Shown: piece after piece, positions 1 through 60,898 of the stretch
Layout: each line of letters opens with the position of its first letter
Numbering within the stretch: the first letter of the stretch is position 1
IMG/VR virus record: IMGVR_UViG_3300030328_000942
Location: 1-60,898 of that record
Length of the DNA: 60,898 nt
Source of the DNA: a virus
Lineage: Duplodnaviria; Caudoviricetes
Strand: one strand, 5' to 3'
Translations under genes and position numbers: made by a program
The notes under the pieces: generated by a model
What the model was told of the DNA's origin: nothing
Databases searched by the model: none
Seen by the model: the letters and a program-made list of their open reading frames with translations, nothing else

Positions 1-1
1 A

Positions 2-86
2 GTGGTATGACGAGATAAAAGAAACGGATGTATTAATTTTCAAGCACAGAACAAGTGGGTTTGTTCCACGATTAAGTAGTAAGGAT
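2..86 (+). repeat. Terminal direct repeat (left copy), identical to 60814-60898; indicates a circular or circularly permuted assembly
   Basis: 85 nt gtggtatgacgag...gtagtaaggat match the last 85 nt exactly. Confidence 0.95.
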
Positions 87-281
87 GATACTCAAGTTTT
101 TAATTGGATGGACATCTACATCATAAGATATACTGAGGCGAATGGGCGAAAGTATGTAGTGGATGTTACTAATAATAAAGAGAAGTGGATACTCGAAAAC
201 AATTCCACAAGAGATGAAGACCAATTCGAAAAGTTGTCAGACTTTGACATCGAAAGACGAACAATTAAAATTTATAATTAA
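3..281 (+). CDS. 3' part of the junction-spanning hypothetical protein that starts at 60611
   Basis: Manual translation WYDEIKETD...RRTIKIYN* is in frame with the 60611 ORF. Confidence 0.75.
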   Translation, partial: WYDEIKETDVLIFKHRTSGFVPRLSSKDDTQVFNWMDIYIIRYTEANGRKYVVDVTNNKEKWILENNSTRDEDQFEKLSDFDIERRTIKIYN

Positions 282-287
282 AATGAT

Positions 288-674
288 ATGGAAAATTCAC
301 AAACAAAAGAAACGCAAAAAAACTTTAACGCAATACAAAAAAATATTGCAAACAATTTAGAAAAAAAAGAACAAAGAAAAATGGATACTATGAAAGTAAA
401 AATTCAACAACGAAGTGTCTACCACAAATTTGCTGAGGTAGAGGTAGAAGTACCAAACAATTTAACAGACGACAAAATTCTTGATTACCTTTGGGACAAC
501 GAAGACTTATATGTAGACAAGATAGATGAGGCGATGAGCAAAGCATCTTACGAGTATGGCTTTGGCACAGATTCAGATGCCAATGCAGAATACAATTCTT
601 GTATGGATGAAGATGATTCAGAATCTGAATGGAGATTTGAATGTGAGGAATTAAAGATAGGTGGACATCTATAA
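288..674 (+). CDS. Hypothetical acidic early protein (start may be 381)
   Basis: ORF track; co-directional with early gene run. Confidence 0.7.
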   Translation: MENSQTKETQKNFNAIQKNIANNLEKKEQRKMDTMKVKIQQRSVYHKFAEVEVEVPNNLTDDKILDYLWDNEDLYVDKIDEAMSKASYEYGFGTDSDANAEYNSCMDEDDSESEWRFECEELKIGGHL

Positions 675-688
675 TATAAATCAGAGCG

Positions 689-704
689 GTGTCTTCAAAG
701 ACAC
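689..704 (+). repeat. 16-bp palindrome copy 1 (GTGTCTTCAAAGACAC), intergenic, stem extended by GAGCG/TGCTC
   Basis: Read directly. Confidence 0.95.
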
Positions 705-725
705 TGCTCATAAAATTAAATTAAA

Positions 726-1124
726 ATGAAAGTAGAAGTAATTAGTACAGAGGGATTGGACAAAAAAACTATCGAGAAGATAGAGAGTCCAATGACATTT
801 AATCAATGGTGGTTTGAAAACGAAACCACTTTTGTAGAGATACAAAATTCTAAAGGAGAAATCATTAGGGTGTTTCCCGAAAGAATTATCCCATCTCTTA
901 AAGAAGTATCAAGCGAAGACTTGAGACAAGAACTAAAGCTGAGAGGTTACCAAACAGATAACCTATGGCAAGTGGATGATGTAATGCAGAACTATGATTG
1001 TGAAAGTGAAGAGGCACAAGAAGTATTGATTAAAGCATTAGACAATGAAGCCACGATGGAACAAGTTTATCTTGCGATAGACATTATAGCAGACGAAGTG
1101 TTTAACTTAAAAAAGAAATCATAA
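726..1124 (+). CDS. Hypothetical protein
   Basis: ORF track; AT-rich leader; stop overlaps next start. Confidence 0.75.
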   Translation: MKVEVISTEGLDKKTIEKIESPMTFNQWWFENETTFVEIQNSKGEIIRVFPERIIPSLKEVSSEDLRQELKLRGYQTDNLWQVDDVMQNYDCESEEAQEVLIKALDNEATMEQVYLAIDIIADEVFNLKKKS

Positions 1125-1438
1125 TGGCAATGTATATAACTAAAGACAATTTTGTTTGGTTGGATGTAACCGACAGAATGAAATACGCACAAGGAAATGA
1201 GCGTGATGAGATATGGGTAGGCAACGACTTGTATGTAATTCACGAGGATGATAGCGAATCCCTGCTTGAGTCACACGATGAGATAGATGAGGCACTGAAG
1301 TTAGGACTAAAGATTGGTATCGAAGTGGGATTCCTACCAAAAAAGAAACCAACATCATTGCTCAATTGGGAGGAAGTAGATAAAAAAATAATCAATGGAC
1401 ATTGGTGGGTAAAATATGGCTCCCAAAAATTTGGATAG
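1124..1438 (+). CDS. Hypothetical protein
   Basis: ORF track; TAATG coupling. Confidence 0.75.
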   Translation: MAMYITKDNFVWLDVTDRMKYAQGNERDEIWVGNDLYVIHEDDSESLLESHDEIDEALKLGLKIGIEVGFLPKKKPTSLLNWEEVDKKIINGHWWVKYGSQKFG

Positions 1439-1461
1439 TATAAATAAATGTACTATCTTTG
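1430..1461 (+). promoter_or_regulatory. Bacteroidota sigma-A-type promoter (-33 TTTG, 20-nt spacer, -7 TATCTTTG)
   Basis: TTTG 1430-1433 and TATCTTTG 1454-1461 match the established TTTG/TAnnTTTG consensus. Confidence 0.8.
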
Positions 1462-1496
1462 AACAGAAATCAAACATTAATTAAATATAAAAGACA

Positions 1497-1760
1497 ATGG
1501 CAAAATTAATAAAATCAAACGGAGAAGTTATCGAGAACTATAAAGCTATAGGACTTAAAGCAAAACAAAAAGCAGTAGGCGGATACATTGAAGCAGTGTA
1601 TACCGACAAGTATGTAATCTTTTGTAATGAAGAAGGATTGCTTTACCAACTCCCAATGAACTTAGAAGTGTCTGCGTTATGCGGGAAAGTAATAGTAGGA
1701 GATTGCGTAGTGATGACACAGAAAGAATCTATGGAGGAAGAAAGGGGGATGGACTCGTGA
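1497..1760 (+). CDS. DUF3846-like protein
   Basis: QKAVGGYIEAV...CNEEGLL...LPMN...IVGD motif pattern. Confidence 0.7.
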   Translation: MAKLIKSNGEVIENYKAIGLKAKQKAVGGYIEAVYTDKYVIFCNEEGLLYQLPMNLEVSALCGKVIVGDCVVMTQKESMEEERGMDS

Positions 1761-1894
1761 ACATAAAAGCGTGGAGTATAGAAATCATATGGGAGGACGG
1801 AACAATTGAAAGATTGGATAGCGTCCCTCATTATGTGTCAAGAGAAGTAAACAATCATCTTGATATAATAGAAGAAGTTAAAAATTTAAATTAA
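1757..1894 (+). CDS. Small hypothetical protein (GTG start overlapping the previous stop)
   Basis: 3' part of track ORF 1679-1894; GTGA overlap. Confidence 0.55.
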   Translation: MNIKAWSIEIIWEDGTIERLDSVPHYVSREVNNHLDIIEEVKNLN

Positions 1895-1899
1895 ATAAA

Positions 1900-2238
1900 A
1901 TGAAAGCAATATATTTAAAAGAAGCAACGGCAGAAAAATTAAGACCAAATTCTGATTCGAATTTTATCAGACGAATGCAACAACTTGCAGACAAAGAAAA
2001 AGAATTTACATTGAGTGTCTTCAAAGACACGGGTAGGTTAATGAATCGACTTGACTTTGTAAAGAACTTTAGCTTTGATTCCTTAAACGATAACACAGAT
2101 ATGGTGATGACTTATATCGATGGGTTATACATTGAGAAGTTAAAGGATGGTACTTGGTACACACAAGGAGTGCAGGACACAGATATAAATGTGATAGAAG
2201 AAATTCTTTTCAACTCCATAGGGGGTTATGATGAATAG
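1900..2238 (+). CDS. Hypothetical protein
   Basis: ORF track. Confidence 0.75.
   Translation: MKAIYLKEATAEKLRPNSDSNFIRRMQQLADKEKEFTLSVFKDTGRLMNRLDFVKNFSFDSLNDNTDMVMTYIDGLYIEKLKDGTWYTQGVQDTDINVIEEILFNSIGGYDE
2015..2030 (+). repeat. 16-bp palindrome copy 2 (TTCAAA centre), inside CDS (encodes SVFKDT)
   Basis: Read directly. Confidence 0.95.
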
Positions 2239-2323
2239 TTTCGAGCAAACAATGATAGCAATAATCCTCGTTCAATTTATTGGATGGGGATTAATTTATT
2301 TATGGACTAAAACAAATAAGTAA
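2231..2323 (+). CDS. 30-aa single-TM peptide
   Basis: MNSFEQTMIAIILVQFIGWGLIYLWTKTNK*; overlaps both neighbours. Confidence 0.5.
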   Translation: MNSFEQTMIAIILVQFIGWGLIYLWTKTNK

Positions 2324-2613
2324 TGAGTAAAGAAAAGACAGAAGAACTAATAAAAGAAGAGGCGAGAAAAATAGTAATGCTCCTCCTTGAAAAGAACAAA
2401 GCGTATGGCGACACCGCAAACAATCCTCCGAAAATATTCAGCAAGTTAGAGGCAGTGGAAGGTTTGTGTGCAAGGATAGATGACAAGCTATCAAGAATAA
2501 AGATGCGTGGAATAACTGACGCAACTGAAGATAGCGTCAGCGACTTAATCGGATACTTAATTTTATTGAAAGTACAACTCAAAAAGAATAGAAAAAATTT
2601 GGACAAGAAATAA
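2323..2613 (+). CDS. DUF1599 / nucleotide-modification-associated domain 1-like protein
   Basis: KNKAYGD...RIDDKLSRI...EDSVSDLIGYLILL motif. Confidence 0.7.
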   Translation: MSKEKTEELIKEEARKIVMLLLEKNKAYGDTANNPPKIFSKLEAVEGLCARIDDKLSRIKMRGITDATEDSVSDLIGYLILLKVQLKKNRKNLDKK

Positions 2614-2629
2614 ACATTGTTTATATTTA
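2598..2629 (+). promoter_or_regulatory. Probable Bacteroidota-type promoter (TTTG-20 nt-TATATTTA)
   Basis: One mismatch to the -7 consensus, canonical spacing. Confidence 0.5.
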
Positions 2630-2656
2630 CCTAATCAAAAATCAAATTAAATTATT

Positions 2657-2857
2657 ATGTCAAAATCAAAAAGAATGTTCACCGAAATGCGTGAACAAAG
2701 CCAAGACTCACACATCGATGCAGAGTATCGATACGACCAATGGATGAGTCAGTTAAATCAAAAACAAAATCACAAGTCTAACTCAGCAGTAGAAATTCTC
2801 GATGAAGTATTTAAATCATACGGGGAAATCTTCGGCTCTAAATCTAATGAAGAATGA
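2657..2857 (+). CDS. Hypothetical protein
   Basis: ORF track. Confidence 0.7.
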   Translation: MSKSKRMFTEMREQSQDSHIDAEYRYDQWMSQLNQKQNHKSNSAVEILDEVFKSYGEIFGSKSNEE

Positions 2858-3147
2858 AACAAGTAGCTTTCGATGAGTACCTAAAAGTAGTGTGCGAAAT
2901 GTTCGGTATTACACAAGAAGATTTGATGACCAAATCTAAGCGAAGAGATATTGTAGATGCACGACATCTTCTATATTATCTGTGCTACCACAGACCAATG
3001 CAAATAAGATACATCCAAGAGTATATGGGGAAGTATGGTTATAAGGTTGGGCATTCTACAATTATACACGGTATCGATACGGTATCCGATAAAGTAGAGG
3101 TAGATGTGGACTACCAAAAGATAGTAACTCAAATGAATATTATCTAA
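2854..3147 (+). CDS. Stand-alone DnaA C-terminal (domain IV)-like HTH protein
   Basis: KSKRRDIVDARHLLYYLC...HSTIIHG resembles DnaA domain IV (R..IV.ARQ.AMYL...DHTTV.HA). Confidence 0.75.
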   Translation: MKQVAFDEYLKVVCEMFGITQEDLMTKSKRRDIVDARHLLYYLCYHRPMQIRYIQEYMGKYGYKVGHSTIIHGIDTVSDKVEVDVDYQKIVTQMNII

Positions 3148-3578
3148 TGACTTATACTATGCAAGACATAATGAATCAAGCAATGGAAGACGAGTTTAGT
3201 GCAAACTTAAATGGGAAAACCTACACTGCAAGGTTGCTTTATGGATGTAAGATAAGTCAAGACGCAGAAACAAAAGAGATTCAAATCCTCAACACCTCAT
3301 TGGGTGGAGAGTGGTATTCCAAAGTCGACAACAATCAAATAAATATTTTTTTAGAAAAAGGTTGGAGAATTGGAGTGTATGAATTATCTTTGTCTAACTA
3401 TCGTTTAAAACTTGACAAGATTGAATTGTCGGTAAAGAAAGAAATGAATGGTAGGCGAAATCCTAAACAGATTCAGTCATTAAAATCTGCGAGGGAAAAT
3501 ATACTAAGGAAGTATAGTAAAATTAAATATAAATTAAATCAAGAATCAAATGGCAAAATTAAAAACGGTAAACATTAA
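3147..3578 (+). CDS. Hypothetical protein
   Basis: ORF track; coupled to neighbours. Confidence 0.75.
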   Translation: MTYTMQDIMNQAMEDEFSANLNGKTYTARLLYGCKISQDAETKEIQILNTSLGGEWYSKVDNNQINIFLEKGWRIGVYELSLSNYRLKLDKIELSVKKEMNGRRNPKQIQSLKSARENILRKYSKIKYKLNQESNGKIKNGKH

Positions 3579-4077
3579 AGGTAAAGAATATGTTGAAGTA
3601 AATGAAAGACTAAAGTATTTCAGAAAAACATATTCCAATTATTCTCTAACATCAGAAGTGATAGAGAAGACAGACAAGACAATCCTAATCCTCGCATCTA
3701 TTATAAATGAAGATGGTAGAGTCATAGCTAATGGTATGGCAGAGGAAGAGAAAGGGAGTACCTTCATTAATAAAACATCATATGTAGAGAACTGCGAAAC
3801 ATCTGCTTGGGGTAGAGCGTTAGCTAACTTTGGTATCGGACTTGATACCTCAGTCGCATCAGCAGAGGAAGTGCAGAATGCTATTAAGAACCAAGACAAA
3901 GTGTCTTCAAAGACACCGACTAATATAGTGTTAGATATTGGTGATGATAATTGGGAAAAGGTTTTAAGCTATGTGGTTGCTAATAAAGAAAAAGGATTAG
4001 GGGCTATCGTTAAAACTTTACAGACCAAATATCAAATAGCAAATAAAGTTAAAACTGAAATCAAAAAACATCTATAA
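3550..4077 (+). CDS. Putative single-strand annealing protein (Sak/Rad52-like)
   Basis: IKGKEYVEVNERL...ENCETSAWGRALANFGIG motif; adjacent to exonuclease and SSB. Confidence 0.6.
   Translation: MAKLKTVNIKGKEYVEVNERLKYFRKTYSNYSLTSEVIEKTDKTILILASIINEDGRVIANGMAEEEKGSTFINKTSYVENCETSAWGRALANFGIGLDTSVASAEEVQNAIKNQDKVSSKTPTNIVLDIGDDNWEKVLSYVVANKEKGLGAIVKTLQTKYQIANKVKTEIKKHL
3901..3916 (+). repeat. 16-bp palindrome copy 3 (TTCAAA), inside CDS (VSSKT)
   Basis: Read directly. Confidence 0.95.
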
Positions 4078-4078
4078 T

Positions 4079-4834
4079 ATGACAACACAAAAAATTATCG
4101 AGACACTAAAGGATGATAATGAATACTATAATGGATTGGGTAGAAAGTATCTATCCAATTCAGATATAGGAACTCTCCTCAAAAATCCACGAGACTTTGG
4201 TAGAAAATTAGAAGACTCAAAAGAATTTGCAATGGGAAGATATTTCCATCAACTTTTTCTTGAGCCGTCTAAAGCTAAGGAGTGGGAATTTATTGATGTA
4301 TCATCTCGTAATACTAAGAAGTATAAAGAGTATGTCGCAGAACTACAAGAGAGTAGTAATAGAGAAAGAAACTTTGCTTTACTCCAAAAAGAAAAGGAGG
4401 ATGTAGAAAGATGGGTTGATGCAATGAAAACTAACATTGACTTTTTCGATTATATCAATGACTCTTCTAACAAGTACGAGGTACCTAACATTAAAGAGAT
4501 ATGTGGTGAAACTTGGAAAGGGAAGGCAGATATTGTAGGCAAAGATTTTATCTACGATTTGAAAACAACAAGTAATATTTTTGATTTTAAATGGAACTCT
4601 CGTAAGTATAATTACGATAGTCAAGCGTATATCTATCAAGAATTATTTGGTAAACCTATGGTCTTCTTAGTTATTGATAAGACTAACTTAATGATGGGAT
4701 TCTTTTCAGTAAGTGAGGAATCATTAGACAGAGGTAAACAGAAAGTAGAAAGAGCAATAGAGGTGTATAGAAAATTCTATGGAGAGAATCCATCAGAAGA
4801 TATAAACCAATATTATTTATATGAAGAAGTTTAA
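4079..4834 (+). CDS. PD-(D/E)XK exonuclease, RecE/DUF3799-like
   Basis: LSNSDI...GRYFH...KGKADI...DLKTT...YDSQAYIY motifs. Confidence 0.8.
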   Translation: MTTQKIIETLKDDNEYYNGLGRKYLSNSDIGTLLKNPRDFGRKLEDSKEFAMGRYFHQLFLEPSKAKEWEFIDVSSRNTKKYKEYVAELQESSNRERNFALLQKEKEDVERWVDAMKTNIDFFDYINDSSNKYEVPNIKEICGETWKGKADIVGKDFIYDLKTTSNIFDFKWNSRKYNYDSQAYIYQELFGKPMVFLVIDKTNLMMGFFSVSEESLDRGKQKVERAIEVYRKFYGENPSEDINQYYLYEEV

Positions 4835-4985
4835 AAAATTTATAGTGTCTTTAAAGACACGACTATTTAAAAGAAACCGAATCTCAATAGTGGAAGTTCC
4901 AAACACTTGTGAGAGTCGTGCCGAAAAAAATAAAGTAATAAAGGCAACATTAAAATTCTTGGAACAACACATTATAATAAATTAA
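4821..4985 (+). CDS. 54-aa hypothetical protein (below ORF-track cut-off)
   Basis: MKKFKKFIVSLKTRLF...HIIIN* fills the gap between exonuclease and SSB. Confidence 0.5.
   Translation: MKKFKKFIVSLKTRLFKRNRISIVEVPNTCESRAEKNKVIKATLKFLEQHIIIN
4845..4860. repeat. 16-bp palindrome copy 4 (perfect, TTTAAA centre)
   Basis: Read directly. Confidence 0.95.
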
Positions 4986-4987
4986 TT

Positions 4988-5266
4988 ATGGCAAATGAAA
5001 ACAACGATGAGAAAATATTTGCGGATGGTTTCTCATTTAAGCGTCAAGAAAACTCTCCCGACTTTGTAGTAGGAAGAGTATCAGTTAAGTGTGATGAAGC
5101 AATAGCTTTTATGAAAAAGCACACAAAGAATGGTTGGTTAAACCTAAACATCAAGTACGCTAAAAGCGGTAAACCCTATATGGAACTTGATACTTGGGAG
5201 CCAACTAATAAAACTCAGGCGGTTAAAGAGCCCGTTGCACAAGCATCGGATGACTTACCGTTTTAG
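4988..5266 (+). CDS. Putative single-stranded DNA-binding protein
   Basis: Beta-rich core with acidic DDLPF C-terminus; recombination module context. Confidence 0.65.
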   Translation: MANENNDEKIFADGFSFKRQENSPDFVVGRVSVKCDEAIAFMKKHTKNGWLNLNIKYAKSGKPYMELDTWEPTNKTQAVKEPVAQASDDLPF

Positions 5267-5292
5267 TTGAGTGTTAATCATTTTTTAATTGT

Positions 5293-5323
5293 GAGGGGTG
5301 TCTTCAAAGACACCTCTCTTTTT
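5293..5323 (+). terminator. Intrinsic terminator whose stem is palindrome copy 5 (5298-5313)
   Basis: GAGGG-GTGTCTTCAAAGACAC-CTCTC-TTTTT downstream of the SSB gene. Confidence 0.75.
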
Positions 5324-5339
5324 GACCAATGAGTGACAA

Positions 5340-5480
5340 GATTAGAAAGCTTTTAGTTATATTATTTATTATATCTCTTTTATTTTTTTTTATAGTATGA
5401 TAGAAAAAAGTTAACAAAGTAAGCAACTCATTGATAATCAGCAACAAACCAAACACAAACTCGACACTAAGTCAACACTA
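5340..5480 (+). other. Origin-like element A: AT-rich tract, IHF-consensus box (5424-5436), 11-bp iterons (5458-5479)
   Basis: CAACTCATTGATA fits YAANNNNTTGATW; AACTCGACACT-AAGTCAACACT tandem; directly upstream of primase-helicase. Confidence 0.55.
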
Positions 5481-5491
5481 AAATTAAATTT

Positions 5492-7906
5492 ATGACATCA
5501 AAGATTACAATATTCAGAAACATTAAGGAGACAGATGCTCCTTTTCACAGAGAGGTAGAACACATTATAGAACGAATAAAGAATGGGGCAAGTAAAGATT
5601 TAGTAAAGCGTATCCGTTTAGAACAACGCAAGGCAGAGCGTAATGAACTAAAGAAACAACTACCCGCTATTTGTTTTAGTGGATACTTCACTAAAAGAAA
5701 CGATAATTCAATTCAGGAACATTCAGGTCTTATTTGTTTAGACTTCGATGGGTACGAGAAGAATAAAGAATTATTACAAGACAAAGAAAACATAACCAAA
5801 TCACCCTATACTTATTCAGTATTTATTTCTCCAAGCGGTAAAGGTTTAAAGGTATTAGTTAAGATACCTCAAGATGTAGACAACCACGTTAACTACTTTA
5901 ATAGTTTAGAAAAACATTTTAATAACGACAAGTTTGATATAGCTTGTAAAAATCTTTCTCGTGTTTGTTACGAATCATACGACCCGTTGATATACGTTAA
6001 TGAGAACTCTTCTATATGGGATAAGATAGAAGAAAAAGAATACCAAGAGAAACATCAATACAGAGATACTCCTACGATACCAATCACAGATGAGAATAGA
6101 ATTGTAGATATTCTAATTAAGTGGTGGACTAAAAAGTATCCAATGAATGAAGGCAGTCGAAATAATAACTGCTATGTTCTTGCCGCAGCCTTTAATGATT
6201 TTGGTATAAACAAATCGTTAGCGGGTTATGTAATGTCAAACTACCAAACCTCAGACTTTAATGAGGCAGAGATAAATCGGACTATAGATTCAGCATATGC
6301 AAACACACAAAACTTTGGAACTAAATACTATGAGGATGAAGAGCGTGTTCAGAATCTAAAAATAAAACTGAAGCGAGGTGCTTCAAAAAAAGAACTCCGT
6401 TCTCAACTCGAAGAGTCTCAAGTAGAGGACGAAGTAATAGAGGCAGTGCTTACTCGTATAGATGAAGAAGCACAAGAGACTCAGTTTTGGACTAAGAATG
6501 AAAAAGGTGTAATCAAAATTGTACACATTCTTTTTAAACAATTCTTAGAAGACAATGGTTTCTATAAGTATTGTCCCGAAGGAAGTAAGAATTATGTATT
6601 TGTTAAGGTAACCAACAACTTAATAGACCATACAGATGAGAAAGAAATAAAAGACTTTATTCTGAATCACCTCATCGAGATAGATGACTTAAGTATTTAC
6701 AATTACTTTGCAGATAAAACAAGATTCTTTGAGGAGAGATTTTTAACTCTATTAAATACAATAGATATTTATTTTATAGAAGACAATAAAGACACCTCCT
6801 ATTTATACTTTAGAAACTGTGCGGTTAAGATTACCAATAACGAAGTGGTGATGATTGACTACATAGACTTAGGCGGGTACGTATGGAAAGACCACGTTAT
6901 TAATAGAAGCTTTTCATTATGTGATTCAAACACAGATTATAAAAAATTTATATCTAACATTTGTAAAGGAGAAGAAGATAGGATTAAGTCTATGGAATCT
7001 ACAATTGGATTTATGATGCACGGACATAAGAATCTTTCTTACTGCCCCGCAGTTATATTAAACGATGAGGTTATCTCTGATAATCCTGAAGGCGGTACGG
7101 GAAAAGGAATCTTTATGAACGCATTAGCCCAAATGAAAAAGGTGGTTACGATAGATGGAAAGTCTTTCACTTTTGAAAGGTCGTTTGCTTATCAACTTGT
7201 TAGTGCTGACACACAGATACTTGTGTTCGATGATGTAAAAAAATACTTTGACTTCGAAAGATTATTCTCAGTTGTAACCGAAGGATTAACTCTTGAAAAG
7301 AAAAACAAAGATGCGATTAAGATACCATTTGAAAAGTCTCCGAAGATAGCTATCACTACGAACTACGCTATAAAAGGAAGCGGTAATTCTTTTGCTCGTA
7401 GAAAATGGGAATTAGAATTACATCAGCATTATACTAAAAACTTTACACCATTAGATGAATTTACTAAACTCTTCTTTGGAGATTGGAATGATGATGAGTG
7501 GTGTGCGTTTGATAACTATATGATTGAATGTTTACAAGGATACCTCAACACAGGGTTAGTCGAAAGTAAGTTTGTAAATTTAAAGATAAGACAACTGAGT
7601 GCAGAAACTTCCCACGACTTCATCGAATGGTGTGGATTAATAAACGGTAGCCAAGCTAACGACTTACTTGTCATTGATTATAAGATAAGATTACACGAGG
7701 CTTACTTAGATTTCATAGAGCAGTATCCTGACTATGCACCAAAGGCAAAGCTAACTATTAGTAGAATTAGATTTAATAAATGGATGTCTGCTTTTGCAAG
7801 ATTCAAGACAGGTGTAAACGCTGAAGAGGGAAGAGACAACACGGGAAGATGGATGCGATTAAAAAGAATAGATGAGGTTAATACACAAACAAACTTGAAT
7901 GTCTGA
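5492..7906 (+). CDS. Primase-helicase (BT4734/VirE-N-like N-terminus, PriCT-like region, C-terminal P-loop helicase)
   Basis: SGLICLDFD...FISPSGKGLK primase-polymerase motifs; EGSRNN PriCT; GGTGKG Walker A, LVFDD Walker B, ITTNY motif C. Confidence 0.85.
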   Translation: MTSKITIFRNIKETDAPFHREVEHIIERIKNGASKDLVKRIRLEQRKAERNELKKQLPAICFSGYFTKRNDNSIQEHSGLICLDFDGYEKNKELLQDKENITKSPYTYSVFISPSGKGLKVLVKIPQDVDNHVNYFNSLEKHFNNDKFDIACKNLSRVCYESYDPLIYVNENSSIWDKIEEKEYQEKHQYRDTPTIPITDENRIVDILIKWWTKKYPMNEGSRNNNCYVLAAAFNDFGINKSLAGYVMSNYQTSDFNEAEINRTIDSAYANTQNFGTKYYEDEERVQNLKIKLKRGASKKELRSQLEESQVEDEVIEAVLTRIDEEAQETQFWTKNEKGVIKIVHILFKQFLEDNGFYKYCPEGSKNYVFVKVTNNLIDHTDEKEIKDFILNHLIEIDDLSIYNYFADKTRFFEERFLTLLNTIDIYFIEDNKDTSYLYFRNCAVKITNNEVVMIDYIDLGGYVWKDHVINRSFSLCDSNTDYKKFISNICKGEEDRIKSMESTIGFMMHGHKNLSYCPAVILNDEVISDNPEGGTGKGIFMNALAQMKKVVTIDGKSFTFERSFAYQLVSADTQILVFDDVKKYFDFERLFSVVTEGLTLEKKNKDAIKIPFEKSPKIAITTNYAIKGSGNSFARRKWELELHQHYTKNFTPLDEFTKLFFGDWNDDEWCAFDNYMIECLQGYLNTGLVESKFVNLKIRQLSAETSHDFIEWCGLINGSQANDLLVIDYKIRLHEAYLDFIEQYPDYAPKAKLTISRIRFNKWMSAFARFKTGVNAEEGRDNTGRWMRLKRIDEVNTQTNLNV

Positions 7907-8144
7907 TATAAACCGAGCAATGATTAATTCTTTAAATGTTTTTACAGGACATAAAACTTTAATTGAATTAATATTAAGTGATGAAGGATACTTTGTATTC
8001 AACCCTGAAAAGCCCGTGTCTTTAAAGACACTACAAATTATGCTTGATTACTTTGTCTCGGTAGAAGATTATGAAAGATGTGGTATAGTGCAGAAACTAA
8101 TTAAAGATGGAAGTATAATAGGTAAAGACTTAAGAGATGTTTAA
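7899..8144 (+). CDS. Hypothetical protein with UvrB/C-like helical motif
   Basis: YFVSVEDYERCGIV motif. Confidence 0.6.
   Translation: MSDINRAMINSLNVFTGHKTLIELILSDEGYFVFNPEKPVSLKTLQIMLDYFVSVEDYERCGIVQKLIKDGSIIGKDLRDV
8016..8031. repeat. 16-bp palindrome copy 6 (TTTAAA), inside CDS (VSLKT)
   Basis: Read directly. Confidence 0.95.
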
Positions 8145-9372
8145 ATACAGAGAGTACCAATGGAGAATAATAGACGAGGCTGCGGAGATATGTGCGAAAT
8201 ATAAATTCGTTTACTTAGCTATGCAGGTACGTACAGGTAAAACTCTTACAAGTCTTGGTTTAGCTAACTCCTTGCAAAGTAAAAATGTATTGTTTGTTAC
8301 CAAGAAAAAAGCCATACCAAGTATTCAAGATGATTACTTTACCCTTAACCCTGCTTTTGAAATTTGTATTATTAATTATGAATCATTACATAAGGTGAGT
8401 GACCTTGATTATGATATGATAATTTTAGACGAAGCTCATACGCTTGGTGCGTATCCTAAACCAAGCAAGAGAGCGAAGCAAGTTAAAGAGCTAATTAAAA
8501 AATATAAAAAATCATATGTGTGTTTGATGTCAGGAACCCCAACACCTGAGAGTTACAGTCAGATGTTTCATCAGGTGTATGGGATTCCAAATAACCCTTT
8601 CAAAAACTACGTTAATTTTTACAAGTTTGCTAAAGACTATGTGAATATAAAACAAAGAAAGATTAATGCTTTATGGGTGAACGATTACTCACGAGGTTTA
8701 AAAACTATTCTTGACAAAGTTCAACCAATGACTATCTCTTTCACGCAACAAGAAGCGGGATTTGTAAATAAAATAAACGAAGAAGTCTTGCAAGTAAAAA
8801 TGAAACCCTCCACTTATTATACGGCTAATCAACTAAAAAAATACAGAGTAGTAGAAGGTAAAGAAGAAGTTATATTAGGAGATACCCCTGCTAAAATGAT
8901 GCAAAAGTTACATCAGATATTTTCCGGAACTTGTAAGTTTGAGTCAGGCAACTTTAAAGTATTTGATTTAAGTAAAGCAGAATTTATTAAGAGTTATTTT
9001 GCTGATAAAAAGATTGCTATCTTTTATAAATTTAAAGCGGAGTATGAAGCAATGAAAGAAGTTTTTGGAGATAAGCTATGTAATAATTTAAAAGACTTTG
9101 TTATTAGCGAAAGACATATTGCTTTACAAATTGTGAGCGGAAGAGAAGGAATCTCTTTAAAACAAGCAGACGCTTTGGTTTATTATAACATTGACTTTAG
9201 TGCCACAAGTTATTGGCAGTCAAGAGATAGGATGACTACTAAAGATAGAAAACAAAGTAAAGTATATTGGATATTTTCTGAAGGAGGAATTGAAAAAGAC
9301 ATTTATAAAGCAGTTGTAAAGAAAAAAGACTACACGGTAACTCACTTTAAAAGAGATTTATTAATTTTGTAA
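8137..9372 (+). CDS. SF2 (SNF2-like) helicase
   Basis: YREYQ Q-motif, VRTGKT, ILDEAH, MSGTP, GREGISL, QSRDR. Confidence 0.85.
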   Translation: MFKYREYQWRIIDEAAEICAKYKFVYLAMQVRTGKTLTSLGLANSLQSKNVLFVTKKKAIPSIQDDYFTLNPAFEICIINYESLHKVSDLDYDMIILDEAHTLGAYPKPSKRAKQVKELIKKYKKSYVCLMSGTPTPESYSQMFHQVYGIPNNPFKNYVNFYKFAKDYVNIKQRKINALWVNDYSRGLKTILDKVQPMTISFTQQEAGFVNKINEEVLQVKMKPSTYYTANQLKKYRVVEGKEEVILGDTPAKMMQKLHQIFSGTCKFESGNFKVFDLSKAEFIKSYFADKKIAIFYKFKAEYEAMKEVFGDKLCNNLKDFVISERHIALQIVSGREGISLKQADALVYYNIDFSATSYWQSRDRMTTKDRKQSKVYWIFSEGGIEKDIYKAVVKKKDYTVTHFKRDLLIL

Positions 9373-9374
9373 AG

Positions 9375-9605
9375 ATGAAAAAGTTTATTAACTTTTTGGT
9401 CATATGGATAAGTCAGAATCTCGCAATGCCCTTTTGGATTGTAGGACACATTCATTTATCTCACAATGTTTATGGTGATATAAAAGAAATTTTAGCCTCC
9501 GTTGGGATGAATATAATTGTATTAGCAGGATTCATAATGGATTATCGAAACAGTATTAAAGGTGACCGAACAACAGATACAAAAGAAAAGGATACAAGAA
9601 CTTGA
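9375..9605 (+). CDS. Small membrane protein
   Basis: Two hydrophobic segments. Confidence 0.6.
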   Translation: MKKFINFLVIWISQNLAMPFWIVGHIHLSHNVYGDIKEILASVGMNIIVLAGFIMDYRNSIKGDRTTDTKEKDTRT

Positions 9606-9801
9606 AAGTCAAGGATACTATGTAATCAAATTAGTAAAGACCAATAAGAATGGGATACCTGATTTGATAGCCATACCTCCTAACTCTGATGTATTGTTCA
9701 GTGAAGTAAAGAAACCTACAGGAAAAGTTTCTAAGCTTCAAGAGTATCGCTTAAAAGAACTAAACGAGTATGGAATCAAAACAGAAATATATACAGGATA
9801 A
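9562..9801 (+). CDS. VRR-NUC domain nuclease
   Basis: EQQIQ...GIPDL...FSEVK...GKVSKLQ motif; paired with SNF2 helicase. Confidence 0.85.
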   Translation: MTEQQIQKKRIQELESQGYYVIKLVKTNKNGIPDLIAIPPNSDVLFSEVKKPTGKVSKLQEYRLKELNEYGIKTEIYTG

Positions 9802-10141
9802 TTACTACTATGAAGTAGATGATTGGTTTGTAGATAGATTAAAATCTTTACCAAGACAACACGGTATTGAAATAGCATCAATGATTGATTTCAACTTTGA
9901 TATTTTACCTGACCGAATAGGGTGGACTCAACACGTAGGAGGAGTGTGTACCAAATATAAAGACCCAATTTATTTTGAAGTAGAATATTTAAAAGAACCA
10001 ATGCAACCTCCTATCTTTTTAGATATAGACCTCATTGAGGTAGATGATTACCTCGACTATATATTAGATAAAAATATACTTATAATTAACTCCAATGATA
10101 AAACCGATTGTCCAACACCAAGTCAAGCAGACGCTCCTTAA
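9770..10141 (+). CDS. Hypothetical protein
   Basis: ORF track. Confidence 0.7.
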   Translation: MESKQKYIQDNYYYEVDDWFVDRLKSLPRQHGIEIASMIDFNFDILPDRIGWTQHVGGVCTKYKDPIYFEVEYLKEPMQPPIFLDIDLIEVDDYLDYILDKNILIINSNDKTDCPTPSQADAP

Positions 10142-10628
10142 TTTAATAGAAAAATACTTAGACGTTAACTTGCTTTCCAAATCACGTAAGCAGGAAAATG
10201 TATTTGGAAGAATGATTTACTACAAGATTCTTAGAGAACAACGTCACGGTTTCCAAGCCATCGCTCACTCCCTAAATAAAAACCACGCCACTGTTATTCA
10301 CGCCATTAAAACCTTTGATAACTTATATGATTCAGAAAAAGAATTAAGACAGTCTTATGAAATAATTAAAGAGATATATTTCGACATTGAAGGCAATCAT
10401 CCACTGACTTTTACTACTCGCCCTGAATTAATTGAGAAGGTGATTAGTTTGGAAAAACAAAATAAAAGTTTAAATTTGTCAAATGAAATGTTGAAAGATA
10501 GTCTAAAAAATTATCAACAGTACGATGAGTTTATTGAATTAATTAAAGAAAGATGTCTTGCTGATGAAACCAAAGAGTATGTCTATAAAAAATTAAATAT
10601 GATATTAAATGGAATACACCGTAAATGA
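10095..10628 (+). CDS. Second DnaA-domain-IV-like HTH protein with C-terminal coiled coil
   Basis: KSRKQENVFGRMIYYKIL...IAHSLNKNHATVIHAIK. Confidence 0.7.
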   Translation: MIKPIVQHQVKQTLLNLIEKYLDVNLLSKSRKQENVFGRMIYYKILREQRHGFQAIAHSLNKNHATVIHAIKTFDNLYDSEKELRQSYEIIKEIYFDIEGNHPLTFTTRPELIEKVISLEKQNKSLNLSNEMLKDSLKNYQQYDEFIELIKERCLADETKEYVYKKLNMILNGIHRK

Positions 10629-10845
10629 TTTGGAAAAAATAATGAGCTTTACTTCTTGGAATGCCAAGAAAAAAATAGACGAGCTTCTTCGAATAGACTG
10701 CACGATGTATACCACATTGGGGTGTGACTCAACAGAAAAAGAAAAAGCTCAGGTTAAATCTCGTTCCCGCAAAATATATAATCATATAAAAAAACTCGAC
10801 CATAGAATGGGAGAAGAGTTTTTAATAGCTATGGATAAGAGGTGA
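10609..10845 (+). CDS. Hypothetical protein
   Basis: ORF track. Confidence 0.7.
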   Translation: MEYTVNDLEKIMSFTSWNAKKKIDELLRIDCTMYTTLGCDSTEKEKAQVKSRSRKIYNHIKKLDHRMGEEFLIAMDKR

Positions 10846-11036
10846 GAAACAACGTGTCATCCATAGAAAACGAAAGACTTACTTACATCAATCTCACGAT
10901 GGATGGATTACACAACCGACTCGATAATGTTTATGAGGGATTAGTAGACAGAGAAATAAAAGAAACTCAAACAGAAATTAAATCCTTAATGGAAGAGCTT
11001 AAGTCTCTTCACGATTCAATGGAGGATGACTTATAA
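10842..11036 (+). CDS. Small coiled-coil protein
   Basis: ORF track; GTGA overlap. Confidence 0.6.
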   Translation: MRNNVSSIENERLTYINLTMDGLHNRLDNVYEGLVDREIKETQTEIKSLMEELKSLHDSMEDDL

Positions 11037-11415
11037 GGTATGCAGTGGATGTGGTAAGAAAAAAAAAGAATCTTGCTATTATCTTACAGGTCACGTAACA
11101 AAAGAAGGGCGTAATATTCCACGAAGAAAATGTAAGAAATGTGTACAAGGAGTCAAACAAAAGAGAAGAGAAAATATTAGGGCGTGGTTAAAACAATATA
11201 AAAGAAATAGTGCTTGTGCTAAATGCGGTTACTCTAAAGAAACACACGCTTCGTTTAACATTAAAGCATTAGAGTTTCATCACCCCCAAGATAATAAAGA
11301 GTTTAATATAGCTGATGCAGCAAGTAGAGGAATGAAGATAGACAACCTACTTAAAGAAATAGATAAATGTGTATTACTTTGTGCTCGGTGTCATATTGAA
11401 ATACATAGTAAATGA
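11026..11415 (+). CDS. HNH endonuclease-like Zn-binding protein
   Basis: CxxC pairs, LEFHH, KCVLLCARCHIEIH. Confidence 0.75.
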   Translation: MTYKVCSGCGKKKKESCYYLTGHVTKEGRNIPRRKCKKCVQGVKQKRRENIRAWLKQYKRNSACAKCGYSKETHASFNIKALEFHHPQDNKEFNIADAASRGMKIDNLLKEIDKCVLLCARCHIEIHSK

Positions 11416-11822
11416 GATTCGAATCTAATAAAGATTTAAGTAGGGAGAAAAAGGCTATAGAAAAATTTGTTTCTAAGTTCAAAGGCACCTACAAAAAACT
11501 CGGAGAAAATGATGTAGACTACAGGGTCTTCGATGAATCAGGTAAGCTTATCGCTTACGTAGAAGTTAAAGGAAGATATAAAACCCTATCAATGGCTTAT
11601 CCGTTACCTGTTGCTGCACGTAAAGTGGTAAAGCTATGTGATAAAAGATTGAATCCTGTTTTGATATGGGCGTGTGAGGATGGAATTATCTACGGTAAAC
11701 CCACACACTTAAAGGGCTCGGTTAGATGGGGTGGTAGGAAACCACGAGAAGGTTCCGTTAATGATGAAGAGCTGATGATTTACTACGACAAACAAAAAGA
11801 GTTTAGATACTTTAGATACTAA
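11412..11822 (+). CDS. PD-(D/E)XK-family nuclease-like protein
   Basis: VDY...YVEVKGR motif. Confidence 0.6.
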   Translation: MRFESNKDLSREKKAIEKFVSKFKGTYKKLGENDVDYRVFDESGKLIAYVEVKGRYKTLSMAYPLPVAARKVVKLCDKRLNPVLIWACEDGIIYGKPTHLKGSVRWGGRKPREGSVNDEELMIYYDKQKEFRYFRY

Positions 11823-11838
11823 GTGTCTTTGAAGACAC
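11823..11838 (-). repeat. 16-bp palindrome copy 7 (TTTGAA on +), exactly filling the gap between the two convergent genome arms
   Basis: Lies between the TAA ending at 11822 and the minus-strand stop at 11838. Confidence 0.95.
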
Positions 11839-14800
11839 TAATCTATTTTATAAAGCTTACCGTTTCTTTCTACGTAACCTCTTTTTCTAAGAGCTTCTTT
11901 TCTAATTTCTCTTTTTTCTTTTTCTATCGCATCCCTTCTACCATATATTTTTTCGTATAGTTCAGGGTCGTATCTTTTTAATTGTGTTTTGGTTCTTATT
12001 CCTCCTTCAGGAATTACGCCTTCCAAGTTTGGACCTCTTCTACCGTGACCCGGTCTGTAAGATGGAGTAACACCTAATAATTCATATATGTTTTCATAAA
12101 ACTCTTTTTCACTAACATCTCCAAACGTACCATCTTGTATGGCATTATAAAGAGCAACCATTGGGTCTAATTGTGTTTTTAATACAATTTCTGCTATTGG
12201 CTGAACATATTTTTCAAAAGCATTATCTGACTCCATAAGCTTAGTAACCTTTCTGTCAATCGATTTAATAGGGTTAACAACATCGTCTACCTTTCTCGGT
12301 TTGTCATACATCCACTTAGCATTCAACTCTTCTATATATGCTCCAAATAAAGGTATCTGATACAGTAAATTCATTCCCATTAAAGCCTCTCCCACTTTTT
12401 TGTAGAATAAATCTTGGTCATCTTTATCTCCTCGTGTTAATAGTGCAAGGTTAGATACCCCAACAAACAATGCGTTAGCTACGGCAGCGTTTAAATAAAA
12501 ACTTCTTATGTCTTCTTTTTGGATTCCTTTTTTCCCAAAGAAACTTTCTTTCTTATCGATTGCATCTCTAAAAGCTCTACGCATATTAGTTGCATTTTGC
12601 ATTACGTTATTCATTTGCAAGAATAATGTACTACCAAACATAGTAAATACACGAGATTGAAAATCTCCTTGTAATTGCAGTGGAACTTTTTCCGTATTAC
12701 TTCTTGTTTGCTGAGTAGATTCATATGCATTAAACGCTTCTAACGCTTCTGCCTCAGTCATTCCGTTAGCGATATTTCTTTTGTAGTTAATGTAGTAACC
12801 CATCACCCCAAGTATATCCCCCAAAATAGTAGGAGCCGCAGCGATTTGTTTTACTTTTCTTCTAATTCGTGCTAAGTAGGAAGTCCCCTGACCGGCTTCT
12901 TTATAAGTTTGGCTACCTGATTCAAGACCATAGATATCCCCTTCTAAACCTTCCCGTATACGTTGGTCAAACAATGCAGATTTTTCTCTCATCTTAGCGA
13001 TAGCCCCTTTCTTTCCTAACAAACCCTTACCTATATCTAAAAGAACTCCTACCAAATCTACAGGGAACATTACTGCGTCCACTGCACTTTGTACCACACT
13101 TGGAATATTACTATTTTTTGGAAAATAATTATACTTAGAGTATGCATTTACAAAAGATGTGGCTTGTTTAGGTATTTGCACTAATTTCAAACCTAATGCC
13201 CACGAGGTAAAGAAGCTCTGAAATTTGCTCAATATGTCTCGTCCAACTCTTCCTGCTTTGGTTTTACTCATCATTGATGCTTGAGCTGCTGCTCTTGGAT
13301 TTACCGCAGCATTTACAAGCATTCTTGTTAATCCCGCCATACCCGTTTCTTCCAACAACACATTAACAGATTCTACTTTAAAGAAGTTGTTTATTTCTTT
13401 TACCGGCATTGCATAAGCTTTGTACGTTTCCATAGTTTCCATATGGTTCATAAGCACACCGGTAAAGGTTCCTCCTTTTAAATCTATATCACTACCAAAG
13501 TCTGTCCTATCTTTAAATGCAGGTGCAGTTTCAGCGTTGAATATTTTACTAAAGTCTCCATCTACTAACATATTTCCGTCAACCTTTGGCTTGATAATTT
13601 TAGTTGGAAAATAATTTTCTACAAACCCTAAACTGACTCCATTAGCTTGTTTATATACGGAGTTAACTTCATTAAAATAATCGGTACTTAAATAGTTAAC
13701 CATCTTATCTGCAAAGCTTAGCAGTTCAGGACCAAGCGTTGCTTCTATTTCCGCCATTACTTCCGGAGTAATTCCTTGATTAATTAGTTTCTTTCTCTGA
13801 ACATCATTTTTATACAACGCATAGAGTCGAAGCATTTGATTTGCATTAAGCTCGGTTTTATATTCATTAACCTGTCTTTTACCTTTTCTAACTACGTTTT
13901 CTTTTAGGTTAAAAGTTTTGGTGTTAATAATACCTCTGTAATTAAACCCTAATAAACTGTTTAATTTTCTTTCTACTCCTAAGAATCCATTTTCAATACC
14001 TGACTCTGTCGCAAAATCATTAAGAGTCTGCTTCATTGTTCTTATATTTTGTAAAGAAACTTCTCTTGTACGTGTTAATTTTCTATATACTTTATCTGTA
14101 AACAAGGTAAGTTTTCTATTCTTATTGTCTAAGAAATTGGTTACGGTCTGTAAGTTGGTAAGCGAATTTTTAAATGAGCTTAGAGCAGAATTAGTACGCC
14201 CAAATAATGCGTCTGTTATTTTATCAACAACATTACGAATACCACGTTTGATAAAATTTTGTCTTATCTGCTCTTTGTCAGCAGTTCTTTGTGCTTCACC
14301 TTTTAATGTACCATCCTCATTAAATAAATCAGGATTAGTCTCTTGGATTTGAGTATCTAACTCTTCCTTTAAAGAAGCAGCATCCGCTTGTTCTTGTAGT
14401 CTACGATTATTCATTCTAAGAATAGACTCCTTTGCTACCCCTTTCATATCGTTTAAAACTTGTTGTGCCTCTTCCAAACTTGCAGTTTCTAAATCGGCAA
14501 ACATATCAAAGGCAGCTTGTTTTTGCACAAGGTTTTCTTGTTCAGCAGTAAGCTCTTGGTCATTCATCATTAACTCATAAGCGGCTGCTAATTCATCTTG
14601 TCTTGCCTCTAAATCAGTTTTAACTTCTTGAATCGCTATAGCTCTTGCTTCAGGGTCTGTTAAACTCAGAGCTTTTAAAATTTGTTTTGCGTTTTCAAAA
14701 AATAAAACCCCAACATTATCTAAACCTTTTGGTCTACGCTTCCCTGATTGTTTACGTGTAGAAGATTTTTTCTTTGCCGTTGATATTATCTCTCTAATAA

Positions 14801-17800
14801 TACTACGTTTCATTTTAGCTCTTTGCTCATCCACAAGACGCATAACCTTTTCCATTTGCCTCTGCATCTGCTCAGGTGTTTTTATGTCATTCACGGCATT
14901 AATAAACCTATTTATCTGTGCTTGAGTATAATCTTGTGACTTAGGTAGTACAGTTCTAATATAATTTTTTAGTTGGGTTTTTAATTCTTGTAAGTTTTGA
15001 GCCCCTATAGTTCTGTCCTTTAAGGTTTTCTTTAATTGGGAAATTTGTTGAGATACATTTTTATTTCCTCTATACCCAAGACTTCTATCTAAACCTACAC
15101 GTAGTTCCATTTGAACTGTGTCAGTTTGTTGTTTGTATGTTGGGTGTGCTTGAATTAACTCTTGAGCTTTTTGTCTTATCTCTGAAAAAGTTTTCACTCT
15201 CTTCTTGCCAATTATATTAGCTCTTCCTGATGTAGCAAATTTTTCTAATGCTATTTTAATGTCATTAAACATTTGAGCCGCCACTTGTATACCGCCCTCA
15301 ACTCTTTGAAACTCAGAAGGCATTTCACCAAACACATCTACTTTATATGTTAAAGCAGTATCTATGTCTGCTTTTTTAAATCCTCTTCCTTTTAAAACCT
15401 CACGAATAGTTGCATCTGAAAACCCATTTTCTCTACCCTTCTTTACTACATCAGTTATAGATAAGTCTGTACTAAATGCTACTTCGGGATTCTTCATCTT
15501 CTTTAACTGACTATCAGTCATAGGTAATTTTTTCCCTGCGAATATATCTGCAAGAGCGGACCCAATAAATTCATCAAGGGTTAAGGCTTGTATTTCTTCT
15601 GCACTTAAGTCTTGGGTTTGTTTAAACTGTGACTTGATATAGTTCCACATACCAAGAAGCCATTCTTTGAACTTAGATTTAATGGAAGCATCCGCTATAG
15701 TTTGACCTTTATTTCCAATCAGAATAGCCATTGTTTCATTAGCTGCTCTTGCTTTATCTCCGTCAAACTTTTTTAGTTGTCGCTGATACTCTTCTGTTTG
15801 TTCTACAAGAGTAACCCCTTTTGCGTAGATAGTTCTACCTTTCTTTGTGGTCTTTAAATAATCTGTCCACACGTGTCCCATCTCGTGAATAGAAGTGTTA
15901 TGCAGTGCAGAAGTGGAATTATGTACGTCAGGATTGATGTATATATCTCCATCCACTGTGACACCATAAACTGTTTGACCACCTTTCTTATACTTCATTA
16001 CATTATCTTGAGACATTACTGTTTCAAAAGTAGCTTTGTCAGTAGTAATATTAGTTTGTGGAAATGATAGATTCATAAATGCAGTTAGCTTAGTTGCATT
16101 GTCTACATTACCTTGTGATATAGCTCCTACAAATTCAAGGTTAGGCATACCGATTTGTACACCAAGCGTTTCGGTAAGTATACTTCCTACACTTGACGGT
16201 GCAAGTTCACCCGCTTCCGGCATAGTTTTTCTATCTTCTACCGATGCCCGTTCTCTTTGTTTCTGCGTAACTTTTTTTCCTTTCGCCTCTGATTTAATTA
16301 ATCCTCCCATAGCATTTTGATATGCTTGAGGAAATGCCTTTACAAGGGAAACAGGATTTTCTAATATTCCTATACTTTTTCCTTTAACACCAAATGGATA
16401 ATTAGGATGAGTGCTTTCTAACACTTCAGGATTTAACACATCTACTCCTTGTAAAGCCACGATGCTTCGATTAGGTACGTTAGCTAACTGTGGTTCTGTA
16501 AGTATATCTGTTATCTCTGCAAGGTGAACTAATTTAAAGGCATCTTTTTCCATACCCTCTATTAATATATTAGGTATAAGTTTTTGTCCTTTAGTTGCCG
16601 TCTTTTTTGTTCCCGGCTTATTTGGTTCACCAAACGTAAATGTTTTAAGAAACTCTGTACGAGTAGGTAAGTTTAGTTTTTGTAAGAACTCTACTGATAC
16701 CACATCATCTAAAGTTTCAGGTTGTTGTTCGTTAATTAATTCTATAACATTTTTAAGTCCCGCTATTTCTTTAGCATAATTTTTATTGGTTAATGGAGAT
16801 TTTTTCCCTGAATCAATAGCTGCTTGTTTAGTTGCAATCTTTTTGTTTATCGCCCCTACAAGAGCCTCTAACGCCTTTTTACGGTTAACCTCAGGTATCT
16901 TACTTAAGTTGTCTCTAAACACTCTAAAAGTAGCCTCATTTGAAAGGATAGAACCTTCACCCATTTTTACTACCGGCATTGGAACAAGACCGTTGTATTC
17001 CGGATTGGCTGCCCAAAACTCTTCAAAGGTTGGTTTGTTTGCTTCGTAAACTGCAGTAGCTTTCTCTATTATATTACTTGCCTCTGTGTCTGTGGTGTTT
17101 GCCCAAGCTAAGTTTTGATTACCTTCAGTTCCTGTAAATCCTATACCTCCTTTTAAATTATCAATCGTGGTATTAGTTTGAGGATTCACAACATTACCTG
17201 TAGTAAGTTGGTCTGATATAGTAAATATAACAGGGACTCCATTAATAATTTCTAAAGACCCAATACTATTTATATCTGAATCAGTCCTTTGGTTTATATC
17301 ATTTACATCTATTGTAGACTCACTAACTGTTTCATCTAAATTAGTTTCTACATTTCCGGATGCTAACTCATTTATAGCCTCAGTAATTTGTGCTACCTCA
17401 TCTGTGTTAGGAACAAACTTACCTTCTTGCTTAAACTGTACATTACCATCTTCAATACGAGTACGTTTATTTCTTAACTCTTCAATTAAAGCTACTTTAG
17501 TTGCTCTGTTTCTTTTAGATTTTTTTATCTCCTCAATTTCAGCATCTATCTTATTTAATTCTTTTTGAATTGTTTTATTTTTTTGCTTATTGATTTTATT
17601 TACACGAGCTACTTCTGCTTTATATTCTCTCTTTAATTCTTTTATATCCTCTTTGTAGTTATCGATTTCCGCTTTTGCATCTTGTCTTAAGTCTGCTTTT
17701 TCTGCACTTGTTAGTCCTTTCTTTGCAAGGTCTTTTTTTAGTTGTTGTTTAGTATTTTCAATCTCAACATTTATATCTTCAATTTCTCCATCAAGCTCAG

Positions 17801-20800
17801 CTTTCGCATCTGCTTTAATCTCTGCCGGAGTAACCGGAGTGCTAAAAGTATATTCATCTCCAAACCCCTCTTCGGTTTCTGCTTCTTCTTTTGTTGCAGC
17901 TCTTTTCCCTTTCTTTGTAGACACCTCTACAGGTGGGGTAACTTCTTCTGTAGTTACTTCTTCTGTAGTAACCTCTTGTGTAGGTGTAACCTCTTCGGTA
18001 GCTACATCTTCTGTCGCTACATCTTCTTGGAATTTCGGAGGTGTTTTATAGTCTTGATACAAATGTTCCGCATTTTTTTCTGCTTGTTTTTTGGTAGGAA
18101 AATATTCAATGATATACGCCTCTTCCAATCCTCTTACGGGACTATCAAAACCGGTATCATCAAAATCCTCCGTGACCTCCATAGTTACACTCCATCTTCC
18201 ATCAGGGTTAACCGCTTCTCCCACTTCATTTATTTTCCCTCTATTTTCAATTGTAAACTTATAAAGAGGTGTTGTCGCTACATATACCCCTGCTCTTTGT
18301 TTCTTCCACTTTAGCTTCTTAGGTTGTTTTTTTATTGCCGCTTCTATCTTCGCTTTTTTCTCAGCCGGAGTAAGCTCGGTAGTAGATTCAACAACAGTTT
18401 CTCCCTCTAACATAGCCTCCATTTCAGCAACTGATTCTGCTTGTGTCTTTGAAGACACCATTTCATCTACACGCAATTGATTTGCACGAGTTTTTACAAC
18501 TCGTTTTTGAAATTCAGAAAGTTTTTGATTGGCTATTTGTTTGTCTGCAATACCTGCAAGTATTCTATCAAGACGGGATTGGTCAATAGTTTTATTATCA
18601 TAAGCTTGAACATCAGCTATAGTGGGTTGCTTAAGAGATTTAGGAACAACAATAGTTTCTGATTCTGTATCTACTGACACCTCCGCAGCTTTACGTTGTT
18701 TGTTTTCTTTGAAGATTCTTGCTGCTTCATTCATATTAGCAAAACTTTCTTCACGCAACTCAACTGCTTCTTCATTGGTTATATCACCATTGTTTAGAGC
18801 TTGTGTAATAGCTTTTGTTTTTTCTCTTCTTTGTTTACCTGTATCTTCATTTACTTCTATGGATGATAAAGGGTTATTCCCCACCACCTGTGGTGTTTCT
18901 ACCTCACTCTCCTGAGTGGTCGTAGATTCTGTGGTTTGTTCTTGAACGCCCCGTAACGATTCTTCCATCGTTTCCATATTTCCGGTTTGTTGATTTTCAT
19001 CCACTGTTCCTGTTTCTTGCTTTGAAATGGCATCTTGTCCAAATTTATCGGTTACTAATTCACTTACTTTTTCATCGTTGTCTATCGTTATGTTTGCTGC
19101 TTTTAATTCTTTAGGGGACATATCCATTATACGGCTCAAAAATTTTGAACGCTTCAGTGATTTCCCGTCTATTGTATATTTTGATTTTGCATCTGTTCTA
19201 ATGTCTACACCGGAAGTTTGATTCTCATTTAGACCTACAATCCCTGCGAGGTTAGTTTGAAATCCTTGTCCAAAAGTATTGCCTTGTTCTATTTGTGTAT
19301 CAGTAGCTGACTCAATATTTGGTCTAACAGTTTTAGTCTCTACCAACTCATTAAGCTCGGCTTTTATTTCTTTTAATTTACCTGAGAAAACTTCCCTTCT
19401 ATTAGATGAAGATTCAAGCTCTTGTTTTGCTGCCATCAACTCCATCGTTCTATTCAATACTTCAGGTGAAGATTTACCTTCTGTGGCGTTTAAAACATTT
19501 TGTGCGTCTTGCCTTAAGCCTAAGTTTACCTGTATTCTTTGGTTAGTTTCTGTGCTTATCTGTCCAAGCTTGTGCATATTGTTTGCCCAACTTGAAACCT
19601 TTGTAGGACTTGGAGCAAAAAATCCTTTAAGCTCATTATTTAAACCTCTTATAGAAGAGATGTCATTAGCTATAGTAGTGTTGTTTTGTGCACGTAAATC
19701 TAAAGCCGTATTTAGAGCCGCAAATGGAGCGTTGTTTCCAAGACCACCCATTGCTTCTGCAAATATCTCCTTCATCTCTATTTTATCTCCGGCTGAAATT
19801 TGTGCTGCTAATTCACCTGTCGCTTCTGCAAAAGGGTCAAACACTACACGTTCTCCTAATTGCACCGCTACTCTTCGTCCAAAAGAAGCAGTCTTTCCTG
19901 CGTTAAATACTCTACCGGCTAAACCTGAAGACAACATATCTACCACCGCAATTGGAATACCTCTTTGTGCTCCTCTCACATTTCCTTTCTTCCACACTAA
20001 AGGGTCGTTTAAAGCGGCAGTCATATCTTCAGGGTCATTTATATTATAACCCTCTTTACGAGCTACATCTAAAATAGCATTCGTGTATTCTAATGCGTAG
20101 GATGTGGCTGCAAATCCTGTCCTTAAACCCCATATAGCTCCGGCTGCTGCACCACCTCCCGTAGTAACTACACCACCGGGTCCTGTAACAAAACCTGTAG
20201 CACCTATACCTGCACCTATACCTGTTCCGGTTGCAGTTGTAGCTGCAATAATTTTAGTACCATACGGCAGCATTTGGTTTATACTATTAGCCGCCATACT
20301 AAACATCAACTCTGCGGGATTATCAGAGAATGCATCCCAAGCCTCACGAAAACCTTTAGCTCTATGCCATCTTCCCATAGCTCTACTTGTTTCTTCTGTA
20401 TTACTTGCATCTAAATAATCTACTATTCTTTGTGCAAGTTCAGCCGTGCTTTCATCGTCATCACCTTCAAGACCTAATGCCATTTTTAATATTTCATTAC
20501 CGGCTTTACCTCTATACCATCCTTCATCTACTTGCTGCATAAAACCTCCCCAATTATCTACAAGCTCTCCTCTTAAATTTTCATCAAACTTTCCGCTTAA
20601 ATAGGTTTGGGCTACTTCATATTCATTAGCAGCCAATGATGATACATCTTTAGTTGCTTTATAAGATGTAAGAATTGCATCTTGCATCTCTTTACCATCA
20701 TCATCTGTGGCGTTGTAATCTTTTAATTCATCTATGGTTAGTCCAAACTCTGCTAAAGATTTAGCCTCTAATTCATTACTAACATATTTTGCAGATGCGT

Positions 20801-22373
20801 TAGACCTTGCTGCATTACGAGATAATTTTTGATATTGTTTATCTATATAAACATCAAAATCTTCTTGGACCTCTTGAAGGTCATCATCTAAATACACATC
20901 TTTTAAAGCATTAAACTTATCCTCTTCAATTTTTAAAAGCTCTTCTGCGTCTTGTCTTAAATAACCTTTTGAATTATAAAAGTCTCCAAACATCTCTTGC
21001 TCTTCTTCGGTAAGGCTATCATAATTCCTTGCACCCCACTTTATTTCATCTTGTAAATGATAAAATCTCTCACGTGCATTTTCGTATGCTTCATATTGGT
21101 TTTTAATATTTAGGTAATCATAACCTCTGTCTTGAAAAAATCGTTGTCCTTCTGCATCTATATTTCTTACATCTTTCCAACTACCTTTTGCAAACTCTTT
21201 AGCTTCCTTATCTGTTTTAAAAATAAAAACCTCGTTTCTTTTTAACGCCTCTTCATAAGCATCCATACCATCTAACTCGTTCCAATATCGTGGGTCCGCA
21301 TTTGATATTTCAGGATTTATCGGAAATAAAGTGGGGTATACTACAAACTTTCCATCAACTTCTCCTGATTCAAACAGTACAGTAGACTCAGTACCATCAT
21401 TATTTAAACGAGGTGTATCTCTTAAATGTTGAGCTTTTATAGCTGAAGTTACAAAATCACTTTCTGCTTGTTCTCGGTTTTCATCCGGATTTTGAGCGTA
21501 TTGTTTAACGAAATTTTTTAATTTTTCTGATTCTTCGGCAGCAGTAGAGTCAAAGAAAGGGTCTAAATCTATTTCAATTTTTTTAACATCACCATTGGGT
21601 AAAACAATAGAACCTTCCATTGCGTCCCCTATGCTTATTTCCCTAAAATTAAACCCGTACTTTCCGTAAATAGAATTAAAATAAGGAACTGCATCTTCTT
21701 CCTGTAAGTTTATTTTTGCAGCATCAGTAGCGTTAAGTGCTTGTTGAAATCCCTCATCAACTTGAGCCATCTCATTACTCGCTATAGTATCTTCTCCCTT
21801 TCCTTTACGGGTTGCTTTCTCTTTAGCTTGGGTAGCTAATAGCTCCGGATTTTCTTCTTGAATTTTTTTGGAAGTATATTCAATGTCAGCACGTTGTTGT
21901 GCATAAGCTCTTGTGTATGCATCTTCCCCTCCTTCAGGGTACATACCAAGTGCTCTTATAGGGTCTCTATAATCATCATCTCTTGTGTCTTTAGGGATAA
22001 TTTGGTCGGGGTCATAATTAATTTTGAAATCATCCCAATTAGTTATTATTCCAACTTCAGTTTCGGATGAATCCGAAGAACCAATTTCCGAAGGAGAGAC
22101 CGTATCGTCTTTTTTTTTTACTTCAGGATTTAAAGGGTCTAAATCTACAACTTCTTCCTCTTGAGTAGTAATTCCAATATCCCCTAAAAACGTAGTAATG
22201 TCTACTTCAAATTTAAAAGACTCATCAAGTGAGCCTAAGTATTGATATATCTGAGCCGCATATTGCTTATCTGCCATATCCGCTATAAATTGGTCTTTAC
22301 TTACATCGCCTTGAAAAGTAGCGTCATTAGTACCAAGATAATCGTACAACTCAACTAAGTATTCTTCATTCAT
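11838..22373 (-). CDS. Giant (3511 aa) probable internal virion/ejected protein with a zincin-like HExxH motif
   Basis: Last gene of structural arm; HEMGH motif; Gly/Ala-rich hydrophobic segment; long coiled coils. Confidence 0.7.
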   Translation of the reverse strand: MNEEYLVELYDYLGTNDATFQGDVSKDQFIADMADKQYAAQIYQYLGSLDESFKFEVDITTFLGDIGITTQEEEVVDLDPLNPEVKKKDDTVSPSEIGSSDSSETEVGIITNWDDFKINYDPDQIIPKDTRDDDYRDPIRALGMYPEGGEDAYTRAYAQQRADIEYTSKKIQEENPELLATQAKEKATRKGKGEDTIASNEMAQVDEGFQQALNATDAAKINLQEEDAVPYFNSIYGKYGFNFREISIGDAMEGSIVLPNGDVKKIEIDLDPFFDSTAAEESEKLKNFVKQYAQNPDENREQAESDFVTSAIKAQHLRDTPRLNNDGTESTVLFESGEVDGKFVVYPTLFPINPEISNADPRYWNELDGMDAYEEALKRNEVFIFKTDKEAKEFAKGSWKDVRNIDAEGQRFFQDRGYDYLNIKNQYEAYENARERFYHLQDEIKWGARNYDSLTEEEQEMFGDFYNSKGYLRQDAEELLKIEEDKFNALKDVYLDDDLQEVQEDFDVYIDKQYQKLSRNAARSNASAKYVSNELEAKSLAEFGLTIDELKDYNATDDDGKEMQDAILTSYKATKDVSSLAANEYEVAQTYLSGKFDENLRGELVDNWGGFMQQVDEGWYRGKAGNEILKMALGLEGDDDESTAELAQRIVDYLDASNTEETSRAMGRWHRAKGFREAWDAFSDNPAELMFSMAANSINQMLPYGTKIIAATTATGTGIGAGIGATGFVTGPGGVVTTGGGAAAGAIWGLRTGFAATSYALEYTNAILDVARKEGYNINDPEDMTAALNDPLVWKKGNVRGAQRGIPIAVVDMLSSGLAGRVFNAGKTASFGRRVAVQLGERVVFDPFAEATGELAAQISAGDKIEMKEIFAEAMGGLGNNAPFAALNTALDLRAQNNTTIANDISSIRGLNNELKGFFAPSPTKVSSWANNMHKLGQISTETNQRIQVNLGLRQDAQNVLNATEGKSSPEVLNRTMELMAAKQELESSSNRREVFSGKLKEIKAELNELVETKTVRPNIESATDTQIEQGNTFGQGFQTNLAGIVGLNENQTSGVDIRTDAKSKYTIDGKSLKRSKFLSRIMDMSPKELKAANITIDNDEKVSELVTDKFGQDAISKQETGTVDENQQTGNMETMEESLRGVQEQTTESTTTQESEVETPQVVGNNPLSSIEVNEDTGKQRREKTKAITQALNNGDITNEEAVELREESFANMNEAARIFKENKQRKAAEVSVDTESETIVVPKSLKQPTIADVQAYDNKTIDQSRLDRILAGIADKQIANQKLSEFQKRVVKTRANQLRVDEMVSSKTQAESVAEMEAMLEGETVVESTTELTPAEKKAKIEAAIKKQPKKLKWKKQRAGVYVATTPLYKFTIENRGKINEVGEAVNPDGRWSVTMEVTEDFDDTGFDSPVRGLEEAYIIEYFPTKKQAEKNAEHLYQDYKTPPKFQEDVATEDVATEEVTPTQEVTTEEVTTEEVTPPVEVSTKKGKRAATKEEAETEEGFGDEYTFSTPVTPAEIKADAKAELDGEIEDINVEIENTKQQLKKDLAKKGLTSAEKADLRQDAKAEIDNYKEDIKELKREYKAEVARVNKINKQKNKTIQKELNKIDAEIEEIKKSKRNRATKVALIEELRNKRTRIEDGNVQFKQEGKFVPNTDEVAQITEAINELASGNVETNLDETVSESTIDVNDINQRTDSDINSIGSLEIINGVPVIFTISDQLTTGNVVNPQTNTTIDNLKGGIGFTGTEGNQNLAWANTTDTEASNIIEKATAVYEANKPTFEEFWAANPEYNGLVPMPVVKMGEGSILSNEATFRVFRDNLSKIPEVNRKKALEALVGAINKKIATKQAAIDSGKKSPLTNKNYAKEIAGLKNVIELINEQQPETLDDVVSVEFLQKLNLPTRTEFLKTFTFGEPNKPGTKKTATKGQKLIPNILIEGMEKDAFKLVHLAEITDILTEPQLANVPNRSIVALQGVDVLNPEVLESTHPNYPFGVKGKSIGILENPVSLVKAFPQAYQNAMGGLIKSEAKGKKVTQKQRERASVEDRKTMPEAGELAPSSVGSILTETLGVQIGMPNLEFVGAISQGNVDNATKLTAFMNLSFPQTNITTDKATFETVMSQDNVMKYKKGGQTVYGVTVDGDIYINPDVHNSTSALHNTSIHEMGHVWTDYLKTTKKGRTIYAKGVTLVEQTEEYQRQLKKFDGDKARAANETMAILIGNKGQTIADASIKSKFKEWLLGMWNYIKSQFKQTQDLSAEEIQALTLDEFIGSALADIFAGKKLPMTDSQLKKMKNPEVAFSTDLSITDVVKKGRENGFSDATIREVLKGRGFKKADIDTALTYKVDVFGEMPSEFQRVEGGIQVAAQMFNDIKIALEKFATSGRANIIGKKRVKTFSEIRQKAQELIQAHPTYKQQTDTVQMELRVGLDRSLGYRGNKNVSQQISQLKKTLKDRTIGAQNLQELKTQLKNYIRTVLPKSQDYTQAQINRFINAVNDIKTPEQMQRQMEKVMRLVDEQRAKMKRSIIREIISTAKKKSSTRKQSGKRRPKGLDNVGVLFFENAKQILKALSLTDPEARAIAIQEVKTDLEARQDELAAAYELMMNDQELTAEQENLVQKQAAFDMFADLETASLEEAQQVLNDMKGVAKESILRMNNRRLQEQADAASLKEELDTQIQETNPDLFNEDGTLKGEAQRTADKEQIRQNFIKRGIRNVVDKITDALFGRTNSALSSFKNSLTNLQTVTNFLDNKNRKLTLFTDKVYRKLTRTREVSLQNIRTMKQTLNDFATESGIENGFLGVERKLNSLLGFNYRGIINTKTFNLKENVVRKGKRQVNEYKTELNANQMLRLYALYKNDVQRKKLINQGITPEVMAEIEATLGPELLSFADKMVNYLSTDYFNEVNSVYKQANGVSLGFVENYFPTKIIKPKVDGNMLVDGDFSKIFNAETAPAFKDRTDFGSDIDLKGGTFTGVLMNHMETMETYKAYAMPVKEINNFFKVESVNVLLEETGMAGLTRMLVNAAVNPRAAAQASMMSKTKAGRVGRDILSKFQSFFTSWALGLKLVQIPKQATSFVNAYSKYNYFPKNSNIPSVVQSAVDAVMFPVDLVGVLLDIGKGLLGKKGAIAKMREKSALFDQRIREGLEGDIYGLESGSQTYKEAGQGTSYLARIRRKVKQIAAAPTILGDILGVMGYYINYKRNIANGMTEAEALEAFNAYESTQQTRSNTEKVPLQLQGDFQSRVFTMFGSTLFLQMNNVMQNATNMRRAFRDAIDKKESFFGKKGIQKEDIRSFYLNAAVANALFVGVSNLALLTRGDKDDQDLFYKKVGEALMGMNLLYQIPLFGAYIEELNAKWMYDKPRKVDDVVNPIKSIDRKVTKLMESDNAFEKYVQPIAEIVLKTQLDPMVALYNAIQDGTFGDVSEKEFYENIYELLGVTPSYRPGHGRRGPNLEGVIPEGGIRTKTQLKRYDPELYEKIYGRRDAIEKEKREIRKEALRKRGYVERNGKLYKID
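17936..18028 (-). repeat. 15-bp degenerate tandem repeat encoding a (T/A)EEVT-type linker in the giant protein
   Basis: EDVATEDVATEEVTPTQEVTTEEVTTEEVTPP. Confidence 0.7.
18443..18458 (-). repeat. 16-bp palindrome copy 8, inside the giant-protein CDS (VSSKT)
   Basis: Read directly. Confidence 0.95.
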
Positions 22374-22375
22374 AA

Positions 22376-24292
22376 CTATTTCTTTTTACGAGGAACACTA
22401 CTTGCCGCTCCCGGATTACCATTTGGCTTAGGATTTTTCTTTACTTTCCCGTAATCTTCTACATATTGTTTTTTAGCATCCTCATCCATCAAGATGTTAT
22501 TATTTAATGAATGATTAATTAAAGCCTTTCTAATAACTTCGATTTCTTCAGCAACTTTATCAGGCTTCTCAAGACTTATATACAAGTCATCTTGTCCTTC
22601 AATTTCAACCTTAATTCCTCTTCCACCTGCAGCCCATTCTTTTACTTCAACACCTTCCATATTTGGAATACTCTTAACCATTGTTTGTACAACTTTTACC
22701 GCCTCGTCTTCTTTGTCAGCGTCTATAGTTGTAGAAGCAAAAGCAGCTATAGCTGCCGCATCAATTTTAGCACCTTCTCTTTGTTTGAATGTTTCTTCAA
22801 ATGGAAGGGTGGTAGTTACATCTCCCATAGATTCAAACACATAGTCTGAACCTGATAACTTAGGTTTGGTTAGGTCTATATTACCACGCTTAATAACTTC
22901 GTTTATATCACCAATCTTATCGTCACCCGATAATATAAAGTTCATTCCTGATTCTACGAAACTCTGTTGGTCATCTCCAAATGATAGTGTTTCAGGCGGT
23001 AGTCCTGATTTTTCTGTAAATGTTAATACAACAGATTCTCCATCTTCTGATAAACTAACAGATTCAACATTAGGATTGTATGCTCGTATAGAATCTGCAG
23101 CATCTTCCTTCATTGCTTTATCACCATACCATAGTTTAGCAAAATTACTAACAATAGATACTTGGTTAGATTCAGTATTTCCTCTTGAAATATCTGTAGC
23201 ACTATCTTTTGGCGTGAATCCTGCACCTTTGGTTTGCATCTTCTCGTCAATAGCAGCACGAATACCTGTTTTTAATATTGCTCTTGCTGCTTCCTCTTGC
23301 TCAGCATTCAATACCGGAACTCCATCAGCAGTTGCACCAATTGTAGGGTCTAAATAAATTTCATTAGGCTTTCTTTTTTTTGCGTCAGGCTCATTAGTAA
23401 AAGTATACTGTTCACCGTTAGAAGCTTTTAAAGCTCTGTCTACTAAAATAGAAGCCGCATCATTAGGGTTTTCCATACCAACATCAATTTGGTCTTTCTC
23501 CCAAGTTAAATAGGTTGATGCGAATGCATCACCCTCAACTCCATAATTACCTTCTTTAGCATCTATCTTTGTTAATATGGTATTTAAGTTTCCTTTCGAT
23601 GCATACTTTACGACTGAAGTTTCCACCGCTCCAAGTTGTCCTGCAGCTCCCGTAGTAAATTTATTTACATCCATACGGTCAATCTTTTGTTTGAGACGGT
23701 CACGCATTTCTGCAACTGTTACAACATCATTAGGGTTATTCGATAAAGTAGTGGTTTGTTGTGCACCCGTACCTGTGGTTTGATATTTACCAAGACTTAC
23801 AACTCCATTGGTAGGATTAATCCAAGCACCAACTTCACGTAAGTTTGCTAAGCCCTCAGCTTGTTCCATCTTGTATACTTCTTGATAAGAAGAGATTTTA
23901 TCTCCGTATCTTTTCATTTTATCCGCAAATTCAGCCTCATATTCTTTAGCTAAAGCAAACATCTGTGTAGTTCCATCTTTACCATTCTGTCGGTTACGAG
24001 TATAATCTCTTAGGGATAGTTGACCGCTTTGAAACATTCGGTCTTGCATTAATCTATATTCTTGTTGGTCTTTAGAATAATTAGCGGCAAAAGTATTTGC
24101 TACATCATAGTCTCCCGTAGGAGCGTCTGATAACGTCTTACCGTAGTTTCTTGAGTCTTCTGCTAACTGTTGTTTTTTTAACTCACGAGAAGCTGCTTCA
24201 CTTTGAAGCATATCACTCATACTCTTACCTACTTCAGCCCAATTTATTTGGTCTTCAGCATTTCTTTCTACATACTTATAATACGTTGCCAT
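22376..24292 (-). CDS. Probable internal virion protein
   Basis: Position between tail genes and giant protein. Confidence 0.55.
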   Translation of the reverse strand: MATYYKYVERNAEDQINWAEVGKSMSDMLQSEAASRELKKQQLAEDSRNYGKTLSDAPTGDYDVANTFAANYSKDQQEYRLMQDRMFQSGQLSLRDYTRNRQNGKDGTTQMFALAKEYEAEFADKMKRYGDKISSYQEVYKMEQAEGLANLREVGAWINPTNGVVSLGKYQTTGTGAQQTTTLSNNPNDVVTVAEMRDRLKQKIDRMDVNKFTTGAAGQLGAVETSVVKYASKGNLNTILTKIDAKEGNYGVEGDAFASTYLTWEKDQIDVGMENPNDAASILVDRALKASNGEQYTFTNEPDAKKRKPNEIYLDPTIGATADGVPVLNAEQEEAARAILKTGIRAAIDEKMQTKGAGFTPKDSATDISRGNTESNQVSIVSNFAKLWYGDKAMKEDAADSIRAYNPNVESVSLSEDGESVVLTFTEKSGLPPETLSFGDDQQSFVESGMNFILSGDDKIGDINEVIKRGNIDLTKPKLSGSDYVFESMGDVTTTLPFEETFKQREGAKIDAAAIAAFASTTIDADKEDEAVKVVQTMVKSIPNMEGVEVKEWAAGGRGIKVEIEGQDDLYISLEKPDKVAEEIEVIRKALINHSLNNNILMDEDAKKQYVEDYGKVKKNPKPNGNPGAASSVPRKKK

Positions 24293-24307
24293 AAACTAAT
24301 TTATTTA

Positions 24308-25210
24308 TTAACTATCCCCAAGAAGACCCATTTGTTTCATCATCAAATATTTTTGAAACTCTTCATTATTTGCTCCGGCTCCTCCTGCGGCAAAGTTGCC
24401 TCCCCACATATTTCCAAAGTTGGATTGTAGTTTGCTATCTAACCCTGTCTTATAAGCCTCAGAACCAAAAATCAATCCTGATTGAGTCGCATCAAGACCT
24501 CCTTTAAATTGTCTAAATTCTTTGTTAGACATATTTGCAAAATCAATTTGGTCTAATGTTTTACCACCCAACGAATAACCTTTAAACGCATCATTTCCTG
24601 CGGTAGTAGATAAGTCCAATCCACCAACTACACCTCTTTGTGTTGCGGCAGAACCGGATTGCATTAATGGAACCATACCAAGTCCTTGTTGTAGTGCGGA
24701 ACCTGCACTTTGAATACCTTGTTGAATTGAAGCAGCTCTCATCGCCTCAGCATCGGCTGCGGCTTGTTGAGCACCTTCTACTTCTGCTAAATCTAACTGA
24801 ACACCTAAGTCTCTTAAACGACCTTCTTCTTTAGCCACCATACCTTCTATCTCATTAACCCTTGCTTCTTGACTTATTCGGGTTTTAGCTTGTGCATCTT
24901 GAGCAGCTAATTGTATTCTTCCTGCCGTTGCTGCTGCACCTCTTTGGTCTCCTTCTTGTCCTGCTTGTAATGCTAATTGAGCTGATTCATTGATACGGTC
25001 TTGCTCTTGTGTATATAATTCTTTGTTAACATCTAAATCTTCAAAAACATTAACCTCTAATTTCTTTCGTGCCTCTAACATCATTTCCTCAGCTTTCTTG
25101 TTAGCTTCTTCCATTTTTTTTCTTTGCTTAGCTGCTTGACTAAACGAGACTGCGGAAGTTCCTGCGGCTACTATTAAAGACCCTGCTGCGAGTGCGGTTG
25201 CTGCTGCCAT
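24308..25210 (-). CDS. Probable internal virion/ejection (pilot-like) protein
   Basis: Ala/Gly/Gln-rich, hydrophobic N-terminus followed by coiled coil. Confidence 0.6.
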   Translation of the reverse strand: MAAATALAAGSLIVAAGTSAVSFSQAAKQRKKMEEANKKAEEMMLEARKKLEVNVFEDLDVNKELYTQEQDRINESAQLALQAGQEGDQRGAAATAGRIQLAAQDAQAKTRISQEARVNEIEGMVAKEEGRLRDLGVQLDLAEVEGAQQAAADAEAMRAASIQQGIQSAGSALQQGLGMVPLMQSGSAATQRGVVGGLDLSTTAGNDAFKGYSLGGKTLDQIDFANMSNKEFRQFKGGLDATQSGLIFGSEAYKTGLDSKLQSNFGNMWGGNFAAGGAGANNEEFQKYLMMKQMGLLGDS

Positions 25211-25211
25211 A

Positions 25212-25622
25212 TTATATTTTTTTTATTAGTTCTGATGTGTAAGCAGCACCTTGATTAAATCCAAGTTTCTCATACACCTCTATTAATCCTTTATGTTTTA
25301 CAAGAGCATACACATATTTATGTCCTGTTTTGATTGCTAAATTTTCTAAACTAACTATAAGCCACTCAAGAGCATTTTTGCGTTGAGGTTTTTTGCGGTA
25401 TGTCTTTGAAGACACTATCCAATCTACCCAAGCTACTCCTGAATTAGTGGTATAAATAAATCCTGCACATACAGGAATATCTCCATCTAAAACCATCAAA
25501 CCACCGGTACCATTTTGAGGTAAAAAATCCTGTTGAGGAGGCTCCCATTTCCAATCACTCCACCATTTACATAAAATAGTTTCGTAATCAGTGTCTAATA
25601 ATGGTCTTATAGTTAATTCCAT
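25212..25622 (-). CDS. GNAT-fold acetyltransferase-like protein
   Basis: IRPL..D N-terminus and YEKLGF C-terminal motif; position typical of podovirus ejection modules. Confidence 0.6.
   Translation of the reverse strand: MELTIRPLLDTDYETILCKWWSDWKWEPPQQDFLPQNGTGGLMVLDGDIPVCAGFIYTTNSGVAWVDWIVSSKTYRKKPQRKNALEWLIVSLENLAIKTGHKYVYALVKHKGLIEVYEKLGFNQGAAYTSELIKKI
25400..25415 (-). repeat. 16-bp palindrome copy 9 (one mismatch), inside CDS (VSSKT)
   Basis: ATGTCTTTGAAGACAC on +. Confidence 0.85.
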
Positions 25623-25629
25623 TTAACTA

Positions 25630-25637
25630 CAAAGATA
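25630..25637 (-). promoter_or_regulatory. Late promoter -7 box TATCTTTG
   Basis: Intergenic; same box recurs before eight other leftward genes. Confidence 0.6.
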
Positions 25638-25643
25638 ATAAAT

Positions 25644-26471
25644 TTAAGGGAAAGATTTCATTACTTCGGATTCTACTGCAAATAACTCTGATGCCGTAAT
25701 TGCTTCACCAACCGGCAGAGTTAAAGTAAATTCACAATAGTGCCCTAAAACCCCGTGTGATTCTGCAATAGGGTTTTTAATATATAAGTAGTAAGCGTCA
25801 TCTATTGGTATAGGGAATGTTGCACCCGCAACAGAAGAATCAATAATTAATTGATTAACTCCATTAGGTAAGTCTACATTTATTGCAGTTACTACTCCTG
25901 CATACTCAGGGGTATAAGTAGTAACAGGTAAGACCGGAGGTTCAGCATAGTATAAATCATCACCTATACTAATAATACTACCCACACTAACTGTTAAAGG
26001 AAAATTAATTTCTTGAGCAGCCTGTACTCCACCTATAGAAACACTGTTACCAATACCATTTAAAGACCTTAATTCAAATTCAGTTTCAGGTACATTCGCT
26101 CCTGTTGGTGCATCGTTTCTTACAAAAGCAAACCACGCTGCTTCTTTTAATTCAAAATATTCTGCGTTGATAACACCGGTATTCTGAATATCAGTAGTTA
26201 GAGTTGCACCCCACGCATCATCAGACTCAAGGTTTAATGTTTTAAATAATTTATTTTCTAAAGGTTGGTCGTTAAAGACGCTTGTCATTTGAGACACGTA
26301 AGCAGTACCATAAAAAGTATTATATGCAGGATTAACATTATGACGATAAAGATTGCCTCCTTTAAATGTATAAAGGAATTGATTCATTCCTATTATGTAA
26401 TCAGGAAAAAATGAATAAAAAGAGGGAAACCCTTTTGAACCTTCGCTATATGTTAATGTATAATTTGGCAT
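25644..26471 (-). CDS. Tail/structural protein
   Basis: Structural module context; beta-rich. Confidence 0.6.
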   Translation of the reverse strand: MPNYTLTYSEGSKGFPSFYSFFPDYIIGMNQFLYTFKGGNLYRHNVNPAYNTFYGTAYVSQMTSVFNDQPLENKLFKTLNLESDDAWGATLTTDIQNTGVINAEYFELKEAAWFAFVRNDAPTGANVPETEFELRSLNGIGNSVSIGGVQAAQEINFPLTVSVGSIISIGDDLYYAEPPVLPVTTYTPEYAGVVTAINVDLPNGVNQLIIDSSVAGATFPIPIDDAYYLYIKNPIAESHGVLGHYCEFTLTLPVGEAITASELFAVESEVMKSFP

Positions 26472-26472
26472 A

Positions 26473-27414
26473 TTATGGACAGTTAACTATGTTTGTTATT
26501 ACGCTATATTGATTTACTGTGAGTATTTGTTCATCTCCATTAATGTTTTCAATACAAAAATCACCTGCGTTTGCGGGGGATGTAGCTACATCCAAATCGC
26601 CATCACTTGTTCGCACAAAAAATTCATTTACTGCAGGAACACCGGGTTGTCCACTTCTATTCGGTACATTGTAAAAAGTTTGAGGTTTAGGGTCACCACA
26701 TACACCACCTAAAAGAGAAGATGATACACCTGTTAAGGTAACCGGACACGGTATTTCTATATCCCAATCTGCACTTGCACACACCGAAGCTATCTCTGCT
26801 AAAATAGTATTTGATATACCCGGAGTAAAAGAGGTAAAAAATGTACACCAACCCATATTGGCTGCTTCTGTTTGCACATCGGCAGCATTACCTGTAACCA
26901 CTCCTGCTGCTGCTGCAAGATTAAAGTTGGTTCCATCAAAAACAAATTCGTCTAATCCCGCATATCCACCGGCTCCTAATTGAGCTGCAATTCCACAGTC
27001 ATCCGCATTCAACCCTAAGTACACAAAGTTTGATTGGGTGGCAGCAGTAAAGAACCCATAGTTCTCTGAAGTACCTCTATTAAACTCATTACTATCATAA
27101 GTCATTCTAACTCCGCTTACACTACCCGCATTTGGTTTAAACCATATTACTAAACATCCTGCATTATTACCCGCATCATAGCTTAATTCATAAATACCTT
27201 GAGTGCTATTAACACCTATAGCGTTATTACACGCAAATAAACAATTAGGACAATTTATCGCATTACCTAATATACCATTACTTTGTAGTCTATTAATTGT
27301 ACCATCAGAATAGTAACCATCTGCTGCTGCAGTAGTTAAAGCTGCATCGATAAATACAGTAGTAGCTGCTGAAAAAGTAGTGGCATTAATAAAAAAGTTT
27401 CCTAATTGTGGCAT
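26473..27414 (-). CDS. Cys-containing tail fibre/appendage protein
   Basis: AADGYYSDG motif, beta-rich; tail module. Confidence 0.55.
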   Translation of the reverse strand: MPQLGNFFINATTFSAATTVFIDAALTTAAADGYYSDGTINRLQSNGILGNAINCPNCLFACNNAIGVNSTQGIYELSYDAGNNAGCLVIWFKPNAGSVSGVRMTYDSNEFNRGTSENYGFFTAATQSNFVYLGLNADDCGIAAQLGAGGYAGLDEFVFDGTNFNLAAAAGVVTGNAADVQTEAANMGWCTFFTSFTPGISNTILAEIASVCASADWDIEIPCPVTLTGVSSSLLGGVCGDPKPQTFYNVPNRSGQPGVPAVNEFFVRTSDGDLDVATSPANAGDFCIENINGDEQILTVNQYSVITNIVNCP

Positions 27415-27427
27415 AATTTAATTTTTA

Positions 27428-30400
27428 CTACGGACATCCGCAATTTGATAATGTTACTGTTATGAATGGACTCAAAGATACGAATTGTGACGCACATACA
27501 AAATTCGAACCTCCACCCGCTATAGTAATTACTTGTGCACCGTTACTACAATCTACATAATCTACTGCAGTAGGTCCCGGTGAAGCATTCTCCAATAGAT
27601 AATATTGACAGACTGACGAACACCCTCTTATAAATAACTGTTGTAAAACTGTTTCCGTTGCAGGTCCCGCACTTAATTGTGTCACTTCAAAAGTACAACT
27701 TACATAATTACTTATTTCTACATAATCACCTATATTCAACGAATTAGAGAAATCTTGAATTATTTCGGTATTAACAACACCATCTTGTCTACATTGTGTT
27801 ACTTCATAAAATTGTAAATCTCCACCCGAACAACCGCACTCATCTAAATTTATTGTTAAATTACCTGATAAAGAAGTAATATCTTTTAAACAGAGAGTTG
27901 TGTTTCTACCCGGTTGTAGCGTGACACTTTGCGGGTCATCATTACAATCAATGAAGTTAATGGTAGCAGCATTTGCTAAAAAATTATCTATTCGATATTT
28001 ATAACATAAGTCATCGCAATCAGTTACAAGAGGTCTTGCCGCAGATATAACCGCATTTGTAGGGTCGGAGGTTACTCCGAGTATTTCAAACACACAATCT
28101 CCAAATCCTTGCAATTCACAAAAATCTCCTGTCGTTAATCCAAACGCTAATGCTACCGAATATTGTACATTAACTGCATCTTGTCTACATTGTTTTGCAA
28201 TATAGTTTTCGCTAAATGCTCCACATTCACAACACGCTGCAAAAGAAGTATTGGCATCATAACATAACTGAACTTCTTCAGCCGCCCTGTAGTCATATAT
28301 TAAATATAAATATTCGTCAGTAGTGTTTGGCATTACAAAGTTAGCTCTATAAGTATTACCACCACCTAAAATTGGAGTAGCATTATTAGAAGCAGCCAAT
28401 AAGTTTGCAATATTACCCGGAGTATTTACGTATAATGTACTCGTTCTTAAATACCTTAAATTATCTACCGTAGGGTCGAAAATATAATCATCGTTTGGAG
28501 CAATACGATTACTTTGTATTGTGACAGTAGCCCCATTACTTGGAGCAATACTTCCTTGTAGACCGGTCACCACACTGTATTGAGATATTAAAGGATTCGT
28601 AGTTCCTGAAGCTAATTGGACACCTACACTTGTAGTTGGAGATTGAACTACTCCATCATTCCAATCATATTCATTATGAATAAGCTCTCCTGCATTTTGG
28701 TCTCGTGAAACACACACTTGAATTATACTTATAGAATCTGCATTTGGACAAAGAACTGTAACTTCTAACACCACGTCTCCTCCACCTACCATCTCAATAA
28801 ATACACCTAAAGTTTCCGGAGTAACAGAATTTTTGTTAACCGGAAGGGTTCCACTTACTGCGGTATTTCCACTTGAATCTACTACATTATTGTATGCGAC
28901 TTCTACTTTAAAGTCATCACCACTCCCACCTAATACAGTCCAATTTACATCAACTTGTCCTACGGAGCTTCCTACGTCTACACAAAAATTAGAAGGAGCG
29001 ACATCACTAATATTTAAGGTACGTGTAACTCCACACTCAATACAATCCACTACTTGAGGGATATCTATTTCGTTAGAGCTTAATACGTACTCATTCATAT
29101 ATGGGTCATATCCGCCAAGCTTTTGAGTAGTGAAATTATCAATAAATAAATCTCTAAACCAAGAACGCATTCCCGCTTCTGAGATTACCGCAAGTTGTTC
29201 ATTTTGTGCTGAGGTTCCTTTTAGTTGTAATACCGCTCCTCTTTTTGCGTCAGTAAAGAATTTATTACTTCCCCATTTAGCAAAACTTTCGGGATTAAAA
29301 CTAATACCATATTCTTCTATTCGAGCTATCTGTGTACCAAGAACTTCAGGAACAGAGGTTACTGCTCCACCACCTACTGCGTCAGATAGTAAATTTTTCC
29401 CTGATAATATGTAAGAGATTTTATCTTCTTGTAAACAAAGTATATCTGTCTCTCTTCCGTCTAACTTCATTACCAATCCAAACTCTTCTTCTAAAGCTTT
29501 AAAATTTAATAAACCTAAATTAAATTCATTTAGTTTATTTACGTTGGATTCATCATTAAATACACCACTGTAAGTTAAATCCGCAAACCTTAATACTTCT
29601 TTATATTCTTGTGCCGATGTACTTGTAACTTGGTTTCCAAGTGTTAATGATTGTCCGGCAATTTCATCTCGTATTAAATAACTTTCAATTCCATTTCCAA
29701 ATGAATAGCAATTAAAAAATGCAGTATTAATAATACCTGTGTTAGTCCCCCCTGCTCCACCAAATTGGTTCTGTACATTACCTATGTGAGCTCCTTGTGG
29801 AAGCGGATAACTATCAATAGTAGTAAAAGAGGGGTTGTCGGGAGGAGTAGATGGACTAACCACCATTGTTGTACATTCTCCTATTACTATCGTAGTTTCT
29901 CCCGGTGCTACTACTATATTGGCAGGATTGCCATTTACATCAACATAATCAAACTGTATTGGGGTTGATTGAGATGAAGATACGGTTGCTTCAAACTCAC
30001 ACGAATTAGCTTTAGCTAAAGGATAAGAGTCTGAACTTAAATACCATAAATCAGGAACTGCATCTGTAGGTTTAGTTTCCCACGCTATAAAAGAAGTGGC
30101 TCTAATAACTTCTATAAGAACTCGTAATCGAACATTTTTTTTATTACCACTATATCCTTCAGAACTTTTTACTTTTAACCATAATGAACCCGCAGGGGCA
30201 ATCGTGTCATAAAAAGAACACGAAATAGCACAACAATTACAACTTGCTATACTATTCATCGCAGAGTTATATCCAATTCCACTTACTCCTGTTCCGCTAT
30301 CACTCCCTTGTGCAGATAGAGATGAAGCAATTTGTTGACCATCAAACCAATCTTTGAAATTAGGGTAGTCTTGATTAGCGGTAAAATTTTCATCTACTAA

Positions 30401-32824
30401 ATATTTACGTTCAGGAACTCCGGCTTTTCCTTGTCTATAATTATCAATACGTATTCTAATTTTACTTCCTGCCGGTATGTCATAGTTTTCATACAAAGGT
30501 GCGACTGTAGTAGATATATGTACCGGATAGTTTATGGTTCTACACCCACTCCCTTTTGAACTTCTTTCTCCAAAATTTATAACTGAATTTTCCTCAAATG
30601 TTGCTGAAAACTCATTGGGTCTCATTTTCATATAAACCCCTGTTGGAATAGGGATAGCGTCTGATGTGCCGGGAATAATGGGAGGATTGTCCTCGCCTAA
30701 AAAGTTTGCAACTTGAGATTTTTTTTCTAATACCGTAGCAAAAGCACATCTTTCAAGAGGTCCTGTCGAATCAGCTTTTACTTGTAAGATATCACCCTCT
30801 TCTACTTTTTGAGCGTTTTGTCCTTCTAATAAAAAATATGTTGCTGAACTGACAGGGTCAGTAAAGAAGAATGAACTATAAATATTAAAGTAATTTTCTT
30901 TATCTTGTTTAATGCACAACTTATATCGAGTAGCCCAATCAGGAGCAATTTGAGTAGTAGGTATTGTAACTTGAATAGAGTTTTTAGAATCAGACTCTGA
31001 ACAAGGAACGTGTACTGTATTATTTTGACTTACTAAAGCAGTGGAAGCTCTATTAAACTCATCCATATAAATTATACCAACCTCATAACTTCTATTACTT
31101 TTTAAAGACTTAGGGTCTCCAATGGTTTGAAAAGTACACGAAGCACTTGCTACTTGATAATCCTCATAAGCTTCTTGAGTTATCGCAACCCCTGTAGGGT
31201 CATCTACAAAACGCATTCTCAACAAGGTAAATCCTATATTAGGATTACCCGCAGAAGCTATAACTGTCATAGGTTGATTGGCTCCACTAACTCCACTTTC
31301 ATATTTTGTTAAAGCCCCTAACGTATTTGGAATTACGCAATTAAATTTATCAGTAGTTGTAACACCATCACACGCATCAGGTACCAATTGAATATTAGCT
31401 ATCGTCCCCATTTGGTCTAAAAACTCTTGGCTTGAAGCCATATCAAATGCAGAACCATAATCACGAGGACAGATAAAAGTAAAATTTATTGCAACTAATG
31501 GAGTGTCAGCAGCCGGAGGATTAGGACCCGTCCATCCTTGATGCTCAAAATTAATTTCAAAATCAAATATAGAACCCGCTTGTATATCTAATGAATCTAT
31601 GTCAAGAAATATAATCGCTCCATTTTGTACGGTAGAAGAAGTAGGTCCAAAAGTATAGGATGTGGTAGCCGTTTGTTCTTCTACGTCTTCTACACCTATA
31701 TCTTCTGATATTAAATCAGTGGTGTAATTTAATTGGACGGGAGCACCCGCAGCCGTAAGTAAATCATATTGTTCTAAATAGTTTCCATAAATTAATCGGT
31801 TCCCCATTAAAGTTTGAGCTTGAGCTAATCGAGGAACATTGTCATATAGTCTTAGTATTTCGCTACTTGGTAATACCGTAAATATTTTGCTATCTGAAAA
31901 CTCATAAGTGTATTCAGTATTATCAGTTATGTTTAATAAGCTTTTATCTAATTTTTCTATTACTCGAATACTTCCATTATTCATATCCTTCCATAGTAAT
32001 TCTATAGCTACTACTAATGGACCTCCTGAGTCATATCTAATGTTAGCTACATTAATAGCGTTTAACATTCCTTCATTTAACCCTACGCCAAAGTCATATG
32101 AAAAAGGTGAAGGAATAAATGCAGGTTCTGAAAACTGTGAAGTGGCTGAAAACTCTCCGTCAGCATATTGATATCTATAAGCAAAACAAACAAACCTATC
32201 TTCTAAAAAATTATTTTGAGAAGCGGCTGAAATAAACTGTAACGATGGAGAAGTTCTCGGTGGCTTTTTAATTACAAGTAAAGACTCGGCATCAAACCCA
32301 TCTATGTTTGCAACAGGATTAGGATAGTTTCTTTGTACATTTATAAAACGTGGAGGATTAATGTTGTCAGTAAAAAACAAAAGCTTTGAATCAACAAGGC
32401 TTATTCCTGTGATTAAGTATGAAGGGTTAAAATTTAACTTAGTTCCACTCCCTGTATCATCACTAATACTAATTACGTGATAAGTAATTACTTGAGTTTG
32501 GACGTTATAAGAAACAATTAAATCAATTGTGTTAGTAGGACTTGAGGGGTAATCGCCATCGTGTATAAACCAATATATAGTTTCATTACCTCCATCTTCA
32601 AAAGCACCAATACATCGAGCTGAACTTGATAAAGCAATACCGTCATATTCTAATGTGGTTAAAGCCACATTTCCTTTAGTGTTCTCTACTGAACCTACTT
32701 CAGTTTCTTCAGTAGAACCTAAACGCACATTTAACGCATCAACATATTGTCCATTAGGTAAAAGCCTTTCATCAAGACTTTTATTCATTATACCCGCTAT
32801 AAAATTTCTTTGCAAATTTGCCAT
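27428..32824 (-). CDS. Large tail (nozzle/stabilisation-type) protein with C-terminal Cys-rich repeats
   Basis: MNKSLDERLLPNGQYVDALNV N-terminus, LFFTDNINPPRFIN, FAYRYQYADGE motifs typical of Bacteroidota podovirus tail proteins. Confidence 0.7.
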   Translation of the reverse strand: MANLQRNFIAGIMNKSLDERLLPNGQYVDALNVRLGSTEETEVGSVENTKGNVALTTLEYDGIALSSSARCIGAFEDGGNETIYWFIHDGDYPSSPTNTIDLIVSYNVQTQVITYHVISISDDTGSGTKLNFNPSYLITGISLVDSKLLFFTDNINPPRFINVQRNYPNPVANIDGFDAESLLVIKKPPRTSPSLQFISAASQNNFLEDRFVCFAYRYQYADGEFSATSQFSEPAFIPSPFSYDFGVGLNEGMLNAINVANIRYDSGGPLVVAIELLWKDMNNGSIRVIEKLDKSLLNITDNTEYTYEFSDSKIFTVLPSSEILRLYDNVPRLAQAQTLMGNRLIYGNYLEQYDLLTAAGAPVQLNYTTDLISEDIGVEDVEEQTATTSYTFGPTSSTVQNGAIIFLDIDSLDIQAGSIFDFEINFEHQGWTGPNPPAADTPLVAINFTFICPRDYGSAFDMASSQEFLDQMGTIANIQLVPDACDGVTTTDKFNCVIPNTLGALTKYESGVSGANQPMTVIASAGNPNIGFTLLRMRFVDDPTGVAITQEAYEDYQVASASCTFQTIGDPKSLKSNRSYEVGIIYMDEFNRASTALVSQNNTVHVPCSESDSKNSIQVTIPTTQIAPDWATRYKLCIKQDKENYFNIYSSFFFTDPVSSATYFLLEGQNAQKVEEGDILQVKADSTGPLERCAFATVLEKKSQVANFLGEDNPPIIPGTSDAIPIPTGVYMKMRPNEFSATFEENSVINFGERSSKGSGCRTINYPVHISTTVAPLYENYDIPAGSKIRIRIDNYRQGKAGVPERKYLVDENFTANQDYPNFKDWFDGQQIASSLSAQGSDSGTGVSGIGYNSAMNSIASCNCCAISCSFYDTIAPAGSLWLKVKSSEGYSGNKKNVRLRVLIEVIRATSFIAWETKPTDAVPDLWYLSSDSYPLAKANSCEFEATVSSSQSTPIQFDYVDVNGNPANIVVAPGETTIVIGECTTMVVSPSTPPDNPSFTTIDSYPLPQGAHIGNVQNQFGGAGGTNTGIINTAFFNCYSFGNGIESYLIRDEIAGQSLTLGNQVTSTSAQEYKEVLRFADLTYSGVFNDESNVNKLNEFNLGLLNFKALEEEFGLVMKLDGRETDILCLQEDKISYILSGKNLLSDAVGGGAVTSVPEVLGTQIARIEEYGISFNPESFAKWGSNKFFTDAKRGAVLQLKGTSAQNEQLAVISEAGMRSWFRDLFIDNFTTQKLGGYDPYMNEYVLSSNEIDIPQVVDCIECGVTRTLNISDVAPSNFCVDVGSSVGQVDVNWTVLGGSGDDFKVEVAYNNVVDSSGNTAVSGTLPVNKNSVTPETLGVFIEMVGGGDVVLEVTVLCPNADSISIIQVCVSRDQNAGELIHNEYDWNDGVVQSPTTSVGVQLASGTTNPLISQYSVVTGLQGSIAPSNGATVTIQSNRIAPNDDYIFDPTVDNLRYLRTSTLYVNTPGNIANLLAASNNATPILGGGNTYRANFVMPNTTDEYLYLIYDYRAAEEVQLCYDANTSFAACCECGAFSENYIAKQCRQDAVNVQYSVALAFGLTTGDFCELQGFGDCVFEILGVTSDPTNAVISAARPLVTDCDDLCYKYRIDNFLANAATINFIDCNDDPQSVTLQPGRNTTLCLKDITSLSGNLTINLDECGCSGGDLQFYEVTQCRQDGVVNTEIIQDFSNSLNIGDYVEISNYVSCTFEVTQLSAGPATETVLQQLFIRGCSSVCQYYLLENASPGPTAVDYVDCSNGAQVITIAGGGSNFVCASQFVSLSPFITVTLSNCGCP

Positions 32825-32825
32825 A

Positions 32826-33749
32826 TTACTTTAGCCATTTATCCTTACCTCTCATATTCATTAAAAGTCTTCCCGGATGTATGTTACTTATTCTAATTTT
32901 TGCATTTCTTAATAATGCACTTTTTCTTTTACGTGCTCTATTAACAAGATATTCTTGAGTTCCTTGTTTAGAATTAAGTATTGCATACTCAATGTAAGCA
33001 TATATATAGTCTTCAAATAGTTTGTTTACCGTAATTGCTGACACATCTCCATTCTCCATTCCATCAGAAACATACTCTAAGACAACTGATTGATTAGCTA
33101 TTTGGGAACTAAAGTTTATTACTCCTCCTTTTTTATCAATACTAAAAGTAGGATTTGAATTAGCAGTCTCTGTGTTTAAACCAAATCGTGCTCCAATTCT
33201 ATAATCAAAATACCAATACCCATCACAACACCAACCTTCCATTCCATTAAAAGGACTATTAGAATTTAAATAAATACTTCTTTCTCCTCCCGTAATTCTA
33301 TCAAAGTCTAACTCAGAAAATTGAGGACTTAAAGCCTCACCTGTATGGTCAAACAATATTCTACAATTGTTGTCTTGTAGGTACGCACTACTCCAATTAG
33401 TTTGGATGTTTTCAGTTAATGGGAAAAGCAATCCATCTTTATGCATTGAGATTCTAACCCAATTCACATAATCAGATGGTAATACATATCTTAATGTGTT
33501 ACATACGGTAAGTTGTAATATTTTAATTTCCTTAAATGCATCGTAGTTTAATTCTTGTATTCCACGTTTTGCGTGAAATAAAATCTTATATCTCTCCTCG
33601 TTGTTTACAAGACTATGATTACCTGCATACATCAACATAAAATTATTTACTATATCATATAAAGACACATACTGATAAGAACCCCAATTAGCATTCTCAG
33701 GTTGGCTTCCACCATTTTCGTAATATTGATATTGTGATATATAAGGCAT
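32826..33749 (-). CDS. Tail ring/adaptor protein
   Basis: Position after capsid cluster; LPSDYVNWVRI motif. Confidence 0.6.
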   Translation of the reverse strand: MPYISQYQYYENGGSQPENANWGSYQYVSLYDIVNNFMLMYAGNHSLVNNEERYKILFHAKRGIQELNYDAFKEIKILQLTVCNTLRYVLPSDYVNWVRISMHKDGLLFPLTENIQTNWSSAYLQDNNCRILFDHTGEALSPQFSELDFDRITGGERSIYLNSNSPFNGMEGWCCDGYWYFDYRIGARFGLNTETANSNPTFSIDKKGGVINFSSQIANQSVVLEYVSDGMENGDVSAITVNKLFEDYIYAYIEYAILNSKQGTQEYLVNRARKRKSALLRNAKIRISNIHPGRLLMNMRGKDKWLK

Positions 33750-33756
33750 AATTTAT

Positions 33757-34722
33757 TTATTTTTCTTCTTGGTCTTCTTTTGCTTCTAATCCTTGTCCAA
33801 ATTGTACCGCAGCTACTTCTCTAATAGACATACCTGCATACTGTAATATTTTTAAAACCAAAGTTGGTTCATCAGATATGGATAATTCAAAATCTTGATA
33901 GTCAGTTTGAGATTGGTCAAATGATGGTTCACCTCCAACTAAGTTTACATAAGTCCATTTAGGGTCTTCAGGATATCTTATGTATTGACATTGCACTGCT
34001 CCCAAAGTATTTATACTTGCAGGGAATAAAGTCAGTAATGGTTCTTGCTGAGTGTATGCAGGAAACAAAGTTGAAGGTGCAGTTAACATTGAATTGTTAA
34101 GCATTGTTATTTTACTTTGCGTAACTTTTTCTGCCTCATTTACTATAGCATCATCATATATAGCATATCCTTCCGGAGTTGCAGTAAAAATATCAGCAAC
34201 AGTTCCGTCTTCGTTTATTAACTCTAACTCTTGTGAGCTAAGTACCGCACCCACATAAGCCACCTGTCCTGTTGTGGTATTAGCAACTATATCTCCTACT
34301 TGAACTCCATCTGCAATAAAATCTGCAGAGGTTAAATCTTCTAACACACCTACTGATACACCATCGTTTACTCCTGAAGCTAATAACCTTGTATACGCTA
34401 AAACTTTATTGAGTAAGTAATAATTATCATTAGTGGTTAAGGGACTTGGAGTAAAGAACCTATTATTAAACTGATGAGCTAAAAACTTAGTTTCCGAAAA
34501 AATGTTTATCACCTCTTCATAGTTCTTCACTATATCCGCATACCCTGTTCCGGACTGTCTTACATTTTCCTTATTAAGTTGGTAGTTATACTGATAAAAA
34601 TAATCTTCAAATATATCTAACTGAGCTTGTTTTGCAAACAAGTTAAAATCTGCAGGAGATATGTATCCGTAGTTATTCTTATTAAGTATAGATAATACTG
34701 TGTTTCTTACCGAGTTTATCAT
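33757..34722 (-). CDS. Head-tail adaptor/ring protein
   Basis: NKNNYGYISPADFNLFAKQAQ N-terminus; YIRYP..PKW. Confidence 0.6.
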   Translation of the reverse strand: MINSVRNTVLSILNKNNYGYISPADFNLFAKQAQLDIFEDYFYQYNYQLNKENVRQSGTGYADIVKNYEEVINIFSETKFLAHQFNNRFFTPSPLTTNDNYYLLNKVLAYTRLLASGVNDGVSVGVLEDLTSADFIADGVQVGDIVANTTTGQVAYVGAVLSSQELELINEDGTVADIFTATPEGYAIYDDAIVNEAEKVTQSKITMLNNSMLTAPSTLFPAYTQQEPLLTLFPASINTLGAVQCQYIRYPEDPKWTYVNLVGGEPSFDQSQTDYQDFELSISDEPTLVLKILQYAGMSIREVAAVQFGQGLEAKEDQEEK

Positions 34723-34739
34723 CTGTTAATACTTTGTTA

Positions 34740-34747
34740 CAAAGATA
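34740..34747 (-). promoter_or_regulatory. Late promoter -7 box TATCTTTG
   Basis: Intergenic, just downstream of a terminator. Confidence 0.6.
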
Positions 34748-34750
34748 AGC

Positions 34751-34783
34751 AAAAAAAAAAGAGGACTCTTTTTAAGCCCTCTT
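34751..34783 (-). terminator. Intrinsic terminator
   Basis: Minus strand AAGAGGGCTT-AAAA-AGAGTCCTC-T10. Confidence 0.7.
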
Positions 34784-34808
34784 CTTAATTTCTTCAATAA
34801 AACAATTG

Positions 34809-35054
34809 TTATGCAACTGTTGTTATTGCTTGACTTAAAGTTACATCAATGGTGGAATCAGTATAAGATTGTCCCCATACCGCTACAAGAGCATCTTCAA
34901 CTGCAGTTTTATCTGCCGCTCCAAAACTTCCTGCTCCGGTAAGGTTAATTTGCTTGTCATCATAATTGAGAGTTAATGTTCCCCCGCTTACGCCAACATA
35001 TACTACACTACCTCCAAAAACATAATCTCCGATTTTTAAAAATTTATTCATCAT
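34809..35054 (-). CDS. Small structural (decoration-like) protein
   Basis: ORF track; resembles its upstream neighbour. Confidence 0.6.
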   Translation of the reverse strand: MMNKFLKIGDYVFGGSVVYVGVSGGTLTLNYDDKQINLTGAGSFGAADKTAVEDALVAVWGQSYTDSTIDVTLSQAITTVA

Positions 35055-35066
35055 AGTTTCTAAGGT

Positions 35067-35342
35067 TTAAAAGGTGAATGTTACTGCGTTTACGTCTTCG
35101 CTTAATGCCGGTATCGTATACTTTACCGTGCTCCATTTATGTTGCTGAGAACTCTTGATAACACCAAATACGATGTCTGCGTCTCCTTGTACTAACGCTG
35201 ATGCTGATGCAATAGCGATACTCGAACCATTATTATAATCAATGATTACATCATCATTTGCGTCAATATAGCAAGATGCAACATTCATTAATGAAATAAG
35301 TCCTGAACCACCTGTAGTGGTTATTTCTCCATACTTGTTCAT
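35067..35342 (-). CDS. Small structural protein (start probably MNKYG at 35342)
   Basis: The -7 box at 35373-35380 overlaps the longer track start, favouring the later ATG. Confidence 0.6.
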   Translation of the reverse strand: MNKYGEITTTGGSGLISLMNVASCYIDANDDVIIDYNNGSSIAIASASALVQGDADIVFGVIKSSQQHKWSTVKYTIPALSEDVNAVTFTF

Positions 35343-35372
35343 AATAAAAAAATTTATGAGGTTAATAAAGTA

Positions 35373-35380
35373 CAAAGATA
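35373..35380 (-). promoter_or_regulatory. Late promoter -7 box TATCTTTG
   Basis: Recurrent intergenic motif. Confidence 0.6.
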
Positions 35381-35403
35381 AACAAAAAAACTATGCACTA
35401 TTT

Positions 35404-36141
35404 CTACATTTGCTTTTCTAAAAACGCTAACACTTCTACACCATCATCGGTTGTAAACCACTGAGATAAAAACTCATTACGTTCTATACCAAAAGGTATT
35501 TTAATCATACGTTTTTTGTTACCTGTTAAGTTAAAATATACCTCTCTGTTTTTAGGTCTATACACGAGAAGTTTCTCATCAAAGAACTTTTGTACAGAAG
35601 ATTGTAATTTTAAGTTAGGGTCATTGATAGCATTTAAAAAAGCCGAAGGATTTCTACGAGCAAAAATCATTACATCTCTACGAAGCTCGGCTGATGTCAT
35701 AATAGATACATCTTTTGAAAACAAAACTCTTCCGATACTTTCTAATTGCTCCACACCCATTGCTTTAGCTTCAACCAATGCGTCTACTTCTACATTGATA
35801 GCCTCTACTACTTCGGCAGCATCTTTACCATAATCTACCTCAACAAACCTTTTGCCTCGCAAAGGGTGGTAGTGTAAAAACTCTTGAAGTATAGGATTGT
35901 TTTTTGCAACTCTAAGAAGACCGTCTGTAAAGATAACCGGTTCTACTATTGCCTTTCCATCTTGCTCATCCTCGAAAGGTGACTTTTGATTTCTTGCATA
36001 TCTTAAAGCTCTATTGTAACCTTTTTCTTCATCAAAATAAAGTAAAGGATTTCTTGGGGTATTTCTTGAAGGGATAATACACGACAGAGGGGCTCTGTCT
36101 CTTGTGAGTTTATAAACTCTATCTTTTATTTCTAATTTCAT
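35404..36141 (-). CDS. Hypothetical protein downstream of the major capsid gene
   Basis: ORF track; RALRYARNQKSPF.DEQ motif. Confidence 0.7.
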   Translation of the reverse strand: MKLEIKDRVYKLTRDRAPLSCIIPSRNTPRNPLLYFDEEKGYNRALRYARNQKSPFEDEQDGKAIVEPVIFTDGLLRVAKNNPILQEFLHYHPLRGKRFVEVDYGKDAAEVVEAINVEVDALVEAKAMGVEQLESIGRVLFSKDVSIMTSAELRRDVMIFARRNPSAFLNAINDPNLKLQSSVQKFFDEKLLVYRPKNREVYFNLTGNKKRMIKIPFGIERNEFLSQWFTTDDGVEVLAFLEKQM

Positions 36142-36168
36142 TTTAATTAAATTTAATTTTTAAACAAT

Positions 36169-36207
36169 AAAAAAAAGGGAAGTGTCTTTAAAGACACTCC
36201 CTCTTTT
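36169..36207 (-). terminator. Terminator after the major capsid gene; stem built on palindrome copy 10 (36182-36197)
   Basis: Minus strand GAGGGA-GTGTCTTTAAAGACAC-TTCCC-TTTTTTTT. Confidence 0.8.
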
Positions 36208-36216
36208 CAATAACTA

Positions 36217-37686
36217 TTAGTTGTCAAACAACACGAAGTTGTTAGCACCTAATACACACACACATCTTTCAGATAAGTAGTTAACTCTCATCTCATCAAC
36301 ATCTGTCGTAGCTGCTCCACCTGCTGAACCTGTAATCCACGTTTTGTAACGTCTGTCTTCAGTTTCAGAAGCTCTATATCTAACGTGTAGATAAGGTCTC
36401 TTAGCGTTTTTACCAAGAACTTGGTCATAAACACTTGTAGAACCTGCAGGTACTAATAGACCGTTGATACTTCCTGAACCAACTCCTGTAGGTAAATCAC
36501 CTCTCATTGTTGGGTCGTTTAAGTATTTCCAATCTGTTTTGTAGAAGTCATATCCTCTACGGAAACCTGTAAATCCTAAGTTAAGAGCCATCTCTGTATC
36601 GTTGTCAAATAGACCATAAGATGTACCACCTACTCCATAAGAGTTTTGTTCTGCTAACATATCATCGATAGCGAAACTAAACTGTCTGTCAAGGAATAAT
36701 ACATTCTCTTCGATAGCACCCTGTGCATCTAATCTACCAATGATAGTATCAAAGTCAGCTAATGTGTCAGGCACTCCGCCTGTCCATAAGTTACCTCTGT
36801 CAGCAACTACAAAGAATACACCGTCAGAACCTTTATTACCAAAGTTCGGGTTAACTGCAGGGTCAACAACACCTGAGTTAGCCTCAGCCGGTACTGCTTC
36901 AACCATTGCAGTTTCTAAGTAATCATCGAATCTTAGTCTTGTTTCGTGCTCAGACTTCATATACCAAAGGTATCCTGATGCTCCGTTTTCAGTTGTGATT
37001 TCAATCCAACCGATTTGAGCCATATCTGAACCATTAACAAGGTAAGTATCTTTTACGATAATTGGTGAATTATCAAAGATGTAGTCATCAGATTCTAATG
37101 AACCTGCCATACCTGCAGTTCCTTTTCTAAATTCAGAACCGTAGATAAAGATAGTATAAGCTGCTGCTGCAACTAAACCTGCACCTTCGTAAAATGCTAC
37201 TGTACACGTACTGTTCGCTAAGTCAGTCCCGGTAACAATACCTTTGTTTTCTCCTGACCCATCGTTAGCAACGACAACAACTGTCTGACCTTCTCTAATT
37301 GCAATCCCGTTTGCCGCTCCAAATGCTGCAGCCCCTGTAGTTTGTATAGGGTTACCTTGTGCATCAAGAGGTTGAGACGGGTCATTAATAGTGAAAGTAG
37401 CGACATCGTCACCACCAACTGCTGCAGTTGTACAGTTTATGTATTTAATATGCAATCTTCCTTGCTCTGCCCACTTTATAAGGTCAGAGTTAGAAGGCAT
37501 TTCTGCTCCTACTAAACGTAGGAATGAACTAATTGTTCTATTACCATATCTTTCAAATTCTTTCTCATATGTATCAGGAAGATACTGATTCAAGAAATCG
37601 AAATTGGTAATATAATTTGTGCTTAGCGGCACTTGTTGTGCCGATGGCTGTAAGTCGAAACCTACGCCGCCTAATGCTCCTGCCAT
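36217..37686 (-). CDS. Major capsid protein
   Basis: After portal and scaffold; QYLPDTYEKEFERYGNR and LNLGF.GFRRGYDFYKTDWKYLND motifs; followed by a strong terminator. Confidence 0.8.
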   Translation of the reverse strand: MAGALGGVGFDLQPSAQQVPLSTNYITNFDFLNQYLPDTYEKEFERYGNRTISSFLRLVGAEMPSNSDLIKWAEQGRLHIKYINCTTAAVGGDDVATFTINDPSQPLDAQGNPIQTTGAAAFGAANGIAIREGQTVVVVANDGSGENKGIVTGTDLANSTCTVAFYEGAGLVAAAAYTIFIYGSEFRKGTAGMAGSLESDDYIFDNSPIIVKDTYLVNGSDMAQIGWIEITTENGASGYLWYMKSEHETRLRFDDYLETAMVEAVPAEANSGVVDPAVNPNFGNKGSDGVFFVVADRGNLWTGGVPDTLADFDTIIGRLDAQGAIEENVLFLDRQFSFAIDDMLAEQNSYGVGGTSYGLFDNDTEMALNLGFTGFRRGYDFYKTDWKYLNDPTMRGDLPTGVGSGSINGLLVPAGSTSVYDQVLGKNAKRPYLHVRYRASETEDRRYKTWITGSAGGAATTDVDEMRVNYLSERCVCVLGANNFVLFDN

Positions 37687-37714
37687 AATTTCTAATTTTT
37701 AAATGGTTATTACT

Positions 37715-38881
37715 TTATTTTTTATTACTTCTAATCTTCAAGCCTCTACTACTTGGTGTAGATATAGACTTGATTTGCAATCCATCCTTGTTTTGTCTTG
37801 TAATCTGTGGAGTTCTACGCTCAGACATATCAACATTTTTCATCTTACGTGTAACATCCTCAGTTGCATCTGACTTTCCTTGCTCATAAAAAAACTGAGC
37901 AAATCTTTCCGGATTCATTGCGATGGCTAATGCCCTATGGTAACCTGCTGCATCATTTAATAATCCACTCTCTTTATCAACAAACTTCTTCACAAAGGAA
38001 GAAGAGTCTAATTGAGCTTCTTTAATTTTGCTTGGGTCACCGGGATTAAAAGTTAAAGTAGTATCACCTATTTTGAAATCAAAACCTTTGAAATCCGTGA
38101 ATACTTCGTTGGTCTTATTTAAGAACCAATCTCTTTTTCTTTTTATTTCCTGTTCATTGCTTTTAGCCTCAGCTAAATATTGCTTATAAGTCTCAAATTT
38201 TTCTTGGTCCTCTGAAGAAATTCCAACCGTACTTGACTCAAGGGGTTGTTTATACATTTCTTTTTGTTCCTCAAAAAACTTTTTGGCTTTAGCAATAGCT
38301 TTTTTCTTAGACATCTTTATTTTCTTAATATCTTTTTCTTCGTCAAGGTCTTCATCAAAAGTGTAGTCATCCATAAGGACTTCTACATCTTCTGAATCTG
38401 TTGCCTCTCCTGAAGCCAAAAGATATTCTTCTAATAAATTGTCTTCATCCATAGTAGAAAAATCTCGATTAAGTTTTATATAATCATCCATTCCTCTACC
38501 GGTGGTCTTTTTATATTCGAAATAAGCTTTTACATCTTCAGGTAAATCTTCATTCTCCGACTTTTGGTCAAAGAGTTGGTCTACTGATGTAAAATCCTTT
38601 TCGTATCTATTCTTAATAAATGAAAGAACGTCTTCCTCTTTTAACTCTGAGGATTGAGTTGTTTCTTCTTGTGTTTCGTCTTGCGACTGTACACCTTCTT
38701 GCTCTTCTGTGGCGGGGGTGTTCGGATTGCCGATAACCACTCGCTCCACGTTAGAGTCAGTTGTTTTAGTTTCTTTAACTTCTTGTTGTTCATTTTTTTC
38801 ATTATGCTTATCAAGAAGTTCTTGCTCTATTTCCTGTTTAGACTTTTGGGTAGCCTCAACCGTTTTTACTTTAATTTCCAT
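37715..38881 (-). CDS. Probable scaffolding protein
   Basis: Acidic, coiled-coil; between portal and capsid. Confidence 0.65.
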   Translation of the reverse strand: MEIKVKTVEATQKSKQEIEQELLDKHNEKNEQQEVKETKTTDSNVERVVIGNPNTPATEEQEGVQSQDETQEETTQSSELKEEDVLSFIKNRYEKDFTSVDQLFDQKSENEDLPEDVKAYFEYKKTTGRGMDDYIKLNRDFSTMDEDNLLEEYLLASGEATDSEDVEVLMDDYTFDEDLDEEKDIKKIKMSKKKAIAKAKKFFEEQKEMYKQPLESSTVGISSEDQEKFETYKQYLAEAKSNEQEIKRKRDWFLNKTNEVFTDFKGFDFKIGDTTLTFNPGDPSKIKEAQLDSSSFVKKFVDKESGLLNDAAGYHRALAIAMNPERFAQFFYEQGKSDATEDVTRKMKNVDMSERRTPQITRQNKDGLQIKSISTPSSRGLKIRSNKK

Positions 38882-38897
38882 TAGATTAGATTTTGTA

Positions 38898-38905
38898 CAA
38901 AGTTA
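38898..38905 (-). promoter_or_regulatory. Late promoter -7 box TAACTTTG
   Basis: Recurrent intergenic motif upstream of scaffold/capsid. Confidence 0.6.
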
Positions 38906-38933
38906 ATAAATAATTTTCGTTCAATTTATTCAG

Positions 38934-41369
38934 TTATCTTGGCGAGAACTCAGCTAAGTCAAATCCGTCTAAACTGTCCTCATTAGATTCGAATATTTGT
39001 GGTGGTGTGTTGTTCTTTCTCTGATTAATTAATCGAGATTGTTGTGTGTTTTGTTGATTGATTCGTTTAGCTTTAGCTTCTTCTCTTTGAGTCTCTCGGC
39101 TTTGTAAAGCGTTTTCCGATATATCACGCAACTGTTGATTATAATTAAACTCTTCCGCCATCAGTTGAGATTTAAGTTGTGCCTCATTATTCATCTTTTC
39201 AATTTCAAATGCAACCTTCGCTTGTTCTAATTGCATCTTACCTTGCATCTCCATTTGCATTTTTTGTGCAGCAACTTGTGCAGCCATCTCTTGAGCCTTC
39301 ATATTTTGTTGTGCAGTCATAGCTTGTTTCTGCATCATTAGTTGCTCTTCTTTATCTTGCTTTTGTTGACGCTTAAGTTTTAATAATTGATTAGCAAGTT
39401 TTAAGTTTTTTAATTCTCGTATATCAATTGCATCTTCTAAGTTAATATCTTGTTTAGATAAAGCCATCTGAATATTTTGTTCAAGTAAAGCTTTTTCTTC
39501 TTCATCAGGTGCTACCTCTATAAATATACCAAAGTCATAAATGTATAAATCTCTTATCTCGTGAAGTATAGATACATTATACTTTCCTATCTTATTAGCA
39601 AAATCATCTTTAAAGTCAGCGTATTCTAAAATATCCGCTACTCTATAAGTTAAAGCTTCTGCTATACTTCTGAATATATATAAACTTCCATCAAGAATAT
39701 GACGAGTAGCTACATTAGAATTTAAAGCAGCAAGTTTTTGTAAGCCTACTAATGAATTAGGGTCCGGGTCACTACCGTCACGTGCTTCATTTAATCCTGT
39801 TACCGTTCTAATCATATTAAGATAATGATTGTAATTAGTAATAAGCATTTGAGTTTTAGAAGCTCCGGAGTTAGATGTAAGTTCTTTAATAGGTACTTTG
39901 CCTTGATTGTAATCTCCATCTTGAGTATAAGACCTACCAATAACAGAACCTGTTTGAAAATAAAGTCTTAATGCATCTTCAGGATTATATGCTTGACCCG
40001 TACCTAAATCTACTTCACTAAGTCCATCTGCATCAATATAAACACCGTCAGGTACAACACGTGAAATAACTTGTTGTAATTTTAAATGAGTCATTTGAAT
40101 TAAGTCTGCAAAAGGAATCATTCTTCTAACTAAAGATTCTAAAGCTCCCTTATACATTCTTGGGGCACACGCTACATAGTTTGGTAATGCGTGTTGACTT
40201 GTTGATTTAGGTCTTACCATATTACGAGCAAGTTCCCACTTAAGTATAATATTAGTACCCATTACCATTACACCATCATACCATACATCAATAGTTTTTT
40301 CAAACTTTTCAAAATTCCCTTCTTCCATTACTTCTACCGGTGGGTCAAATTGGTCATCTTTTTCAATAACCTTATCTCCTCCTGATGAAGTTACTTTCTT
40401 TTTATAAACCATCTTTTTAGTGGTCTTATAATTAAAGTATAATAATGTACAAGTATCTCTATAAAATATATCATTTTGATAAAACTGTGCTACGTTATAA
40501 TAATCAAACCACGTTTGACTATACTGTGATATTTCTTCTAAATCTGCATTAGTAAGAGATGGGTCAATCTTCATCAATTCCGTAATAGGAATAGTTTTAA
40601 CTTCACCCCAATAAAAACAATCTTTAAAGTAAGGGTCTTCAGTATAACTATATACTACATTTGCAGGGTCTACATATTTAATTTCTACTCCTGCTCCTTT
40701 TAAAAACTGATGTCTTGTTATCCCAATACCTAAAGTTGTAATATCTAAATCACATCTTTTACGGACATCCCAATAGTGATTTTCATCAAGTATAGTATTG
40801 ATAGCCTCTTCTTCTGCTATCTCAATAGCAGGTTTATAATTAAGTTGCATATATAATGAAAGTTCTTCATCACTTGCGGGAAGTTCCTCTTCGGGAATTA
40901 CAAAAGGGTCATACCCTCCTTGTTTTTGTACAATACTTAGGATATCTTTAGCAGCCATTTGTCCTTCTACCATATCTTGATATTTAGAACGCTTAGCTTG
41001 AGACATAGCATCTTGTGCGTATGCTTTAACTTTAAAGAGTCGGTCAGACATTCCATTTACCACAATGTCCACAAATTTTGGAATAATAGGCACAGGAGTC
41101 CAATCTAAGTTTAAATAAGATAAATCGCCATCAATAGCTAATTCATTTTTATATTTACTTATGGATTGTTCGCCTCTTGCGTATAATCTTAACCTATGAA
41201 ACTCTCGCCATTGGTCATAGAATCTGCAGCCATTTCCATCTTTACGAAACCATTCATATTGAATAGCTTGTCCTATCATCAATCCATATTGGTCCGTAGC
41301 CTTTTCAGCATCGGATACAAACTGTGTGGGAAACCCTGCAGATGAAATATTTATTTTTACGTCTTTCAT
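38934..41369 (-). CDS. Portal protein
   Basis: Follows terminase; VPIIPKFVDIVVNG motif; Gln/Met-rich C-terminal barrel helix. Confidence 0.85.
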   Translation of the reverse strand: MKDVKINISSAGFPTQFVSDAEKATDQYGLMIGQAIQYEWFRKDGNGCRFYDQWREFHRLRLYARGEQSISKYKNELAIDGDLSYLNLDWTPVPIIPKFVDIVVNGMSDRLFKVKAYAQDAMSQAKRSKYQDMVEGQMAAKDILSIVQKQGGYDPFVIPEEELPASDEELSLYMQLNYKPAIEIAEEEAINTILDENHYWDVRKRCDLDITTLGIGITRHQFLKGAGVEIKYVDPANVVYSYTEDPYFKDCFYWGEVKTIPITELMKIDPSLTNADLEEISQYSQTWFDYYNVAQFYQNDIFYRDTCTLLYFNYKTTKKMVYKKKVTSSGGDKVIEKDDQFDPPVEVMEEGNFEKFEKTIDVWYDGVMVMGTNIILKWELARNMVRPKSTSQHALPNYVACAPRMYKGALESLVRRMIPFADLIQMTHLKLQQVISRVVPDGVYIDADGLSEVDLGTGQAYNPEDALRLYFQTGSVIGRSYTQDGDYNQGKVPIKELTSNSGASKTQMLITNYNHYLNMIRTVTGLNEARDGSDPDPNSLVGLQKLAALNSNVATRHILDGSLYIFRSIAEALTYRVADILEYADFKDDFANKIGKYNVSILHEIRDLYIYDFGIFIEVAPDEEEKALLEQNIQMALSKQDINLEDAIDIRELKNLKLANQLLKLKRQQKQDKEEQLMMQKQAMTAQQNMKAQEMAAQVAAQKMQMEMQGKMQLEQAKVAFEIEKMNNEAQLKSQLMAEEFNYNQQLRDISENALQSRETQREEAKAKRINQQNTQQSRLINQRKNNTPPQIFESNEDSLDGFDLAEFSPR

Positions 41370-43597
41370 CTAATTATCTGACTTAATTTTCCATCATTAC
41401 TATACCTTGCAAAGTTAATCATAATTCTTGACTCTTTTTTTTCAGGCATATATAAATGTTTTTGACACGCCATAATAGCTAAACCCGAGCTAATTGATGC
41501 ATCATACGAAGTTCTATTGCTAATATCGAACCTTGCCCAATCCTCTAAGGTACGATTAAAATACATACCACTCATATTCTCATTATCACCTAATCCCACG
41601 TGTGCTTCTATAAAAGACTCTATAGCTGCAGCGTGAGCTTGTTTTACGGCTTCACTTGAGTTAGGAATACCCCCTAATTCTTTTTCGGTTTTAGAGAGCT
41701 TTGTATAATGTTTATCCGGTCTATTGATACAATAATGTCTATATCCTCTATTTTTAAAATGATATAATAATCGAGGTTTGTTATTTTCAATAAGTATTGG
41801 CATTCCATAAAAAACACACGCCATTAAAACATCTTCAAAAAATATTTCAGCCGTTTGAGGTCTTGCAATGTATTCTAAAAAAAATTCATTACTTGGAGCC
41901 TCTTCCATATTAAATTTAGTTAATCCGTGTAATGCTCCATTAGAACCTCCTCCTCCTACAGTTCCTGAAATGTCATAGCTATCACAACCAAAGGCTCCAA
42001 TGTGTTCGTTGCCCGGATATAATTTACCGTGCTTGGTATAACAATTATTCTGTAATCCTTTATTTGGTGCCCACGTAATAATAAATCTTCCTCGCTTATC
42101 GGGAGTAAAATAAACTTTAGTATCCTTTACTCCATTTTCCCAATGAAAAGAACCTTTAGTTAAATGTTGTTCTGTTATCATTGAATCGTTATAATCTATC
42201 TGTTGATATATCTTTGTAAGATTAAATAAAGATTGTTTACTTTCATCTCTAAATGCGTGTGACTCAGTGCGTGGAAATTGACGATAGTATTCATTTAATG
42301 CATCAGGGTCGTGCTTTAAAGAGTCTACTTCATTTTTCCAATATTGTAAAGAGCTTTGAGTAATGTATTCATTATCAATACCTCTTATTTTTTCTACTAC
42401 ATCATCTATAACCGGATGACCATACCTGTCAATAAAACCCTCCATATTCCATTCCATCGGAATAAATAAAGAATATAATCCTGATTTTGTTTGTCCATTA
42501 GCATTACGTGATAACACATCAGAGTCGGTATATAGTTTTTTAAAATTTCCTCCTCCTTTATTTAATGCATTAGATGTAGAACCCATCATACATTTACCAA
42601 TAATTCTACTTCCTAATCTAAGACAAGTTTTTGTAACACGCCAATTGTTTAATATATTATTGGGCTTCAACCATTTACCGCTCTCATCGTGAACTAATAA
42701 TAATAATTTTTCCCCATCATAAGAGTTATCGTCTGTGTTTTTCCAATCTATTGTGGTATCTAATCCTTCTATTTCTTCTTCATCTAATTCATACATATTT
42801 TTTTTAGTAATCTTAGACGCAGGAACACGATAAGCTAATTCAGTTTTAGGTTTATCCATTCCATCCATAATAGGTTTAAAAAAGAAAGGTAAGCGACTAT
42901 TGATAGGAACAACTTTGTCTGTAAACATTTTCTTTGCATCTGACCCTGTTTTAGAAAGTATACCTACTCGTGAATCTTTTACAAGAGTACCGGTGTTTAC
43001 GCATTCTGATGAAGACATAAATGAAAACCCTGAACGTCTTATCTTTAAATATATCATTCCAAAACTTCTCTTGTCGGCTTTACAAGCTTCCCAAAAGATG
43101 TATAAAATTCTATTTGCTTCTCTAAATTCAGGATAGCCAATATCAATATTAGTCCATTGCAAATACATATAATGAGCTCCCGTAATATAAGTAGGTACTC
43201 CATTATTCATAAACCAAAAACCATACTCTCTATTATCAAACTCGGCTTCTATATAATCCACCCATCTTGATTTAAATTGTGATGGCATTTCATTCCATTG
43301 AAAGATGGATGATATTTTAGATAAAGGTTTTGGAAGTTCTTCTCTTTCCCAATATTGTTCGGTGGAAGTGGAGTGTCTTTGAAGACACTCTTTAGGAGTT
43401 TTAGGTAATGCAATGTATAGTCCGGAAATATAAAGTACCTCACCTATTTCTCCGGATTTAGATATAACAATAAGGTCATACTTTTCATTATACCCATACA
43501 CCCAAGAACGATTACGATTTTTATTCGTCAATACACTCTTCGGTACGTAGTCTTTCACTACTCGATATAATATACTATTTTGACCTTCGTTCTGCAA
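41366..43597 (-). CDS. terL: Terminase large subunit
   Basis: KIRRSGFS Walker A-like, LLVHDESGKW Walker B, GSTSN, GCDSYD RNase H-like nuclease. Confidence 0.9.
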   Translation of the reverse strand: MQNEGQNSILYRVVKDYVPKSVLTNKNRNRSWVYGYNEKYDLIVISKSGEIGEVLYISGLYIALPKTPKECLQRHSTSTEQYWEREELPKPLSKISSIFQWNEMPSQFKSRWVDYIEAEFDNREYGFWFMNNGVPTYITGAHYMYLQWTNIDIGYPEFREANRILYIFWEACKADKRSFGMIYLKIRRSGFSFMSSSECVNTGTLVKDSRVGILSKTGSDAKKMFTDKVVPINSRLPFFFKPIMDGMDKPKTELAYRVPASKITKKNMYELDEEEIEGLDTTIDWKNTDDNSYDGEKLLLLVHDESGKWLKPNNILNNWRVTKTCLRLGSRIIGKCMMGSTSNALNKGGGNFKKLYTDSDVLSRNANGQTKSGLYSLFIPMEWNMEGFIDRYGHPVIDDVVEKIRGIDNEYITQSSLQYWKNEVDSLKHDPDALNEYYRQFPRTESHAFRDESKQSLFNLTKIYQQIDYNDSMITEQHLTKGSFHWENGVKDTKVYFTPDKRGRFIITWAPNKGLQNNCYTKHGKLYPGNEHIGAFGCDSYDISGTVGGGGSNGALHGLTKFNMEEAPSNEFFLEYIARPQTAEIFFEDVLMACVFYGMPILIENNKPRLLYHFKNRGYRHYCINRPDKHYTKLSKTEKELGGIPNSSEAVKQAHAAAIESFIEAHVGLGDNENMSGMYFNRTLEDWARFDISNRTSYDASISSGLAIMACQKHLYMPEKKESRIMINFARYSNDGKLSQIIR
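43373..43388 (-). repeat. 16-bp palindrome copy 11, inside terL (CLQRH)
   Basis: Read directly. Confidence 0.95.
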
Positions 43598-43850
43598 ATC
43601 CCTGTTTTGTATCTACCTTATTATCTGTTGTACCTCCTTCTATAGCTTCTCGTTCTTCTTCTATTTTTTTTAGTATTTCAAATGCATCAAAAATACAAAG
43701 CTTTTTAGTAGCTGCCGCATTTTTTAATCTGTCCGCAGAGATATCATCTTCAGGGTCAGGCTTTATAATTTTTTCTTTAGCTACCTTTATAAGTTGCTCA
43801 ACTGCTTGATGTCCGGCTTCTATTATTTTTAATTTAGTTTCTTTACTCAT
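43575..43850 (-). CDS. Putative terminase small subunit
   Basis: Helical 91-aa ORF overlapping the terL start. Confidence 0.5.
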   Translation of the reverse strand: MSKETKLKIIEAGHQAVEQLIKVAKEKIIKPDPEDDISADRLKNAAATKKLCIFDAFEILKKIEEEREAIEGGTTDNKVDTKQGFAERRSK

Positions 43851-44235
43851 AGTATTCTTTTTTATAAGTATGATGTCTATAATTAGTTACAATTTCTTCG
43901 CCTTCATTTATTATTTTATCAGCAATTAAAATCATATTATCATTATTTCTAAAGAAATAAAACTTTGCATTTGGTACTGCTGAATGATTTACATATCTCC
44001 CTGCTAATGTTCTTGTATTGTTAATAATGCCATAACCAATCTGCTCTCCTTTTATTATTTGTCTTTCAGCAAAAATACCTACTCCTTCTATAGCCGATTC
44101 TTTTACTGTATAGTTTTTATTTTTATCATCAACAACCGGTCCTGCTTTTAATTCAAATTCCTTTGAATTAATATAATTATTTAAATCATCTAAGTTAATA
44201 TTATGCTCTTTAAGCATATTTAAAAAATCACTCAT
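43843..44235 (-). CDS. SET-domain protein (putative lysine methyltransferase)
   Basis: SAIEGVGIFA...RYVNHSAVPNA...INEGEEIVTNY: canonical GxG, NHS and EExxxY motifs. Confidence 0.85.
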   Translation of the reverse strand: MSDFLNMLKEHNINLDDLNNYINSKEFELKAGPVVDDKNKNYTVKESAIEGVGIFAERQIIKGEQIGYGIINNTRTLAGRYVNHSAVPNAKFYFFRNNDNMILIADKIINEGEEIVTNYRHHTYKKEYYE

Positions 44236-44704
44236 CTTTTAATTTTAAAAACAAAACTTGCACCATCCTTGCATCATTTTGAGAACCAAAGTTTAACTTT
44301 ATATTTCTTGAGTGTTTCACATTAGATTCAAAAATAAAAGCACTATTATATTGTGCTTGGTTTATTAAAATAGGAGTTTCGTTATTGTCATAAAGCGTAG
44401 TTCCATATCCTTCAGGATAAGTTTTATTTAAATATAATATTACGGTTCTATCTCCGTGCATATCATCGGTGTGAATATAATGAGGCTCTTCTTGATGTAA
44501 AGGAGATTTACGTACAAAATTTAATGTAATCTCATACTCCGGAAATAAAACGGTAGCTAATTCAGCTAATTCATCCATTCCTCTTTCTTGGATACCTCTA
44601 AATTCTCCGGCTTCTGCCTCTATCACTTTCCACCCACCGCTTTCTATTTCTTCCACATAAGCATCGGGGTCAGCTAATACATTAAAAAAATTCATTGTTA
44701 TCAT
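44228..44704 (-). CDS. 2OG-Fe(II) oxygenase-like protein
   Basis: HTD...ILYLN...GTTLY...H...RMVQV facial triad and Arg. Confidence 0.75.
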   Translation of the reverse strand: MITMNFFNVLADPDAYVEEIESGGWKVIEAEAGEFRGIQERGMDELAELATVLFPEYEITLNFVRKSPLHQEEPHYIHTDDMHGDRTVILYLNKTYPEGYGTTLYDNNETPILINQAQYNSAFIFESNVKHSRNIKLNFGSQNDARMVQVLFLKLKDE

Positions 44705-45264
44705 AGAACCAAAGTAATACAGTGGTCGTATAATCTATACAAAGTTTGATTATCCACTTTAAATTCATATTCTTGATTGGGTTTGTAACAAACCTTATCT
44801 CCAATCTTTACTCCTTTGTTTTGAAGGGTTTCATTTAAGATAGCCACCTCCCCCATTAAAGGTTCTTTACTTAGGGGTTTATATATATAACTTTCCTCTA
44901 CAGGAATAGGTTTTAAAAAACAATACCTATCATACCCTATCCACTCGTTGTCTTTTTTATATGCAAAGAACTGTTCATCATCTACAAGAAATAGATTGTC
45001 TTTTAAAAAACTTCTACCGCTCTGTCTGTTTCCATACATATCATTATAAAACTTAAAGACATTATGGTGTACTAATAAAGTATCTCCTTTTTCAATAGGA
45101 CCCTCGTAGTTTATAGGGGTCTCAATAACCGTAGCTTCACGATTAGATGTGGTATAATTTTCTTCCGATGTACTAACGACTAAATCAATATTACCTATCT
45201 GTTTAGTGTTATTATATCTTTTTCCCTTTACAGGAGTTACAAGGAATGAGTATGGTGATTGCAT
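44701..45264 (-). CDS. GroES-like protein with two tandem GroES-like halves
   Basis: Twice-repeated ..V..P....I(E/K).GD.(L/V) pattern (IEKGDTLLV; VKIGDKVCY). Confidence 0.6.
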   Translation of the reverse strand: MQSPYSFLVTPVKGKRYNNTKQIGNIDLVVSTSEENYTTSNREATVIETPINYEGPIEKGDTLLVHHNVFKFYNDMYGNRQSGRSFLKDNLFLVDDEQFFAYKKDNEWIGYDRYCFLKPIPVEESYIYKPLSKEPLMGEVAILNETLQNKGVKIGDKVCYKPNQEYEFKVDNQTLYRLYDHCITLVL

Positions 45265-45295
45265 TTAATTTCATTTTATTTAACTTCTAATAGAT

Positions 45296-45667
45296 TTATG
45301 ATGCACGAAAGTTTTGTGTTACTCTTGCTCTGTTTCTATTAATTCGAGTTTTACCATTTCTCGAAGTAACTTTTTTAACATCTTTTGCTATGACTTTACC
45401 GTCAGCATCTCTTACAATAAACTTTTCTTTAACTTTAGTTTTAGTTTTAGTCTTGCCTCTTCGGTTAGTTTTTGTTTTATCTTTTTGAGTAGTAATTTTG
45501 GTAGAGGTTTCTCCCGTCTTTAAATTAGTAACTACCGAATCTTCGGTATACTTTTTTTTAGTCTTTTCTTTGGCACCTCTTTTATTAACCTTCTTTTTTG
45601 ACTTTGTTGACATTGATGCAGTTGATTGAACCAATGATGGGTCTAAAGATTTATCTCCGTTAGGCAT
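45296..45667 (-). CDS. Lys/Thr-rich basic protein
   Basis: KTKTKTK repeats; strongly basic. Confidence 0.6.
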   Translation of the reverse strand: MPNGDKSLDPSLVQSTASMSTKSKKKVNKRGAKEKTKKKYTEDSVVTNLKTGETSTKITTQKDKTKTNRRGKTKTKTKVKEKFIVRDADGKVIAKDVKKVTSRNGKTRINRNRARVTQNFRAS

Positions 45668-45669
45668 AA

Positions 45670-45897
45670 TTAAAAGTTTATATTATATTCAATACTAATA
45701 GGCATTGTGTTGGTAAATTCTTTCCAACAAACAATCTCTCCTCCCTCATTTTCTATCCATATTTTTATAGAATCAGATTCTTCGTAATATTTAATAAGGT
45801 GGATATTGTATGCCGAACCTAATACGTTTTGCCCTACAATGTAGTGCATTGCTCCTGATTTATAATCAGGACCTATAGAGATTTTCCTAATATCCAT
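45670..45897 (-). CDS. Hypothetical protein
   Basis: ORF track; IRKISIGPDYKSGAMHYIVGQ. Confidence 0.7.
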   Translation of the reverse strand: MDIRKISIGPDYKSGAMHYIVGQNVLGSAYNIHLIKYYEESDSIKIWIENEGGEIVCWKEFTNTMPISIEYNINF

Positions 45898-45907
45898 TTA
45901 ATTAAAT

Positions 45908-47263
45908 TTACTTTCCTGCCTTACAAGAGTCAAGTTCTTTTTTAAGCTCTTGTATAGCTTTTACCAATACAGGTATTAAAGCTGCATTACCAACCTCCCA
46001 CGCTTCATTATTGTTTTTATTTAACAATGAAGGAAGAACGTCTTCTGCGTCCCAATCCTGAATTACTTCATCCAACTCTTGTGCAACAAAGCCTGAATCT
46101 TTTTTTCCTGACATTGTGCCATCACGTCTGTCCCAATCCCAAGATACCGGTTCTAAATCCATTATGAATTGTAGTCCTAATTCTAACTCTTCAATGTTAT
46201 CTTTATCTCTTACGTCTGAAAGACCTGAAATAACTTGAGTATTACATCTTAGTGTAGTTACATTATTATCTCCTAATACAACTTCATTATCGGCTTGTGC
46301 TTGAGAGTTGTGACCTAAGTTGGTGGTATTAATAAACCCTACTACTGTAGAACCTGCAGCTTTTCCAATCGCAGTATTTGTAGTACCTGTTTGTAATTGT
46401 TGTAAAGCATCATTACCTATGGCTACATTATAGTCTCCACCTGTTTGACTCTGACAAGCATTTGTTCCGACTGCAACATTAAAGTATCCAAGATTGGAGT
46501 TTGTTCCTGCTGACGTTCCAATTCCGATGTTGTGTTGACCGTTTGCATTTAGACCTGCGTTGTTTCCAATATAGACACAGTCTGTTATTTCACTAACCCC
46601 TGCATTACCTACATTGCCTCCGGCATTTGGTCCAATCATTACATTGCTAACTAATTGTTGTCCATTATTACCTGCACTTTTTGCAACACCAAAACCAATC
46701 ATAGTGTTATTAGTAGATGGTACATCCATATCTCTTGCTACTTCGTATCCTATAGCAACAGTCTTATCTACATCCTCAGTTGCATTTTGAAATACTTTAC
46801 TTCCTACAAGAACAGAACCTGTTAATGTTTGAGCATTTACCATTTGGTCATACCCTACTAAAACAGATTGGGCTACAGTAGGTAGAGTTGTAGCTAACTG
46901 TATTCCAACTGCTACTGTTGCAGCAGGGCTTTGTGTTTCTACTACTCCTTTTCCTAAAGTTAATGAAGTGTCATTATTAGAATTTGTTGCATTACAAATT
47001 AATGTCCCTCCAATTACTGTGGTGTCTTCAGGAATAATTCCTTGACCTCCTACAATATATGTTAAGGTGTTTGTTTCAGCAACTACTGAAGCAGCATCTC
47101 CATAAAACATTTTTGTTGGAGATAAAGTTGGGGGTGGGACTAAACCTACAATATCACCAATTAGATAATTTTTAGTTATGTCATTATCGGTTACATCCGT
47201 TCCAATAACTTTATCAGTTAATTGCGGTGTGCTATCAATGATATATGAAGATATTTTAGCCAT
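45908..47263 (-). CDS. Tail fibre/spike with C-terminal intramolecular chaperone (peptidase S74)
   Basis: N(T/V)A(I/V)G repeats; SDVRDKDNI...GFVAQE...LVKAIQEL. Confidence 0.85.
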   Translation of the reverse strand: MAKISSYIIDSTPQLTDKVIGTDVTDNDITKNYLIGDIVGLVPPPTLSPTKMFYGDAASVVAETNTLTYIVGGQGIIPEDTTVIGGTLICNATNSNNDTSLTLGKGVVETQSPAATVAVGIQLATTLPTVAQSVLVGYDQMVNAQTLTGSVLVGSKVFQNATEDVDKTVAIGYEVARDMDVPSTNNTMIGFGVAKSAGNNGQQLVSNVMIGPNAGGNVGNAGVSEITDCVYIGNNAGLNANGQHNIGIGTSAGTNSNLGYFNVAVGTNACQSQTGGDYNVAIGNDALQQLQTGTTNTAIGKAAGSTVVGFINTTNLGHNSQAQADNEVVLGDNNVTTLRCNTQVISGLSDVRDKDNIEELELGLQFIMDLEPVSWDWDRRDGTMSGKKDSGFVAQELDEVIQDWDAEDVLPSLLNKNNNEAWEVGNAALIPVLVKAIQELKKELDSCKAGK

Positions 47264-47269
47264 CAGTAT

Positions 47270-47494
47270 TTATTTTTTTTGTTGGACTTCTCCTGTTTGT
47301 ATATTGATAACAGAATCTTTCCCGTATTTGTCAATTAATGTTTTTTCATTCTGAGCGAACTTCATTTTCAATGCTCCTATCTCAGAAATGATTGCTGCTT
47401 TTTGAATCTCTAAATCTCCAAGCATCATTTTCTTTTTTGTGTATTCAGTGTTTAACGACTGAACTTCTTCTAATTCTTCTTTACTTAATTTCAT
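47270..47494 (-). CDS. Small coiled-coil protein (fibre-associated)
   Basis: KYG...INIQTGE C-terminus. Confidence 0.6.
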   Translation of the reverse strand: MKLSKEELEEVQSLNTEYTKKKMMLGDLEIQKAAIISEIGALKMKFAQNEKTLIDKYGKDSVINIQTGEVQQKK

Positions 47495-47517
47495 TTTAAT
47501 TTGATTTTAGTTTGTTA

Positions 47518-47525
47518 CAAAGTTA
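47518..47525 (-). promoter_or_regulatory. Late promoter -7 box TAACTTTG
   Basis: Recurrent intergenic motif. Confidence 0.55.
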
Positions 47526-47529
47526 CGAA

Positions 47530-47928
47530 TTATTTTCTTTTAATCTTTTCAAACGACCTTCCGCCAAAATAAGCTGAAATCACCGTAATCAAAGTAAGCT
47601 GCAAAAGGTCTGTCCATTTATCTTCTACAGAAAACTGAATTACTCCTGCATCTATATAAACTAACAATACAGTGGATATAACTAAAAATATTAAAACCAT
47701 AGGTCTTACATTTTTACTTAACCACGAATCAGCATTCGTATCTGATTTCCATCGTTCCGTTATATTCTTTTGCATTTCTGTTTCAGCCTCAATAAATATC
47801 TCTGTGAGTTCTTTTTCAAATTGAGCTTTTTCATCTTTAGTCTGAACAAACTTGTCGACTACACCGCTAACGCTATCTACTATTCCGCCTCCGGCTTTTC
47901 CAAATAATTTTAAAAATATTTCTTTCAT
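47530..47928 (-). CDS. Holin (3TM, GTA-holin-like)
   Basis: RWKSD...SWLSKNVRP...AYFGGRSFEK; adjacent to endolysin. Confidence 0.8.
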   Translation of the reverse strand: MKEIFLKLFGKAGGGIVDSVSGVVDKFVQTKDEKAQFEKELTEIFIEAETEMQKNITERWKSDTNADSWLSKNVRPMVLIFLVISTVLLVYIDAGVIQFSVEDKWTDLLQLTLITVISAYFGGRSFEKIKRK

Positions 47929-48344
47929 AGGTTTTTATATTCTTCTGTTGCATCAAAACTTGGACACGCTTTATTTGCATAATCTCGATGTCCATTTATA
48001 CTTGCCTGTGGAGCAAGTAGTTTTAAAAAGTATAATAAATATTCTAATGATTCTTTTTGTTTATCTGTTCGTGTATCCTTTGGGGTTTTACCATCTTTCT
48101 CTACACCTCCAATATAACATACACCCCACGACTTACAATTCAATCCTCTCGTGTGAGCTCCACATTCATTTATCTTTCTTCCTGTTTCTATTGTTCCATC
48201 CATCAACACGATGAAATGGTATCCGCATCCTTTCCATCCCCTTGCTTTATGCCATCTATCAATAACTTCTGTATCTATACTATCATCACCTTCTCTTGTT
48301 GCTGAACAATGTATTATTATATTTTTTATATCTGTTGTTTTCAT
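47925..48344 (-). CDS. Endolysin, N-acetylmuramoyl-L-alanine amidase (T7 lysozyme-like)
   Basis: IIIHCSAT, GYHF, GAH, GHRD, KACPSF motifs. Confidence 0.92.
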   Translation of the reverse strand: MKTTDIKNIIIHCSATREGDDSIDTEVIDRWHKARGWKGCGYHFIVLMDGTIETGRKINECGAHTRGLNCKSWGVCYIGGVEKDGKTPKDTRTDKQKESLEYLLYFLKLLAPQASINGHRDYANKACPSFDATEEYKNL

Positions 48345-48466
48345 CTTCCTTGTCCTCTGTATTTTAATTTGTAACCTGTCTGTCCTTTAGAAGCATTTTT
48401 AGAATGTACTCCCGGTCTTTTCTTGTGGGACTTCTCTCTGTATGTAGGGATGAATATCTTAGCCAT
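48341..48466 (-). CDS. 41-aa basic peptide
   Basis: MAKIFIPTYREKSHKKRPGVHSKNASKGQTGYKLKYRGQGR*; overlaps both neighbours. Confidence 0.6.
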   Translation of the reverse strand: MAKIFIPTYREKSHKKRPGVHSKNASKGQTGYKLKYRGQGR

Positions 48467-48804
48467 TATTGAAGTTCGTTTAAAACCTCTTGAATCTCTT
48501 CTATAGTTACAGTGGGTTCAAACATTATATTACCCTCCCAAACTCGTACAGGCTCATTACCTTTCTTTAAAGCTATAACAGGGATTTTGCTAAATTTTTC
48601 TTGAACACTTTTGGGTTGTTCTTCAAGAATTGCCCATTCAAGATTACAACCATTTAAGGTTTGAATAGGTAGGGAGTTGTCTTTATTCCAATTTGCATTT
48701 AAATGAAGCACGGTATAATCATAATCTAAATCTATTTTATTTGCATTCTCAACTGTTGAAGAGAAGGCTAATAGTAATAATAGACTAAGAATTAGATTTT
48801 TCAT
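48466..48804 (-). CDS. Secreted thioredoxin-fold-like protein lacking CxxC
   Basis: Signal peptide; HLNANWN and KIPVI motifs. Confidence 0.5.
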   Translation of the reverse strand: MKNLILSLLLLLAFSSTVENANKIDLDYDYTVLHLNANWNKDNSLPIQTLNGCNLEWAILEEQPKSVQEKFSKIPVIALKKGNEPVRVWEGNIMFEPTVTIEEIQEVLNELQ

Positions 48805-49106
48805 TTTCGTTTATTTTCATAGAGTCGTGCTTCTAATGTTTTTAATGTTTCTTTGATTTCCTTAATATCATCTTTCATTGCGTCCACATCTTGTTGTGTA
48901 AGCATTATAGTTTTTCTTACCACTTCATCTTTATAGTGATACTCTTGTTCTGAAATAACAGGCTCCGGTTTTTCCATTGCTAAAGCAATGTCAGATTTTA
49001 AAGTAAAATAAACTGTCATTATACTTACGAGTACAAATCCTAATCCTGCTGCGTCTTTAAGCGTTAACTTGAAAGTTGTATCTTTGTCTATCTGAGTCAT
49101 CTTCAT
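48801..49106 (-). CDS. Membrane-anchored coiled-coil protein
   Basis: One TM segment then coiled coil; lysis region. Confidence 0.6.
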   Translation of the reverse strand: MKMTQIDKDTTFKLTLKDAAGLGFVLVSIMTVYFTLKSDIALAMEKPEPVISEQEYHYKDEVVRKTIMLTQQDVDAMKDDIKEIKETLKTLEARLYENKRK

Positions 49107-49173
49107 TTACTATTTCATATGTTATTTCAATATCTTTAATGTCTAATGTTATAGATGTTTGATACTCCATATA

Positions 49174-49998
49174 TTAATTTACATATTCAATTAACACTGA
49201 ATTTGTTACATCTCCATTTGTTGATGGATATACGTTAGGGGTGTTGGTTCCTCCTGAACATATAAGTTGGATTTCAAATACATCACCTGCCGTTGCAGCA
49301 ACTATATTAGAACCTGTCATAACTCTTTTGTTTTGACCACCACCAACTGAACCTGTTTGAAATAATCCAATATCATATATGATTCCGGTAGTTACACCTG
49401 CAGTTGTATTAACTGCAACTTGTTGAATTATCATTCCTTCATTTTGGTCAAATAGATTTAGATTAAGAGTTATCTTATAAGCTCCTGTTTTTGGCATAGT
49501 AAATTGTGTAACACCATTTGAACCGGTAAGTCCATTCCAATTAAAAGTTATAGCCCCACCAACAGAGTCGGTAGAGATATTTGTACTTGCCGTATTAAAG
49601 GGAACATTTTTCAAGCCCCCACCTGAAGAACCATTGGTGAAATTAAAATAATTTACATTAGCGGCTCCCGGCTCCCAAGTCGCATACAATACTGTACGAA
49701 TAGGAACTCCCGGAAGTTGAGAGGGATTAATAAGTGCAGCTACATTACTTGCACCTGAACCATCTATATATAGAACATCATTGGCAACTTGGTTAGCAGC
49801 ATCAGTCAAAGCATCTAAAGCTAAAGGTTGAGTAATTTGCCCTGTACCTCCATTTTGAATTGATAAAGGTAGTCCTGTAAGATTACTTACATCTATATCT
49901 CCTACTGCAAACTTTGCATTAACACCACCCTCTAATCCTACTATCTCGGTAGTTGCTGATGGACCTACTGCGTTAAACTGTGAAAATTTTGTTGCCAT
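49174..49998 (-). CDS. Structural/fibre-like protein
   Basis: LSIQNGGTG motif, beta-rich C-terminus. Confidence 0.55.
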   Translation of the reverse strand: MATKFSQFNAVGPSATTEIVGLEGGVNAKFAVGDIDVSNLTGLPLSIQNGGTGQITQPLALDALTDAANQVANDVLYIDGSGASNVAALINPSQLPGVPIRTVLYATWEPGAANVNYFNFTNGSSGGGLKNVPFNTASTNISTDSVGGAITFNWNGLTGSNGVTQFTMPKTGAYKITLNLNLFDQNEGMIIQQVAVNTTAGVTTGIIYDIGLFQTGSVGGGQNKRVMTGSNIVAATAGDVFEIQLICSGGTNTPNVYPSTNGDVTNSVLIEYVN

Positions 49999-50007
49999 AA
50001 TTTTATT

Positions 50008-50166
50008 TTATTCTGTTGTTAAATCTACACCATTCTCATCGACTATTTGGTCATTAGCAGGAACGAATGTAGCTTCCGTTATCAAAAGTGAGGGTGAGGG
50101 TGCCGCACCGCCTCCACTCATTATAGTGGTTAGTATTGCATTCCCTATAGCTATTATACTACCCAT
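50008..50166 (-). CDS. 52-aa hypothetical structural peptide
   Basis: MGSIIAIGNAIL...ENGVDLTTE* fills the gap. Confidence 0.5.
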   Translation of the reverse strand: MGSIIAIGNAILTTIMSGGGAAPSPSLLITEATFVPANDQIVDENGVDLTTE

Positions 50167-50167
50167 C

Positions 50168-50641
50168 TTACCATAATGCTATTATTCCACTTGCAGTTGT
50201 TCCTGTGGCTTGTACACACTTAACCATAATTGGAATAAACGATGCATTAGCTACATTAGTTAATTGTACTGTATCTCCGCCTACTGTTGTGATAGCAAGT
50301 GTTCCGCCTGTTCCTACGAACAATACAGGACCTTCACTATTATTAGTATTGTAGACTGCATAACCTTCAGGTTGTGCAGCAAAGATATTAGCACTCAAAC
50401 TTAACGTAGTATTGCTATCTACATTAGTAACTGTTGCTACTGCGTTTGTCGTAGTATTATAAACCGTTGCTCCGGGAATAATACTCTTCGTTAAAAACAA
50501 TGCAGTGGAGTCAACTAATTTATTGGCAGTGTTAGCATCTGTAGTTCCTTCATCTGCTTTATCTCCCGGTGACGGGATGATAATATCATCTGTTGGATAT
50601 ACAGGTATAGCTCTTCGACCTTGTAATTTTTGATACGCCAT
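50168..50641 (-). CDS. Structural protein
   Basis: LFVGTGG...FIPIMV...TGTTASGIIALW. Confidence 0.6.
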   Translation of the reverse strand: MAYQKLQGRRAIPVYPTDDIIIPSPGDKADEGTTDANTANKLVDSTALFLTKSIIPGATVYNTTTNAVATVTNVDSNTTLSLSANIFAAQPEGYAVYNTNNSEGPVLFVGTGGTLAITTVGGDTVQLTNVANASFIPIMVKCVQATGTTASGIIALW

Positions 50642-50646
50642 AATTT

Positions 50647-50814
50647 TTATTTTTGATAGGGTATTATTCTGTTTAAGGTATCACGCCTTTTATCGCAACC
50701 ACAGTCCGACCCTAACTTTTTCGACACTGTATCTACTGCTGACTTAATCCCTGTTATACGTGTAACCTTTGCGATTGTGTCACCAAAACCTTTTGATTTC
50801 TCTTTCAGTTTCAT
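50647..50814 (-). CDS. 55-aa protein with DCGC motif
   Basis: KSKGFGDTIAKVT..TGIK...DCGCDKRRDTLN. Confidence 0.65.
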   Translation of the reverse strand: MKLKEKSKGFGDTIAKVTRITGIKSAVDTVSKKLGSDCGCDKRRDTLNRIIPYQK

Positions 50815-50951
50815 TTTTTACAAACGCACTTTGAGATAGGGCATTCATCGACTTTTACAATTAGTTTGGAAATTAACCAATTCCATTTGCATAGAGTTTT
50901 TCTCCAAACCTTTTGCATCCATAAACCTATCTTTACTAATAGCTTACCCAT
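50811..50951 (-). CDS. 46-aa Cys/Trp-containing peptide
   Basis: MGKLLVKIGLWMQK...ECPISKCVCKK*; ATGA overlap. Confidence 0.5.
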   Translation of the reverse strand: MGKLLVKIGLWMQKVWRKTLCKWNWLISKLIVKVDECPISKCVCKK

Positions 50952-50952
50952 A

Positions 50953-51153
50953 TTATTTTTTGCTTATGATTCTATCATTAGAACCTAAATGCTCTTCGTA
51001 CTTCATAGAGTGGTCTCCACTATAAGCGTGACCTGTCATTTTTTTAGCCATTCCTTTAGACTCATCTCTTCTATCTTTCATAGATTGTTTATGAGCACCT
51101 CTGTGCTTCATTCCTAAAGACTCATCTAATCTTGCATTATAACCTTGTTTCAT
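50953..51153 (-). CDS. Small basic protein
   Basis: KQGYNARLDESLGMK...KDRRDESKGM. Confidence 0.7.
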   Translation of the reverse strand: MKQGYNARLDESLGMKHRGAHKQSMKDRRDESKGMAKKMTGHAYSGDHSMKYEEHLGSNDRIISKK

Positions 51154-51167
51154 AACTTTACTTTTAA

Positions 51168-51362
51168 TTAGTTTTTGCAGCCAAAGTTGTTTGCGAAATT
51201 CGCCATCTTGACTACGTTGGGTTTATACTTCTTTTTATTTTTCATTACTGCACCTGCAGCAGCACATACCGATTTACCCGGCATATTCTTTTTAACCCAA
51301 TTGGTAAATTTACCTTCATTGGATTCTTTGATTTTTATATCATCTTTTTTCTTTCTTGCCAT
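51168..51362 (-). CDS. Small basic protein
   Basis: EGKFTNWVKK...KMANFANNF. Confidence 0.7.
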   Translation of the reverse strand: MARKKKDDIKIKESNEGKFTNWVKKNMPGKSVCAAAGAVMKNKKKYKPNVVKMANFANNFGCKN

Positions 51363-51382
51363 AACGGTACGTATTTAAGTTA

Positions 51383-51390
51383 CAAAGATA
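51383..51390 (-). promoter_or_regulatory. Late promoter -7 box TATCTTTG
   Basis: Recurrent intergenic motif. Confidence 0.55.
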
Positions 51391-51426
51391 CTAATATTTT
51401 CCTTTTCAATTTTTCGCATCTATGGA

Positions 51427-51588
51427 TTAGTAACCAATTTTAGGGGTATACATATTTGGGTTCTTCTTAAGTGAGCCTCCCATTACTTTAGCAAACTCTA
51501 CTGCTTGAGCTTTTCCCATTGCATTATAAGGAAACTCTTTAGTTTTCGTTTTTCCTGTTTTCCCGCATTTGTATTTTACTGTTGGCAT
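51427..51588 (-). CDS. 53-aa basic protein
   Basis: MPTVKYKCGKTGKTKTKEFPYNAMGKAQA...*. Confidence 0.55.
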   Translation of the reverse strand: MPTVKYKCGKTGKTKTKEFPYNAMGKAQAVEFAKVMGGSLKKNPNMYTPKIGY

Positions 51589-51684
51589 ATCTAATCTTTT
51601 TATTTAATTCATCTATAGTGTTCACCCAATCTTCTTGTAATCGATTTCTATTGTATTGTTCGATTAACCATTTATCACTGAACG

Positions 51685-51864
51685 TCACGAGTAACTACCG
51701 AACCTTCCTTTTTTAGGATTTAAAAAAGAGAGCCCTGCAAGACCGCTTGGGTTTTTGGACTTCCTTTTATTATTCCTACCATAATTGTTTGGCTTGTTCT
51801 TTACAATCTTGGCTGCTTGTGAATTTTTAAAAGCAGTGCTATTAAAATCTAAGTTGTCCGGCAT
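51685..51864 (-). CDS. 59-aa basic protein
   Basis: ATG just downstream of the -7 box at 51881. Confidence 0.45.
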   Translation of the reverse strand: MPDNLDFNSTAFKNSQAAKIVKNKPNNYGRNNKRKSKNPSGLAGLSFLNPKKGRFGSYS

Positions 51865-51880
51865 AATTATTACTTTTGTA

Positions 51881-51888
51881 CAAAGTTA
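51881..51888 (-). promoter_or_regulatory. Late promoter -7 box TAACTTTG
   Basis: Recurrent intergenic motif. Confidence 0.55.
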
Positions 51889-51909
51889 ATAAATTAAATC
51901 TATTATATT

Positions 51910-52344
51910 TTGAACAACGACTATTTAAAATATTGGCGAGTAATACGTCAATATATAAAAATAAAATACGGACTAACTCAGTCTGATTTAGATGTAATAC
52001 TTTTTTTAAATTCCGAAGATTACTTTTCCAAAGATAAGTTTGAAGAGTTTGATAGAATCTTATCTTGGGATGAGAATCGATTTAATAAGCTATTAAGAGA
52101 TGGATGGGTAGAGGTATTTAGAAAACGAAAAGGAAAGACTAAAGGATTATACAATCTATCTTATAAAGCAAAAAGAGTTATTACTTCAGTATATAAAAAA
52201 CTTAATGGGGAAGAACTCCCTACATCTCCTTCGCAGAACCCTATGTTCTTAAAGAATGTTTCCTATAGCGATAGAAGGTATAGAGAAGCTATTATAAATA
52301 TGAATGAGTTTATAAGACAACAACGACATCTCTCTCCTGAATAA
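51910..52344 (+). CDS. Winged-helix (MarR-like) DNA-binding protein; only rightward gene in the late arm
   Basis: YGLTQSDLDVILFL...LLRDGWVEV...YNLSYKAK pattern. Confidence 0.6.
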   Translation: MNNDYLKYWRVIRQYIKIKYGLTQSDLDVILFLNSEDYFSKDKFEEFDRILSWDENRFNKLLRDGWVEVFRKRKGKTKGLYNLSYKAKRVITSVYKKLNGEELPTSPSQNPMFLKNVSYSDRRYREAIINMNEFIRQQRHLSPE

Positions 52345-52567
52345 TTGTAACAGTCTCACTGTTGATTATTAAAGTGTAAGAGTTTCGTGTGTCATAATAG
52401 ATGAGGTCATCTTTTTTTAAATTACAACATTCAGAACCCGGTAAAATAATTTTACCCTTTTGATATCTAAAAGATTGTGCATCTTCATTAGATAATAACA
52501 AACCGCTTTCGGTTTTAATCTCTTCTTCTATCTTTTGTATTACTACGTTTTTTCCTATTGCTTTCAT
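52310..52567 (-). CDS. groES: Co-chaperonin GroES-like
   Basis: MKAIGKNVVI...KTESGLLL...G.I...G...DDLIYY...ERDVV; downstream of groEL. Confidence 0.85.
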   Translation of the reverse strand: MKAIGKNVVIQKIEEEIKTESGLLLSNEDAQSFRYQKGKIILPGSECCNLKKDDLIYYDTRNSYTLIINSETVTIIQERDVVVVL

Positions 52568-52795
52568 TAGATTTAATTTTATTCTCTTCAGGAAATGATT
52601 TTTCTAAAAACTTTATTGTTGCGTTATTTAATTTTCTCTTTCTCATTTCTATTTATGTACTCACCGTCTTTATATACTACGTATTTATTTTTTCTAAGAA
52701 GGTTAATAGCTTTTTTTATCTGTCTTTCATTTTCACGAAAGGCTTCAAAAATCTGATTATGTATTGGCATATACTTGTATTAGTTAAACTTACTT

Positions 52796-54400
52796 TTATT
52801 TGGTGTCATAACTACGTGCCATTGTTACAATTGCATTGGTAGATAAAATAGTAACCGCTACCGATACTGCATTCTGTAAAGCTTGTCTTGTAACCTTAAC
52901 AGGGTCAATCACCCCAAGAGTCATTAGATAGCCATACTTTTCTTTTTTTACATCATATCCATATAGAGCTCCTTTACAATCATCATAGATTACATCAGCA
53001 TCTAATCCTGCGTTCTCTAAGATTTGATAAAGCGGTGCTTTAAGGGATTCAGCTAAAACTGCGTAAGCAGTTTTTTTTGCGTAATCTTTTTCAGAAGATT
53101 CTTTTATAGAATAACTTTTATGAAAGTTGTATAATGATAATCCACCTCCCGGTAGTATACCTTCTTCAAGTGCAGAGCGTACTGCACATACCGCATCATC
53201 TACACGGTCATATAATTCTTTCTGCTCAAGGTCAGTGTTACCTCCCACATATACCACTCCTATCCCACCGGATAGCGAAGCAATACGTTGGTTAATAAAC
53301 TCACGGTTTGTTTTATCTTTTTCATTTTTGTGAGCCTCCTGAAGTTGAGCTATTCTTTCAGTTACTTCTTCTGTCGTCTCTTCATCATCCTTGACGATGA
53401 CCGTTGAGTCCCGGCTAACTATCACCTTAGCACAGTGACCCAAATCGTTGAAATTAATCAAACTCAAGTCATCGCCTGTCTTTTCACTAAAATACTTAGC
53501 ACCTACACTTATCGCAATATCTTGCATAAGCTCGTGTTGCCTGTATCCAAAGTCAGGAGGGTTTATCGTACAAACCTTTAATCCATTCTTAATTACATTA
53601 GCCGCTAAAGTATTTACTACATTAGTTGAGCAATGACCAATCAATAAAAGTTTTTTACCTTCATTGATAATTGGTTTAAGAACATTTTCAATTTGTAATA
53701 TGTTATTTATCTCAGTGTCGCATACTAATACATAAGTGTCTTCAAAGACACACTCGTCTCTCTTTTGGTCATTGATAAATAAGTTAGATGCATATCCTCT
53801 TTTTACCTTAATCCCTTTTGTGGTTTCATAATAGGTTGAGGAGGTTTTACTTTTCTCTACTGTTACTACACCATCTTTACCTACACTCTCATACACATCA
53901 GCTATGATATCACCCACTTGCTTATCATTGTTCGCTGAGATAATAGCTACGTCACGTAATCTTTTTGGGTCAAGTGTTTTACCTTTTACCTTTAGCGACT
54001 TCGATATCTGTTTGGTTTCTTCTACGATGTGTCTTAATACTTCGGTTCGATTGTCGTTATCAATTAATTCGGTTCCTGCATTTACTAATGCCTCTGCTAA
54101 TACAATAGCAGTTGTGGTTCCATCACCGGCTGAGGATGCAGTTCTATCGGCTGCCTCTTTCATCATCCTAACCGCAAGGTTCTCTACCGGGTCTAATAAT
54201 GAAATAGACTTCGCTACAGTCACACCGTCTTTTGTTACAGTGATTCCGTGTAAGTGTTCGGGTGATTCTATTAATACAGTATTACCTCTTGGACCTAATG
54301 TTGACTTAACTGCATTAGCTATTTTATTTATACCGCTTATAAGTTTGGTTCTACCTTCATCAGAAAAATGAAGTTCTTTGGGAGTGAATCCTTGTTGCAT
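52796..54400 (-). CDS. groEL: Chaperonin GroEL-like
   Basis: STLGPRG, TKDGVTVAK, AGDGTTTA, EGILPGGG, GVIDPVKVTR. Confidence 0.97.
   Translation of the reverse strand: MQQGFTPKELHFSDEGRTKLISGINKIANAVKSTLGPRGNTVLIESPEHLHGITVTKDGVTVAKSISLLDPVENLAVRMMKEAADRTASSAGDGTTTAIVLAEALVNAGTELIDNDNRTEVLRHIVEETKQISKSLKVKGKTLDPKRLRDVAIISANNDKQVGDIIADVYESVGKDGVVTVEKSKTSSTYYETTKGIKVKRGYASNLFINDQKRDECVFEDTYVLVCDTEINNILQIENVLKPIINEGKKLLLIGHCSTNVVNTLAANVIKNGLKVCTINPPDFGYRQHELMQDIAISVGAKYFSEKTGDDLSLINFNDLGHCAKVIVSRDSTVIVKDDEETTEEVTERIAQLQEAHKNEKDKTNREFINQRIASLSGGIGVVYVGGNTDLEQKELYDRVDDAVCAVRSALEEGILPGGGLSLYNFHKSYSIKESSEKDYAKKTAYAVLAESLKAPLYQILENAGLDADVIYDDCKGALYGYDVKKEKYGYLMTLGVIDPVKVTRQALQNAVSVAVTILSTNAIVTMARSYDTK
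53736..53751 (+). repeat. 16-bp palindrome copy 12, inside groEL (CVFEDT)
   Basis: Read directly; the only asymmetric copy oriented against local transcription. Confidence 0.95.
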
Positions 54401-54426
54401 AGTTTTATTTGATTTGAATTATTATG

Positions 54427-54434
54427 CAAAGATA
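54427..54434 (-). promoter_or_regulatory. -7 box TATCTTTG upstream of groEL
   Basis: Recurrent motif. Confidence 0.6.
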
Positions 54435-54479
54435 TAAAAAATAATAATGGTAACCTATGGTGCTTAGTTTTAATGTTCC

Positions 54480-54632
54480 TATACTACTACTACTACTTTA
54501 TATGTAATAATATTATTTCCCCTATGATAGCTTTAAAGTTGTCAAACTTAACACTTTTATAGTTAACTAATTGATTTACAATAACTTAACTAATTTAAAC
54601 TTAACACTAAGTCAACACTAAGTCAACACTAT
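54480..54632 (+). other. Origin-like element B: AT-rich tract, IHF-consensus box (54564-54576), 11-bp iterons (54545-54555, 54598-54630)
   Basis: TAACTAATTGATT; AACTTAACACT-AAGTCAACACT-AAGTCAACACT; same box-to-iteron spacing as element A. Confidence 0.55.
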
Positions 54633-54650
54633 AATAAAAAACAAGACACA

Positions 54651-54681
54651 AAAAAAGAGAGTCGGGGAGACTCTCTCTTTC
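54651..54681 (-). terminator. Intrinsic terminator
   Basis: Minus strand AGAGAGTC-TCCCC-GACTCTCT-TTTTT. Confidence 0.7.
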
Positions 54682-54724
54682 AATCAAACATCAAACACTA
54701 TAATTTACGACACACTATAGTTTC

Positions 54725-54931
54725 TTAAATATCTCTTTTAAATAAGTCAATGTTAGCATTAGCTAATTCATTTCCTTCTGCAATCATTTGCACCTTCTCA
54801 AATCTATCCTTTGCCTTTTTCATCATAGCAAGTCTTTGGATTCCCATTTCAGGTGAAGGAGCGTCATTGATTAACCTGCCCCCTTTAACTTCATAACCCA
54901 TCATTGATGGTGGTACACTAAACTTTTTCAT
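54725..54931 (-). CDS. Hypothetical protein, first gene of leftward arm
   Basis: ORF track; own -7 box and terminator. Confidence 0.7.
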   Translation of the reverse strand: MKKFSVPPSMMGYEVKGGRLINDAPSPEMGIQRLAMMKKAKDRFEKVQMIAEGNELANANIDLFKRDI

Positions 54932-54950
54932 ATCTGTAGTTTTCTTTATA

Positions 54951-54958
54951 CAAAGATA
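54951..54958 (-). promoter_or_regulatory. Late promoter -7 box TATCTTTG
   Basis: Recurrent motif. Confidence 0.55.
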
Positions 54959-55121
54959 ATAAAATTTTATTAGATATGTGGAGTCTTTGGGTTCCCCTTG
55001 AAAAATTAAAAAGCCCCCCCCTACCGAAAGTCAAAAAAAAAACTGATGGGGGGTAGTGTTTTCGGTGGTGAGGTTCCAAATTTTTTCGCTTTTTTCCTGT
55101 TACCTGTTGCCCTCCTGTAGT

Positions 55122-55157
55122 CCTCCGCTCCTCCGCTCCGCTCCTCCGCTCTGCTCT
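55122..55157 (+). repeat. (CCT)CCGCT pyrimidine-rich micro-repeat in the divergent non-coding region
   Basis: cctccgctcctccgctccgctcctccgctctgctct. Confidence 0.7.
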
Positions 55158-55228
55158 CGTTCTACCTCTGCTCTTGCTATGCATTCCCTCTGTTGATGAG
55201 GTACATCCATAGATAGAAAGTAAATAGA

Positions 55229-55244
55229 GTGTCTTTAACGACAC
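55229..55244. repeat. 16-bp palindrome copy 13 (variant GTGTCTTTAACGACAC)
   Basis: One mismatch to consensus. Confidence 0.8.
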
Positions 55245-55406
55245 TAAATGAGTAATCTACTGATAGACATACAGAGATTCCTCTTAACCTCTGCTTGACA
55301 TTTATTTGCCCATTACAAACCATAGTGAACAGAGTGTTTGTAATCTATTGAAACACAAAGAGAACAAAAGAATTAGACTAAGGATGAAAGAAAATTGAAA
55401 TTTATA

Positions 55407-55437
55407 GTTGATAATCCAAAATAATGTTGTATTATTG
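55407..55437 (+). promoter_or_regulatory. Probable first early promoter (GTTG-19 nt-TATTATTG)
   Basis: Near-consensus, upstream of the first rightward gene. Confidence 0.45.
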
Positions 55438-55498
55438 AACTATGGATGAACGAGGAATAAACCTTTAGTAAACATAAACACTTAAAAATCAAACAATT

Positions 55499-56146
55499 AT
55501 GAGAAATTTAATGCAAATCGAGGCAGACTTTTTAGCATCTGCACAAGTTCGTAGCCAAGTTAACTTTGCTACAATCGAGAATCTAATCACTGAGGTAGCT
55601 GATGCGAAGAAATCGAAGTTCGACAAATCACTGAAGTTAGCGAAGTTAGTACACGAATCTGTAGTATGGTTTAACGAAGATAGAACTAAGACTCAGTTAG
55701 AGGAGGAAGGAATCGAATGGAGCAATGTAGAAGTATTTTTTAACAGAGTATTTGGATGGCAAAAGTCGTTTGGCTACAAGATGGCTAAGGCAGGTAAATT
55801 ACAATTTACTGAGCCATCTGTGGTTACGAAGTTCAAGAGAAAATGTACTACTGCAGAGAACAATGGCGAGGATGTAAGAAGAAGTATTGAAGCTTTATTG
55901 AAGTTCGCTAAAAATGAGGAGAATGGTACAGAGGGAGAGAATGAGGTTAGCAGAGGGAAAGCATTGGCAACATTCAGTATCGCTAAAGATGGATTGAATG
56001 GTGACAAAGGAGTTTCTGCAAGACTTACGAGAGATGGTCAAGTATCTATTAGTGGTGAATTTGAAAATGAGGATGTTTCAAGAAGAGTAGCGGGTTTATT
56101 CGCTGAGTTGAAATTGGAGTTAGAGAGATACAATCTCAATCAGTAA
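55499..56146 (+). CDS. Hypothetical early protein
   Basis: ORF track; first gene of rightward arm. Confidence 0.8.
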   Translation: MRNLMQIEADFLASAQVRSQVNFATIENLITEVADAKKSKFDKSLKLAKLVHESVVWFNEDRTKTQLEEEGIEWSNVEVFFNRVFGWQKSFGYKMAKAGKLQFTEPSVVTKFKRKCTTAENNGEDVRRSIEALLKFAKNEENGTEGENEVSRGKALATFSIAKDGLNGDKGVSARLTRDGQVSISGEFENEDVSRRVAGLFAELKLELERYNLNQ

Positions 56147-56160
56147 TCAAACAAGGGGTA

Positions 56161-56176
56161 GTGTCTTCAAAGACAC
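56161..56176 (+). repeat. 16-bp palindrome copy 14; extended hairpin 56154-56182 abuts hammerhead 1
   Basis: AGGGGTA-palindrome-TATCCT. Confidence 0.95.
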
Positions 56177-56181
56177 TATCC

Positions 56182-56232
56182 TCTGTCCACAGATGAGTGT
56201 CTGTGCTGATGAGTTCAAAAGAACGAAACAGA
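56182..56232 (+). ncRNA. Hammerhead ribozyme 1 (type III), predicted cleavage GUC^ after 56187
   Basis: UCUG-UC | CACAGA-UGAGUG-UCUGUG | CUGAUGA | GUUC-AAAA-GAAC | GAAA | CAGA: full core and three stems. Confidence 0.92.
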
Positions 56233-56258
56233 AAACCAACAAATAATTAAATTAAATT

Positions 56259-57266
56259 ATGAGAAATTTAAGTCAAAATGGAGTTACTTTCACTACTCAC
56301 GATGAGCCATCGAGAGCGAGAGTTTCTTCTTATGGGAGCAAACCGCTACCATACAAAATTAACAAAGCTGAGTCTGTTGATATCAATGGGCTACCGAGCA
56401 GTGCAAGAAAAAACTTGTACACTGCTGATGGCGGAACAGAGTCATTGTTCACTATCGGTATGGAGTTCGAAAAAGTTCGCTTTCATAGAGGAGCAGTGCA
56501 AGAGTATGCATTGTTCTGCGGATTTGAACACGATGGTAGTTGTGGAGCTGAAGCAGTTACTCACATCTTACCATTGGTAGATAAGTCAATGTGGAGAACG
56601 AAAGTTTTCAATATGTTTGCTGAAGCGAAGAAAATCATTGAGGATGAGTATTCTCCATCTAATGTGAAGTGCGGTGGTCACATTACATTGGGAGTTAAAA
56701 ATGTAAGTGGTAGAGAGTTATCTGATAGACTGAAGAAGTTCAGTGGATTAGTGATGGCTATCTACAGACACAGAGTCTGTAACTACTACTGCAGAGGTAA
56801 CTTTAGAATGGACACATCTGATGAGTATGGTAGTAAGTATACTATTGCTAACTACAAGACTCTTGGTGATGATGGAGTAGTTGAGTTTAGAGTTCCATCG
56901 AGATTCACATCAGTGAAGCAGACAATCCGAAGATATGAGTTCTTTTATCAGATGGTTGACTTTGCGATGAACAAACAAAATTCATCTCTACATCATTTCT
57001 GTAATGCGGTTAGACCAATCCTAATGTCTATGTATGATAACGACACTGAGAAAGTTAACAAGACCATCGAGTTAGCAAAGGAGTTTCAAAAGGTTATCAA
57101 TGGTGGTAAGATTGATGAGAAGACTTGCGGATGGTTTGAGGGATGGTGGAGTTCTAATACTCAGTTAAACTATTTCTTCGGTGGAAGAAGAAGTGACTAC
57201 AAAAGGAATTTCAGTCCATCTGAATACACAGATGTAAGGAAGTTCAAAGAGGAGCAATACTTTTAA
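56259..57266 (+). CDS. Putative amidoligase (COOH-NH2 ligase, glutamine-synthetase-like fold)
   Basis: IGMEFE, HDGSC..EAVT, CGGHITLG, VEFR motifs. Confidence 0.7.
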   Translation: MRNLSQNGVTFTTHDEPSRARVSSYGSKPLPYKINKAESVDINGLPSSARKNLYTADGGTESLFTIGMEFEKVRFHRGAVQEYALFCGFEHDGSCGAEAVTHILPLVDKSMWRTKVFNMFAEAKKIIEDEYSPSNVKCGGHITLGVKNVSGRELSDRLKKFSGLVMAIYRHRVCNYYCRGNFRMDTSDEYGSKYTIANYKTLGDDGVVEFRVPSRFTSVKQTIRRYEFFYQMVDFAMNKQNSSLHHFCNAVRPILMSMYDNDTEKVNKTIELAKEFQKVINGGKIDEKTCGWFEGWWSSNTQLNYFFGGRRSDYKRNFSPSEYTDVRKFKEEQYF

Positions 57267-57273
57267 CCTCAAC

Positions 57274-57301
57274 ACATCCTAAGCAAGATGTAAAACTGCT
57301 T
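57274..57301 (+). ncRNA. H-type pseudoknot immediately 5' of hammerhead 2
   Basis: ACAUC/GAUGU stem; loop AAGCA pairs with downstream UGCUU. Confidence 0.6.
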
Positions 57302-57352
57302 TCTGTATGGTAGTGAGTGCTACCACTGATGATGCCAAAAGGTTGAAACAGA
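57302..57352 (+). ncRNA. Hammerhead ribozyme 2 (type III), predicted cleavage GUA^ after 57307
   Basis: UCUG-UA | UGGUAG-UGAGUG-CUACCA | CUGAUGA | UGCC-AAAA-GGUU | GAAA | CAGA. Confidence 0.85.
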
Positions 57353-57376
57353 TAAATAAATTTAAATTAAATAAAA

Positions 57377-57595
57377 ATGAAAACATTTAACACATTTCAA
57401 AACGCAACGCTTAACCTAATCACATTAATGGTCTATTCAATGGCAGTTAGAGTTCTAATTGACATATGGGTAAACAATGTAAATGATTTTAGGTGGATAG
57501 AACTAACCTATGCAAGTGCATCGAGCATCTTTGTAGCGATACTTGGTTGGTTTCTGCTATTGATAAACATCTCAGTATGGAAAGAAAATAAGTAA
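57377..57595 (+). CDS. Small two-TM membrane protein
   Basis: Two hydrophobic segments; flanked by hammerheads 2 and 3. Confidence 0.7.
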   Translation: MKTFNTFQNATLNLITLMVYSMAVRVLIDIWVNNVNDFRWIELTYASASSIFVAILGWFLLLINISVWKENK

Positions 57596-57659
57596 GGCAT
57601 ACTGATGAGTTCTCAATGAACGAAAGGGTGGTGTCTTCAAAGACACTACTCTCTATGTC
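57596..57659 (+). ncRNA. Hammerhead ribozyme 3 (type I) whose stem III is palindrome copy 15 (57631-57646); cleavage CUC^ after 57653
   Basis: GGCAUA | CUGAUGA | GUUC-UCAAU-GAAC | GAAA | GGGUG-GUGUCUUCAAAGACAC-UACUC | UC | UAUGUC. Confidence 0.88.
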
Positions 57660-57686
57660 AAACATTAAAATAAGAAACGATTAAAT

Positions 57687-58052
57687 ATGAAAACTTTAAC
57701 ACAATTACAAGAAGATTTTAAAGCATTAAACGATAGCTATAAAGCCAATCCATTACCTGCAGGAAAAGAATACAATGCATTTGTTAAGAAATGGAAGAGA
57801 CTTGAAGCTAAAATTAGAAACTACAATAACTCTACTAACATTATGAAAAGAGATGGACTTAAAGTTACTAAGCAATTCGCTGATTATAAAGTTGAATTTA
57901 AAGGAGTTGTTGCTCTAGTTTTTTTAGATGGATGTGTGACAGACTATTGGGCAGTTAATGTAATAGAAGGAAATGTAGAGTTTGAAATTGAAACTTTTGA
58001 AACTAAAGCCGAAGCAATTTGGTACATATATTCAGAATTAAGAAACGATTAA
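57687..58052 (+). CDS. Hypothetical early protein
   Basis: ORF track. Confidence 0.75.
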   Translation: MKTLTQLQEDFKALNDSYKANPLPAGKEYNAFVKKWKRLEAKIRNYNNSTNIMKRDGLKVTKQFADYKVEFKGVVALVFLDGCVTDYWAVNVIEGNVEFEIETFETKAEAIWYIYSELRND

Positions 58053-58075
58053 ATAACAATTAAAATCAAATAACT

Positions 58076-58489
58076 ATGGAAACAATTAAATTTAAAAATG
58101 TAGAGCCAAGTCACGAAGTTGAAAGAGACTTTGACTTGAAGTACGAAAGAATCAAATCTGTTTACAAAGGCAGAATAGATGCTTGTACTTGTGGGTGTGA
58201 GGGAGAGTTCCATTACACTAAACACTTTGCTGAGTACAAATCTAAAGTTGAGGGCAACGACTTACTACTACCATTGGCAGACGATGGTGAAGTTGAGTTT
58301 CTAATCCAAGATGCTTTAGTTTATTCTGACACTGCAAGATTCTTTGTGCAGATGAGTGGTGGATACTGCATCAAAGTTCCTACTCACACTGAGTGGAAAG
58401 ATGCAGAGGGTGGATATGTTCAAATGGGTTACATCATTGACTTACATTGGAAGGACATCAAATTAAATCAAACTAAAATAAATTTATAA
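58076..58489 (+). CDS. Hypothetical protein with CxCGCxG motif
   Basis: SVYKGRIDACTCGCEG. Confidence 0.75.
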   Translation: METIKFKNVEPSHEVERDFDLKYERIKSVYKGRIDACTCGCEGEFHYTKHFAEYKSKVEGNDLLLPLADDGEVEFLIQDALVYSDTARFFVQMSGGYCIKVPTHTEWKDAEGGYVQMGYIIDLHWKDIKLNQTKINL

Positions 58490-58491
58490 TT

Positions 58492-58821
58492 ATGGAAACT
58501 AAATTCGAATGGACTGATGAAGCAGTCAAATCATTTACACAAGTCTACTCTTCAAACTTTAGTAGCAAACTTGTAGACTTTCCTTGTAGCTACAAGGACT
58601 ATAGTGGAAAGAACATCCACGAGAAGATGGAGCAGTTCAAGTTGGACTACAAGCCACAAGAGAAAGTAACATATTGCATCACAATTAAATCTGTGTATGG
58701 TAACTATGGAACAAATGTCAAAGAGTTCAACAACGAAAAGCATTTCGAGAATTGGTATGCAATGATGAGTCGAAAGGGACACAAGATAGTTGGAGTTGAA
58801 TTATTAAAAGGCGAGGAATAA
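58492..58821 (+). CDS. Hypothetical early protein
   Basis: ORF track. Confidence 0.75.
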   Translation: METKFEWTDEAVKSFTQVYSSNFSSKLVDFPCSYKDYSGKNIHEKMEQFKLDYKPQEKVTYCITIKSVYGNYGTNVKEFNNEKHFENWYAMMSRKGHKIVGVELLKGEE

Positions 58822-58982
58822 TGGAAAGACAGAAATACTTTAAGGTCAGATATGCAGGGAAGCTAATTCAAGTTATCCCTGCTCACACGAAATGGGAAGC
58901 AATCGATAGGGTGTACCACGAGAACATCGGAAAGTACAAATGGATTGTCAGAGAAAAATTTACTGCCGTAATCAGTAGATAG
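58821..58982 (+). CDS. 53-aa hypothetical protein
   Basis: MERQKYFKVRY...AHTKWEAIDR...*; TAATG coupling. Confidence 0.6.
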   Translation: MERQKYFKVRYAGKLIQVIPAHTKWEAIDRVYHENIGKYKWIVREKFTAVISR

Positions 58983-58994
58983 ATAAAAAAAAGA

Positions 58995-59026
58995 TTTGGT
59001 AGTGTCGATTTATTGTCGTATCTTTG
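58995..59026 (+). promoter_or_regulatory. Bacteroidota sigma-A-type promoter (TTTG-20 nt-TATCTTTG)
   Basis: Perfect consensus match. Confidence 0.8.
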
Positions 59027-59054
59027 TCTAAATCAAACATTAATCAGTAGTTCT

Positions 59055-59070
59055 GTGTCTTCAAAGACAC
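59055..59070 (+). repeat. 16-bp palindrome copy 16, in the 5' leader of the GATase-GGCT gene
   Basis: Read directly; ~30 nt downstream of the -7 box. Confidence 0.95.
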
Positions 59071-59091
59071 TGCTACACAAACAGAAACACT

Positions 59092-60165
59092 ATGTGTATT
59101 ATTATTGTAAAACAAAAAGGTCAAGATGTACCAAGAGAAATTCTCAAAACATCTGCCCGTATTAATCCTCACGGATTAGGAATCGTATGGCTCGATACAT
59201 ACGAAGTAACTTATCACAAATCAAAGGAGTATAATTTACTTGACAACAACAGACCATACATCGCACACTTTAGATATGCGACCATTGGTAAAATCTGTAA
59301 AGAAAATACTCATCCGTTTGTATGCGGGAATAATAAAGATGAGTTACTAATGATGAACGGAACTGCTCACGGATATGGAAGTAAGGCGATGACAGATACA
59401 GAAGACTTAGCAATCAGACTTGGTAAATCATCAAGACAAAGTTGGGCTAAGCAGTTGAAGAAGTTCGATGCGAGATTCGTATCCATCAACACAAGAACGA
59501 GGTCGTTTCAAATCTACAACAAGTTGGCTTGGAAAAAGAGAGATGGTGTATGGTATTCAAAAGGCAATGTGTTGGAAGATAATCTTGTCGCAGTATATGG
59601 CACACTAAAGAAAGGTTATGGAAATTACTATAGCTACCTTACCTCATCCAAGCATCTTGGTAATGGAACAACAAAAGAGAAGTATCCATTGGTGGTCGAT
59701 GGACTACCTTACCTCATCGAAGAAAAAGGAAAAGGGTACAATGTAAAGGTTGATGTGTTTAAGGTCAGCGATGACAAGCTAAAACATTTAGACCAATTGG
59801 AATCTCATCCACGATGGTATGTGAGAAAACAAGTTCCAATCATAGTGAAAGGTAAAGAGTTACTATGTTGGGTGTACTTTAATCCATCTGCTAAATCAAG
59901 ATGGAATGGCTCAAACCATACTGAGTCTTACGAATATCAAAGACCAAATAATTATTTCAGATATGTGGAGGAGCCACAGATAGTTGTGGATGATAGGCAA
60001 ACGAATATGTTTGATGACTTAGGTGAGTGTGATGTAGAATCATCCTCTCCTTACTGCATCGAATGTTTCAATGACTTAGTATACGATGGCTTAGGAAACG
60101 ACTACCAATGTGTAGGGTGTGGTGCGGTATACGAGAAGTCAATGATAGAAAGTACAAATTGTTAA
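59092..60165 (+). CDS. Class II glutamine amidotransferase fused to a gamma-glutamylcyclotransferase (AIG2-like) domain and a C-terminal Zn ribbon
   Basis: N-terminal MC, NPHGLG, HFRYATIG, NTHPF, MNG; VYGTLKKG...LDQLE; CxxC...CxxC. Confidence 0.85.
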   Translation: MCIIIVKQKGQDVPREILKTSARINPHGLGIVWLDTYEVTYHKSKEYNLLDNNRPYIAHFRYATIGKICKENTHPFVCGNNKDELLMMNGTAHGYGSKAMTDTEDLAIRLGKSSRQSWAKQLKKFDARFVSINTRTRSFQIYNKLAWKKRDGVWYSKGNVLEDNLVAVYGTLKKGYGNYYSYLTSSKHLGNGTTKEKYPLVVDGLPYLIEEKGKGYNVKVDVFKVSDDKLKHLDQLESHPRWYVRKQVPIIVKGKELLCWVYFNPSAKSRWNGSNHTESYEYQRPNNYFRYVEEPQIVVDDRQTNMFDDLGECDVESSSPYCIECFNDLVYDGLGNDYQCVGCGAVYEKSMIESTNC

Positions 60166-60181
60166 TTGTTGGTTGGGGGTG

Positions 60182-60197
60182 GTGTCTTTAAAGACAC
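60182..60197. repeat. 16-bp palindrome copy 17; extended hairpin 60175-60204 abuts hammerhead 4
   Basis: GGGGGTG-palindrome-TGCTCCC. Confidence 0.95.
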
Positions 60198-60203
60198 TGC
60201 TCC

Positions 60204-60254
60204 CGTGTTTACGGATGAGTGTCCGTACTGATGATTCCGAAAGGATGAAACACG
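60204..60254 (+). ncRNA. Hammerhead ribozyme 4 (type III), predicted cleavage GUU^ after 60209
   Basis: CGUG-UU | UACGGA-UGAGUG-UCCGUA | CUGAUGA | UUCC-GAAA-GGAU | GAAA | CACG. Confidence 0.85.
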
Positions 60255-60275
60255 AAACATTAAAACACAAATCAA

Positions 60276-60608
60276 ATGAAAGACACAATAGAACATCTAA
60301 GTGTAGAGCAAATCGAATCTCTTTACGAGAAAACTTTTGGAAATCCAATAGACCATTATCCAAGTATGGAAGTATCTCAAATGATAGAGGAGATTGTAGA
60401 AGAACACTTATCACTAAAGACTATGAATAAAGACTATGTTATTTACGACCAAGCTAACGACAGAATGTTATGCTTTGGTAACGGGGATGTAATTTTATTT
60501 GCAGACCGCACAGAAGCAGTTGAAGATTTGTATGGCAATGAAGTTGTTGTACAATTCCAAGACTTATCAAAAGAGAATCAATTAATAATTTTAAATCAAA
60601 TCAAATAA
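60276..60608 (+). CDS. Hypothetical early protein
   Basis: ORF track; starts just after hammerhead 4. Confidence 0.75.
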   Translation: MKDTIEHLSVEQIESLYEKTFGNPIDHYPSMEVSQMIEEIVEEHLSLKTMNKDYVIYDQANDRMLCFGNGDVILFADRTEAVEDLYGNEVVVQFQDLSKENQLIILNQIK

Positions 60609-60610
60609 TT

Positions 60611-60898
60611 ATGGAAGCACTTGCACAATTTACAATGAATCAAATCTTGGAGTTAAAAATTATTCAAGATGAATTTTCAGACGCAGACCAAAAAACTGAA
60701 GACTATCTGATTAAGCAGATAGATAACCTATACCATCAGCTACATCTAATGTATGACGGGAAGTGTAAAAGAGAACACGATGAGGTAGAGGGGAAAGACT
60801 ACTACATTGAAAGGTGGTATGACGAGATAAAAGAAACGGATGTATTAATTTTCAAGCACAGAACAAGTGGGTTTGTTCCACGATTAAGTAGTAAGGAT
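60611..60898 (+). CDS. Hypothetical protein, 5' part; continues across the junction to the TAA at 279-281 (~160 aa total)
   Basis: ATG at 60611 after an AT-rich leader; frame stays open through the repeat and on to 281. Confidence 0.8.
   Translation, partial: MEALAQFTMNQILELKIIQDEFSDADQKTEDYLIKQIDNLYHQLHLMYDGKCKREHDEVEGKDYYIERWYDEIKETDVLIFKHRTSGFVPRLSSKD
60814..60898 (+). repeat. Terminal direct repeat (right copy)
   Basis: Identical to nt 2-86. Confidence 0.95.

Follow-up and report, generated by a model that had tools for sequence, protein, structure and literature searches.

A clade-specific phage palindrome that probably tips sense-strand RNA hairpins, including terminators and predicted hammerhead ribozymes

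Introduction

Repeated, co-oriented hairpins between cistrons are known from the RNase III sites of T7 early mRNA, the enterobacterial REP elements and T4-type stem-loops, which leave a protective 3' stem-loop after cutting and are possible points of cassette recombination. In histone mRNAs an endonuclease cut leaves a stem-loop, bound by its own protein, at the 3' end of the mature message. Hammerhead ribozymes flank genes in phage and prophage operons, and processing of long phage transcripts to gene-length mRNAs has been proposed for them (Perreault et al. 2011, PMC3088659, accessible part).

We analyzed a whole stretch of 60,898 nt at its full length (the window), a complete 60.9-kb podophage of marine Flavobacteriia. 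As described in the accessible part of PMC3088659, several predicted hammerheads lie in gaps between the genes of a single co-directional phage operon and flank individual genes. Unlike the examples given there, they are coupled to one conserved 16-base hairpin, either as stem III or directly 5', and this hairpin is also found ribozyme-free and inside genes. The accessible part of that paper holds no mention of a palindrome-hammerhead coupling, and four motif strings had no occurrence in the searchable literature.

The palindrome resembles the RNase III, REP and T4-type elements as a repeated, co-oriented, intercistronic hairpin, but its uniformity is far greater (16 of 16 bases across genomes whose proteins are 45-80% identical), it occurs within coding sequence as well, and would be cut in cis by predicted ribozymes at some of its junctions. 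With the histone stem-loop it shares a length of 16 bases, a six-pair stem of conserved sequence, a four-base loop and, as proposed below, a place at the 3' terminus of a cleaved message; there is no homology, and the likeness is an analogy for a possible way of working rather than membership. As in intrinsic terminators, copies 5298 and 36182 top G+C-rich stems with U tracts directly after genes, whereas ordinary terminators share no sequence and most palindrome copies have no U tract.

Results

A palindrome with a YR centre marks the phage clade

The repeat GTGTCTT-YR-AAGACAC is a marker of the clade of this phage. Seventeen copies with at most two mismatches are present in the window, compared to 0.07 expected from 100 shuffles, and the centre is a YR step in all 17. 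On the + strand it reads CA at 689, 2015, 3901, 5298, 53736, 56161, 57631 and 59055, TG at 11823, 18443, 25400 and 43373, and TA at 4845, 8016, 36182, 60182 and 55229, the last with one arm mismatch. ORFs run rightward over 1-11822 and 55499-60898 and leftward over 11838-55244. Given these directions, the mRNA strand carries CA at 11 of the 12 asymmetric centres (two-sided binomial p = 0.006), or at 10 of 11 (p = 0.012) when copy 11823 at the point of convergence is left out.

A previous sequence-only reading had listed these 12 asymmetric copies, and we recovered every coordinate and centre, including the sole exception, 53736 in groEL, which is TG on the sense strand. Its count of seven uniformly oriented copies in rightward-transcribed DNA is likewise right, but this class lumps coding with non-coding copies. 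Under an automatic rule that calls a copy coding when any sense frame is open through ±75 nt, 7 of the 17 window copies have an open frame and 10 are non-coding, as against 22% of sampled positions (p = 0.001). The copies outside ribozymes and terminators, together with one promoter-like site, are:

689-704, + strand: intercistronic copy, CA; stem of 11 pairs including one G.U, flanked by the stop of ORF 288-674 (distance 15 nt) and by the ATG at 726 (distance 22 nt); folds of -18.5 (sense) vs -14.2 kcal/mol (antisense)
2015-2030, + strand: bare copy, CA, within the longest ORF 1900-2238 (frame VFKDT), coding status uncertain; the ATG at 2040 begins 10 nt downstream
3901-3916, + strand: intragenic bare copy, CA, ORF 3550-4077, frame VSSKT
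4845-4860, + strand: bare copy, TA, 11 nt past the stop of the PDDEXK-like gene 4079-4834
8016-8031, + strand: intragenic bare copy, TA, ORF 7899-8144, frame VSLKT
11823-11838, no strand assigned: bare copy, TG on +, filling exactly, stop codon to stop codon, the convergent gap between genes 11412-11822 (+) and 11838-22373 (-); CA for the leftward gene
18443-18458, - strand: intragenic bare copy, sense CA, in the 3511-aa ORF, frame VSSKT
25400-25415, - strand: intragenic copy, sense CA, frame VSSKT; one arm mismatch (ATGTC...), which is a G.U on the sense strand
43373-43388, - strand: intragenic copy, sense CA, large terminase gene, frame CLQRH
53736-53751, - strand: intragenic copy, sense TG, groEL, frame VFEDT, the one exception in the window; same site and orientation in three of the five other complete genomes
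55229-55244, no strand assigned: hybrid copy GTGTCTTTAACGACAC where the two arms diverge; one half is the window repeat, the other half the variant of MW202828.1
58995-59026, + strand: promoter-like match to TTTG-N-TAnnTTTG, 28 nt upstream of copy 59055
59055-59070, + strand: copy, CA, in a hairpin with internal loop; the ATG of gene 59092-60165 (GGCT/amidotransferase) follows after 21 nt, and each of the five other complete genomes has a copy in the same position ahead of its homologue

TTTG-N-TAnnTTTG, which we take to be the Bacteroidetes promoter consensus, is matched 7 times in the window where 4.1 matches are expected, which makes the match weak on its own; the arrangement of site and copy was found again in genomes G003 and G005.

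Centre orientation follows transcription in gaps and is neutral in genes

We pooled six complete genomes, i.e., the window and five others, counting non-coding copies in unambiguous arms. On the sense strand these read 25 CA : 3 TG : 5 TA (p = 3e-5), and 21 CA : 3 TG in the five genomes without the window (p = 3e-4); both binomial p values are too small because homologous non-coding sites in different genomes are not independent. As RNA, the non-coding loops comprise 30 UYAA against 3 UUGA and 1 UCGA. Coding copies, a class resting like the strand assignments on crude, ORF-based calls (arms scored ambiguous hold 22 of the 84 copies, and at least three hairpins, 14102 in G001 as well as 20677 and 59792 in G002, are scored as coding by the rule), gave 21 CA : 16 TG among 37 asymmetric centres, 13 : 10 without the window, and a TA centre in 1 of 38. 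TG and TA centres give a stop in one frame and CA is the sole centre free of stops in every frame, so that CA and TG are expected at 3:2 within genes, which fits the observed ratio (p = 0.74). An unrestricted scan of five genomes found the strand-symmetric YR step in 66 of 66 centres. Each genome holds 12-17 copies, and few sites are shared.

The orientation observation is real and partly explained. The sequence-only reading had called for a pooled test: the bias held for non-coding copies, and coding ones gave the ratio that stop avoidance by itself predicts. The U(C/U)AA loop that it had put forward is preferred over UUGA in the non-coding copies of the five other genomes, without being fixed. 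Its premise that a symmetric double-stranded operator should not care about strand turns against its inference for the intragenic copies: these show no orientation preference, and the centre is always YR. Off-centre bases would track transcription in gaps and not in genes because the gap copies are, on present evidence, RNA hairpins.

Non-coding copies extend into hairpins on the sense strand

Twenty copies in the six genomes have at least four extra pairs on either strand. The extension was longer on the sense strand in 17, longer on the antisense strand in one (in an ambiguous arm) and equal in two, and G.U pairs numbered 24 in sense vs 4 in antisense extensions. The sense fold was more stable than the antisense fold for all seven extended copies of the window. 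Single-arm transition variants of non-coding copies put G.U on the sense strand in 5 of 5 cases, two of them in ambiguous arms. The terminators and ribozymes, with the copies that belong to them, are:

5293-5318, + strand: intrinsic-terminator-like hairpin of 11 pairs with tetraloop, then TTTTT; its top is copy 5298-5313, CA
36178-36201, - strand: predicted intrinsic terminator of 10 pairs with tetraloop, then CTTTTTTTT, following the capsid-like gene 36217-37686; its top is copy 36182-36197, TA
56161-56176, + strand: copy, CA, topping a 12-pair hairpin 15 nt past the stop of ORF 55499-56146; hammerhead directly 3'
56177-56238, + strand: predicted type III hammerhead, cleavage after GUC, 56187/56188
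57297-57358, + strand: predicted type III hammerhead, cleavage after GUA, 57307/57308; 5' of it a weak non-canonical hairpin only
57596-57659, + strand: predicted type I hammerhead, cleavage after C57653; stem III is a 12-pair hairpin topped by copy 57631-57646, CA
60182-60197, + strand: copy, TA, topping a 13-pair hairpin with four G.U, 17 nt past the stop of 59092-60165; folds of -21.6 (sense) vs -12.4 kcal/mol (antisense); hammerhead directly 3'
60199-60260, + strand: predicted type III hammerhead, cleavage after GUU, 60209/60210

A terminator scan placed U tracts at 5293-5318 (+) and 36201-36178 (-), and palindrome-less relatives carry ordinary terminators in the corresponding position behind the capsid-like gene. 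By their sequence, the non-coding copies are predicted to be sense-transcribed and to top longer, sense-specific hairpins, with roles as terminators (5293-5318 and 36178-36201), as the hairpin 5' of a type III hammerhead (56161 and 60182) and as stem III of a type I hammerhead (57631). The RNA hairpin envisaged by the sequence-only reading thereby finds support for the intergenic copies, which we predict to be strand-specific RNA hairpins given the sense-only G.U extensions, the terminators and the same-strand hammerhead fusions.

Covariation supports the predicted hammerheads

The Rfam model RF00008 matched 56180-56234 (42.4 bits, E 6.6e-7) and 60202-60256 (35.1 bits, E 7.8e-5), both below the gathering score of 48.5, which no match in the window passes. 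With our model R1, hammerhead 56177 scored 83.9 bits, its sequence being part of the training set, and hammerhead 57297, from outside that set, 64.6 bits (E 1e-13). In hammerhead 60199 a U.U closes stem II, where G-C is usual. The minimum free energy fold of hammerhead 57596 is the canonical three-stem junction. The same type I architecture with the palindrome as stem III was found in four further viral contigs, in which stem I (GGCAUA/UAUGUC or GGUUUA/UAAACC) and stem II (GUUC/GAAC, GGGC/GCCC or GGGU/ACCC) covary. Among 14 aligned hairpin-hammerhead cassettes 93% of cells were paired and 15 of 26 pairs changed on both sides; none of 500 shuffles reached these values, and slid controls gave 2-7 double-changed pairs. 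Both the type I and the type III predictions are thus supported by covariation in relatives.

Model R1 found 15 type III hammerheads in the six genomes, all in the early arm and on the sense strand. Directly 5' of them lies a palindrome hairpin in 10 and another hairpin in 5, so that the type III ribozyme can do without the palindrome sequence. The hammerheads were absent from the sequence-only reading.

The stem is constant and the loop labile

Across orthologues of the terminator that follows the capsid-like gene, the centre was CA in 19, TA in 9 and TG in 6 cases, with at least 16 changes on a 37-row tree. The 14 stem bases are invariant while the loop varies, and since type III hammerheads also occur with other hairpins, an RNA role leaves this invariance unexplained. 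In the terminase gene, the motif codons were exact in 29 of 32 CLQRH-encoding sequences (unbiased sample, 80 loci), flanking codons varied, and motif-less relatives had other residues at the site. At a single site the terminase copy reads GTGCCTTCAAAGGCAC, with compensatory changes in both arms through two synonymous substitutions. In the sister phage MW202828.1 each of the 14 copies has undergone a symmetrical switch and reads GTGTCGTTAACGACAC; both copies of contig L120 show C-G at this pair.

The invariant stem, the synonymous-site conservation in terminase and the switch in MW202828.1 point to a putative sequence-specific factor, perhaps one that reads double-stranded DNA. The intragenic copies appear to be a separate class, orientation-neutral yet conserved, and together with the invariant stem they suggest that the factor would read 7+7 bases; a dimeric protein that binds DNA is one candidate. 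Proteins that bind RNA usually recognise the loop and leave the stem free to covary. The palindrome reverses this pattern.

Discussion

We think it probable, though far from certain, that the palindrome in gaps is the DNA image of an RNA stem-loop which tips functional hairpins. The chief competitor, to which we give perhaps a quarter of our belief, is that the 16-mer is primarily a site in double-stranded DNA, at which a phage-encoded dimer binds two 7-bp half-sites with a flexible YR step between them, the RNA hairpin being a by-product; in short gaps the site would have been nested on existing hairpin tips or co-opted. The two inverted half-sites and the central YR recall the operators of dimeric helix-turn-helix repressors, as do the joint switch of all copies in a sister lineage and the orientation-independent intragenic copies. 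Stem and YR constancy (66/66 in five genomes, 17/17 in the window), the neutral coding copies (21 : 16, TA 1/38), the terminase copy fixed at synonymous sites (29/32), the symmetric changes in MW202828.1 and L120 and the similar copy number despite few shared sites all agree with such a site, and copy 59055 lies just downstream of the promoter-like match. Two DnaA-C-type helix-turn-helix proteins (2854-3147 and 10095-10628) occur in 7/7 palindrome-bearing genomes, and both are missing from Elemovirus, itself without the repeat; this link, however, is one of co-occurrence. A DNA site leaves unexplained the 25 : 3 strand preference of non-coding copies, the sense-only G.U extensions and the integration into ribozymes. 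Nesting at the tips of terminators and ribozyme stems is unusual for operators, and GTGCCTTCAAAGGCAC in terminase keeps the hairpin but would weaken both half-sites.

It is unlikely that the hairpin acts as single-stranded DNA in a strand-specific process, be it a promoter of a coliphage N4-like virion RNA polymerase, a primase priming signal or the end of a REP-like element moved by a transposase. Such a process would be strand-oriented, and hairpin-recognising DNA enzymes, like the palindrome, combine a conserved stem with a variable loop. Besides the 3511-aa ORF, which is of virion type, the phage has genes for a primase-helicase (5492-7906) and a VRR-NUC nuclease, and transcription and GC skew change together, so that replication and transcription direction are inseparable. 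The 3511-aa ORF has no D-x-D-x-D motif and no Pfam or PHROG match, though, and the proteins searched yielded no transposase. Coding copies have no strand preference, and transcription passes through the hairpin rather than starting past it, since the type III hammerheads need its 3' flank in the RNA. Even less credence is due to boxB/nut-like antitermination (the sequence-only reading named a boxB/nut-like loop alongside a strand-specific process), in which an N-like protein reads U(C/U)AA and the polymerase becomes terminator-resistant. Like lambda boxB/nut, the palindrome gives a small RNA hairpin on the sense strand of a phage operon, and A is preferred as third loop base in non-coding copies. 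The analogy fails because the loop lacks the constancy of a recognition element: it flips frequently at the orthologous terminator, where TG copies persist. Copies lie after genes, at terminators and in ribozymes, not once per promoter; there are 12-17 per genome, and we saw neither a conserved, boxA-like partner box in the flanks nor an N-like protein. Chance, strand-specific mutation or codon bias, finally, is barely conceivable as the general cause of the orientation. We accept it for coding copies, where 21 : 16 against an expected 3:2 needs nothing more, and reject it for non-coding copies, which contain no codons, stand at 21 : 3 in the five genomes without the window, and lie on a G>C-skewed sense strand whose composition would favour TG, not CA.

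If the gap copies are tips of RNA hairpins, the stem-loop would consist of six pairs, GUGUCU/AGACAC, and a four-base U-Y-R-A loop, which the phage clade would place on functional hairpins between genes. Termination, or self-cleavage 1 to 11 nt past the hairpin, would leave the upstream mRNA ending in a hairpin that may shield it against 3' exonucleases, and the downstream mRNA would begin with a 5'-hydroxyl; together, cutting or termination and hairpin ends could split a long early transcript into separately stable messages. Copy 59055 would instead occupy a 5' leader position. The asymmetric centre would be the loop, with UCAA or UUAA weakly favoured in the RNA relative to UUGA, and a large share of the bias may be inherited with oriented hairpin, ribozyme or leader cassettes.

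The palindrome across the clade

The palindrome GTGTCTT-YR-AAGACAC occurs 17 times in the window at up to two mismatches, against 0.07 copies expected, with an asymmetric centre in 12 copies and TA in five. When a copy is called coding if any sense frame is open across ±75 nt, a rule under which three obvious hairpins in related genomes are scored as coding, 10 of the 17 copies are non-coding versus 22% of positions (p = 0.001). An exact-match scan of IMG/VR returned at least 120 stretches with the repeat, and among the matches listed 118 of 120 encode relatives of window proteins. Five other complete related genomes (G001-G005) hold 12-15 copies apiece; an unrestricted GTGTC-N6-GACAC scan of these genomes gave a pyrimidine-purine step at the centre of all 66 copies.

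The window, a whole IMG/VR virus record of 60,898 bases rated complete, encodes a portal, a large terminase, a capsid-like protein, GroEL/GroES, a primase-helicase and a helicase. Its rightward genes (55499-60898 and 1-11822) form the early and replication arm and its leftward genes (55244-11838) the late, structural arm, with the GC skew flipping at the same two points as gene direction. The nearest GenBank record is the uncultured podovirus MW202828.1 (terminase identity 73%); cultured relatives are farther off, namely Flavobacterium Elemovirus (~46%; NC_055855.1, by tblastn) and Cellulophaga phages (~38%). The window's form of the palindrome has no copy in MW202828.1, where another 16-mer, GTGTCGTTAACGACAC, perfectly symmetric, is present in 14 copies, all in the early arm (L125 and L126, 43745-55154). 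These copies lack extended stems and mostly lie 4 nt past a stop codon and 16-20 nt ahead of the next start. A repeated palindrome was not found in Elemovirus NC_055855.1. The copy at 55229-55244, in the divergent early/late region, is a hybrid of one half-site in the window form and one in the MW202828.1 form.

The centre is oriented between genes

The sequence-only reading had proposed that the asymmetric centre follows transcription, and all copy coordinates and centres that it gave were correct on re-check. CA lies on the sense strand in 11 of the 12 asymmetric window copies (p = 0.006), or in 10 of 11 without the copy at the convergence point (p = 0.012). Pooling the window with G001-G005, the sense strand being taken from ORFs no shorter than 100 aa and no more than 2.5 kb away, upheld the rule for non-coding copies and not for coding ones. 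Non-coding copies in unambiguous arms read 25 CA : 3 TG : 5 TA, and 21 CA : 3 TG once the window is removed (p = 3e-4). Coding copies read 18 CA : 10 TG in unambiguous arms, 21 : 16 in all arms and 13 : 10 minus the window (p = 0.68). In these counts homologous sites in different genomes are non-independent, and 22 of the 84 copies lie in arms scored as ambiguous, where the non-coding ones add 6 CA : 4 TG.

As TG and TA each give a stop codon in one frame and CA in none, the default expectation for coding copies is 3:2, which the observed 21 : 16 fits. A codon-level explanation, raised beforehand as one that might dispose of the rule, thus accounts for the coding copies and leaves the non-coding ones at 21 : 3 without the window. 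The orientation rule is valid between genes and not within genes; its extension to intragenic copies is not supported, and the 5 : 1 seen among coding copies of the window reflects lucky sampling. A biased set of at least 120 loci gave, among the matches listed, 132 CA, 31 TG, 22 TA and 9 CG. The biggest positional class among these matches was the terminase copy (at least 41 loci, all CA); a terminator copy past the capsid-like gene accounted for at least 35 loci and the helicase copy for at least 10, seven of those TG.

Intergenic copies behave as RNA hairpins with a labile loop

For the intergenic copies, the earlier suggestion of an RNA hairpin holds up, with support from ribozymes, from terminators and from pairing specific to the sense strand. 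The flanks that extend the stem are purine-rich on the 5' side and C/U-rich on the 3' side. Among copies with at least four extra pairs the sense extension is the longer one in 17 of 20, and G.U pairs number 24 in sense versus four in antisense extensions. In the window, folding of all seven extended copies is more stable on the sense strand than on the antisense strand, the difference being 3 to 9 kcal/mol. Two copies scored as terminators, each a G+C-rich hairpin that lies 3' of a gene and runs straight into a U tract:

5293-5318: terminator hairpin with U tract
36178-36201: terminator hairpin with U tract

The remaining non-coding window copies did not score as intrinsic terminators. Palindrome-less relatives carry ordinary terminators at the site past the capsid-like gene, and it looks as if the 16-mer there sits in the loop of an older hairpin. 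Single-arm variants of coding copies gave no signal in a wobble test (4-6 C.A versus 2-5 G.U on the sense strand). A Bacteroidetes-type promoter pattern was not enriched in the window (7 matches, 4.1 expected). Two metatranscriptome runs from a sample containing the window DNA held next to none of its words, and no RNA datasets are listed for 52000-60898.

The loop was followed at one orthologous site, the terminator past the capsid-like gene, where 37 distinct sequences have CA (19), TA (9), TG (6) or none (3). On a FastTree tree of the protein the centre changes state at least 16 times, often among close relatives; CA exceeds TG moderately (19 : 6, p = 0.015 ignoring the tree). Across non-coding copies the third loop base is A in 30, versus three UUGA loops and one UCGA. 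A weak RNA-level loop preference combined with the inheritance of oriented cassettes fits these data. The boxB/nut-like site proposed earlier does not: in lambda the N protein reads a fixed loop, each early operon having a single site accompanied by boxA, whereas here the loop flips freely, with at least 16 changes at one orthologous site, the window has 17 copies and no shared flanking box is visible.

Candidate hammerhead ribozymes adjoin the hairpin

Reading of the flanks revealed CUGAUGA...GAAA adjoining three palindrome copies. All four candidates in the window contain CUGAUGA, GAAA and GUC, GUA, GUU or CUC at the site, in agreement with the core consensus (CUGANGA, GAAA and an N-U-H triplet before stem I), which is that of the Rfam alignment. 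Two of the type III candidates gave Rfam matches:

56180-56234, + strand: type III hammerhead, RF00008, 42.4 bits, E 6.6e-7
60202-60256, + strand: type III hammerhead, RF00008, 35.1 bits, E 7.8e-5

Both scores fall short of the RF00008 gathering score of 48.5, so that the window is empty in Rfam at gathering; the type III candidate at 57297-57358 and the type I candidate at 57596-57659 drew no Rfam report at E up to 10. The four candidate ribozymes and two terminators of the window escape standard annotation thresholds.

We aligned 14 cassettes of hairpin plus type III hammerhead from the window and five other contigs. In this alignment 93% of cells are paired, none of 500 shuffles matches its covariation, and slid controls drop to 38-50% paired. 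Both sides have changed in 6 of 6 pairs of stem I, 3 of 4 of stem II and 2 of 3 of stem III. A model (R1) trained only on the ribozyme portion detected 15 type III hammerheads in the six genomes, every one on the early-arm sense strand, and none in MW202828.1; 57297-57358, absent from the training set, was among the window matches. The palindrome hairpin lies directly 5' of 10 of the 15, and other hairpins (e.g., GGAGCGG-GAAA-CCGCUCC) precede the other five. At minimum energy, 57596-57659 folds as a canonical type I hammerhead in which a 12-pair hairpin topped by the palindrome copy 57631 serves as stem III. A pattern scan turned up this type I architecture in a further four viral contigs, where the changes in stems I and II compensate each other; these pairs were read by eye from the five sequences, of which a five-row MAFFT alignment misplaces the 3' half of one row. 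Both designs have a three-stem hammerhead fold with compensatory support, and we regard them as predicted ribozymes.

In every hairpin-hammerhead design, self-cleavage would place the end of the upstream RNA 1 to 11 nt past the hairpin. The stem I loop (56194-56199, 60216-60221 and relatives; alignment columns 48-53) hardly varies, reading UGAGUG or UGUGUG, while its stem covaries; this loop may make a tertiary contact with loop II (AAAA or GAAA). A 72-aa ORF (57377-57595) is flanked by a type III and the type I hammerhead, with predicted cuts at 57307/8 and 57653/4. Cleavage at both would release an RNA of ~346 nt with a 5'-hydroxyl and a 2',3'-cyclic phosphate; as such ends are substrates of RtcB-type ligases, its circularisation is conceivable.

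A fixed stem, possibly read as RNA or as DNA

The 14 stem bases are invariant, even though ribozymes and terminators work with other hairpins, and the RNA model does not explain this invariance. The terminase copy was surveyed in an unbiased sample of the closest 80 of at least 599 related IMG/VR loci. The exact 16-mer is present at the homologous position in 29 of these 80, five are one base off and four two off; the others encode unrelated residues there. Of 32 loci encoding CLQRH, 29 use exactly TGT CTT CAA AGA CAC after a codon ending in G, while adjacent codons vary freely. Such fixation of 16 bases at synonymous sites points to a sequence-specific factor. One terminase variant, GTGCCTTCAAAGGCAC, has both arms altered by two synonymous changes with pairing kept. 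Among two-mismatch variants outside MW202828.1, 4 of 13 are compensatory versus ~3% by chance; two of these four are both copies of the short contig L120, and another, an A+T-rich string, might have arisen by chance. The L120 change may be a lineage-wide switch like that of MW202828.1.

The main rival is that the 16-mer is a double-stranded DNA site for a dimeric protein, which we consider unlikely yet a serious contender. From such a protein one would expect a fixed stem, a strand-symmetric YR centre, coding copies with no preferred orientation and a switch of all copies together, as in MW202828.1. The half-sites are invariant and the coding copies neutral, but the non-coding copies are strongly oriented, and this orientation, the compensatory variants and the nesting at hairpin tips are what would be expected of an RNA hairpin. 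The repeat is a clean case in which to part RNA-level from DNA-level constraint on one element. No RNA-binding family was found among 47 window proteins (PHROGs and Pfam, two Atlas look-ups); the search yielded just two DnaA_C helix-turn-helix proteins, VRR-NUC and PDDEXK nucleases and an HNH endonuclease. The former are:

2854-3147: DnaA C-terminal helix-turn-helix protein (PF08299, E 7e-13)
10095-10628: DnaA C-terminal helix-turn-helix protein (PF08299, E 2e-7)

Two DnaA_C proteins, a VRR-NUC nuclease and several unassigned proteins are common to all seven palindrome-bearing genomes and missing from Elemovirus. As a pointer to the binder, the co-occurrence of the DnaA_C proteins with the repeat is a lead, not evidence.

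An N4-type hairpin promoter served by a virion RNA polymerase was rejected, since the hammerheads need transcription through the hairpin; in the 3511-aa ORF (11838-22373) a polymerase signature was not found, Pfam and PHROGs gave no match and a DxDxD motif is absent. For a crAss-like phage, 10.1101/2020.03.07.982082 reports that a common motif upstream of early transcripts was not found.

The groEL and helicase copies occupy the same place in several genomes, in antisense orientation. Copies 3901, 8016, 18443 and 25400 lie in four unrelated genes in one frame, encoding Val-Ser-(Ser/Leu)-Lys-Thr. The gene at 51910-52344 is the sole conserved rightward gene within the leftward arm; the annotation of its MW202828.1 homologue is repressor, and its only match is a functionally uncharacterised PHROG. 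A transcript starting from this gene would extend antisense into groES/groEL, the site of the one opposite-oriented copy, 53736.

A possible end mark of phage messages

Returning to the RNA hairpin, we tentatively suggest that the 16 bases are a clade-specific, protein-read end mark of phage messages, by a logic comparable to that of the stem-loop at the 3' end of histone mRNA. Ribozymes and terminators would trim mRNAs so that the hairpin forms the 3' end, and a putative phage or host protein would read the fixed stem and so govern all marked messages together, through their stability or their translation. Intragenic copies would be additional binding or cleavage points tuning long late transcripts, and the symmetric switch of all sister-phage copies would reflect co-evolution with the stem-reading protein. 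Taken jointly, these steps are rather improbable.

Intergenic hammerheads of phages have been known since 2011 and their purpose is still conjecture. In PMC3088659 they flank phage genes and are proposed to cut long transcripts into gene-length messages. In an abundant marine clade (at least 599 related IMG/VR contigs) we find predicted ribozymes built onto or right after one conserved hairpin, which also tops terminators. This offers a testable model, in which the purpose of cutting would be to give every message a protected hairpin end. The arrangement is a variant on known phage hammerheads, terminators and repeated intercistronic hairpins. In the parts of the literature open to search, a coupling of phage hammerheads to a conserved hairpin was not found in print and four of the 16-mers occur in no paper; a literature listing on hammerheads in Caudoviricetes metagenomes likewise showed nothing on it, and the supplements of such papers might list these ribozymes.

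Other features of the genome

A tRNA scan of the window found none. The first ~230 residues of a 1798-aa protein (27428-32824) match the crAss-phage muzzle protein (PF25731, E 4e-10), which suggests a distant tie of this marine podophage group to Crassvirales. A 335-aa early protein (56259-57266) clusters with phage proteins of which 12% bear Amidoligase_2, and a 357-aa protein (59092-60165), which begins Met-Cys, has gamma-glutamyl cyclotransferase and glutamine amidotransferase-like matches. Both are kept in all seven related genomes, and together they may form a small-molecule or peptide-ligation module.

Follow-up and report, generated by a model that had tools for sequence, protein, structure and literature searches.

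The window, that is, the whole stretch of 60,898 nucleotides analysed here, is a complete 60.9-kb podophage of the Flavobacteriia type. It carries a 16-bp palindrome, GTGTCTTYRAAGACAC, as 15 exact matches and 2 one-mismatch copies (25400 and 55229), and every one of the 17 start coordinates given by an earlier, sequence-only reading holds (Table 1). Dinucleotide shuffles gave an expectation of 0.00 exact matches and of 0.07 matches at two or fewer mismatches. The view that the palindrome is a phage-wide element under nucleotide-level selection, and neither a CRISPR array nor a transposon nor a host repeat, is supported. Copies within genes do exist (7/17), but the sequence-only reading overlooked that most copies are intercistronic (10/17 intergenic), and its interpretation took no account of the hammerhead ribozymes beside the palindromes. 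A count of 98/162 copies "outside ORFs" rested on ATG-start ORFs, so some terL copies entered it as intergenic.

Copies within genes lie at codon offset 0, 1 or 2 and are translated as SVFKDT, VSSKT, VSLKT, CLQRH or CVFEDT, in agreement with the claim that all three frames are used; the terL and GroEL assignments are also correct. The terL copy occurs at the same place in 9/9 family A genomes holding terL (one as a variant), and the GroEL copy at the same residue in 5/9 family A genomes holding GroEL. The proposed selection on nucleotides inside genes is supported at the terL copy: the 4 genomes shown share every codon of CLQRH, whereas MW202828.1 and Elemovirus have another peptide at this site. 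Nor is the central YR neutral, with CA on the transcribed strand in 11/12 asymmetric window copies and a sense-strand centre across genomes of CA in 60 versus TG in 21.

Table 1. Palindrome copies, predicted hammerhead ribozymes and associated features of the window
Feature	Position	Strand	Setting and remarks
Palindrome copy	689..704	+	Intergenic; 11-bp RNA hairpin with flanks, -18.5 kcal/mol; stop codon 14 nt before, next ATG 21 nt after
Palindrome copy	2015..2030	+	In ORF 1900-2238; peptide SVFKDT; same peptide and motif in many family A homologues
Palindrome copy	3901..3916	+	In ORF 3550-4077; peptide VSSKT; same place in G001
Perfect palindrome	4845..4860		Intergenic; between exonuclease gene (4079-4834) and SSB-like gene (4988-5266)
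Palindrome copy	5298..5313	+	Intergenic; extended hairpin, -18.2 kcal/mol; terminator-like because a T run follows
Perfect palindrome	8016..8031		In 81-aa ORF 7899-8144, between primase and helicase genes
Palindrome copy	11823..11838	-	Intergenic; exactly fills gap of convergent stops, 11412-11822 (+) and 11838-22373 (-)
Palindrome copy	18443..18458	-	In 3511-aa ORF; peptide VSSKT; without stem extension
One-mismatch copy	25400..25415	-	In ORF 25212-25622; mismatch is a G-U pair on the sense strand
Palindrome copy	36182..36197	-	Intergenic; apex of intrinsic terminator 3' of major capsid gene; outer stem and U8 tract
Palindrome copy	43373..43388	-	In terL, about residue 70; peptide CLQRH
Palindrome copy	53736..53751	+	In GroEL gene (gene on - strand); peptide CVFEDT
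One-mismatch copy	55229..55244		Intergenic; divergent control region upstream of early operon; hybrid of T-type and G-type half-sites
Gene of candidate reader, 215 aa	55499-56146	+	First gene of early operon; homodimer predicted; weak likeness to KorB/ParB-type DNA-binding domains; co-occurs with palindrome families
Palindrome copy	56161..56176	+	Intergenic; 12-bp hairpin with flanks, -19.2 kcal/mol; adjoins type III hammerhead
Type III hammerhead	56180..56234	+	Cleavage predicted after C56187
Type III hammerhead	57300..57354	+	No palindrome upstream; cleavage predicted after A57307
Type I hammerhead	57596..57659	+	Stem III apex is palindrome copy 57631-57646 (intergenic); cleavage predicted after C57653
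-7 promoter box match, Bacteroidota type (TAnnTTTG)	59019..59026	+	Pattern match; 29 nt upstream of copy 59055
Palindrome copy	59055..59070	+	Intergenic; leader of GGCT-like gene; outer stem covaries between genomes
Perfect palindrome	60182..60197		Intergenic; 13-bp hairpin with flanks, -21.6 kcal/mol; adjoins type III hammerhead
Type III hammerhead	60202..60256	+	Cleavage predicted after U60209

The arms of the palindrome (positions 1-5 and 12-16) are nearly invariant among genomes of about 65-74% nucleotide identity. Related phages of the same layout carry other arms, GAGAG/CTCTC or GTCCG/CGGAC, or a G-C pair at positions 6/11, which in MW202828.1 (G6-C11) is present in 14/14 copies, all 14 of them in the early region; Elemovirus has no palindrome. 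Family B has 12 copies and family C 13, with arms that are wholly different and fully compensated. Within one genome all copies match, even at a helicase-gene site common to families A and C, where each copy has the arms of its own genome and the amino acids therefore differ. Since the cores are letter-identical within each genome and the arms have been switched as a block between lineages, we infer that a co-evolving, sequence-specific reader encoded by the phage is needed.

In 11 genomes, 118 copies have a clear strand context; of these, 28 show a stem extension of at least 4 bp (G-U pairs counted) on the sense strand, against 2 with one on the antisense strand. The sense-strand extensions occur at 27/69 intergenic and 1/49 genic copies, with about 2% expected at random positions, and the core is always at the exposed tip of the longer stems. 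The capsid-gene terminator copy is syntenic in 10 genomes, a U tract follows the hairpin in 10/10, and its outer pairs 1-5 are paired in 46/50 cells despite changing letters; the terminator hairpins that MW202828.1 and Elemovirus carry at this site are unrelated to it. The copy at 59055 would lie in a 5' UTR, given the -7 box pattern match upstream of it, TAnnTTTG being the Bacteroidota -7 consensus. In the leader of the GGCT-like gene, two relatives (G009 and G010) retain the hairpin through G-U and compensatory changes, with the DNA palindrome lost.

Compensatory changes were found at 11/16 pairs of the type III hammerheads, with 95% of cells paired, and as judged from this covariation these hammerheads are real. 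The Rfam hammerhead scores were 42.4 and 35.1, below the gathering score of 48.5. The palindrome adjoins the type III hammerhead on its 5' side in 15/19 cases (8 genomes), at a spacing of 0-7 nt. Over all 80 loci, a palindrome lies at most 12 nt upstream of 67/94 family A hammerheads, and 21 of the remaining 27 have another hairpin there; at loci without the palindrome, another GC-rich hairpin stands beside the hammerhead in 6/6. Four type I hammerheads use the palindrome as stem III: the minimum-energy fold of the one in the window has the three-stem layout, and its three parallels are in family C phages. On this comparative evidence, RNA hairpins lie between genes of the phage, and the 16-mer forms their constant tip. 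The sequence-only reading had proposed either a dimeric DNA-binding site or an RNA hairpin; the hairpin is now directly supported by strand-specific G-U extensions, covariation at syntenic sites and use as terminator apex and stem III, and a DNA site may apply as well. As a hairpin the motif has a generic role, since some genomes have other hairpins in these places. At pair 6/11, half-site variants on the sense strand are C-A in 10 and U-G in 6; with C-A about as common as U-G, RNA pairing is not selected there, and independent DNA half-sites fit the pattern better. The genic copies have no evident RNA role.

The 215-aa early protein weakly tracks the arm families. When loci are limited to those having 9 kb or more of flank upstream, 45/51 with palindromes encode it versus 1/11 without, a co-occurrence also seen for two enzyme-like genes neighbouring it. 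Its HTH-like stretch is constant in family A and altered in G-type, B and C phages, these being three or four lineages that diverge over the whole protein. The homodimer model scored 0.78 (best control 0.00), a mark reached by 20/30 known homodimers and 1/23 monomers; three runs share at least 92% of contacts, with a partner pLDDT of at least 80. Foldseek, Pfam, PHROGs and a PDB profile search returned no match, and VIA-align 2 gave a Z of 5.0, below the tool's noise guide, against the DNA-binding domains of KorB and Spo0J. Our leading guess is that this predicted dimer may bind the palindrome as duplex DNA, much as KorB or a stoperator repressor binds its sites.

The explanation we favor, and rate at about an even chance, combines two roles: the motif is a module of RNA hairpins between cistrons, and a phage factor that co-evolves with it also reads the core in a sequence-specific way, with the 215-aa protein on duplex DNA as the candidate. 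The 16-mer would be the constant apical part of a hairpin module that this phage clade sets between cistrons. The module may serve as the apex of intrinsic terminators; where it lies directly 5' of a type III hammerhead, self-cleavage would leave the upstream mRNA ending in the hairpin; and it may also act as stem III of type I hammerheads and as a 5'-UTR hairpin. The reader would keep the core letter-identical genome-wide, including at the few conserved genic sites, and the arms would switch as a block. The 215-aa dimer would read the palindrome as duplex, an operator built in wherever a transcribed palindrome is harmless or useful.

The reader might instead act on RNA, a phage RNA-binding protein taking the hairpin as a tag on mRNA ends; the tag would stabilize, sort or process transcripts made by hammerheads and terminators, much as the stem-loop binding protein reads histone mRNA or Cas6 reads CRISPR repeats. 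We regard this as possible, if somewhat unlikely. The strand bias of the extensions, the terminator apex in 10/10 genomes, hammerhead adjacency and the stem III role, the CA bias of the loop and the exposed position of the core all agree with it. Against it, the loop centre is variable and the lower stem invariant, the opposite of the pattern in most known hairpin-protein recognition. Sense-strand C-A at pair 6/11 is no rarer than U-G, conserved genic copies have no 3'-end context, and no RNA-binding domain was found among the scanned phage proteins.

A pure DNA operator network, in which a dimeric repressor on 13-21 sites shuts off or roadblocks transcription as KorB does on RK2 or as at Cluster A mycobacteriophage stoperators, would make the hairpins a by-product. 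The perfect dyad with its 5-bp arms and A/T-rich 6-bp centre, the independent half-site variants, the lineage-specific arms, the early position of all MW202828.1 copies, the copy in the early control region (55229) and the predicted dimer of the early candidate protein speak for such a network. It nevertheless leaves unexplained the strand-specific G-U extensions, the close hammerhead spacing, the stem III role and the U tracts, as well as the two relatives whose changes keep the hairpin and break the palindrome, and we consider it unlikely as the whole account.

Concerted evolution with no reader at all seems quite improbable. Hairpin cassettes would here be copied and homogenized by phage recombination (exonuclease, annealase, SSB) and would serve as crossover points that shuffle small early genes, as proposed for PeSL cassettes in T4-type phages. 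The early region is indeed highly mosaic, many of its ORFs occurring in just 1-3 of the 10 relatives examined; the genome encodes an exonuclease, an SSB-like gene and a possible annealase; and other hairpins can stand in for the palindrome at the same sites. However, 16 bases are short for gene conversion, the terL, helicase and GroEL copies are conserved through about 30% nucleotide divergence, the helicase copy changed arms at the expense of amino acids, and neighbouring hammerheads diverged freely while the cores did not.

The sequence-only reading had named as candidate readers two DnaA domain IV HTH proteins (2854-3147, 97 aa; 10095-10628, 177 aa) and a wHTH protein (51910-52344), which we now hold to be very improbable, as they fail to track the arm families. 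Both DnaA-IV assignments stand (Pfam PF08299, E 7e-13 and 2e-7), and the 97-aa protein occurs in all 10 compared relatives that bear the motif, while a search of the Elemovirus stretch did not find it. Its recognition helix is nevertheless the same with GTGTC, GAGAG or GTCCG arms and essentially unchanged across families A, B, C and palindrome-less loci, and its gene is present in 16/80 loci without a palindrome family (17 at first sort, before L326 was reclassified). The 177-aa protein was not found in three motif-bearing relatives (G005, G009 and G010). The wHTH protein has 71% identity to its homologue in a phage of the GTCCG family (C) versus 59-68% within family A, and occurs also in Elemovirus, where the palindrome is absent. 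A host factor with the same natural site, also suggested, is unlikely because bacterial genomes give only scattered single matches.

It is hardly credible that the palindromes are hairpin promoters of the phage N4 kind, used by an RNA polymerase delivered with the virion. In favour, the genome has a giant virion-size ORF (11838-22373), whose 3511-aa product would be the enzyme, and an SSB-like gene for the cofactor, and the early region holds a concentration of copies. Against this, the giant protein has no match in Pfam, PHROG or PDB, the upstream arm G-U pairs with the downstream arm and both arms are therefore in one RNA, some hammerheads begin 0-3 nt past the core with no room for a start that retains stem III, and copies also lie at terminators and in late genes.

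Intercistronic hairpins at mRNA 3' ends protect the upstream message in bacterial REP elements and at T7 early mRNA RNase III sites; in REP stems, a dedicated protein recognizes the conserved foot. The present copies are much shorter than REP elements, and no RAYT-type transposase was found among the scanned phage proteins; in contrast to the T7 sites, cleavage here is predicted to be by ribozymes. The closest known systems appear to be the Cluster O mycobacteriophage palindromes, stoperators and KorB operators. Cluster A stoperators are asymmetric sites that always follow the direction of transcription and bind a temperate-phage immunity repressor, whereas the present sites are palindromic and in both orientations, and integrase or immunity genes were not noticed in an unsystematic look. 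Like the present sites, stoperators are many short conserved sites in short intergenic gaps and are proposed to act on passing transcription (excerpts of PMC4351075). The same excerpts describe 17-bp palindromic repeats, TGTTCGGNNNCCGAACA, in Cluster O phages, which resemble the present ones in having tens of copies per genome, invariant inverted arms, a variable centre, many intergenic copies, about one third in coding regions, one denser genome end and no known reader (PMC4351075). Sequence, host and phage group are all unrelated; the excerpted account mentions no stem extension, terminator, ribozyme link or lineage-specific arms. Its authors saw no orientation bias (PMC4351075), whereas the sense-strand centre here favours CA about 3 to 1. 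In excerpts of PMC11790492, the palindromic operator of RK2 is described as repeated around a replicon of about 60 kb, both close to promoters and far from them, much like the present sites; its reader KorB is a dimeric HTH protein of the ParB family and silences genes from afar. The 215-aa candidate differs in having no detectable ParB CTPase domain, and the fold likeness is weak. To our knowledge, KorB sites have no double role as RNA hairpins. Perreault et al. (2011; PMC3088659, in excerpt) describe prophages in which multiple hammerheads flank genes, with the proposed role of cutting long transcripts down to mRNAs of gene length; several likewise lie between genes of a transcription unit in the present phage. 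A fixed, lineage-specific companion hairpin 5' of the ribozyme, identical genome-wide, is found in the present phage and does not figure in that excerpted account (PMC3088659).

The palindrome described in the sequence-only reading is real and phage-wide, and the interpretation attached to it, that of a recognition element, proved partly right. All 17 copies were recovered, 15 of them exact (GTGTCTTYRAAGACAC) and two with one mismatch (25400 and 55229; copies are named by start coordinate), against a shuffled-sequence expectation of 0.00 exact copies and 0.07 at two or fewer mismatches. By ORF map and homology, 10 copies in the window are intergenic and seven genic, the latter occupying all three codon offsets as had been claimed, and copies are spaced 0.4-11 kb apart, between or within genes. 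The genome is 60,898 bp, is rated 100% complete by CheckV, and encodes terL, a portal, a capsid-like protein, GroEL, a primase-polymerase, a helicase and an exonuclease. Judged by terL, Flavobacterium Elemovirus phages come closest among isolates, at 46% amino-acid identity, and the terL of the metagenomic genome MW202828.1 is 73% identical to that of the window. The first 20 kb had no Megablast match among isolated phages, and a tRNA search of the window found none.

In order to compare the copies between genomes, the window, nine IMG/VR relatives and MW202828.1 were used (11 genomes, ~65-74% identical in alignable genes). These hold 162 copies of GTGTC-N6-GACAC, 98 of which fall outside ORFs that start with ATG and span 60 aa or more, when only ~9% of the sequence is non-coding; the 98 of 162 is somewhat generous in that terL copies are counted as intergenic where terL starts with TTG. 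The core alone folds with -5.6 kcal/mol, and intergenic copies with their flanks form stems of 11-13 bp with -17 to -22 kcal/mol. Among the 118 copies with strand fixed by neighboring genes, the stem is extended by at least four pairs (G-U allowed) on the sense strand in 28 and on the antisense strand in two. Extension was found at 27 of 69 intergenic and 1 of 49 genic copies, compared with ~2% of random positions. Because a G-U pair on one strand is an A-C mismatch on the other, the transcript (or the non-template DNA strand) is the molecule that appears to fold. These comparisons argue strongly for an RNA-hairpin module, which we regard as well supported and very probable. The hairpin role is real but, judging from the aligned sites, generic, in that any stable hairpin will do, since other hairpins stand at the same places in some genomes.

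Some of these hairpins have the form of intrinsic terminators. At copy 36182, downstream of the capsid gene, a stable G+C-rich hairpin is followed directly by a U tract (U8), and copy 5298 has this arrangement in part. A T run of at least four is present at 15 of 69 intergenic copies only, so most copies are not intrinsic terminators. At this post-capsid site in 10 genomes, an outer stem of changing sequence carries the core as its apex and leads into a U tract (10/10); over the first five outer pairs, pairing holds in 46 of 50 cells. The G+C-rich hairpin and U tract that MW202828.1 and Elemovirus have at the corresponding place are unrelated. The post-capsid site is, by its predicted fold, an intrinsic terminator of which the core is only the tip. 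Copy 59055 is placed in a 5′ UTR by a promoter match. Its outer stem covaries between genomes, and the related IMG/VR records G009 and G010 keep the hairpin through G-U and compensatory changes, with the DNA palindrome lost. The match upstream of copy 59055 and those at late genes follow the Bacteroidota -7 box consensus. Boxes of this kind (often TATCTTTG) occur on the minus strand 20-35 nt upstream of many late genes. The early plus-strand operon has few of them, a hint that early and late genes may use different promoters.

The core (NEVERTHELESS) is probably also read by sequence. Arm positions 1-5 and 12-16 hardly ever vary and variation falls almost wholly at pair 6/11 and the central two bases. 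The 14 copies of MW202828.1 all replace T6-A11 with G6-C11, and three further records have this G-type form alone. Among 80 loci identified via the neighboring DnaA-IV gene, 59 carry family A (GTGTC arms, as in the window), one family B (GAGAG/CTCTC), three family C (GTCCG/CGGAC), one a 14-nt form, and 16 none. The 14-nt core (TGTCTTYAAAGACA; locus L326, record G017) does not keep the outermost G-C pair. Whole-genome copies number 12 for family B and 13, in one genome, for family C. Both families keep an A/T-rich centre and behave as family A does, standing before type III hammerheads, forming stem III of type I hammerheads, extending on the sense strand, and serving at a convergent-gene terminator. 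Within one genome, the arms do not differ between copies. At helicase residue ~319, a site common to nine genomes of family A and one of family C has in each case the arms of its own genome, so that the peptide LVSLKT becomes LVRLNG. The terL site (residue ~70) is present in all nine family A genomes holding terL; its codons are identical in the four genomes shown, and MW202828.1 and Elemovirus do not conserve the peptide. As the alignments stand, independent drift of structural hairpins cannot account for this arm pattern, which would call for a co-evolving reader or very efficient homogenisation. That a co-evolving, sequence-specific reader exists is, in our judgment, likely.

The early operon has four predicted hammerhead ribozymes between its first genes, three of type III and one of type I (see table). 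Rfam at gathering thresholds reported nothing in the window and missed all four; the gathering score for RF00008 is 48.5, and the two matches obtained at relaxed thresholds fall below it. The type I ribozyme has no Rfam match. The type III core (CUGANGA ... GAAA) is invariant in 10/10 aligned ribozymes from four genomes, with a non-G cleavage-site nucleotide in each of the triplets GUC, GUA and GUU. Its three helices comprise 16 pairs, with 95% of cells paired and 11 of the 16 pairs changed on both sides, and the covariation score was reached by 0 of 500 shuffles. Self-cleavage is predicted after positions 56187, 57307 and 60209 for the type III ribozymes and after 57653 for that of type I. 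Searching with a covariance model gave 19 type III hammerheads from eight family A genomes and 120 from the 80 related loci, each of them on the sense strand of the early operon. The gap from the palindrome to the ribozyme 3′ of it is 0-7 nt in 15 of the 19 and 25 nt in one; a different hairpin precedes the other three. Across the 80 loci, the palindrome lies within 12 nt of 67 of 94 family A ribozymes and another hairpin is present at 21 of the remaining 27, and in loci without any palindrome family, a G+C-rich hairpin of unrelated sequence stands before 6/6 ribozymes. The same order recurs throughout: stop codon, hairpin, ribozyme, a 17-27 nt A/C-rich leader, and ATG. Self-cleavage by the type III ribozyme would leave the upstream message ending in the hairpin. 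The minimum-energy fold of the type I ribozyme leaves stem I open and closes stems II and III; it shows the conserved core and has the palindrome as the distal portion of stem III. A family C phage has three more type I hammerheads with the palindrome as stem III and with differing stems I and II. One type III match (32.4 bits, E 2e-6) was also observed at 17865-17921 (-) in the isolated Flavobacterium phage Elemovirus (L141, NC_055853.1), in which no repeated palindrome was found in the 50 kb examined.

Positions of the palindrome copies, predicted ribozymes, promoter-box matches and other features in the window
Feature	Position	Strand	Basis or remark
Palindrome copies (starts)	689, 2015, 3901, 4845, 5298, 8016, 11823, 18443, 25400, 36182, 43373, 53736, 55229, 56161, 57631, 59055, 60182		
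97-aa DnaA-IV protein	2854-3147		Pfam PF08299
Possible annealase	3550-4077		
92-aa protein	4988-5266	+	
177-aa DnaA-IV paralogue	10095-10628		
3511-aa ORF	11838-22373	-	
wHTH protein	51910-52344		
Divergent control region	54640-54690, 55000-55180		
Perfect G+C-rich hairpin	~54655-54680		in divergent control region
Long complementary C-rich/G-rich stretches	~55010-55075		in divergent control region
CTCCGCT-like short-repeat run	~55110-55170		in divergent control region
215-aa protein	55499-56146	+	first early-operon gene
Type III hammerhead	56180-56234	+	Rfam relaxed thresholds, 42.4 bits, E 7e-7
335-aa protein	56259-57266	+	
Type III hammerhead	57300-57354	+	third copy; no Rfam listing
Type I hammerhead	57596-57659	+	minimum-energy fold of 57590-57672, z -4.3
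-7 promoter box match	29 nt upstream of copy 59055		pattern match
GGCT-like protein	59092-60165	+	
Type III hammerhead	60202-60256	+	Rfam relaxed thresholds, 35.1 bits, E 9e-5
Examples of -7 box matches, late genes	54427, 51383, 47518	-	
Further examples upstream of late genes	38898, 35373, 34740, 25630	-	

Whether the palindrome acts as DNA or as RNA was weighed from its symmetry, variants and contexts. Dyad symmetry, with 5-bp arms around a tolerant 6-bp centre, favors reading as DNA, as do half-site variants with T or C at position 6, found singly as well as doubly and in either orientation, and conserved genic copies that have no RNA context. Single variants of pair 6/11 on the sense strand are C-A in 10 cases and U-G in six, so RNA pairing is not selected at this pair; wobble orientation, considered as a sign of RNA preference, did not favor RNA. 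Reading as RNA is favored by the stem extensions and the terminator and hammerhead contexts, and by a sense-strand bias of the central bases (CA 60, TG 21, TA 12, CG 3) that is not expected of a symmetric DNA site. It is most economical to suppose that both levels matter. Since transcription of a palindrome yields a hairpin and the genome is compact, a palindromic protein site may have been merged into places that need a hairpin. A hairpin-form promoter was rejected on geometry and G-U pairing.

Several readers of the palindrome had been suggested from the sequence alone, and the DnaA-IV and wHTH proteins among them are rejected by the comparison. The recognition helix of the 97-aa DnaA-IV protein is essentially the same in families A, B and C and in palindrome-less loci; reader specificity does not track site sequence as with a DnaA box. 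No copy of its 177-aa paralogue was detected in three motif-bearing genomes. The family C wHTH protein shares 71% identity with that of the window, compared with 59-68% within family A, and the protein also occurs in palindrome-less genomes and Elemovirus. A host factor whose natural site is the same sequence is unlikely: a scan of 185,579 species' genomes gave, among the matches listed, scattered single matches in unrelated phyla, at about chance level by our own arithmetic, and in one Cytophagales MAG all eight copies lie on a single 56-kb, phage-sized contig.

Phage genes that accompany the palindrome were sought by clustering ORFs from the 80 loci, the counts being confined to loci whose upstream flank is 9 kb or longer. 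The 215-aa gene was present in 45 of 51 palindrome-bearing and 1 of 11 palindrome-less loci. The corresponding counts were 47/51 and 0/11 for the 335-aa gene and 49/51 and 0/11 for the GGCT-like gene, whose products occur in nearly all palindrome-bearing relatives and are absent from palindrome-less ones. Of the three, the 215-aa protein alone has the look of a nucleic-acid binder. It is mostly helical (AF2 pLDDT 75) and weakly resembles the KorB DNA-binding domain 1r71 (Z 5.0, rmsd 2.9, 86 residues) and the Spo0J domain 1vz0 (Z 5.0), both below the tool's noise guide. A symmetric homodimer was predicted with a score of 0.78 (best control 0.00), which is a model and not a measurement. Among known homodimers 20 of 30 attained that score, and among monomers 1 of 23; the runs showed at least 92% contact agreement and pLDDT of at least 80. 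The modeled dimer agrees with the dimeric reader of ParB and KorB systems. An HTH-like stretch is constant in family A (GW-QKS-F/Y-x-YK) and altered in two G-type genomes (L-SK...), in family C (Y-NKSFFYD), and in family B. Searches of the PDB with Foldseek (E <= 0.001) and by profile (E <= 10) were both empty, and Pfam gave no match to the protein, nor any domain in the 120 homologues listed out of 732; Atlas gave weak leads only (DUF3102, DUF6192, and a plasmid partition protein). Only a small number of lineages differ in this stretch, and these diverge along the whole protein. The 215-aa protein is put forward as a tentative candidate reader, a lead and not a demonstration.

It is conceivable, if somewhat doubtful, that a lineage-specific brand couples DNA-level control to hammerhead mRNA processing. 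Each lineage of these ~60-kb Flavobacteriia podophages would write its own 'brand', a 16-nt palindrome whose arms differ by lineage, into the tips of hairpins that accompany hammerheads and terminators and into a few fixed core-gene sites, and a dimeric early protein co-evolving with the brand would read it. The DNA-level control could be a roadblock or silencing, or self-recognition versus co-infecting relatives. If true, this branding combination was not described before and would place phage hammerheads within a regulatory circuit in a way open to testing. The comparison of related genomes and loci yields testable statements about cleavage sites, message-ending hairpins, sites identical inside genes, arm sets (GTGTC, GAGAG, GTCCG, and G-C at 6/11), and the best candidate reader, and the natural arm-swap variants constitute a ready-made specificity experiment. 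The combination of hairpin, ribozyme and unstructured leader may be regarded as a natural counterpart of synthetic insulators for predictable gene expression.

Genome-wide phage palindromes have been known since at least the work on Cluster O mycobacteriophages, and they are not known to have an established role. The Cluster O elements, 17-bp palindromes in more than 30 copies with invariant arms, a variable centre, one third coding and no function assigned there, are closest in form to the window's motif (PMC4351075). Hammerheads between phage genes have been known since 2011, again with no established role known; those flanking phage genes were proposed to process long transcripts (PMC3088659). 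Here, the related genomes and loci compared, more than 90 in all, show palindrome and hammerhead physically joined within a clade. For reading as DNA, the KorB operators on RK2 offer the best mechanistic model (PMC11790492). Stoperators of Cluster A mycobacteriophages are asymmetric and oriented (PMC4351075), whereas the present motif is palindromic with both centre orientations on the sense strand (CA 60, TG 21), and the stoperator class was rejected for it on these grounds. A CRISPR array was also rejected, as the copies are not in tandem with short unique spacers and no cas annotation was found among the proteins scanned; no transposase (HUH/RAYT) of the kind that accompanies REP elements was found among ~40 of ~78 ORFs scanned against Pfam or PHROGs. 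No description of the motif was found in the main-text literature on Elemovirus, flavobacterial-phage hammerheads, and phage palindromes or stoperators. In the portions of that literature available to us, we found no fixed pairing of ribozymes with a hairpin that is identical genome-wide, no use as stem III or terminator apex, or lineage-specific arm families.

Other features were observed in these genomes. An apparent second palindrome family in the related records G001 and G007 was rejected, being collagen-like Gly-X-Y coding repeats. These repeats, in a large structural gene (G001 1-300 and 60000-61100; G007 48600-49800), give rise to spurious short palindromes. The elements of the divergent control region (see table) have no Rfam match. 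The 3511-aa ORF has no PHROG, Pfam or PDB sequence match, and its Elemovirus counterpart is annotated as a structural protein; its size recalls that of the virion RNA polymerases of N4-like phages, and nothing found supports the likeness. The 335-aa protein has strongly conserved enzyme-like motifs, no family match, and hammerheads on both sides. The 92-aa protein is conserved in all relatives, and its gene adjoins an exonuclease VIII-like gene and the possible annealase gene. It has an acidic C-terminal tail ending in DLPF, which resembles the tail of bacterial SSB.

Follow-up and report, generated by a model that had tools for sequence, protein, structure and literature searches.

Do the hammerhead ribozymes of this virus work together with the palindrome that lies beside them, and what would such a module do? 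The window, which is the whole stretch of DNA that we analyzed, is a complete viral genome of 60.9 kb. Our own descriptor scan found four hammerheads in it, three of type III and one of type I, all on the + strand and between early genes (Table 1). The same scan found no hammerheads in 30 mononucleotide shuffles of the window. The original prediction was that palindrome and hammerhead form a composite module, which either gives the upstream mRNA a protected 3' end or responds to a protein. The function of bacterial and phage hammerheads is still described as largely elusive in a review (PMC6765202).

The four hammerheads of the window

Table 1. Positions of hammerheads (HH1-HH4, from the descriptor scan), hairpins, neighboring start codons, and selected palindrome (PAL) sites in the window
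Feature	Position	Strand	Details
PAL in terminator-like hairpin	5293-5326	+	PAL 5298-5313 at the apex, then a U-run; no hammerhead
PAL in terminator-like hairpin	36170-36204	-	PAL 36182-36197 at the apex, with a U-run; no hammerhead
PAL in GroEL gene	53736-53751	.	antisense to GroEL; no stem extension; position also occupied in G004 and G005
Extended RNA hairpin 1	56155-56182	+	GGGGUA + PAL core 56161-56176 + UAUCCU
HH1, type III	56182-56232	+	cleavage after C56187
HH1 stem I	56188-56205	+
HH1 core CUGAUGA	56206-56212	+
HH1 stem II		+	GUUC/GAAC
ORF downstream of HH1	ATG 56259		26 nt 3' of HH1
HH2, type III	57302-57352	+	cleavage after A57307
Gene downstream of HH2	ATG 57377		24 nt 3' of HH2
HH3, type I	57596-57659	+	cleavage after C57653
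HH3 stem I			GGCAUA/UAUGUC
HH3 stem III	57626-57651		12-bp PAL hairpin: GGGUG + PAL 57631-57646 + UACUC
Gene downstream of HH3	ATG 57687		27 nt 3' of HH3
PAL before GATase/GGACT fusion gene	59055-59070	+	no hammerhead, no stem extension; 21 nt before ATG 59092
Extended RNA hairpin 4	60174/5-60204/5	+	PAL core 60182-60197 (TTTAAA centre)
HH4, type III	60204-60254	+	cleavage after U60209; U10.1-U11.1 mismatch
Gene downstream of HH4	ATG 60276		21 nt 3' of HH4

PAL is the 16-nt inverted repeat GTGTCTTYAAAGACAC, with a 5-6-5 architecture. The original prediction placed HH1 and HH4 at the base of an extended palindrome hairpin, and this was borne out: the final base of each hairpin adjoins stem III or doubles as its first base. 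Hairpin 1 has 6 flanking pairs (two of them G-U, on the + strand only), is seen in the minimum free energy (MFE) fold, and starts 8 nt 3' of the stop codon at 56144-56146 (ORF 55499-56146). Hairpin 4 has 8 flanking pairs, four of which are G-U, and starts 8-9 nt 3' of the stop codon at 60163-60165. HH4 and hairpin 4 both form in the MFE fold, with zero gap between them. HH3 does use GGGUG-PAL-UACUC as its own stem III, as had been proposed; it begins directly 3' of the stop codon at 57593-57595, and all three of its stems are recovered in the MFE fold. From the end of the PAL core to the cleavage site we measured 11 nt (HH1), 7 nt (HH3), and 12 nt (HH4), which matches the predicted 7-12 nt. 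HH2 lacks PAL, and the only structure upstream of it is a weak 5-bp hairpin (57274-57291) that ends 10 nt 5' of the ribozyme.

All four copies carry CUGAUGA and GAAA, with GUC, GUA, CUC (U16.1-C17), and GUU as the cleavage triplets, and all four have the expected core (CUGANGA, GAAA, A15.1-U16.1, and H17 not G), these features being requirements of the descriptor itself. The simpler pattern CTGATGA-N8-36-GAAA matches the window 6 times (1.6 expected), and four of these matches are HH1-HH4. Among 117 sampled type III copies (described below), the triplets are GUC in 77, GUA in 35, and GUU in 5. Of the cells in an alignment of 18 type III copies, 96.5% are paired (32-45% in slid controls), and 13 of 16 pairs have double-sided changes; the rows of this alignment were chosen with a descriptor that itself requires pairing.

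An Rfam search of the window at the gathering score, which is a model threshold and not a biochemical criterion, called none of the four hammerheads. At E-value thresholds, the Hammerhead_3 model reported HH1 (42.4 bits, E = 6.8e-6) and HH4 (35.1 bits), both below the gathering score of 48.5 bits, and did not report HH2 or HH3. Our own model, R1, gives 80.3 bits for HH1 and 68.6 bits for HH2, both of which were in its training set. The 10.1/11.1 pair is G-C in HH1 and HH3 and U-U in HH2 and HH4; across the 117 copies it is G-C in 93, U-U in 19, A-A in 3, and U-C in 2, or 24 copies that are not Watson-Crick. This recurrence suggests that other pairs are a tolerated variant. A non-Watson-Crick pair at this position was a reason for rejection in Perreault et al. 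(PMC3088659), and some copies may thus cleave slowly or not at all.

The low Rfam scores and the mismatches in HH2 and HH4 might indicate that these motifs are inactive relics or chance matches. However, this seems extremely unlikely given the shuffled controls, the presence of every invariant core position, the compensatory changes in all three stems, and a placement relative to start codons that is conserved over 117 copies.

A hairpin slot upstream of the hammerheads

The palindrome and the hammerhead also occur together in related contigs, as anticipated. In eleven of these, the signature palindrome of the contig's own genome lies 0-8 nt before 27 of 30 type III hammerheads. In eight close contigs, PAL itself ends 0-8 nt before 17/20 (rough binomial p ~1e-43). 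Sister clades have their own palindrome variants: all five type III hammerheads of G006 and G007 are preceded by PAL2, and all five of G009 by GTGTC-N6-GACAC. So the composite is recurrent. HH3 has a near-identical orthologue in L204 (9476-9539), and there is a PAL-like case in L192. The palindrome sequence is invariant while its flanks and the ribozyme stems covary. At hammerhead-adjacent PAL sites, flank pairs 1-4 are 84-95% paired on the sense strand (21-33% G-U), as compared to 63-72% on the antisense strand and 37-46% at 65 PAL sites away from hammerheads.

To sample hammerheads independently of PAL, we used 86 stretches that yielded 117 non-redundant type III copies; these sequences share phylogeny, and the counts overstate their independence. 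In 105/117, a perfect hairpin with 5 or more base pairs ends at most 9 nt upstream, and in 82 of these 105 it directly abuts stem III (gap of -1 or 0). The mean MFE is -12.5 kcal/mol for the 36 nt upstream and -2.1 downstream, this comparison being the sole control on the hairpin detector. PAL-type hairpins precede 44 of the 117 copies, and the others are GNRA-like, UUCG-like, or different hairpins. Because only 44/117 are PAL-type, the slot appears to require a hairpin and not PAL specifically. The claim that the palindrome is specifically required thus failed: 61 of the 105 hairpins are not PAL-type, and arbitrary hairpins replace the palindrome even within the family (L099 2155 and L101 1639). 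The original prediction named arbitrary hairpins at these positions as evidence against itself, and this is largely what the sample shows. In type I forms, the hairpin has the same position relative to the cut as in type III, so that a strong hairpin, a few nucleotides, and the cleavage site follow in the same order whatever the topology.

The rest of the layout is also regular. Stem III extends 3-5 bp past A15.1-U16.1 in 109/117 copies, and the first ATG is mostly 19-30 nt 3' of the ribozyme. Among hairpin-bearing cassettes, 96 have a co-directional upstream ORF that ends within 110 nt and 7 do not; among hairpin-less copies, the counts are 7 and 5 (Fisher p = 0.0028). The exceptions to this link are the 7/103 hairpin-bearing cassettes without a detectable ORF end and the 7/12 hairpin-less copies with one. 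In the cultured Flavobacterium phages elemoB and elemoF, R1 matches once (38.1 bits), and a divergent unit's first gene follows 15 nt later; on reading the elemoB sequence at this locus, we saw no upstream hairpin.

We rejected the idea that the hammerhead-adjacent hairpins are intrinsic terminators: what follows them 3' is a strand of stem III (UCUGUC or CGUGUU) and not a U-run.

We propose that the cassette is a natural intercistronic RNA-processing element, which we consider likely, if by no means certain. Its layout is as follows: some 8 nt after the stop codon comes a stable hairpin, then a type III hammerhead with a short open stem III (3-5 bp) that begins at the last base of the hairpin, an A-rich leader of 20-30 nt, and the ATG. 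The hammerhead would cut a polycistronic early transcript 5-7 nt 3' of the hairpin, and this probably leaves each upstream message with a protective hairpin end. We infer that self-cleavage occurs in vivo and that the hairpin is stabilizing: a strong hairpin with a very short tail and a 2',3'-cyclic phosphate should be degraded poorly by 3' exonucleases. The 5'-OH of the downstream message would be hidden within stem I; the body of the ribozyme would serve as a cap-like 5' structure, and ribosomes would enter at the unstructured leader that follows. In HH3, which is of type I, the hairpin is stem III itself, hence the products would have equal geometry. PAL is not part of the ribozyme; in this clade it has been recruited as the core of a hairpin by about four added flanking G-C or G-U pairs. 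Together, the hairpins at 105/117 copies, their link to the cistron before them, and a start codon at a fixed distance point to a testable function, namely stable monocistronic mRNAs from phage operons.

Alternatively, the hairpin might mainly aid folding, by stacking coaxially on the short open stem III and sealing off the upstream coding RNA, so that 3' protection would be incidental. The junction of 0 or -1 nt in 82/105, the 3-5 bp of stem III in 109/117, and the gap-free coexistence of HH4 and its hairpin in the MFE fold are all consistent with this, and a folding or stacking role explains the strict abutment equally well. But the link of the hairpins to the upstream cistron would be unexplained, as would the long GC-rich stem III hairpins of type I forms, in which stem III is closed. 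Furthermore, tight abutment shortens the 3' tail, as protection also predicts, and the two roles are not exclusive. We consider it fairly unlikely that folding is the main role.

The processing cassette resembles several known systems. Early mRNA of phage T7 is cut between cistrons by RNase III, which also leaves the upstream mRNA with a hairpin end, but in T7 it is a host protein that cuts, and it does so inside the hairpin. The RiboJ insulator likewise combines a self-cleaving hammerhead with a hairpin, and isolates a cistron from its context; its extra hairpin is downstream of the ribozyme instead. In pRAP, engineered polycistronic operons combine a stem-loop, a ribozyme, and a ribosome binding site, and only the last cistron is expressed if the stem-loop is left out (PMC9872166). 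The order of parts is the same: a stem-loop, a ribozyme that cuts at its own 5' end, a ribosome-binding leader, and the ORF. pRAP is engineered and uses a twister ribozyme in E. coli, while the cassette is natural, uses a hammerhead, and is from a phage. pRAP is a functional analogue with no shared family; nature has the layout that synthetic biologists arrived at (PMC9872166). The predicted hairpin-protected 3' end fits both with pRAP's need for such a stem-loop (PMC9872166) and with the way that hairpins track the end of a co-directional upstream ORF (p = 0.003 after rounding). Perreault et al. reported several hammerheads in intergenic phage or prophage DNA, flanking single genes or short blocks as they do here, and proposed that long transcripts are processed into gene-length mRNAs (PMC3088659). 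As far as we could see, they do not describe a hairpin abutting stem III, a signature palindrome, or a fixed distance to the start codon (PMC3088659). Our searches of the article texts of open-access journals turned up no account of either the composite or PAL.

PAL as a genome-wide repeat

PAL has 9-17 copies per genome, some of them at conserved coding positions. Allowing up to 3 mismatches, the window has 35 strand-hits (0.75 expected), which correspond to 15 exact and 2 near-exact sites. PAL is also found in late and coding regions, in both orientations, and it lies antisense inside the helicase gene as well as the GroEL gene. PAL thus has an independent, genome-wide life that includes sites inside genes, and the idea that palindrome and hammerhead form one dedicated circuit had to be given up. 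The combination of a GC-rich hairpin and a direct U-run occurs only at PAL sites 5298 and 36182, both of which are ribozyme-free.

DNA uptake sequences and REP elements are also over-represented words, found genome-wide in both coding and non-coding DNA and reused as the apex of terminator hairpins. PAL resembles them in its over-representation and its use as a terminator apex, but it is a palindrome of 16 nt with 5-6-5 form, belongs to a phage of 60 kb, and is swapped at matching sites in a sister clade. The word of G006 and G007 is GAGGG-TTCAAA-CCCTC. The PAL site at 59055 is kept in G001, G003, G004, and G005, with GAGGGTTCAAACCCTC instead in G006 and G007; the site at 36182 has orthologous sites in G001, G002, G003, G005, and G009, and with PAL2 in G006 and G007. 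These two contigs have switched from PAL to GAGGGTTCAAACCCTC at matching sites: upstream of hammerheads, within the GGACT gene's 5'-UTR, and, at a probable match judged by its U-run and terminator-like hairpin, at G006 11440. Since one sister clade has switched words at matching sites, a sequence-specific factor is suggested, in what is a widespread marine phage group.

GTGTC-N6-GACAC occurs at 17 sites in G009 and 16 sites in G010, with many different centres, and its reversed control at none. The arms are fixed, the centre varies, and the inner positions need not pair. Fixed half-sites, fixed spacing, and a free centre are the architecture of a DNA site for a dimeric protein, and the repeat is more suggestive of double-stranded DNA whose half-sites are spaced by one helical turn. 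We propose that PAL has a sequence-specific function of its own, most likely the binding of a phage-encoded dimeric factor.

Such a factor might bind the palindrome as an RNA hairpin and tune cleavage, product stability, or translation, much as a stem-loop-binding protein does. The histone mRNA 3' stem-loop, which lies a few nucleotides 5' of the endonucleolytic site that defines the mRNA's 3' end, is similar in its position near the cut, but that system is eukaryotic, driven by protein and snRNP, and has a proven binding protein, while any binder of the cassette is putative. A protein-responsive ribozyme or processing site could account for a palindrome that is invariant while flanks and stems covary, for the genome's own word at 27/30 family hammerheads, for the switch to GAGGGTTCAAACCCTC at matching sites in G006 and G007, and for the orientation of the PAL centre: of the 11 oriented sites in the window that can be assigned, 10 agree with the strand of the gene. 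Yet arbitrary hairpins take the palindrome's place in 61/105 cases, even within the family; PAL is antisense inside the GroEL and helicase genes; and the fixed arms and varying centres in G009 and G010 suggest DNA. We therefore view this as improbable.

PAL might instead be a DNA element, such as an operator or another protein site close to where genes start, that happens to share the short spacers upstream of genes with hammerheads, which would trim 5' leaders. This could explain the 5-6-5 architecture with clade-specific arms, the PAL sites that lie about 20 nt before ATGs without any ribozyme, and the lone PAL of G001, G004, and G005 at positions orthologous to PAL and HH1. The genome also encodes two DnaA-C HTH proteins, and the elemo phages have a hammerhead in a 5' leader. 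However, it would leave three things unexplained: why the stem is extended on the sense strand, with G-U pairs, only at hammerhead sites; why the junction is exactly 0 nt; and why hairpins other than PAL fill the same slot. Also, a Bacteroidota-type promoter pattern is not enriched (7 matches versus 4.7 expected). Overall, this seems highly improbable.

We also rejected an N4-type hairpin promoter for a virion RNA polymerase: PAL occurs in late and coding regions and in both orientations, and no virion RNA polymerase was recognized. The 3511-aa ORF has no sequence match in PHROG, Pfam, or PDB.

More speculatively, each clade of these ~60-kb marine phages might encode a factor for its own palindrome (PAL, GTGTC-N6-GACAC, or GAGGGTTCAAACCCTC). 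The factor would bind this palindrome as an RNA hairpin, both at the 3' ends that ribozymes make and in terminators and 5' leaders. We consider this quite unlikely. A candidate would be the small DnaA-C HTH protein (2854-3147), since clades differ in its presumed recognition segment. If so, ribozyme processing would feed into mRNA stability or translation under the factor's control, bringing the logic of stem-loop-binding proteins to a phage, and factor and word would co-evolve. Named relatives of these phages that carry GroEL (38% GroEL identity) infect Flavobacterium.

Hammerhead ribozymes and their neighboring hairpins

A descriptor scan found exactly four hammerheads in the window, all on the plus strand and all intergenic (see the table); 30 shuffled sequences gave none. 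HH1 and HH4 each begin at the last base of an extended hairpin whose apex is PAL, a 16-nt inverted repeat with a 5-6-5 layout (GTGTCTTYAAAGACAC). HH3 carries PAL within its own 12-bp stem III (GGGUG-PAL-UACUC), and the only hairpin near HH2 is a weak one of 5 bp, 10 nt upstream. The coordinates and distances in the original prediction were correct, and the composite of palindrome and hammerhead that it described at HH1, HH3, and HH4 is confirmed. Rfam gave no match in the window at the gathering score; with E-value thresholds, it gave only HH1 (42.4 bits) and HH4 (35.1 bits), both below the gathering score of 48.5. No other class of ribozyme was found in the window (Rfam, E up to 10). We also considered that the 3' arm of PAL might pair with GUGUC of the stem I loop, but MFE folds retain the PAL hairpin.

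Coordinates of the hammerheads, their hairpins, and recognizable genes in the window, and of hammerhead-like matches in two cultured phages
Feature	Description	Position	Strand	Predicted cleavage after	Ribozyme 3' end to ATG (nt)
HH1	type III hammerhead	56182-56232	+	C56187	26
HH2	type III hammerhead	57302-57352	+	A57307	24
HH3	type I hammerhead	57596-57659	+	C57653	27
HH4	type III hammerhead	60204-60254	+	U60209	21
Hairpin at HH1	extended, PAL apex	56155-56182			
Hairpin at HH4	extended, PAL apex	60174/5-60204/5			
DnaA-C HTH	small protein, domain E 7e-13	2854-3147	+		
DnaA-C HTH	small protein, domain E 2e-7	10095-10628	+		
Giant ORF	3511 aa; homologues of 2900-3500 aa in relatives	11838-22373	-		
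GroES		52310-52567	-		
GroEL		52796-54400	-		
Primase-helicase					
SNF2-type helicase					
crAss-muzzle-like virion protein					
GATase/GGACT fusion					
elemoB match	type III-like, without annotation in the record	NC_062741.1 19025-19080	-		
elemoF match	type III-like, without annotation in the record	NC_055853.1 17866-17921	-		

The window is one complete viral genome (60,898 bp, 35% G+C). The plus-strand genes, which are small early-type genes and replication genes, lie at 1-11.8 kb and from about 55.4 kb onward; minus-strand genes occupy 11.8-55.3 kb. The giant ORF had no PHROG, Pfam, or PDB sequence match. By GroEL, the closest deposited genome is that of uncultured podovirus MW202828.1 (58% identity, ~60 kb), which has no match to R1, our covariance model of the type III hammerhead. 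Elemovirus (Flavobacterium podophages with genomes of ~60 kb) has a GroEL that is 38% identical to the window's. A nucleotide search of deposited phages gave one weak match. Among the sequencing runs listed for this region, those of DNA are marine metagenomes, and none is of RNA.

A hairpin slot upstream of the ribozyme

Scanning viral contigs for PAL yielded at least 120 stretches. By descriptor, these loci contain at least 15 further type III hammerheads, most of which begin a few nucleotides after PAL; a covariance model built from 18 type III copies found no additional copies within them. Five related genomes (G001-G005, complete, 58-64 kb) have 9-15 PAL sites and 1-4 type III hammerheads each. 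Across six genomes, PAL (with at most 1 mismatch) ends 0-8 nt upstream of 13 of the 16 type III hammerheads. Relatives retain the composite: with two partial contigs (L004 and L064), PAL adjoins 17 of 20 (rough binomial p ~ 1e-43, with related sequences). Two of the three exceptions have other hairpins in the slot (L099 2155 and L101 1639), and the third is HH2.

We also scanned viral contigs for the ribozyme core with the common stem II, independently of PAL (86 stretches, complete scan). After removing one spurious row (L222, minus strand), 117 non-redundant hammerheads of type III were left in the sample. Of these related sequences, 105 have a perfect hairpin (5 bp or longer) that ends within 9 nt upstream, and in 82 of the 105, the gap between the hairpin and stem III is -1 or 0. 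The mean fold energy is -12.5 kcal/mol for the 36 nt upstream versus -2.1 for the 36 nt downstream; this comparison is the hairpin detector's only positional control. The apexes fall into 44 of the GTGTC..GACAC type, 19 GNRA-like, 5 UUCG-like, and 37 others, and 12 copies have no hairpin. Stem III extends only 3-5 bp beyond A15.1-U16.1 in 109 of the 117, and the first ATG is mostly 19-30 nt past the ribozyme. The ribozyme slot needs a hairpin, not PAL specifically. In the wider sample, arbitrary hairpins take these positions, an outcome that largely matches the one that the original prediction had named as counting against it.

In 24 of the 117 copies, including HH2 and HH4, the 10.1/11.1 pair is not Watson-Crick (U-U in 19, A-A in 3, and U-C in 2), as might be expected if the hammerheads were inactive. 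Inactivity is unlikely because all three stems covary among 18 type III copies: 13 of 16 pairs show double-sided changes, and stem cells are 96.5% paired versus 32-45% in slid controls, among rows that were preselected for pairing. The non-canonical pair could be a natural variant that is tolerated or deliberately slow. It (57326-57348 and 60228-60250 in the window) usually occurs with stem II UUCC/GGAU or UACC/GGUU.

Although the stems of the type III copies covary, their loops are strongly conserved, with UGAGUG or UGUGUG in stem I (for instance, 56194-56199, 57314-57319, and 60216-60221) and AAAA or GAAA in stem II. These loops probably make the tertiary contact between loops in this lineage of hammerheads. 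Several unrelated contigs (L177, L193, and L194) lack a simple GC hairpin ahead of the hammerhead and have instead another conserved word, AUCCUGAG(C/U)A(U/A)GAU...AAACUGCUC, possibly a further structured element.

The loci yielded 22 plausible type I copies, and in many of them stem III is a long GC-rich hairpin. L204 contains a nearly identical orthologue of HH3 (9476-9539), and the type I copy in L192 (3088-3153) has a stem III with a PAL-like GTGTC-N6-GACAC. No type II hammerheads were found in ~2.1 Mb of loci. In type III and type I alike, the predicted cut is 2-8 nt 3' of a strong hairpin.

Selection on the hairpin and its proposed role

Selection acts on the hairpin at the RNA level, and only beside ribozymes. 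Where a PAL-type hairpin precedes a hammerhead (43 cases), pairing at flank positions 1-4 is 84-95% on the sense strand (21-33% as G-U) and 63-72% on the antisense strand. At 65 PAL sites away from hammerheads in six genomes, these positions are 37-46% paired. A role for PAL purely at the DNA level does not explain the sense-strand stem extensions. In G001, G004, and G005, PAL alone, with no extension, lies at the orthologue of the PAL and HH1 site (upstream of a 335-aa gene), so PAL seems to have been there first, with the ribozyme and extended stem added later.

The hairpin is associated with an upstream cistron. For 115 cassettes with enough flanking sequence, we looked for the end of a co-directional ORF within 110 nt upstream. 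Cassettes with a hairpin had such an end in 96 cases and lacked it in 7, while those without a hairpin had it in 7 and lacked it in 5 (odds ratio 9.8, Fisher p = 0.0028, ignoring relatedness). Three of the 7 hairpin-less cassettes with an upstream ORF have a PAL-type hairpin (0-3 mismatches) ~20 nt upstream. Two cultured Flavobacterium phages, elemoB and elemoF, have a single R1 match each (38.1 bits, core CUGAAGA), 15 nt ahead of the first gene in a divergent unit; inspection of the elemoB sequence found no hairpin upstream of its match.

The cassette's anatomy is conserved: stop codon, ~8 nt, an interchangeable hairpin, type III hammerhead, leader of 20-30 nt, ATG. We propose that the transcript would cleave itself co-transcriptionally, 5-7 nt 3' of the hairpin. 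The upstream mRNA would then end in the hairpin and a short tail terminating in a 2',3'-cyclic phosphate, and would resist 3' exonucleases. The downstream mRNA would begin with a 5'-OH inside stem I, and its open leader would follow the ribozyme body. Alternatively, the hairpin might aid folding or stacking of the ribozyme. The zero-nucleotide junction fits this idea equally well, and such a role is compatible with protection of the 3' end.

The cassette has an engineered counterpart: pRAP has the same order of parts, and its authors report that leaving out the stem-loop confined expression to the last cistron (PMC9872166). Perreault et al. proposed that tandem phage hammerheads process transcripts (PMC3088659), and a 2019 review described the function of bacterial and phage hammerheads as largely elusive (PMC6765202). 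The abutting hairpin goes unmentioned in the passages of both that we consulted. Judging from the sequence comparisons, the unit is a generic cassette of hairpin, hammerhead, and leader that is widespread in marine phage contigs. It is a variant on the known intergenic hammerheads of phages, and it gives these ribozymes a testable job. The original interpretation is partly supported: the composite module survives as a hairpin-ribozyme architecture, far more general than one sequence could reveal, while the palindrome is not a necessary part and stands apart from the unit.

The palindrome as a clade-specific word

PAL has 15 exact and 2 near-exact sites in the window (under 1 expected by chance). 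It lies ~20 nt ahead of the GGACT gene's ATG at orthologous places in five genomes. On the late-gene strand, it is the apex of a terminator-like hairpin with a U-run, with a conserved ORF start ~30 nt later. It also lies inside a conserved late gene (6 of 6 genomes) and, in antisense, inside the SNF2 helicase (four to five genomes) and GroEL (three genomes; the window, G004, and G005 share its codon position, in the region coding VFEDT). Every genome also has a single copy in the giant gene, roughly one-third of the way along it, where the sequence is not conserved; this copy may have either orientation. Of the sites in the window, 10 have the asymmetric center TTCAAA on the sense strand of the gene, 1 has it antisense, and 1 is ambiguous. 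Another copy (11823-11838) overlaps the giant gene's stop codon, exactly between two convergent genes; this position resembles that of a bidirectional terminator, without a stem extension.

Two more distant genomes, G009 and G010, have fixed arms (GTGTC/GACAC) around a variable 6-nt center, and the inner positions need not pair (17 and 16 GTGTC-N6-GACAC sites, versus 0 for the reversed control). In G006 and G007, whose GroEL is 59-61% identical to the window's, the word is GAGGGTTCAAACCCTC, with 8-11 sites per genome. It is at matching places: ahead of 5 of 5 hammerheads, 17 nt upstream of the start of the GGACT gene (G007), and within a terminator-like U-run hairpin (G006 11440). Because a 5-6-5 repeat with clade-specific arms is replaced at matching sites, PAL and its variants are most simply read as the site of a putative sequence-specific factor, probably dimeric, that would act on DNA, RNA, or both.

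This pattern of signature words also allows for a ribozyme tuned by such a factor, as had been suggested, but the many non-palindromic hairpins weaken that idea. Rather than one circuit of two features, we infer that PAL is a separate, clade-specific signature word that the window's clade has reused as a hairpin core.

A candidate binder is the small DnaA-C HTH protein listed first in the table, orthologues of which occur in each of the nine related genomes. The segment presumed to mediate recognition is H-S-S/T-I-I-H in 5 of 6 PAL genomes, H-P-P-I-I-H in G003, and H-T-T-I-M/L-Y in genomes with GAGGG...CCCTC; G009 also has Y. This difference is confounded with phylogeny.

Two other roles for PAL were rejected. 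An N4-like hairpin promoter does not fit, as the giant ORF has no detectable similarity to polymerases and PAL is not confined to early starts. Nor does a mimic of a CRISPR repeat (Racr-like), as copies of PAL are also found within genes and conservation extends over only 16 nt.

The promoter consensus of Bacteroidota is TTTG-N17-23-TANNTTTG. Matches to this pattern are not enriched genome-wide (7 found versus 4.7 expected). One plus-strand sequence that fits it, TTTG-N20-TATCTTTG (58995-59026), is ~30 nt upstream of the PAL copy at 59055, and its TAnnTTTG part is retained at the orthologous site in G001 and G004. If this is a promoter, then PAL would be near +20 of the 5' leader.
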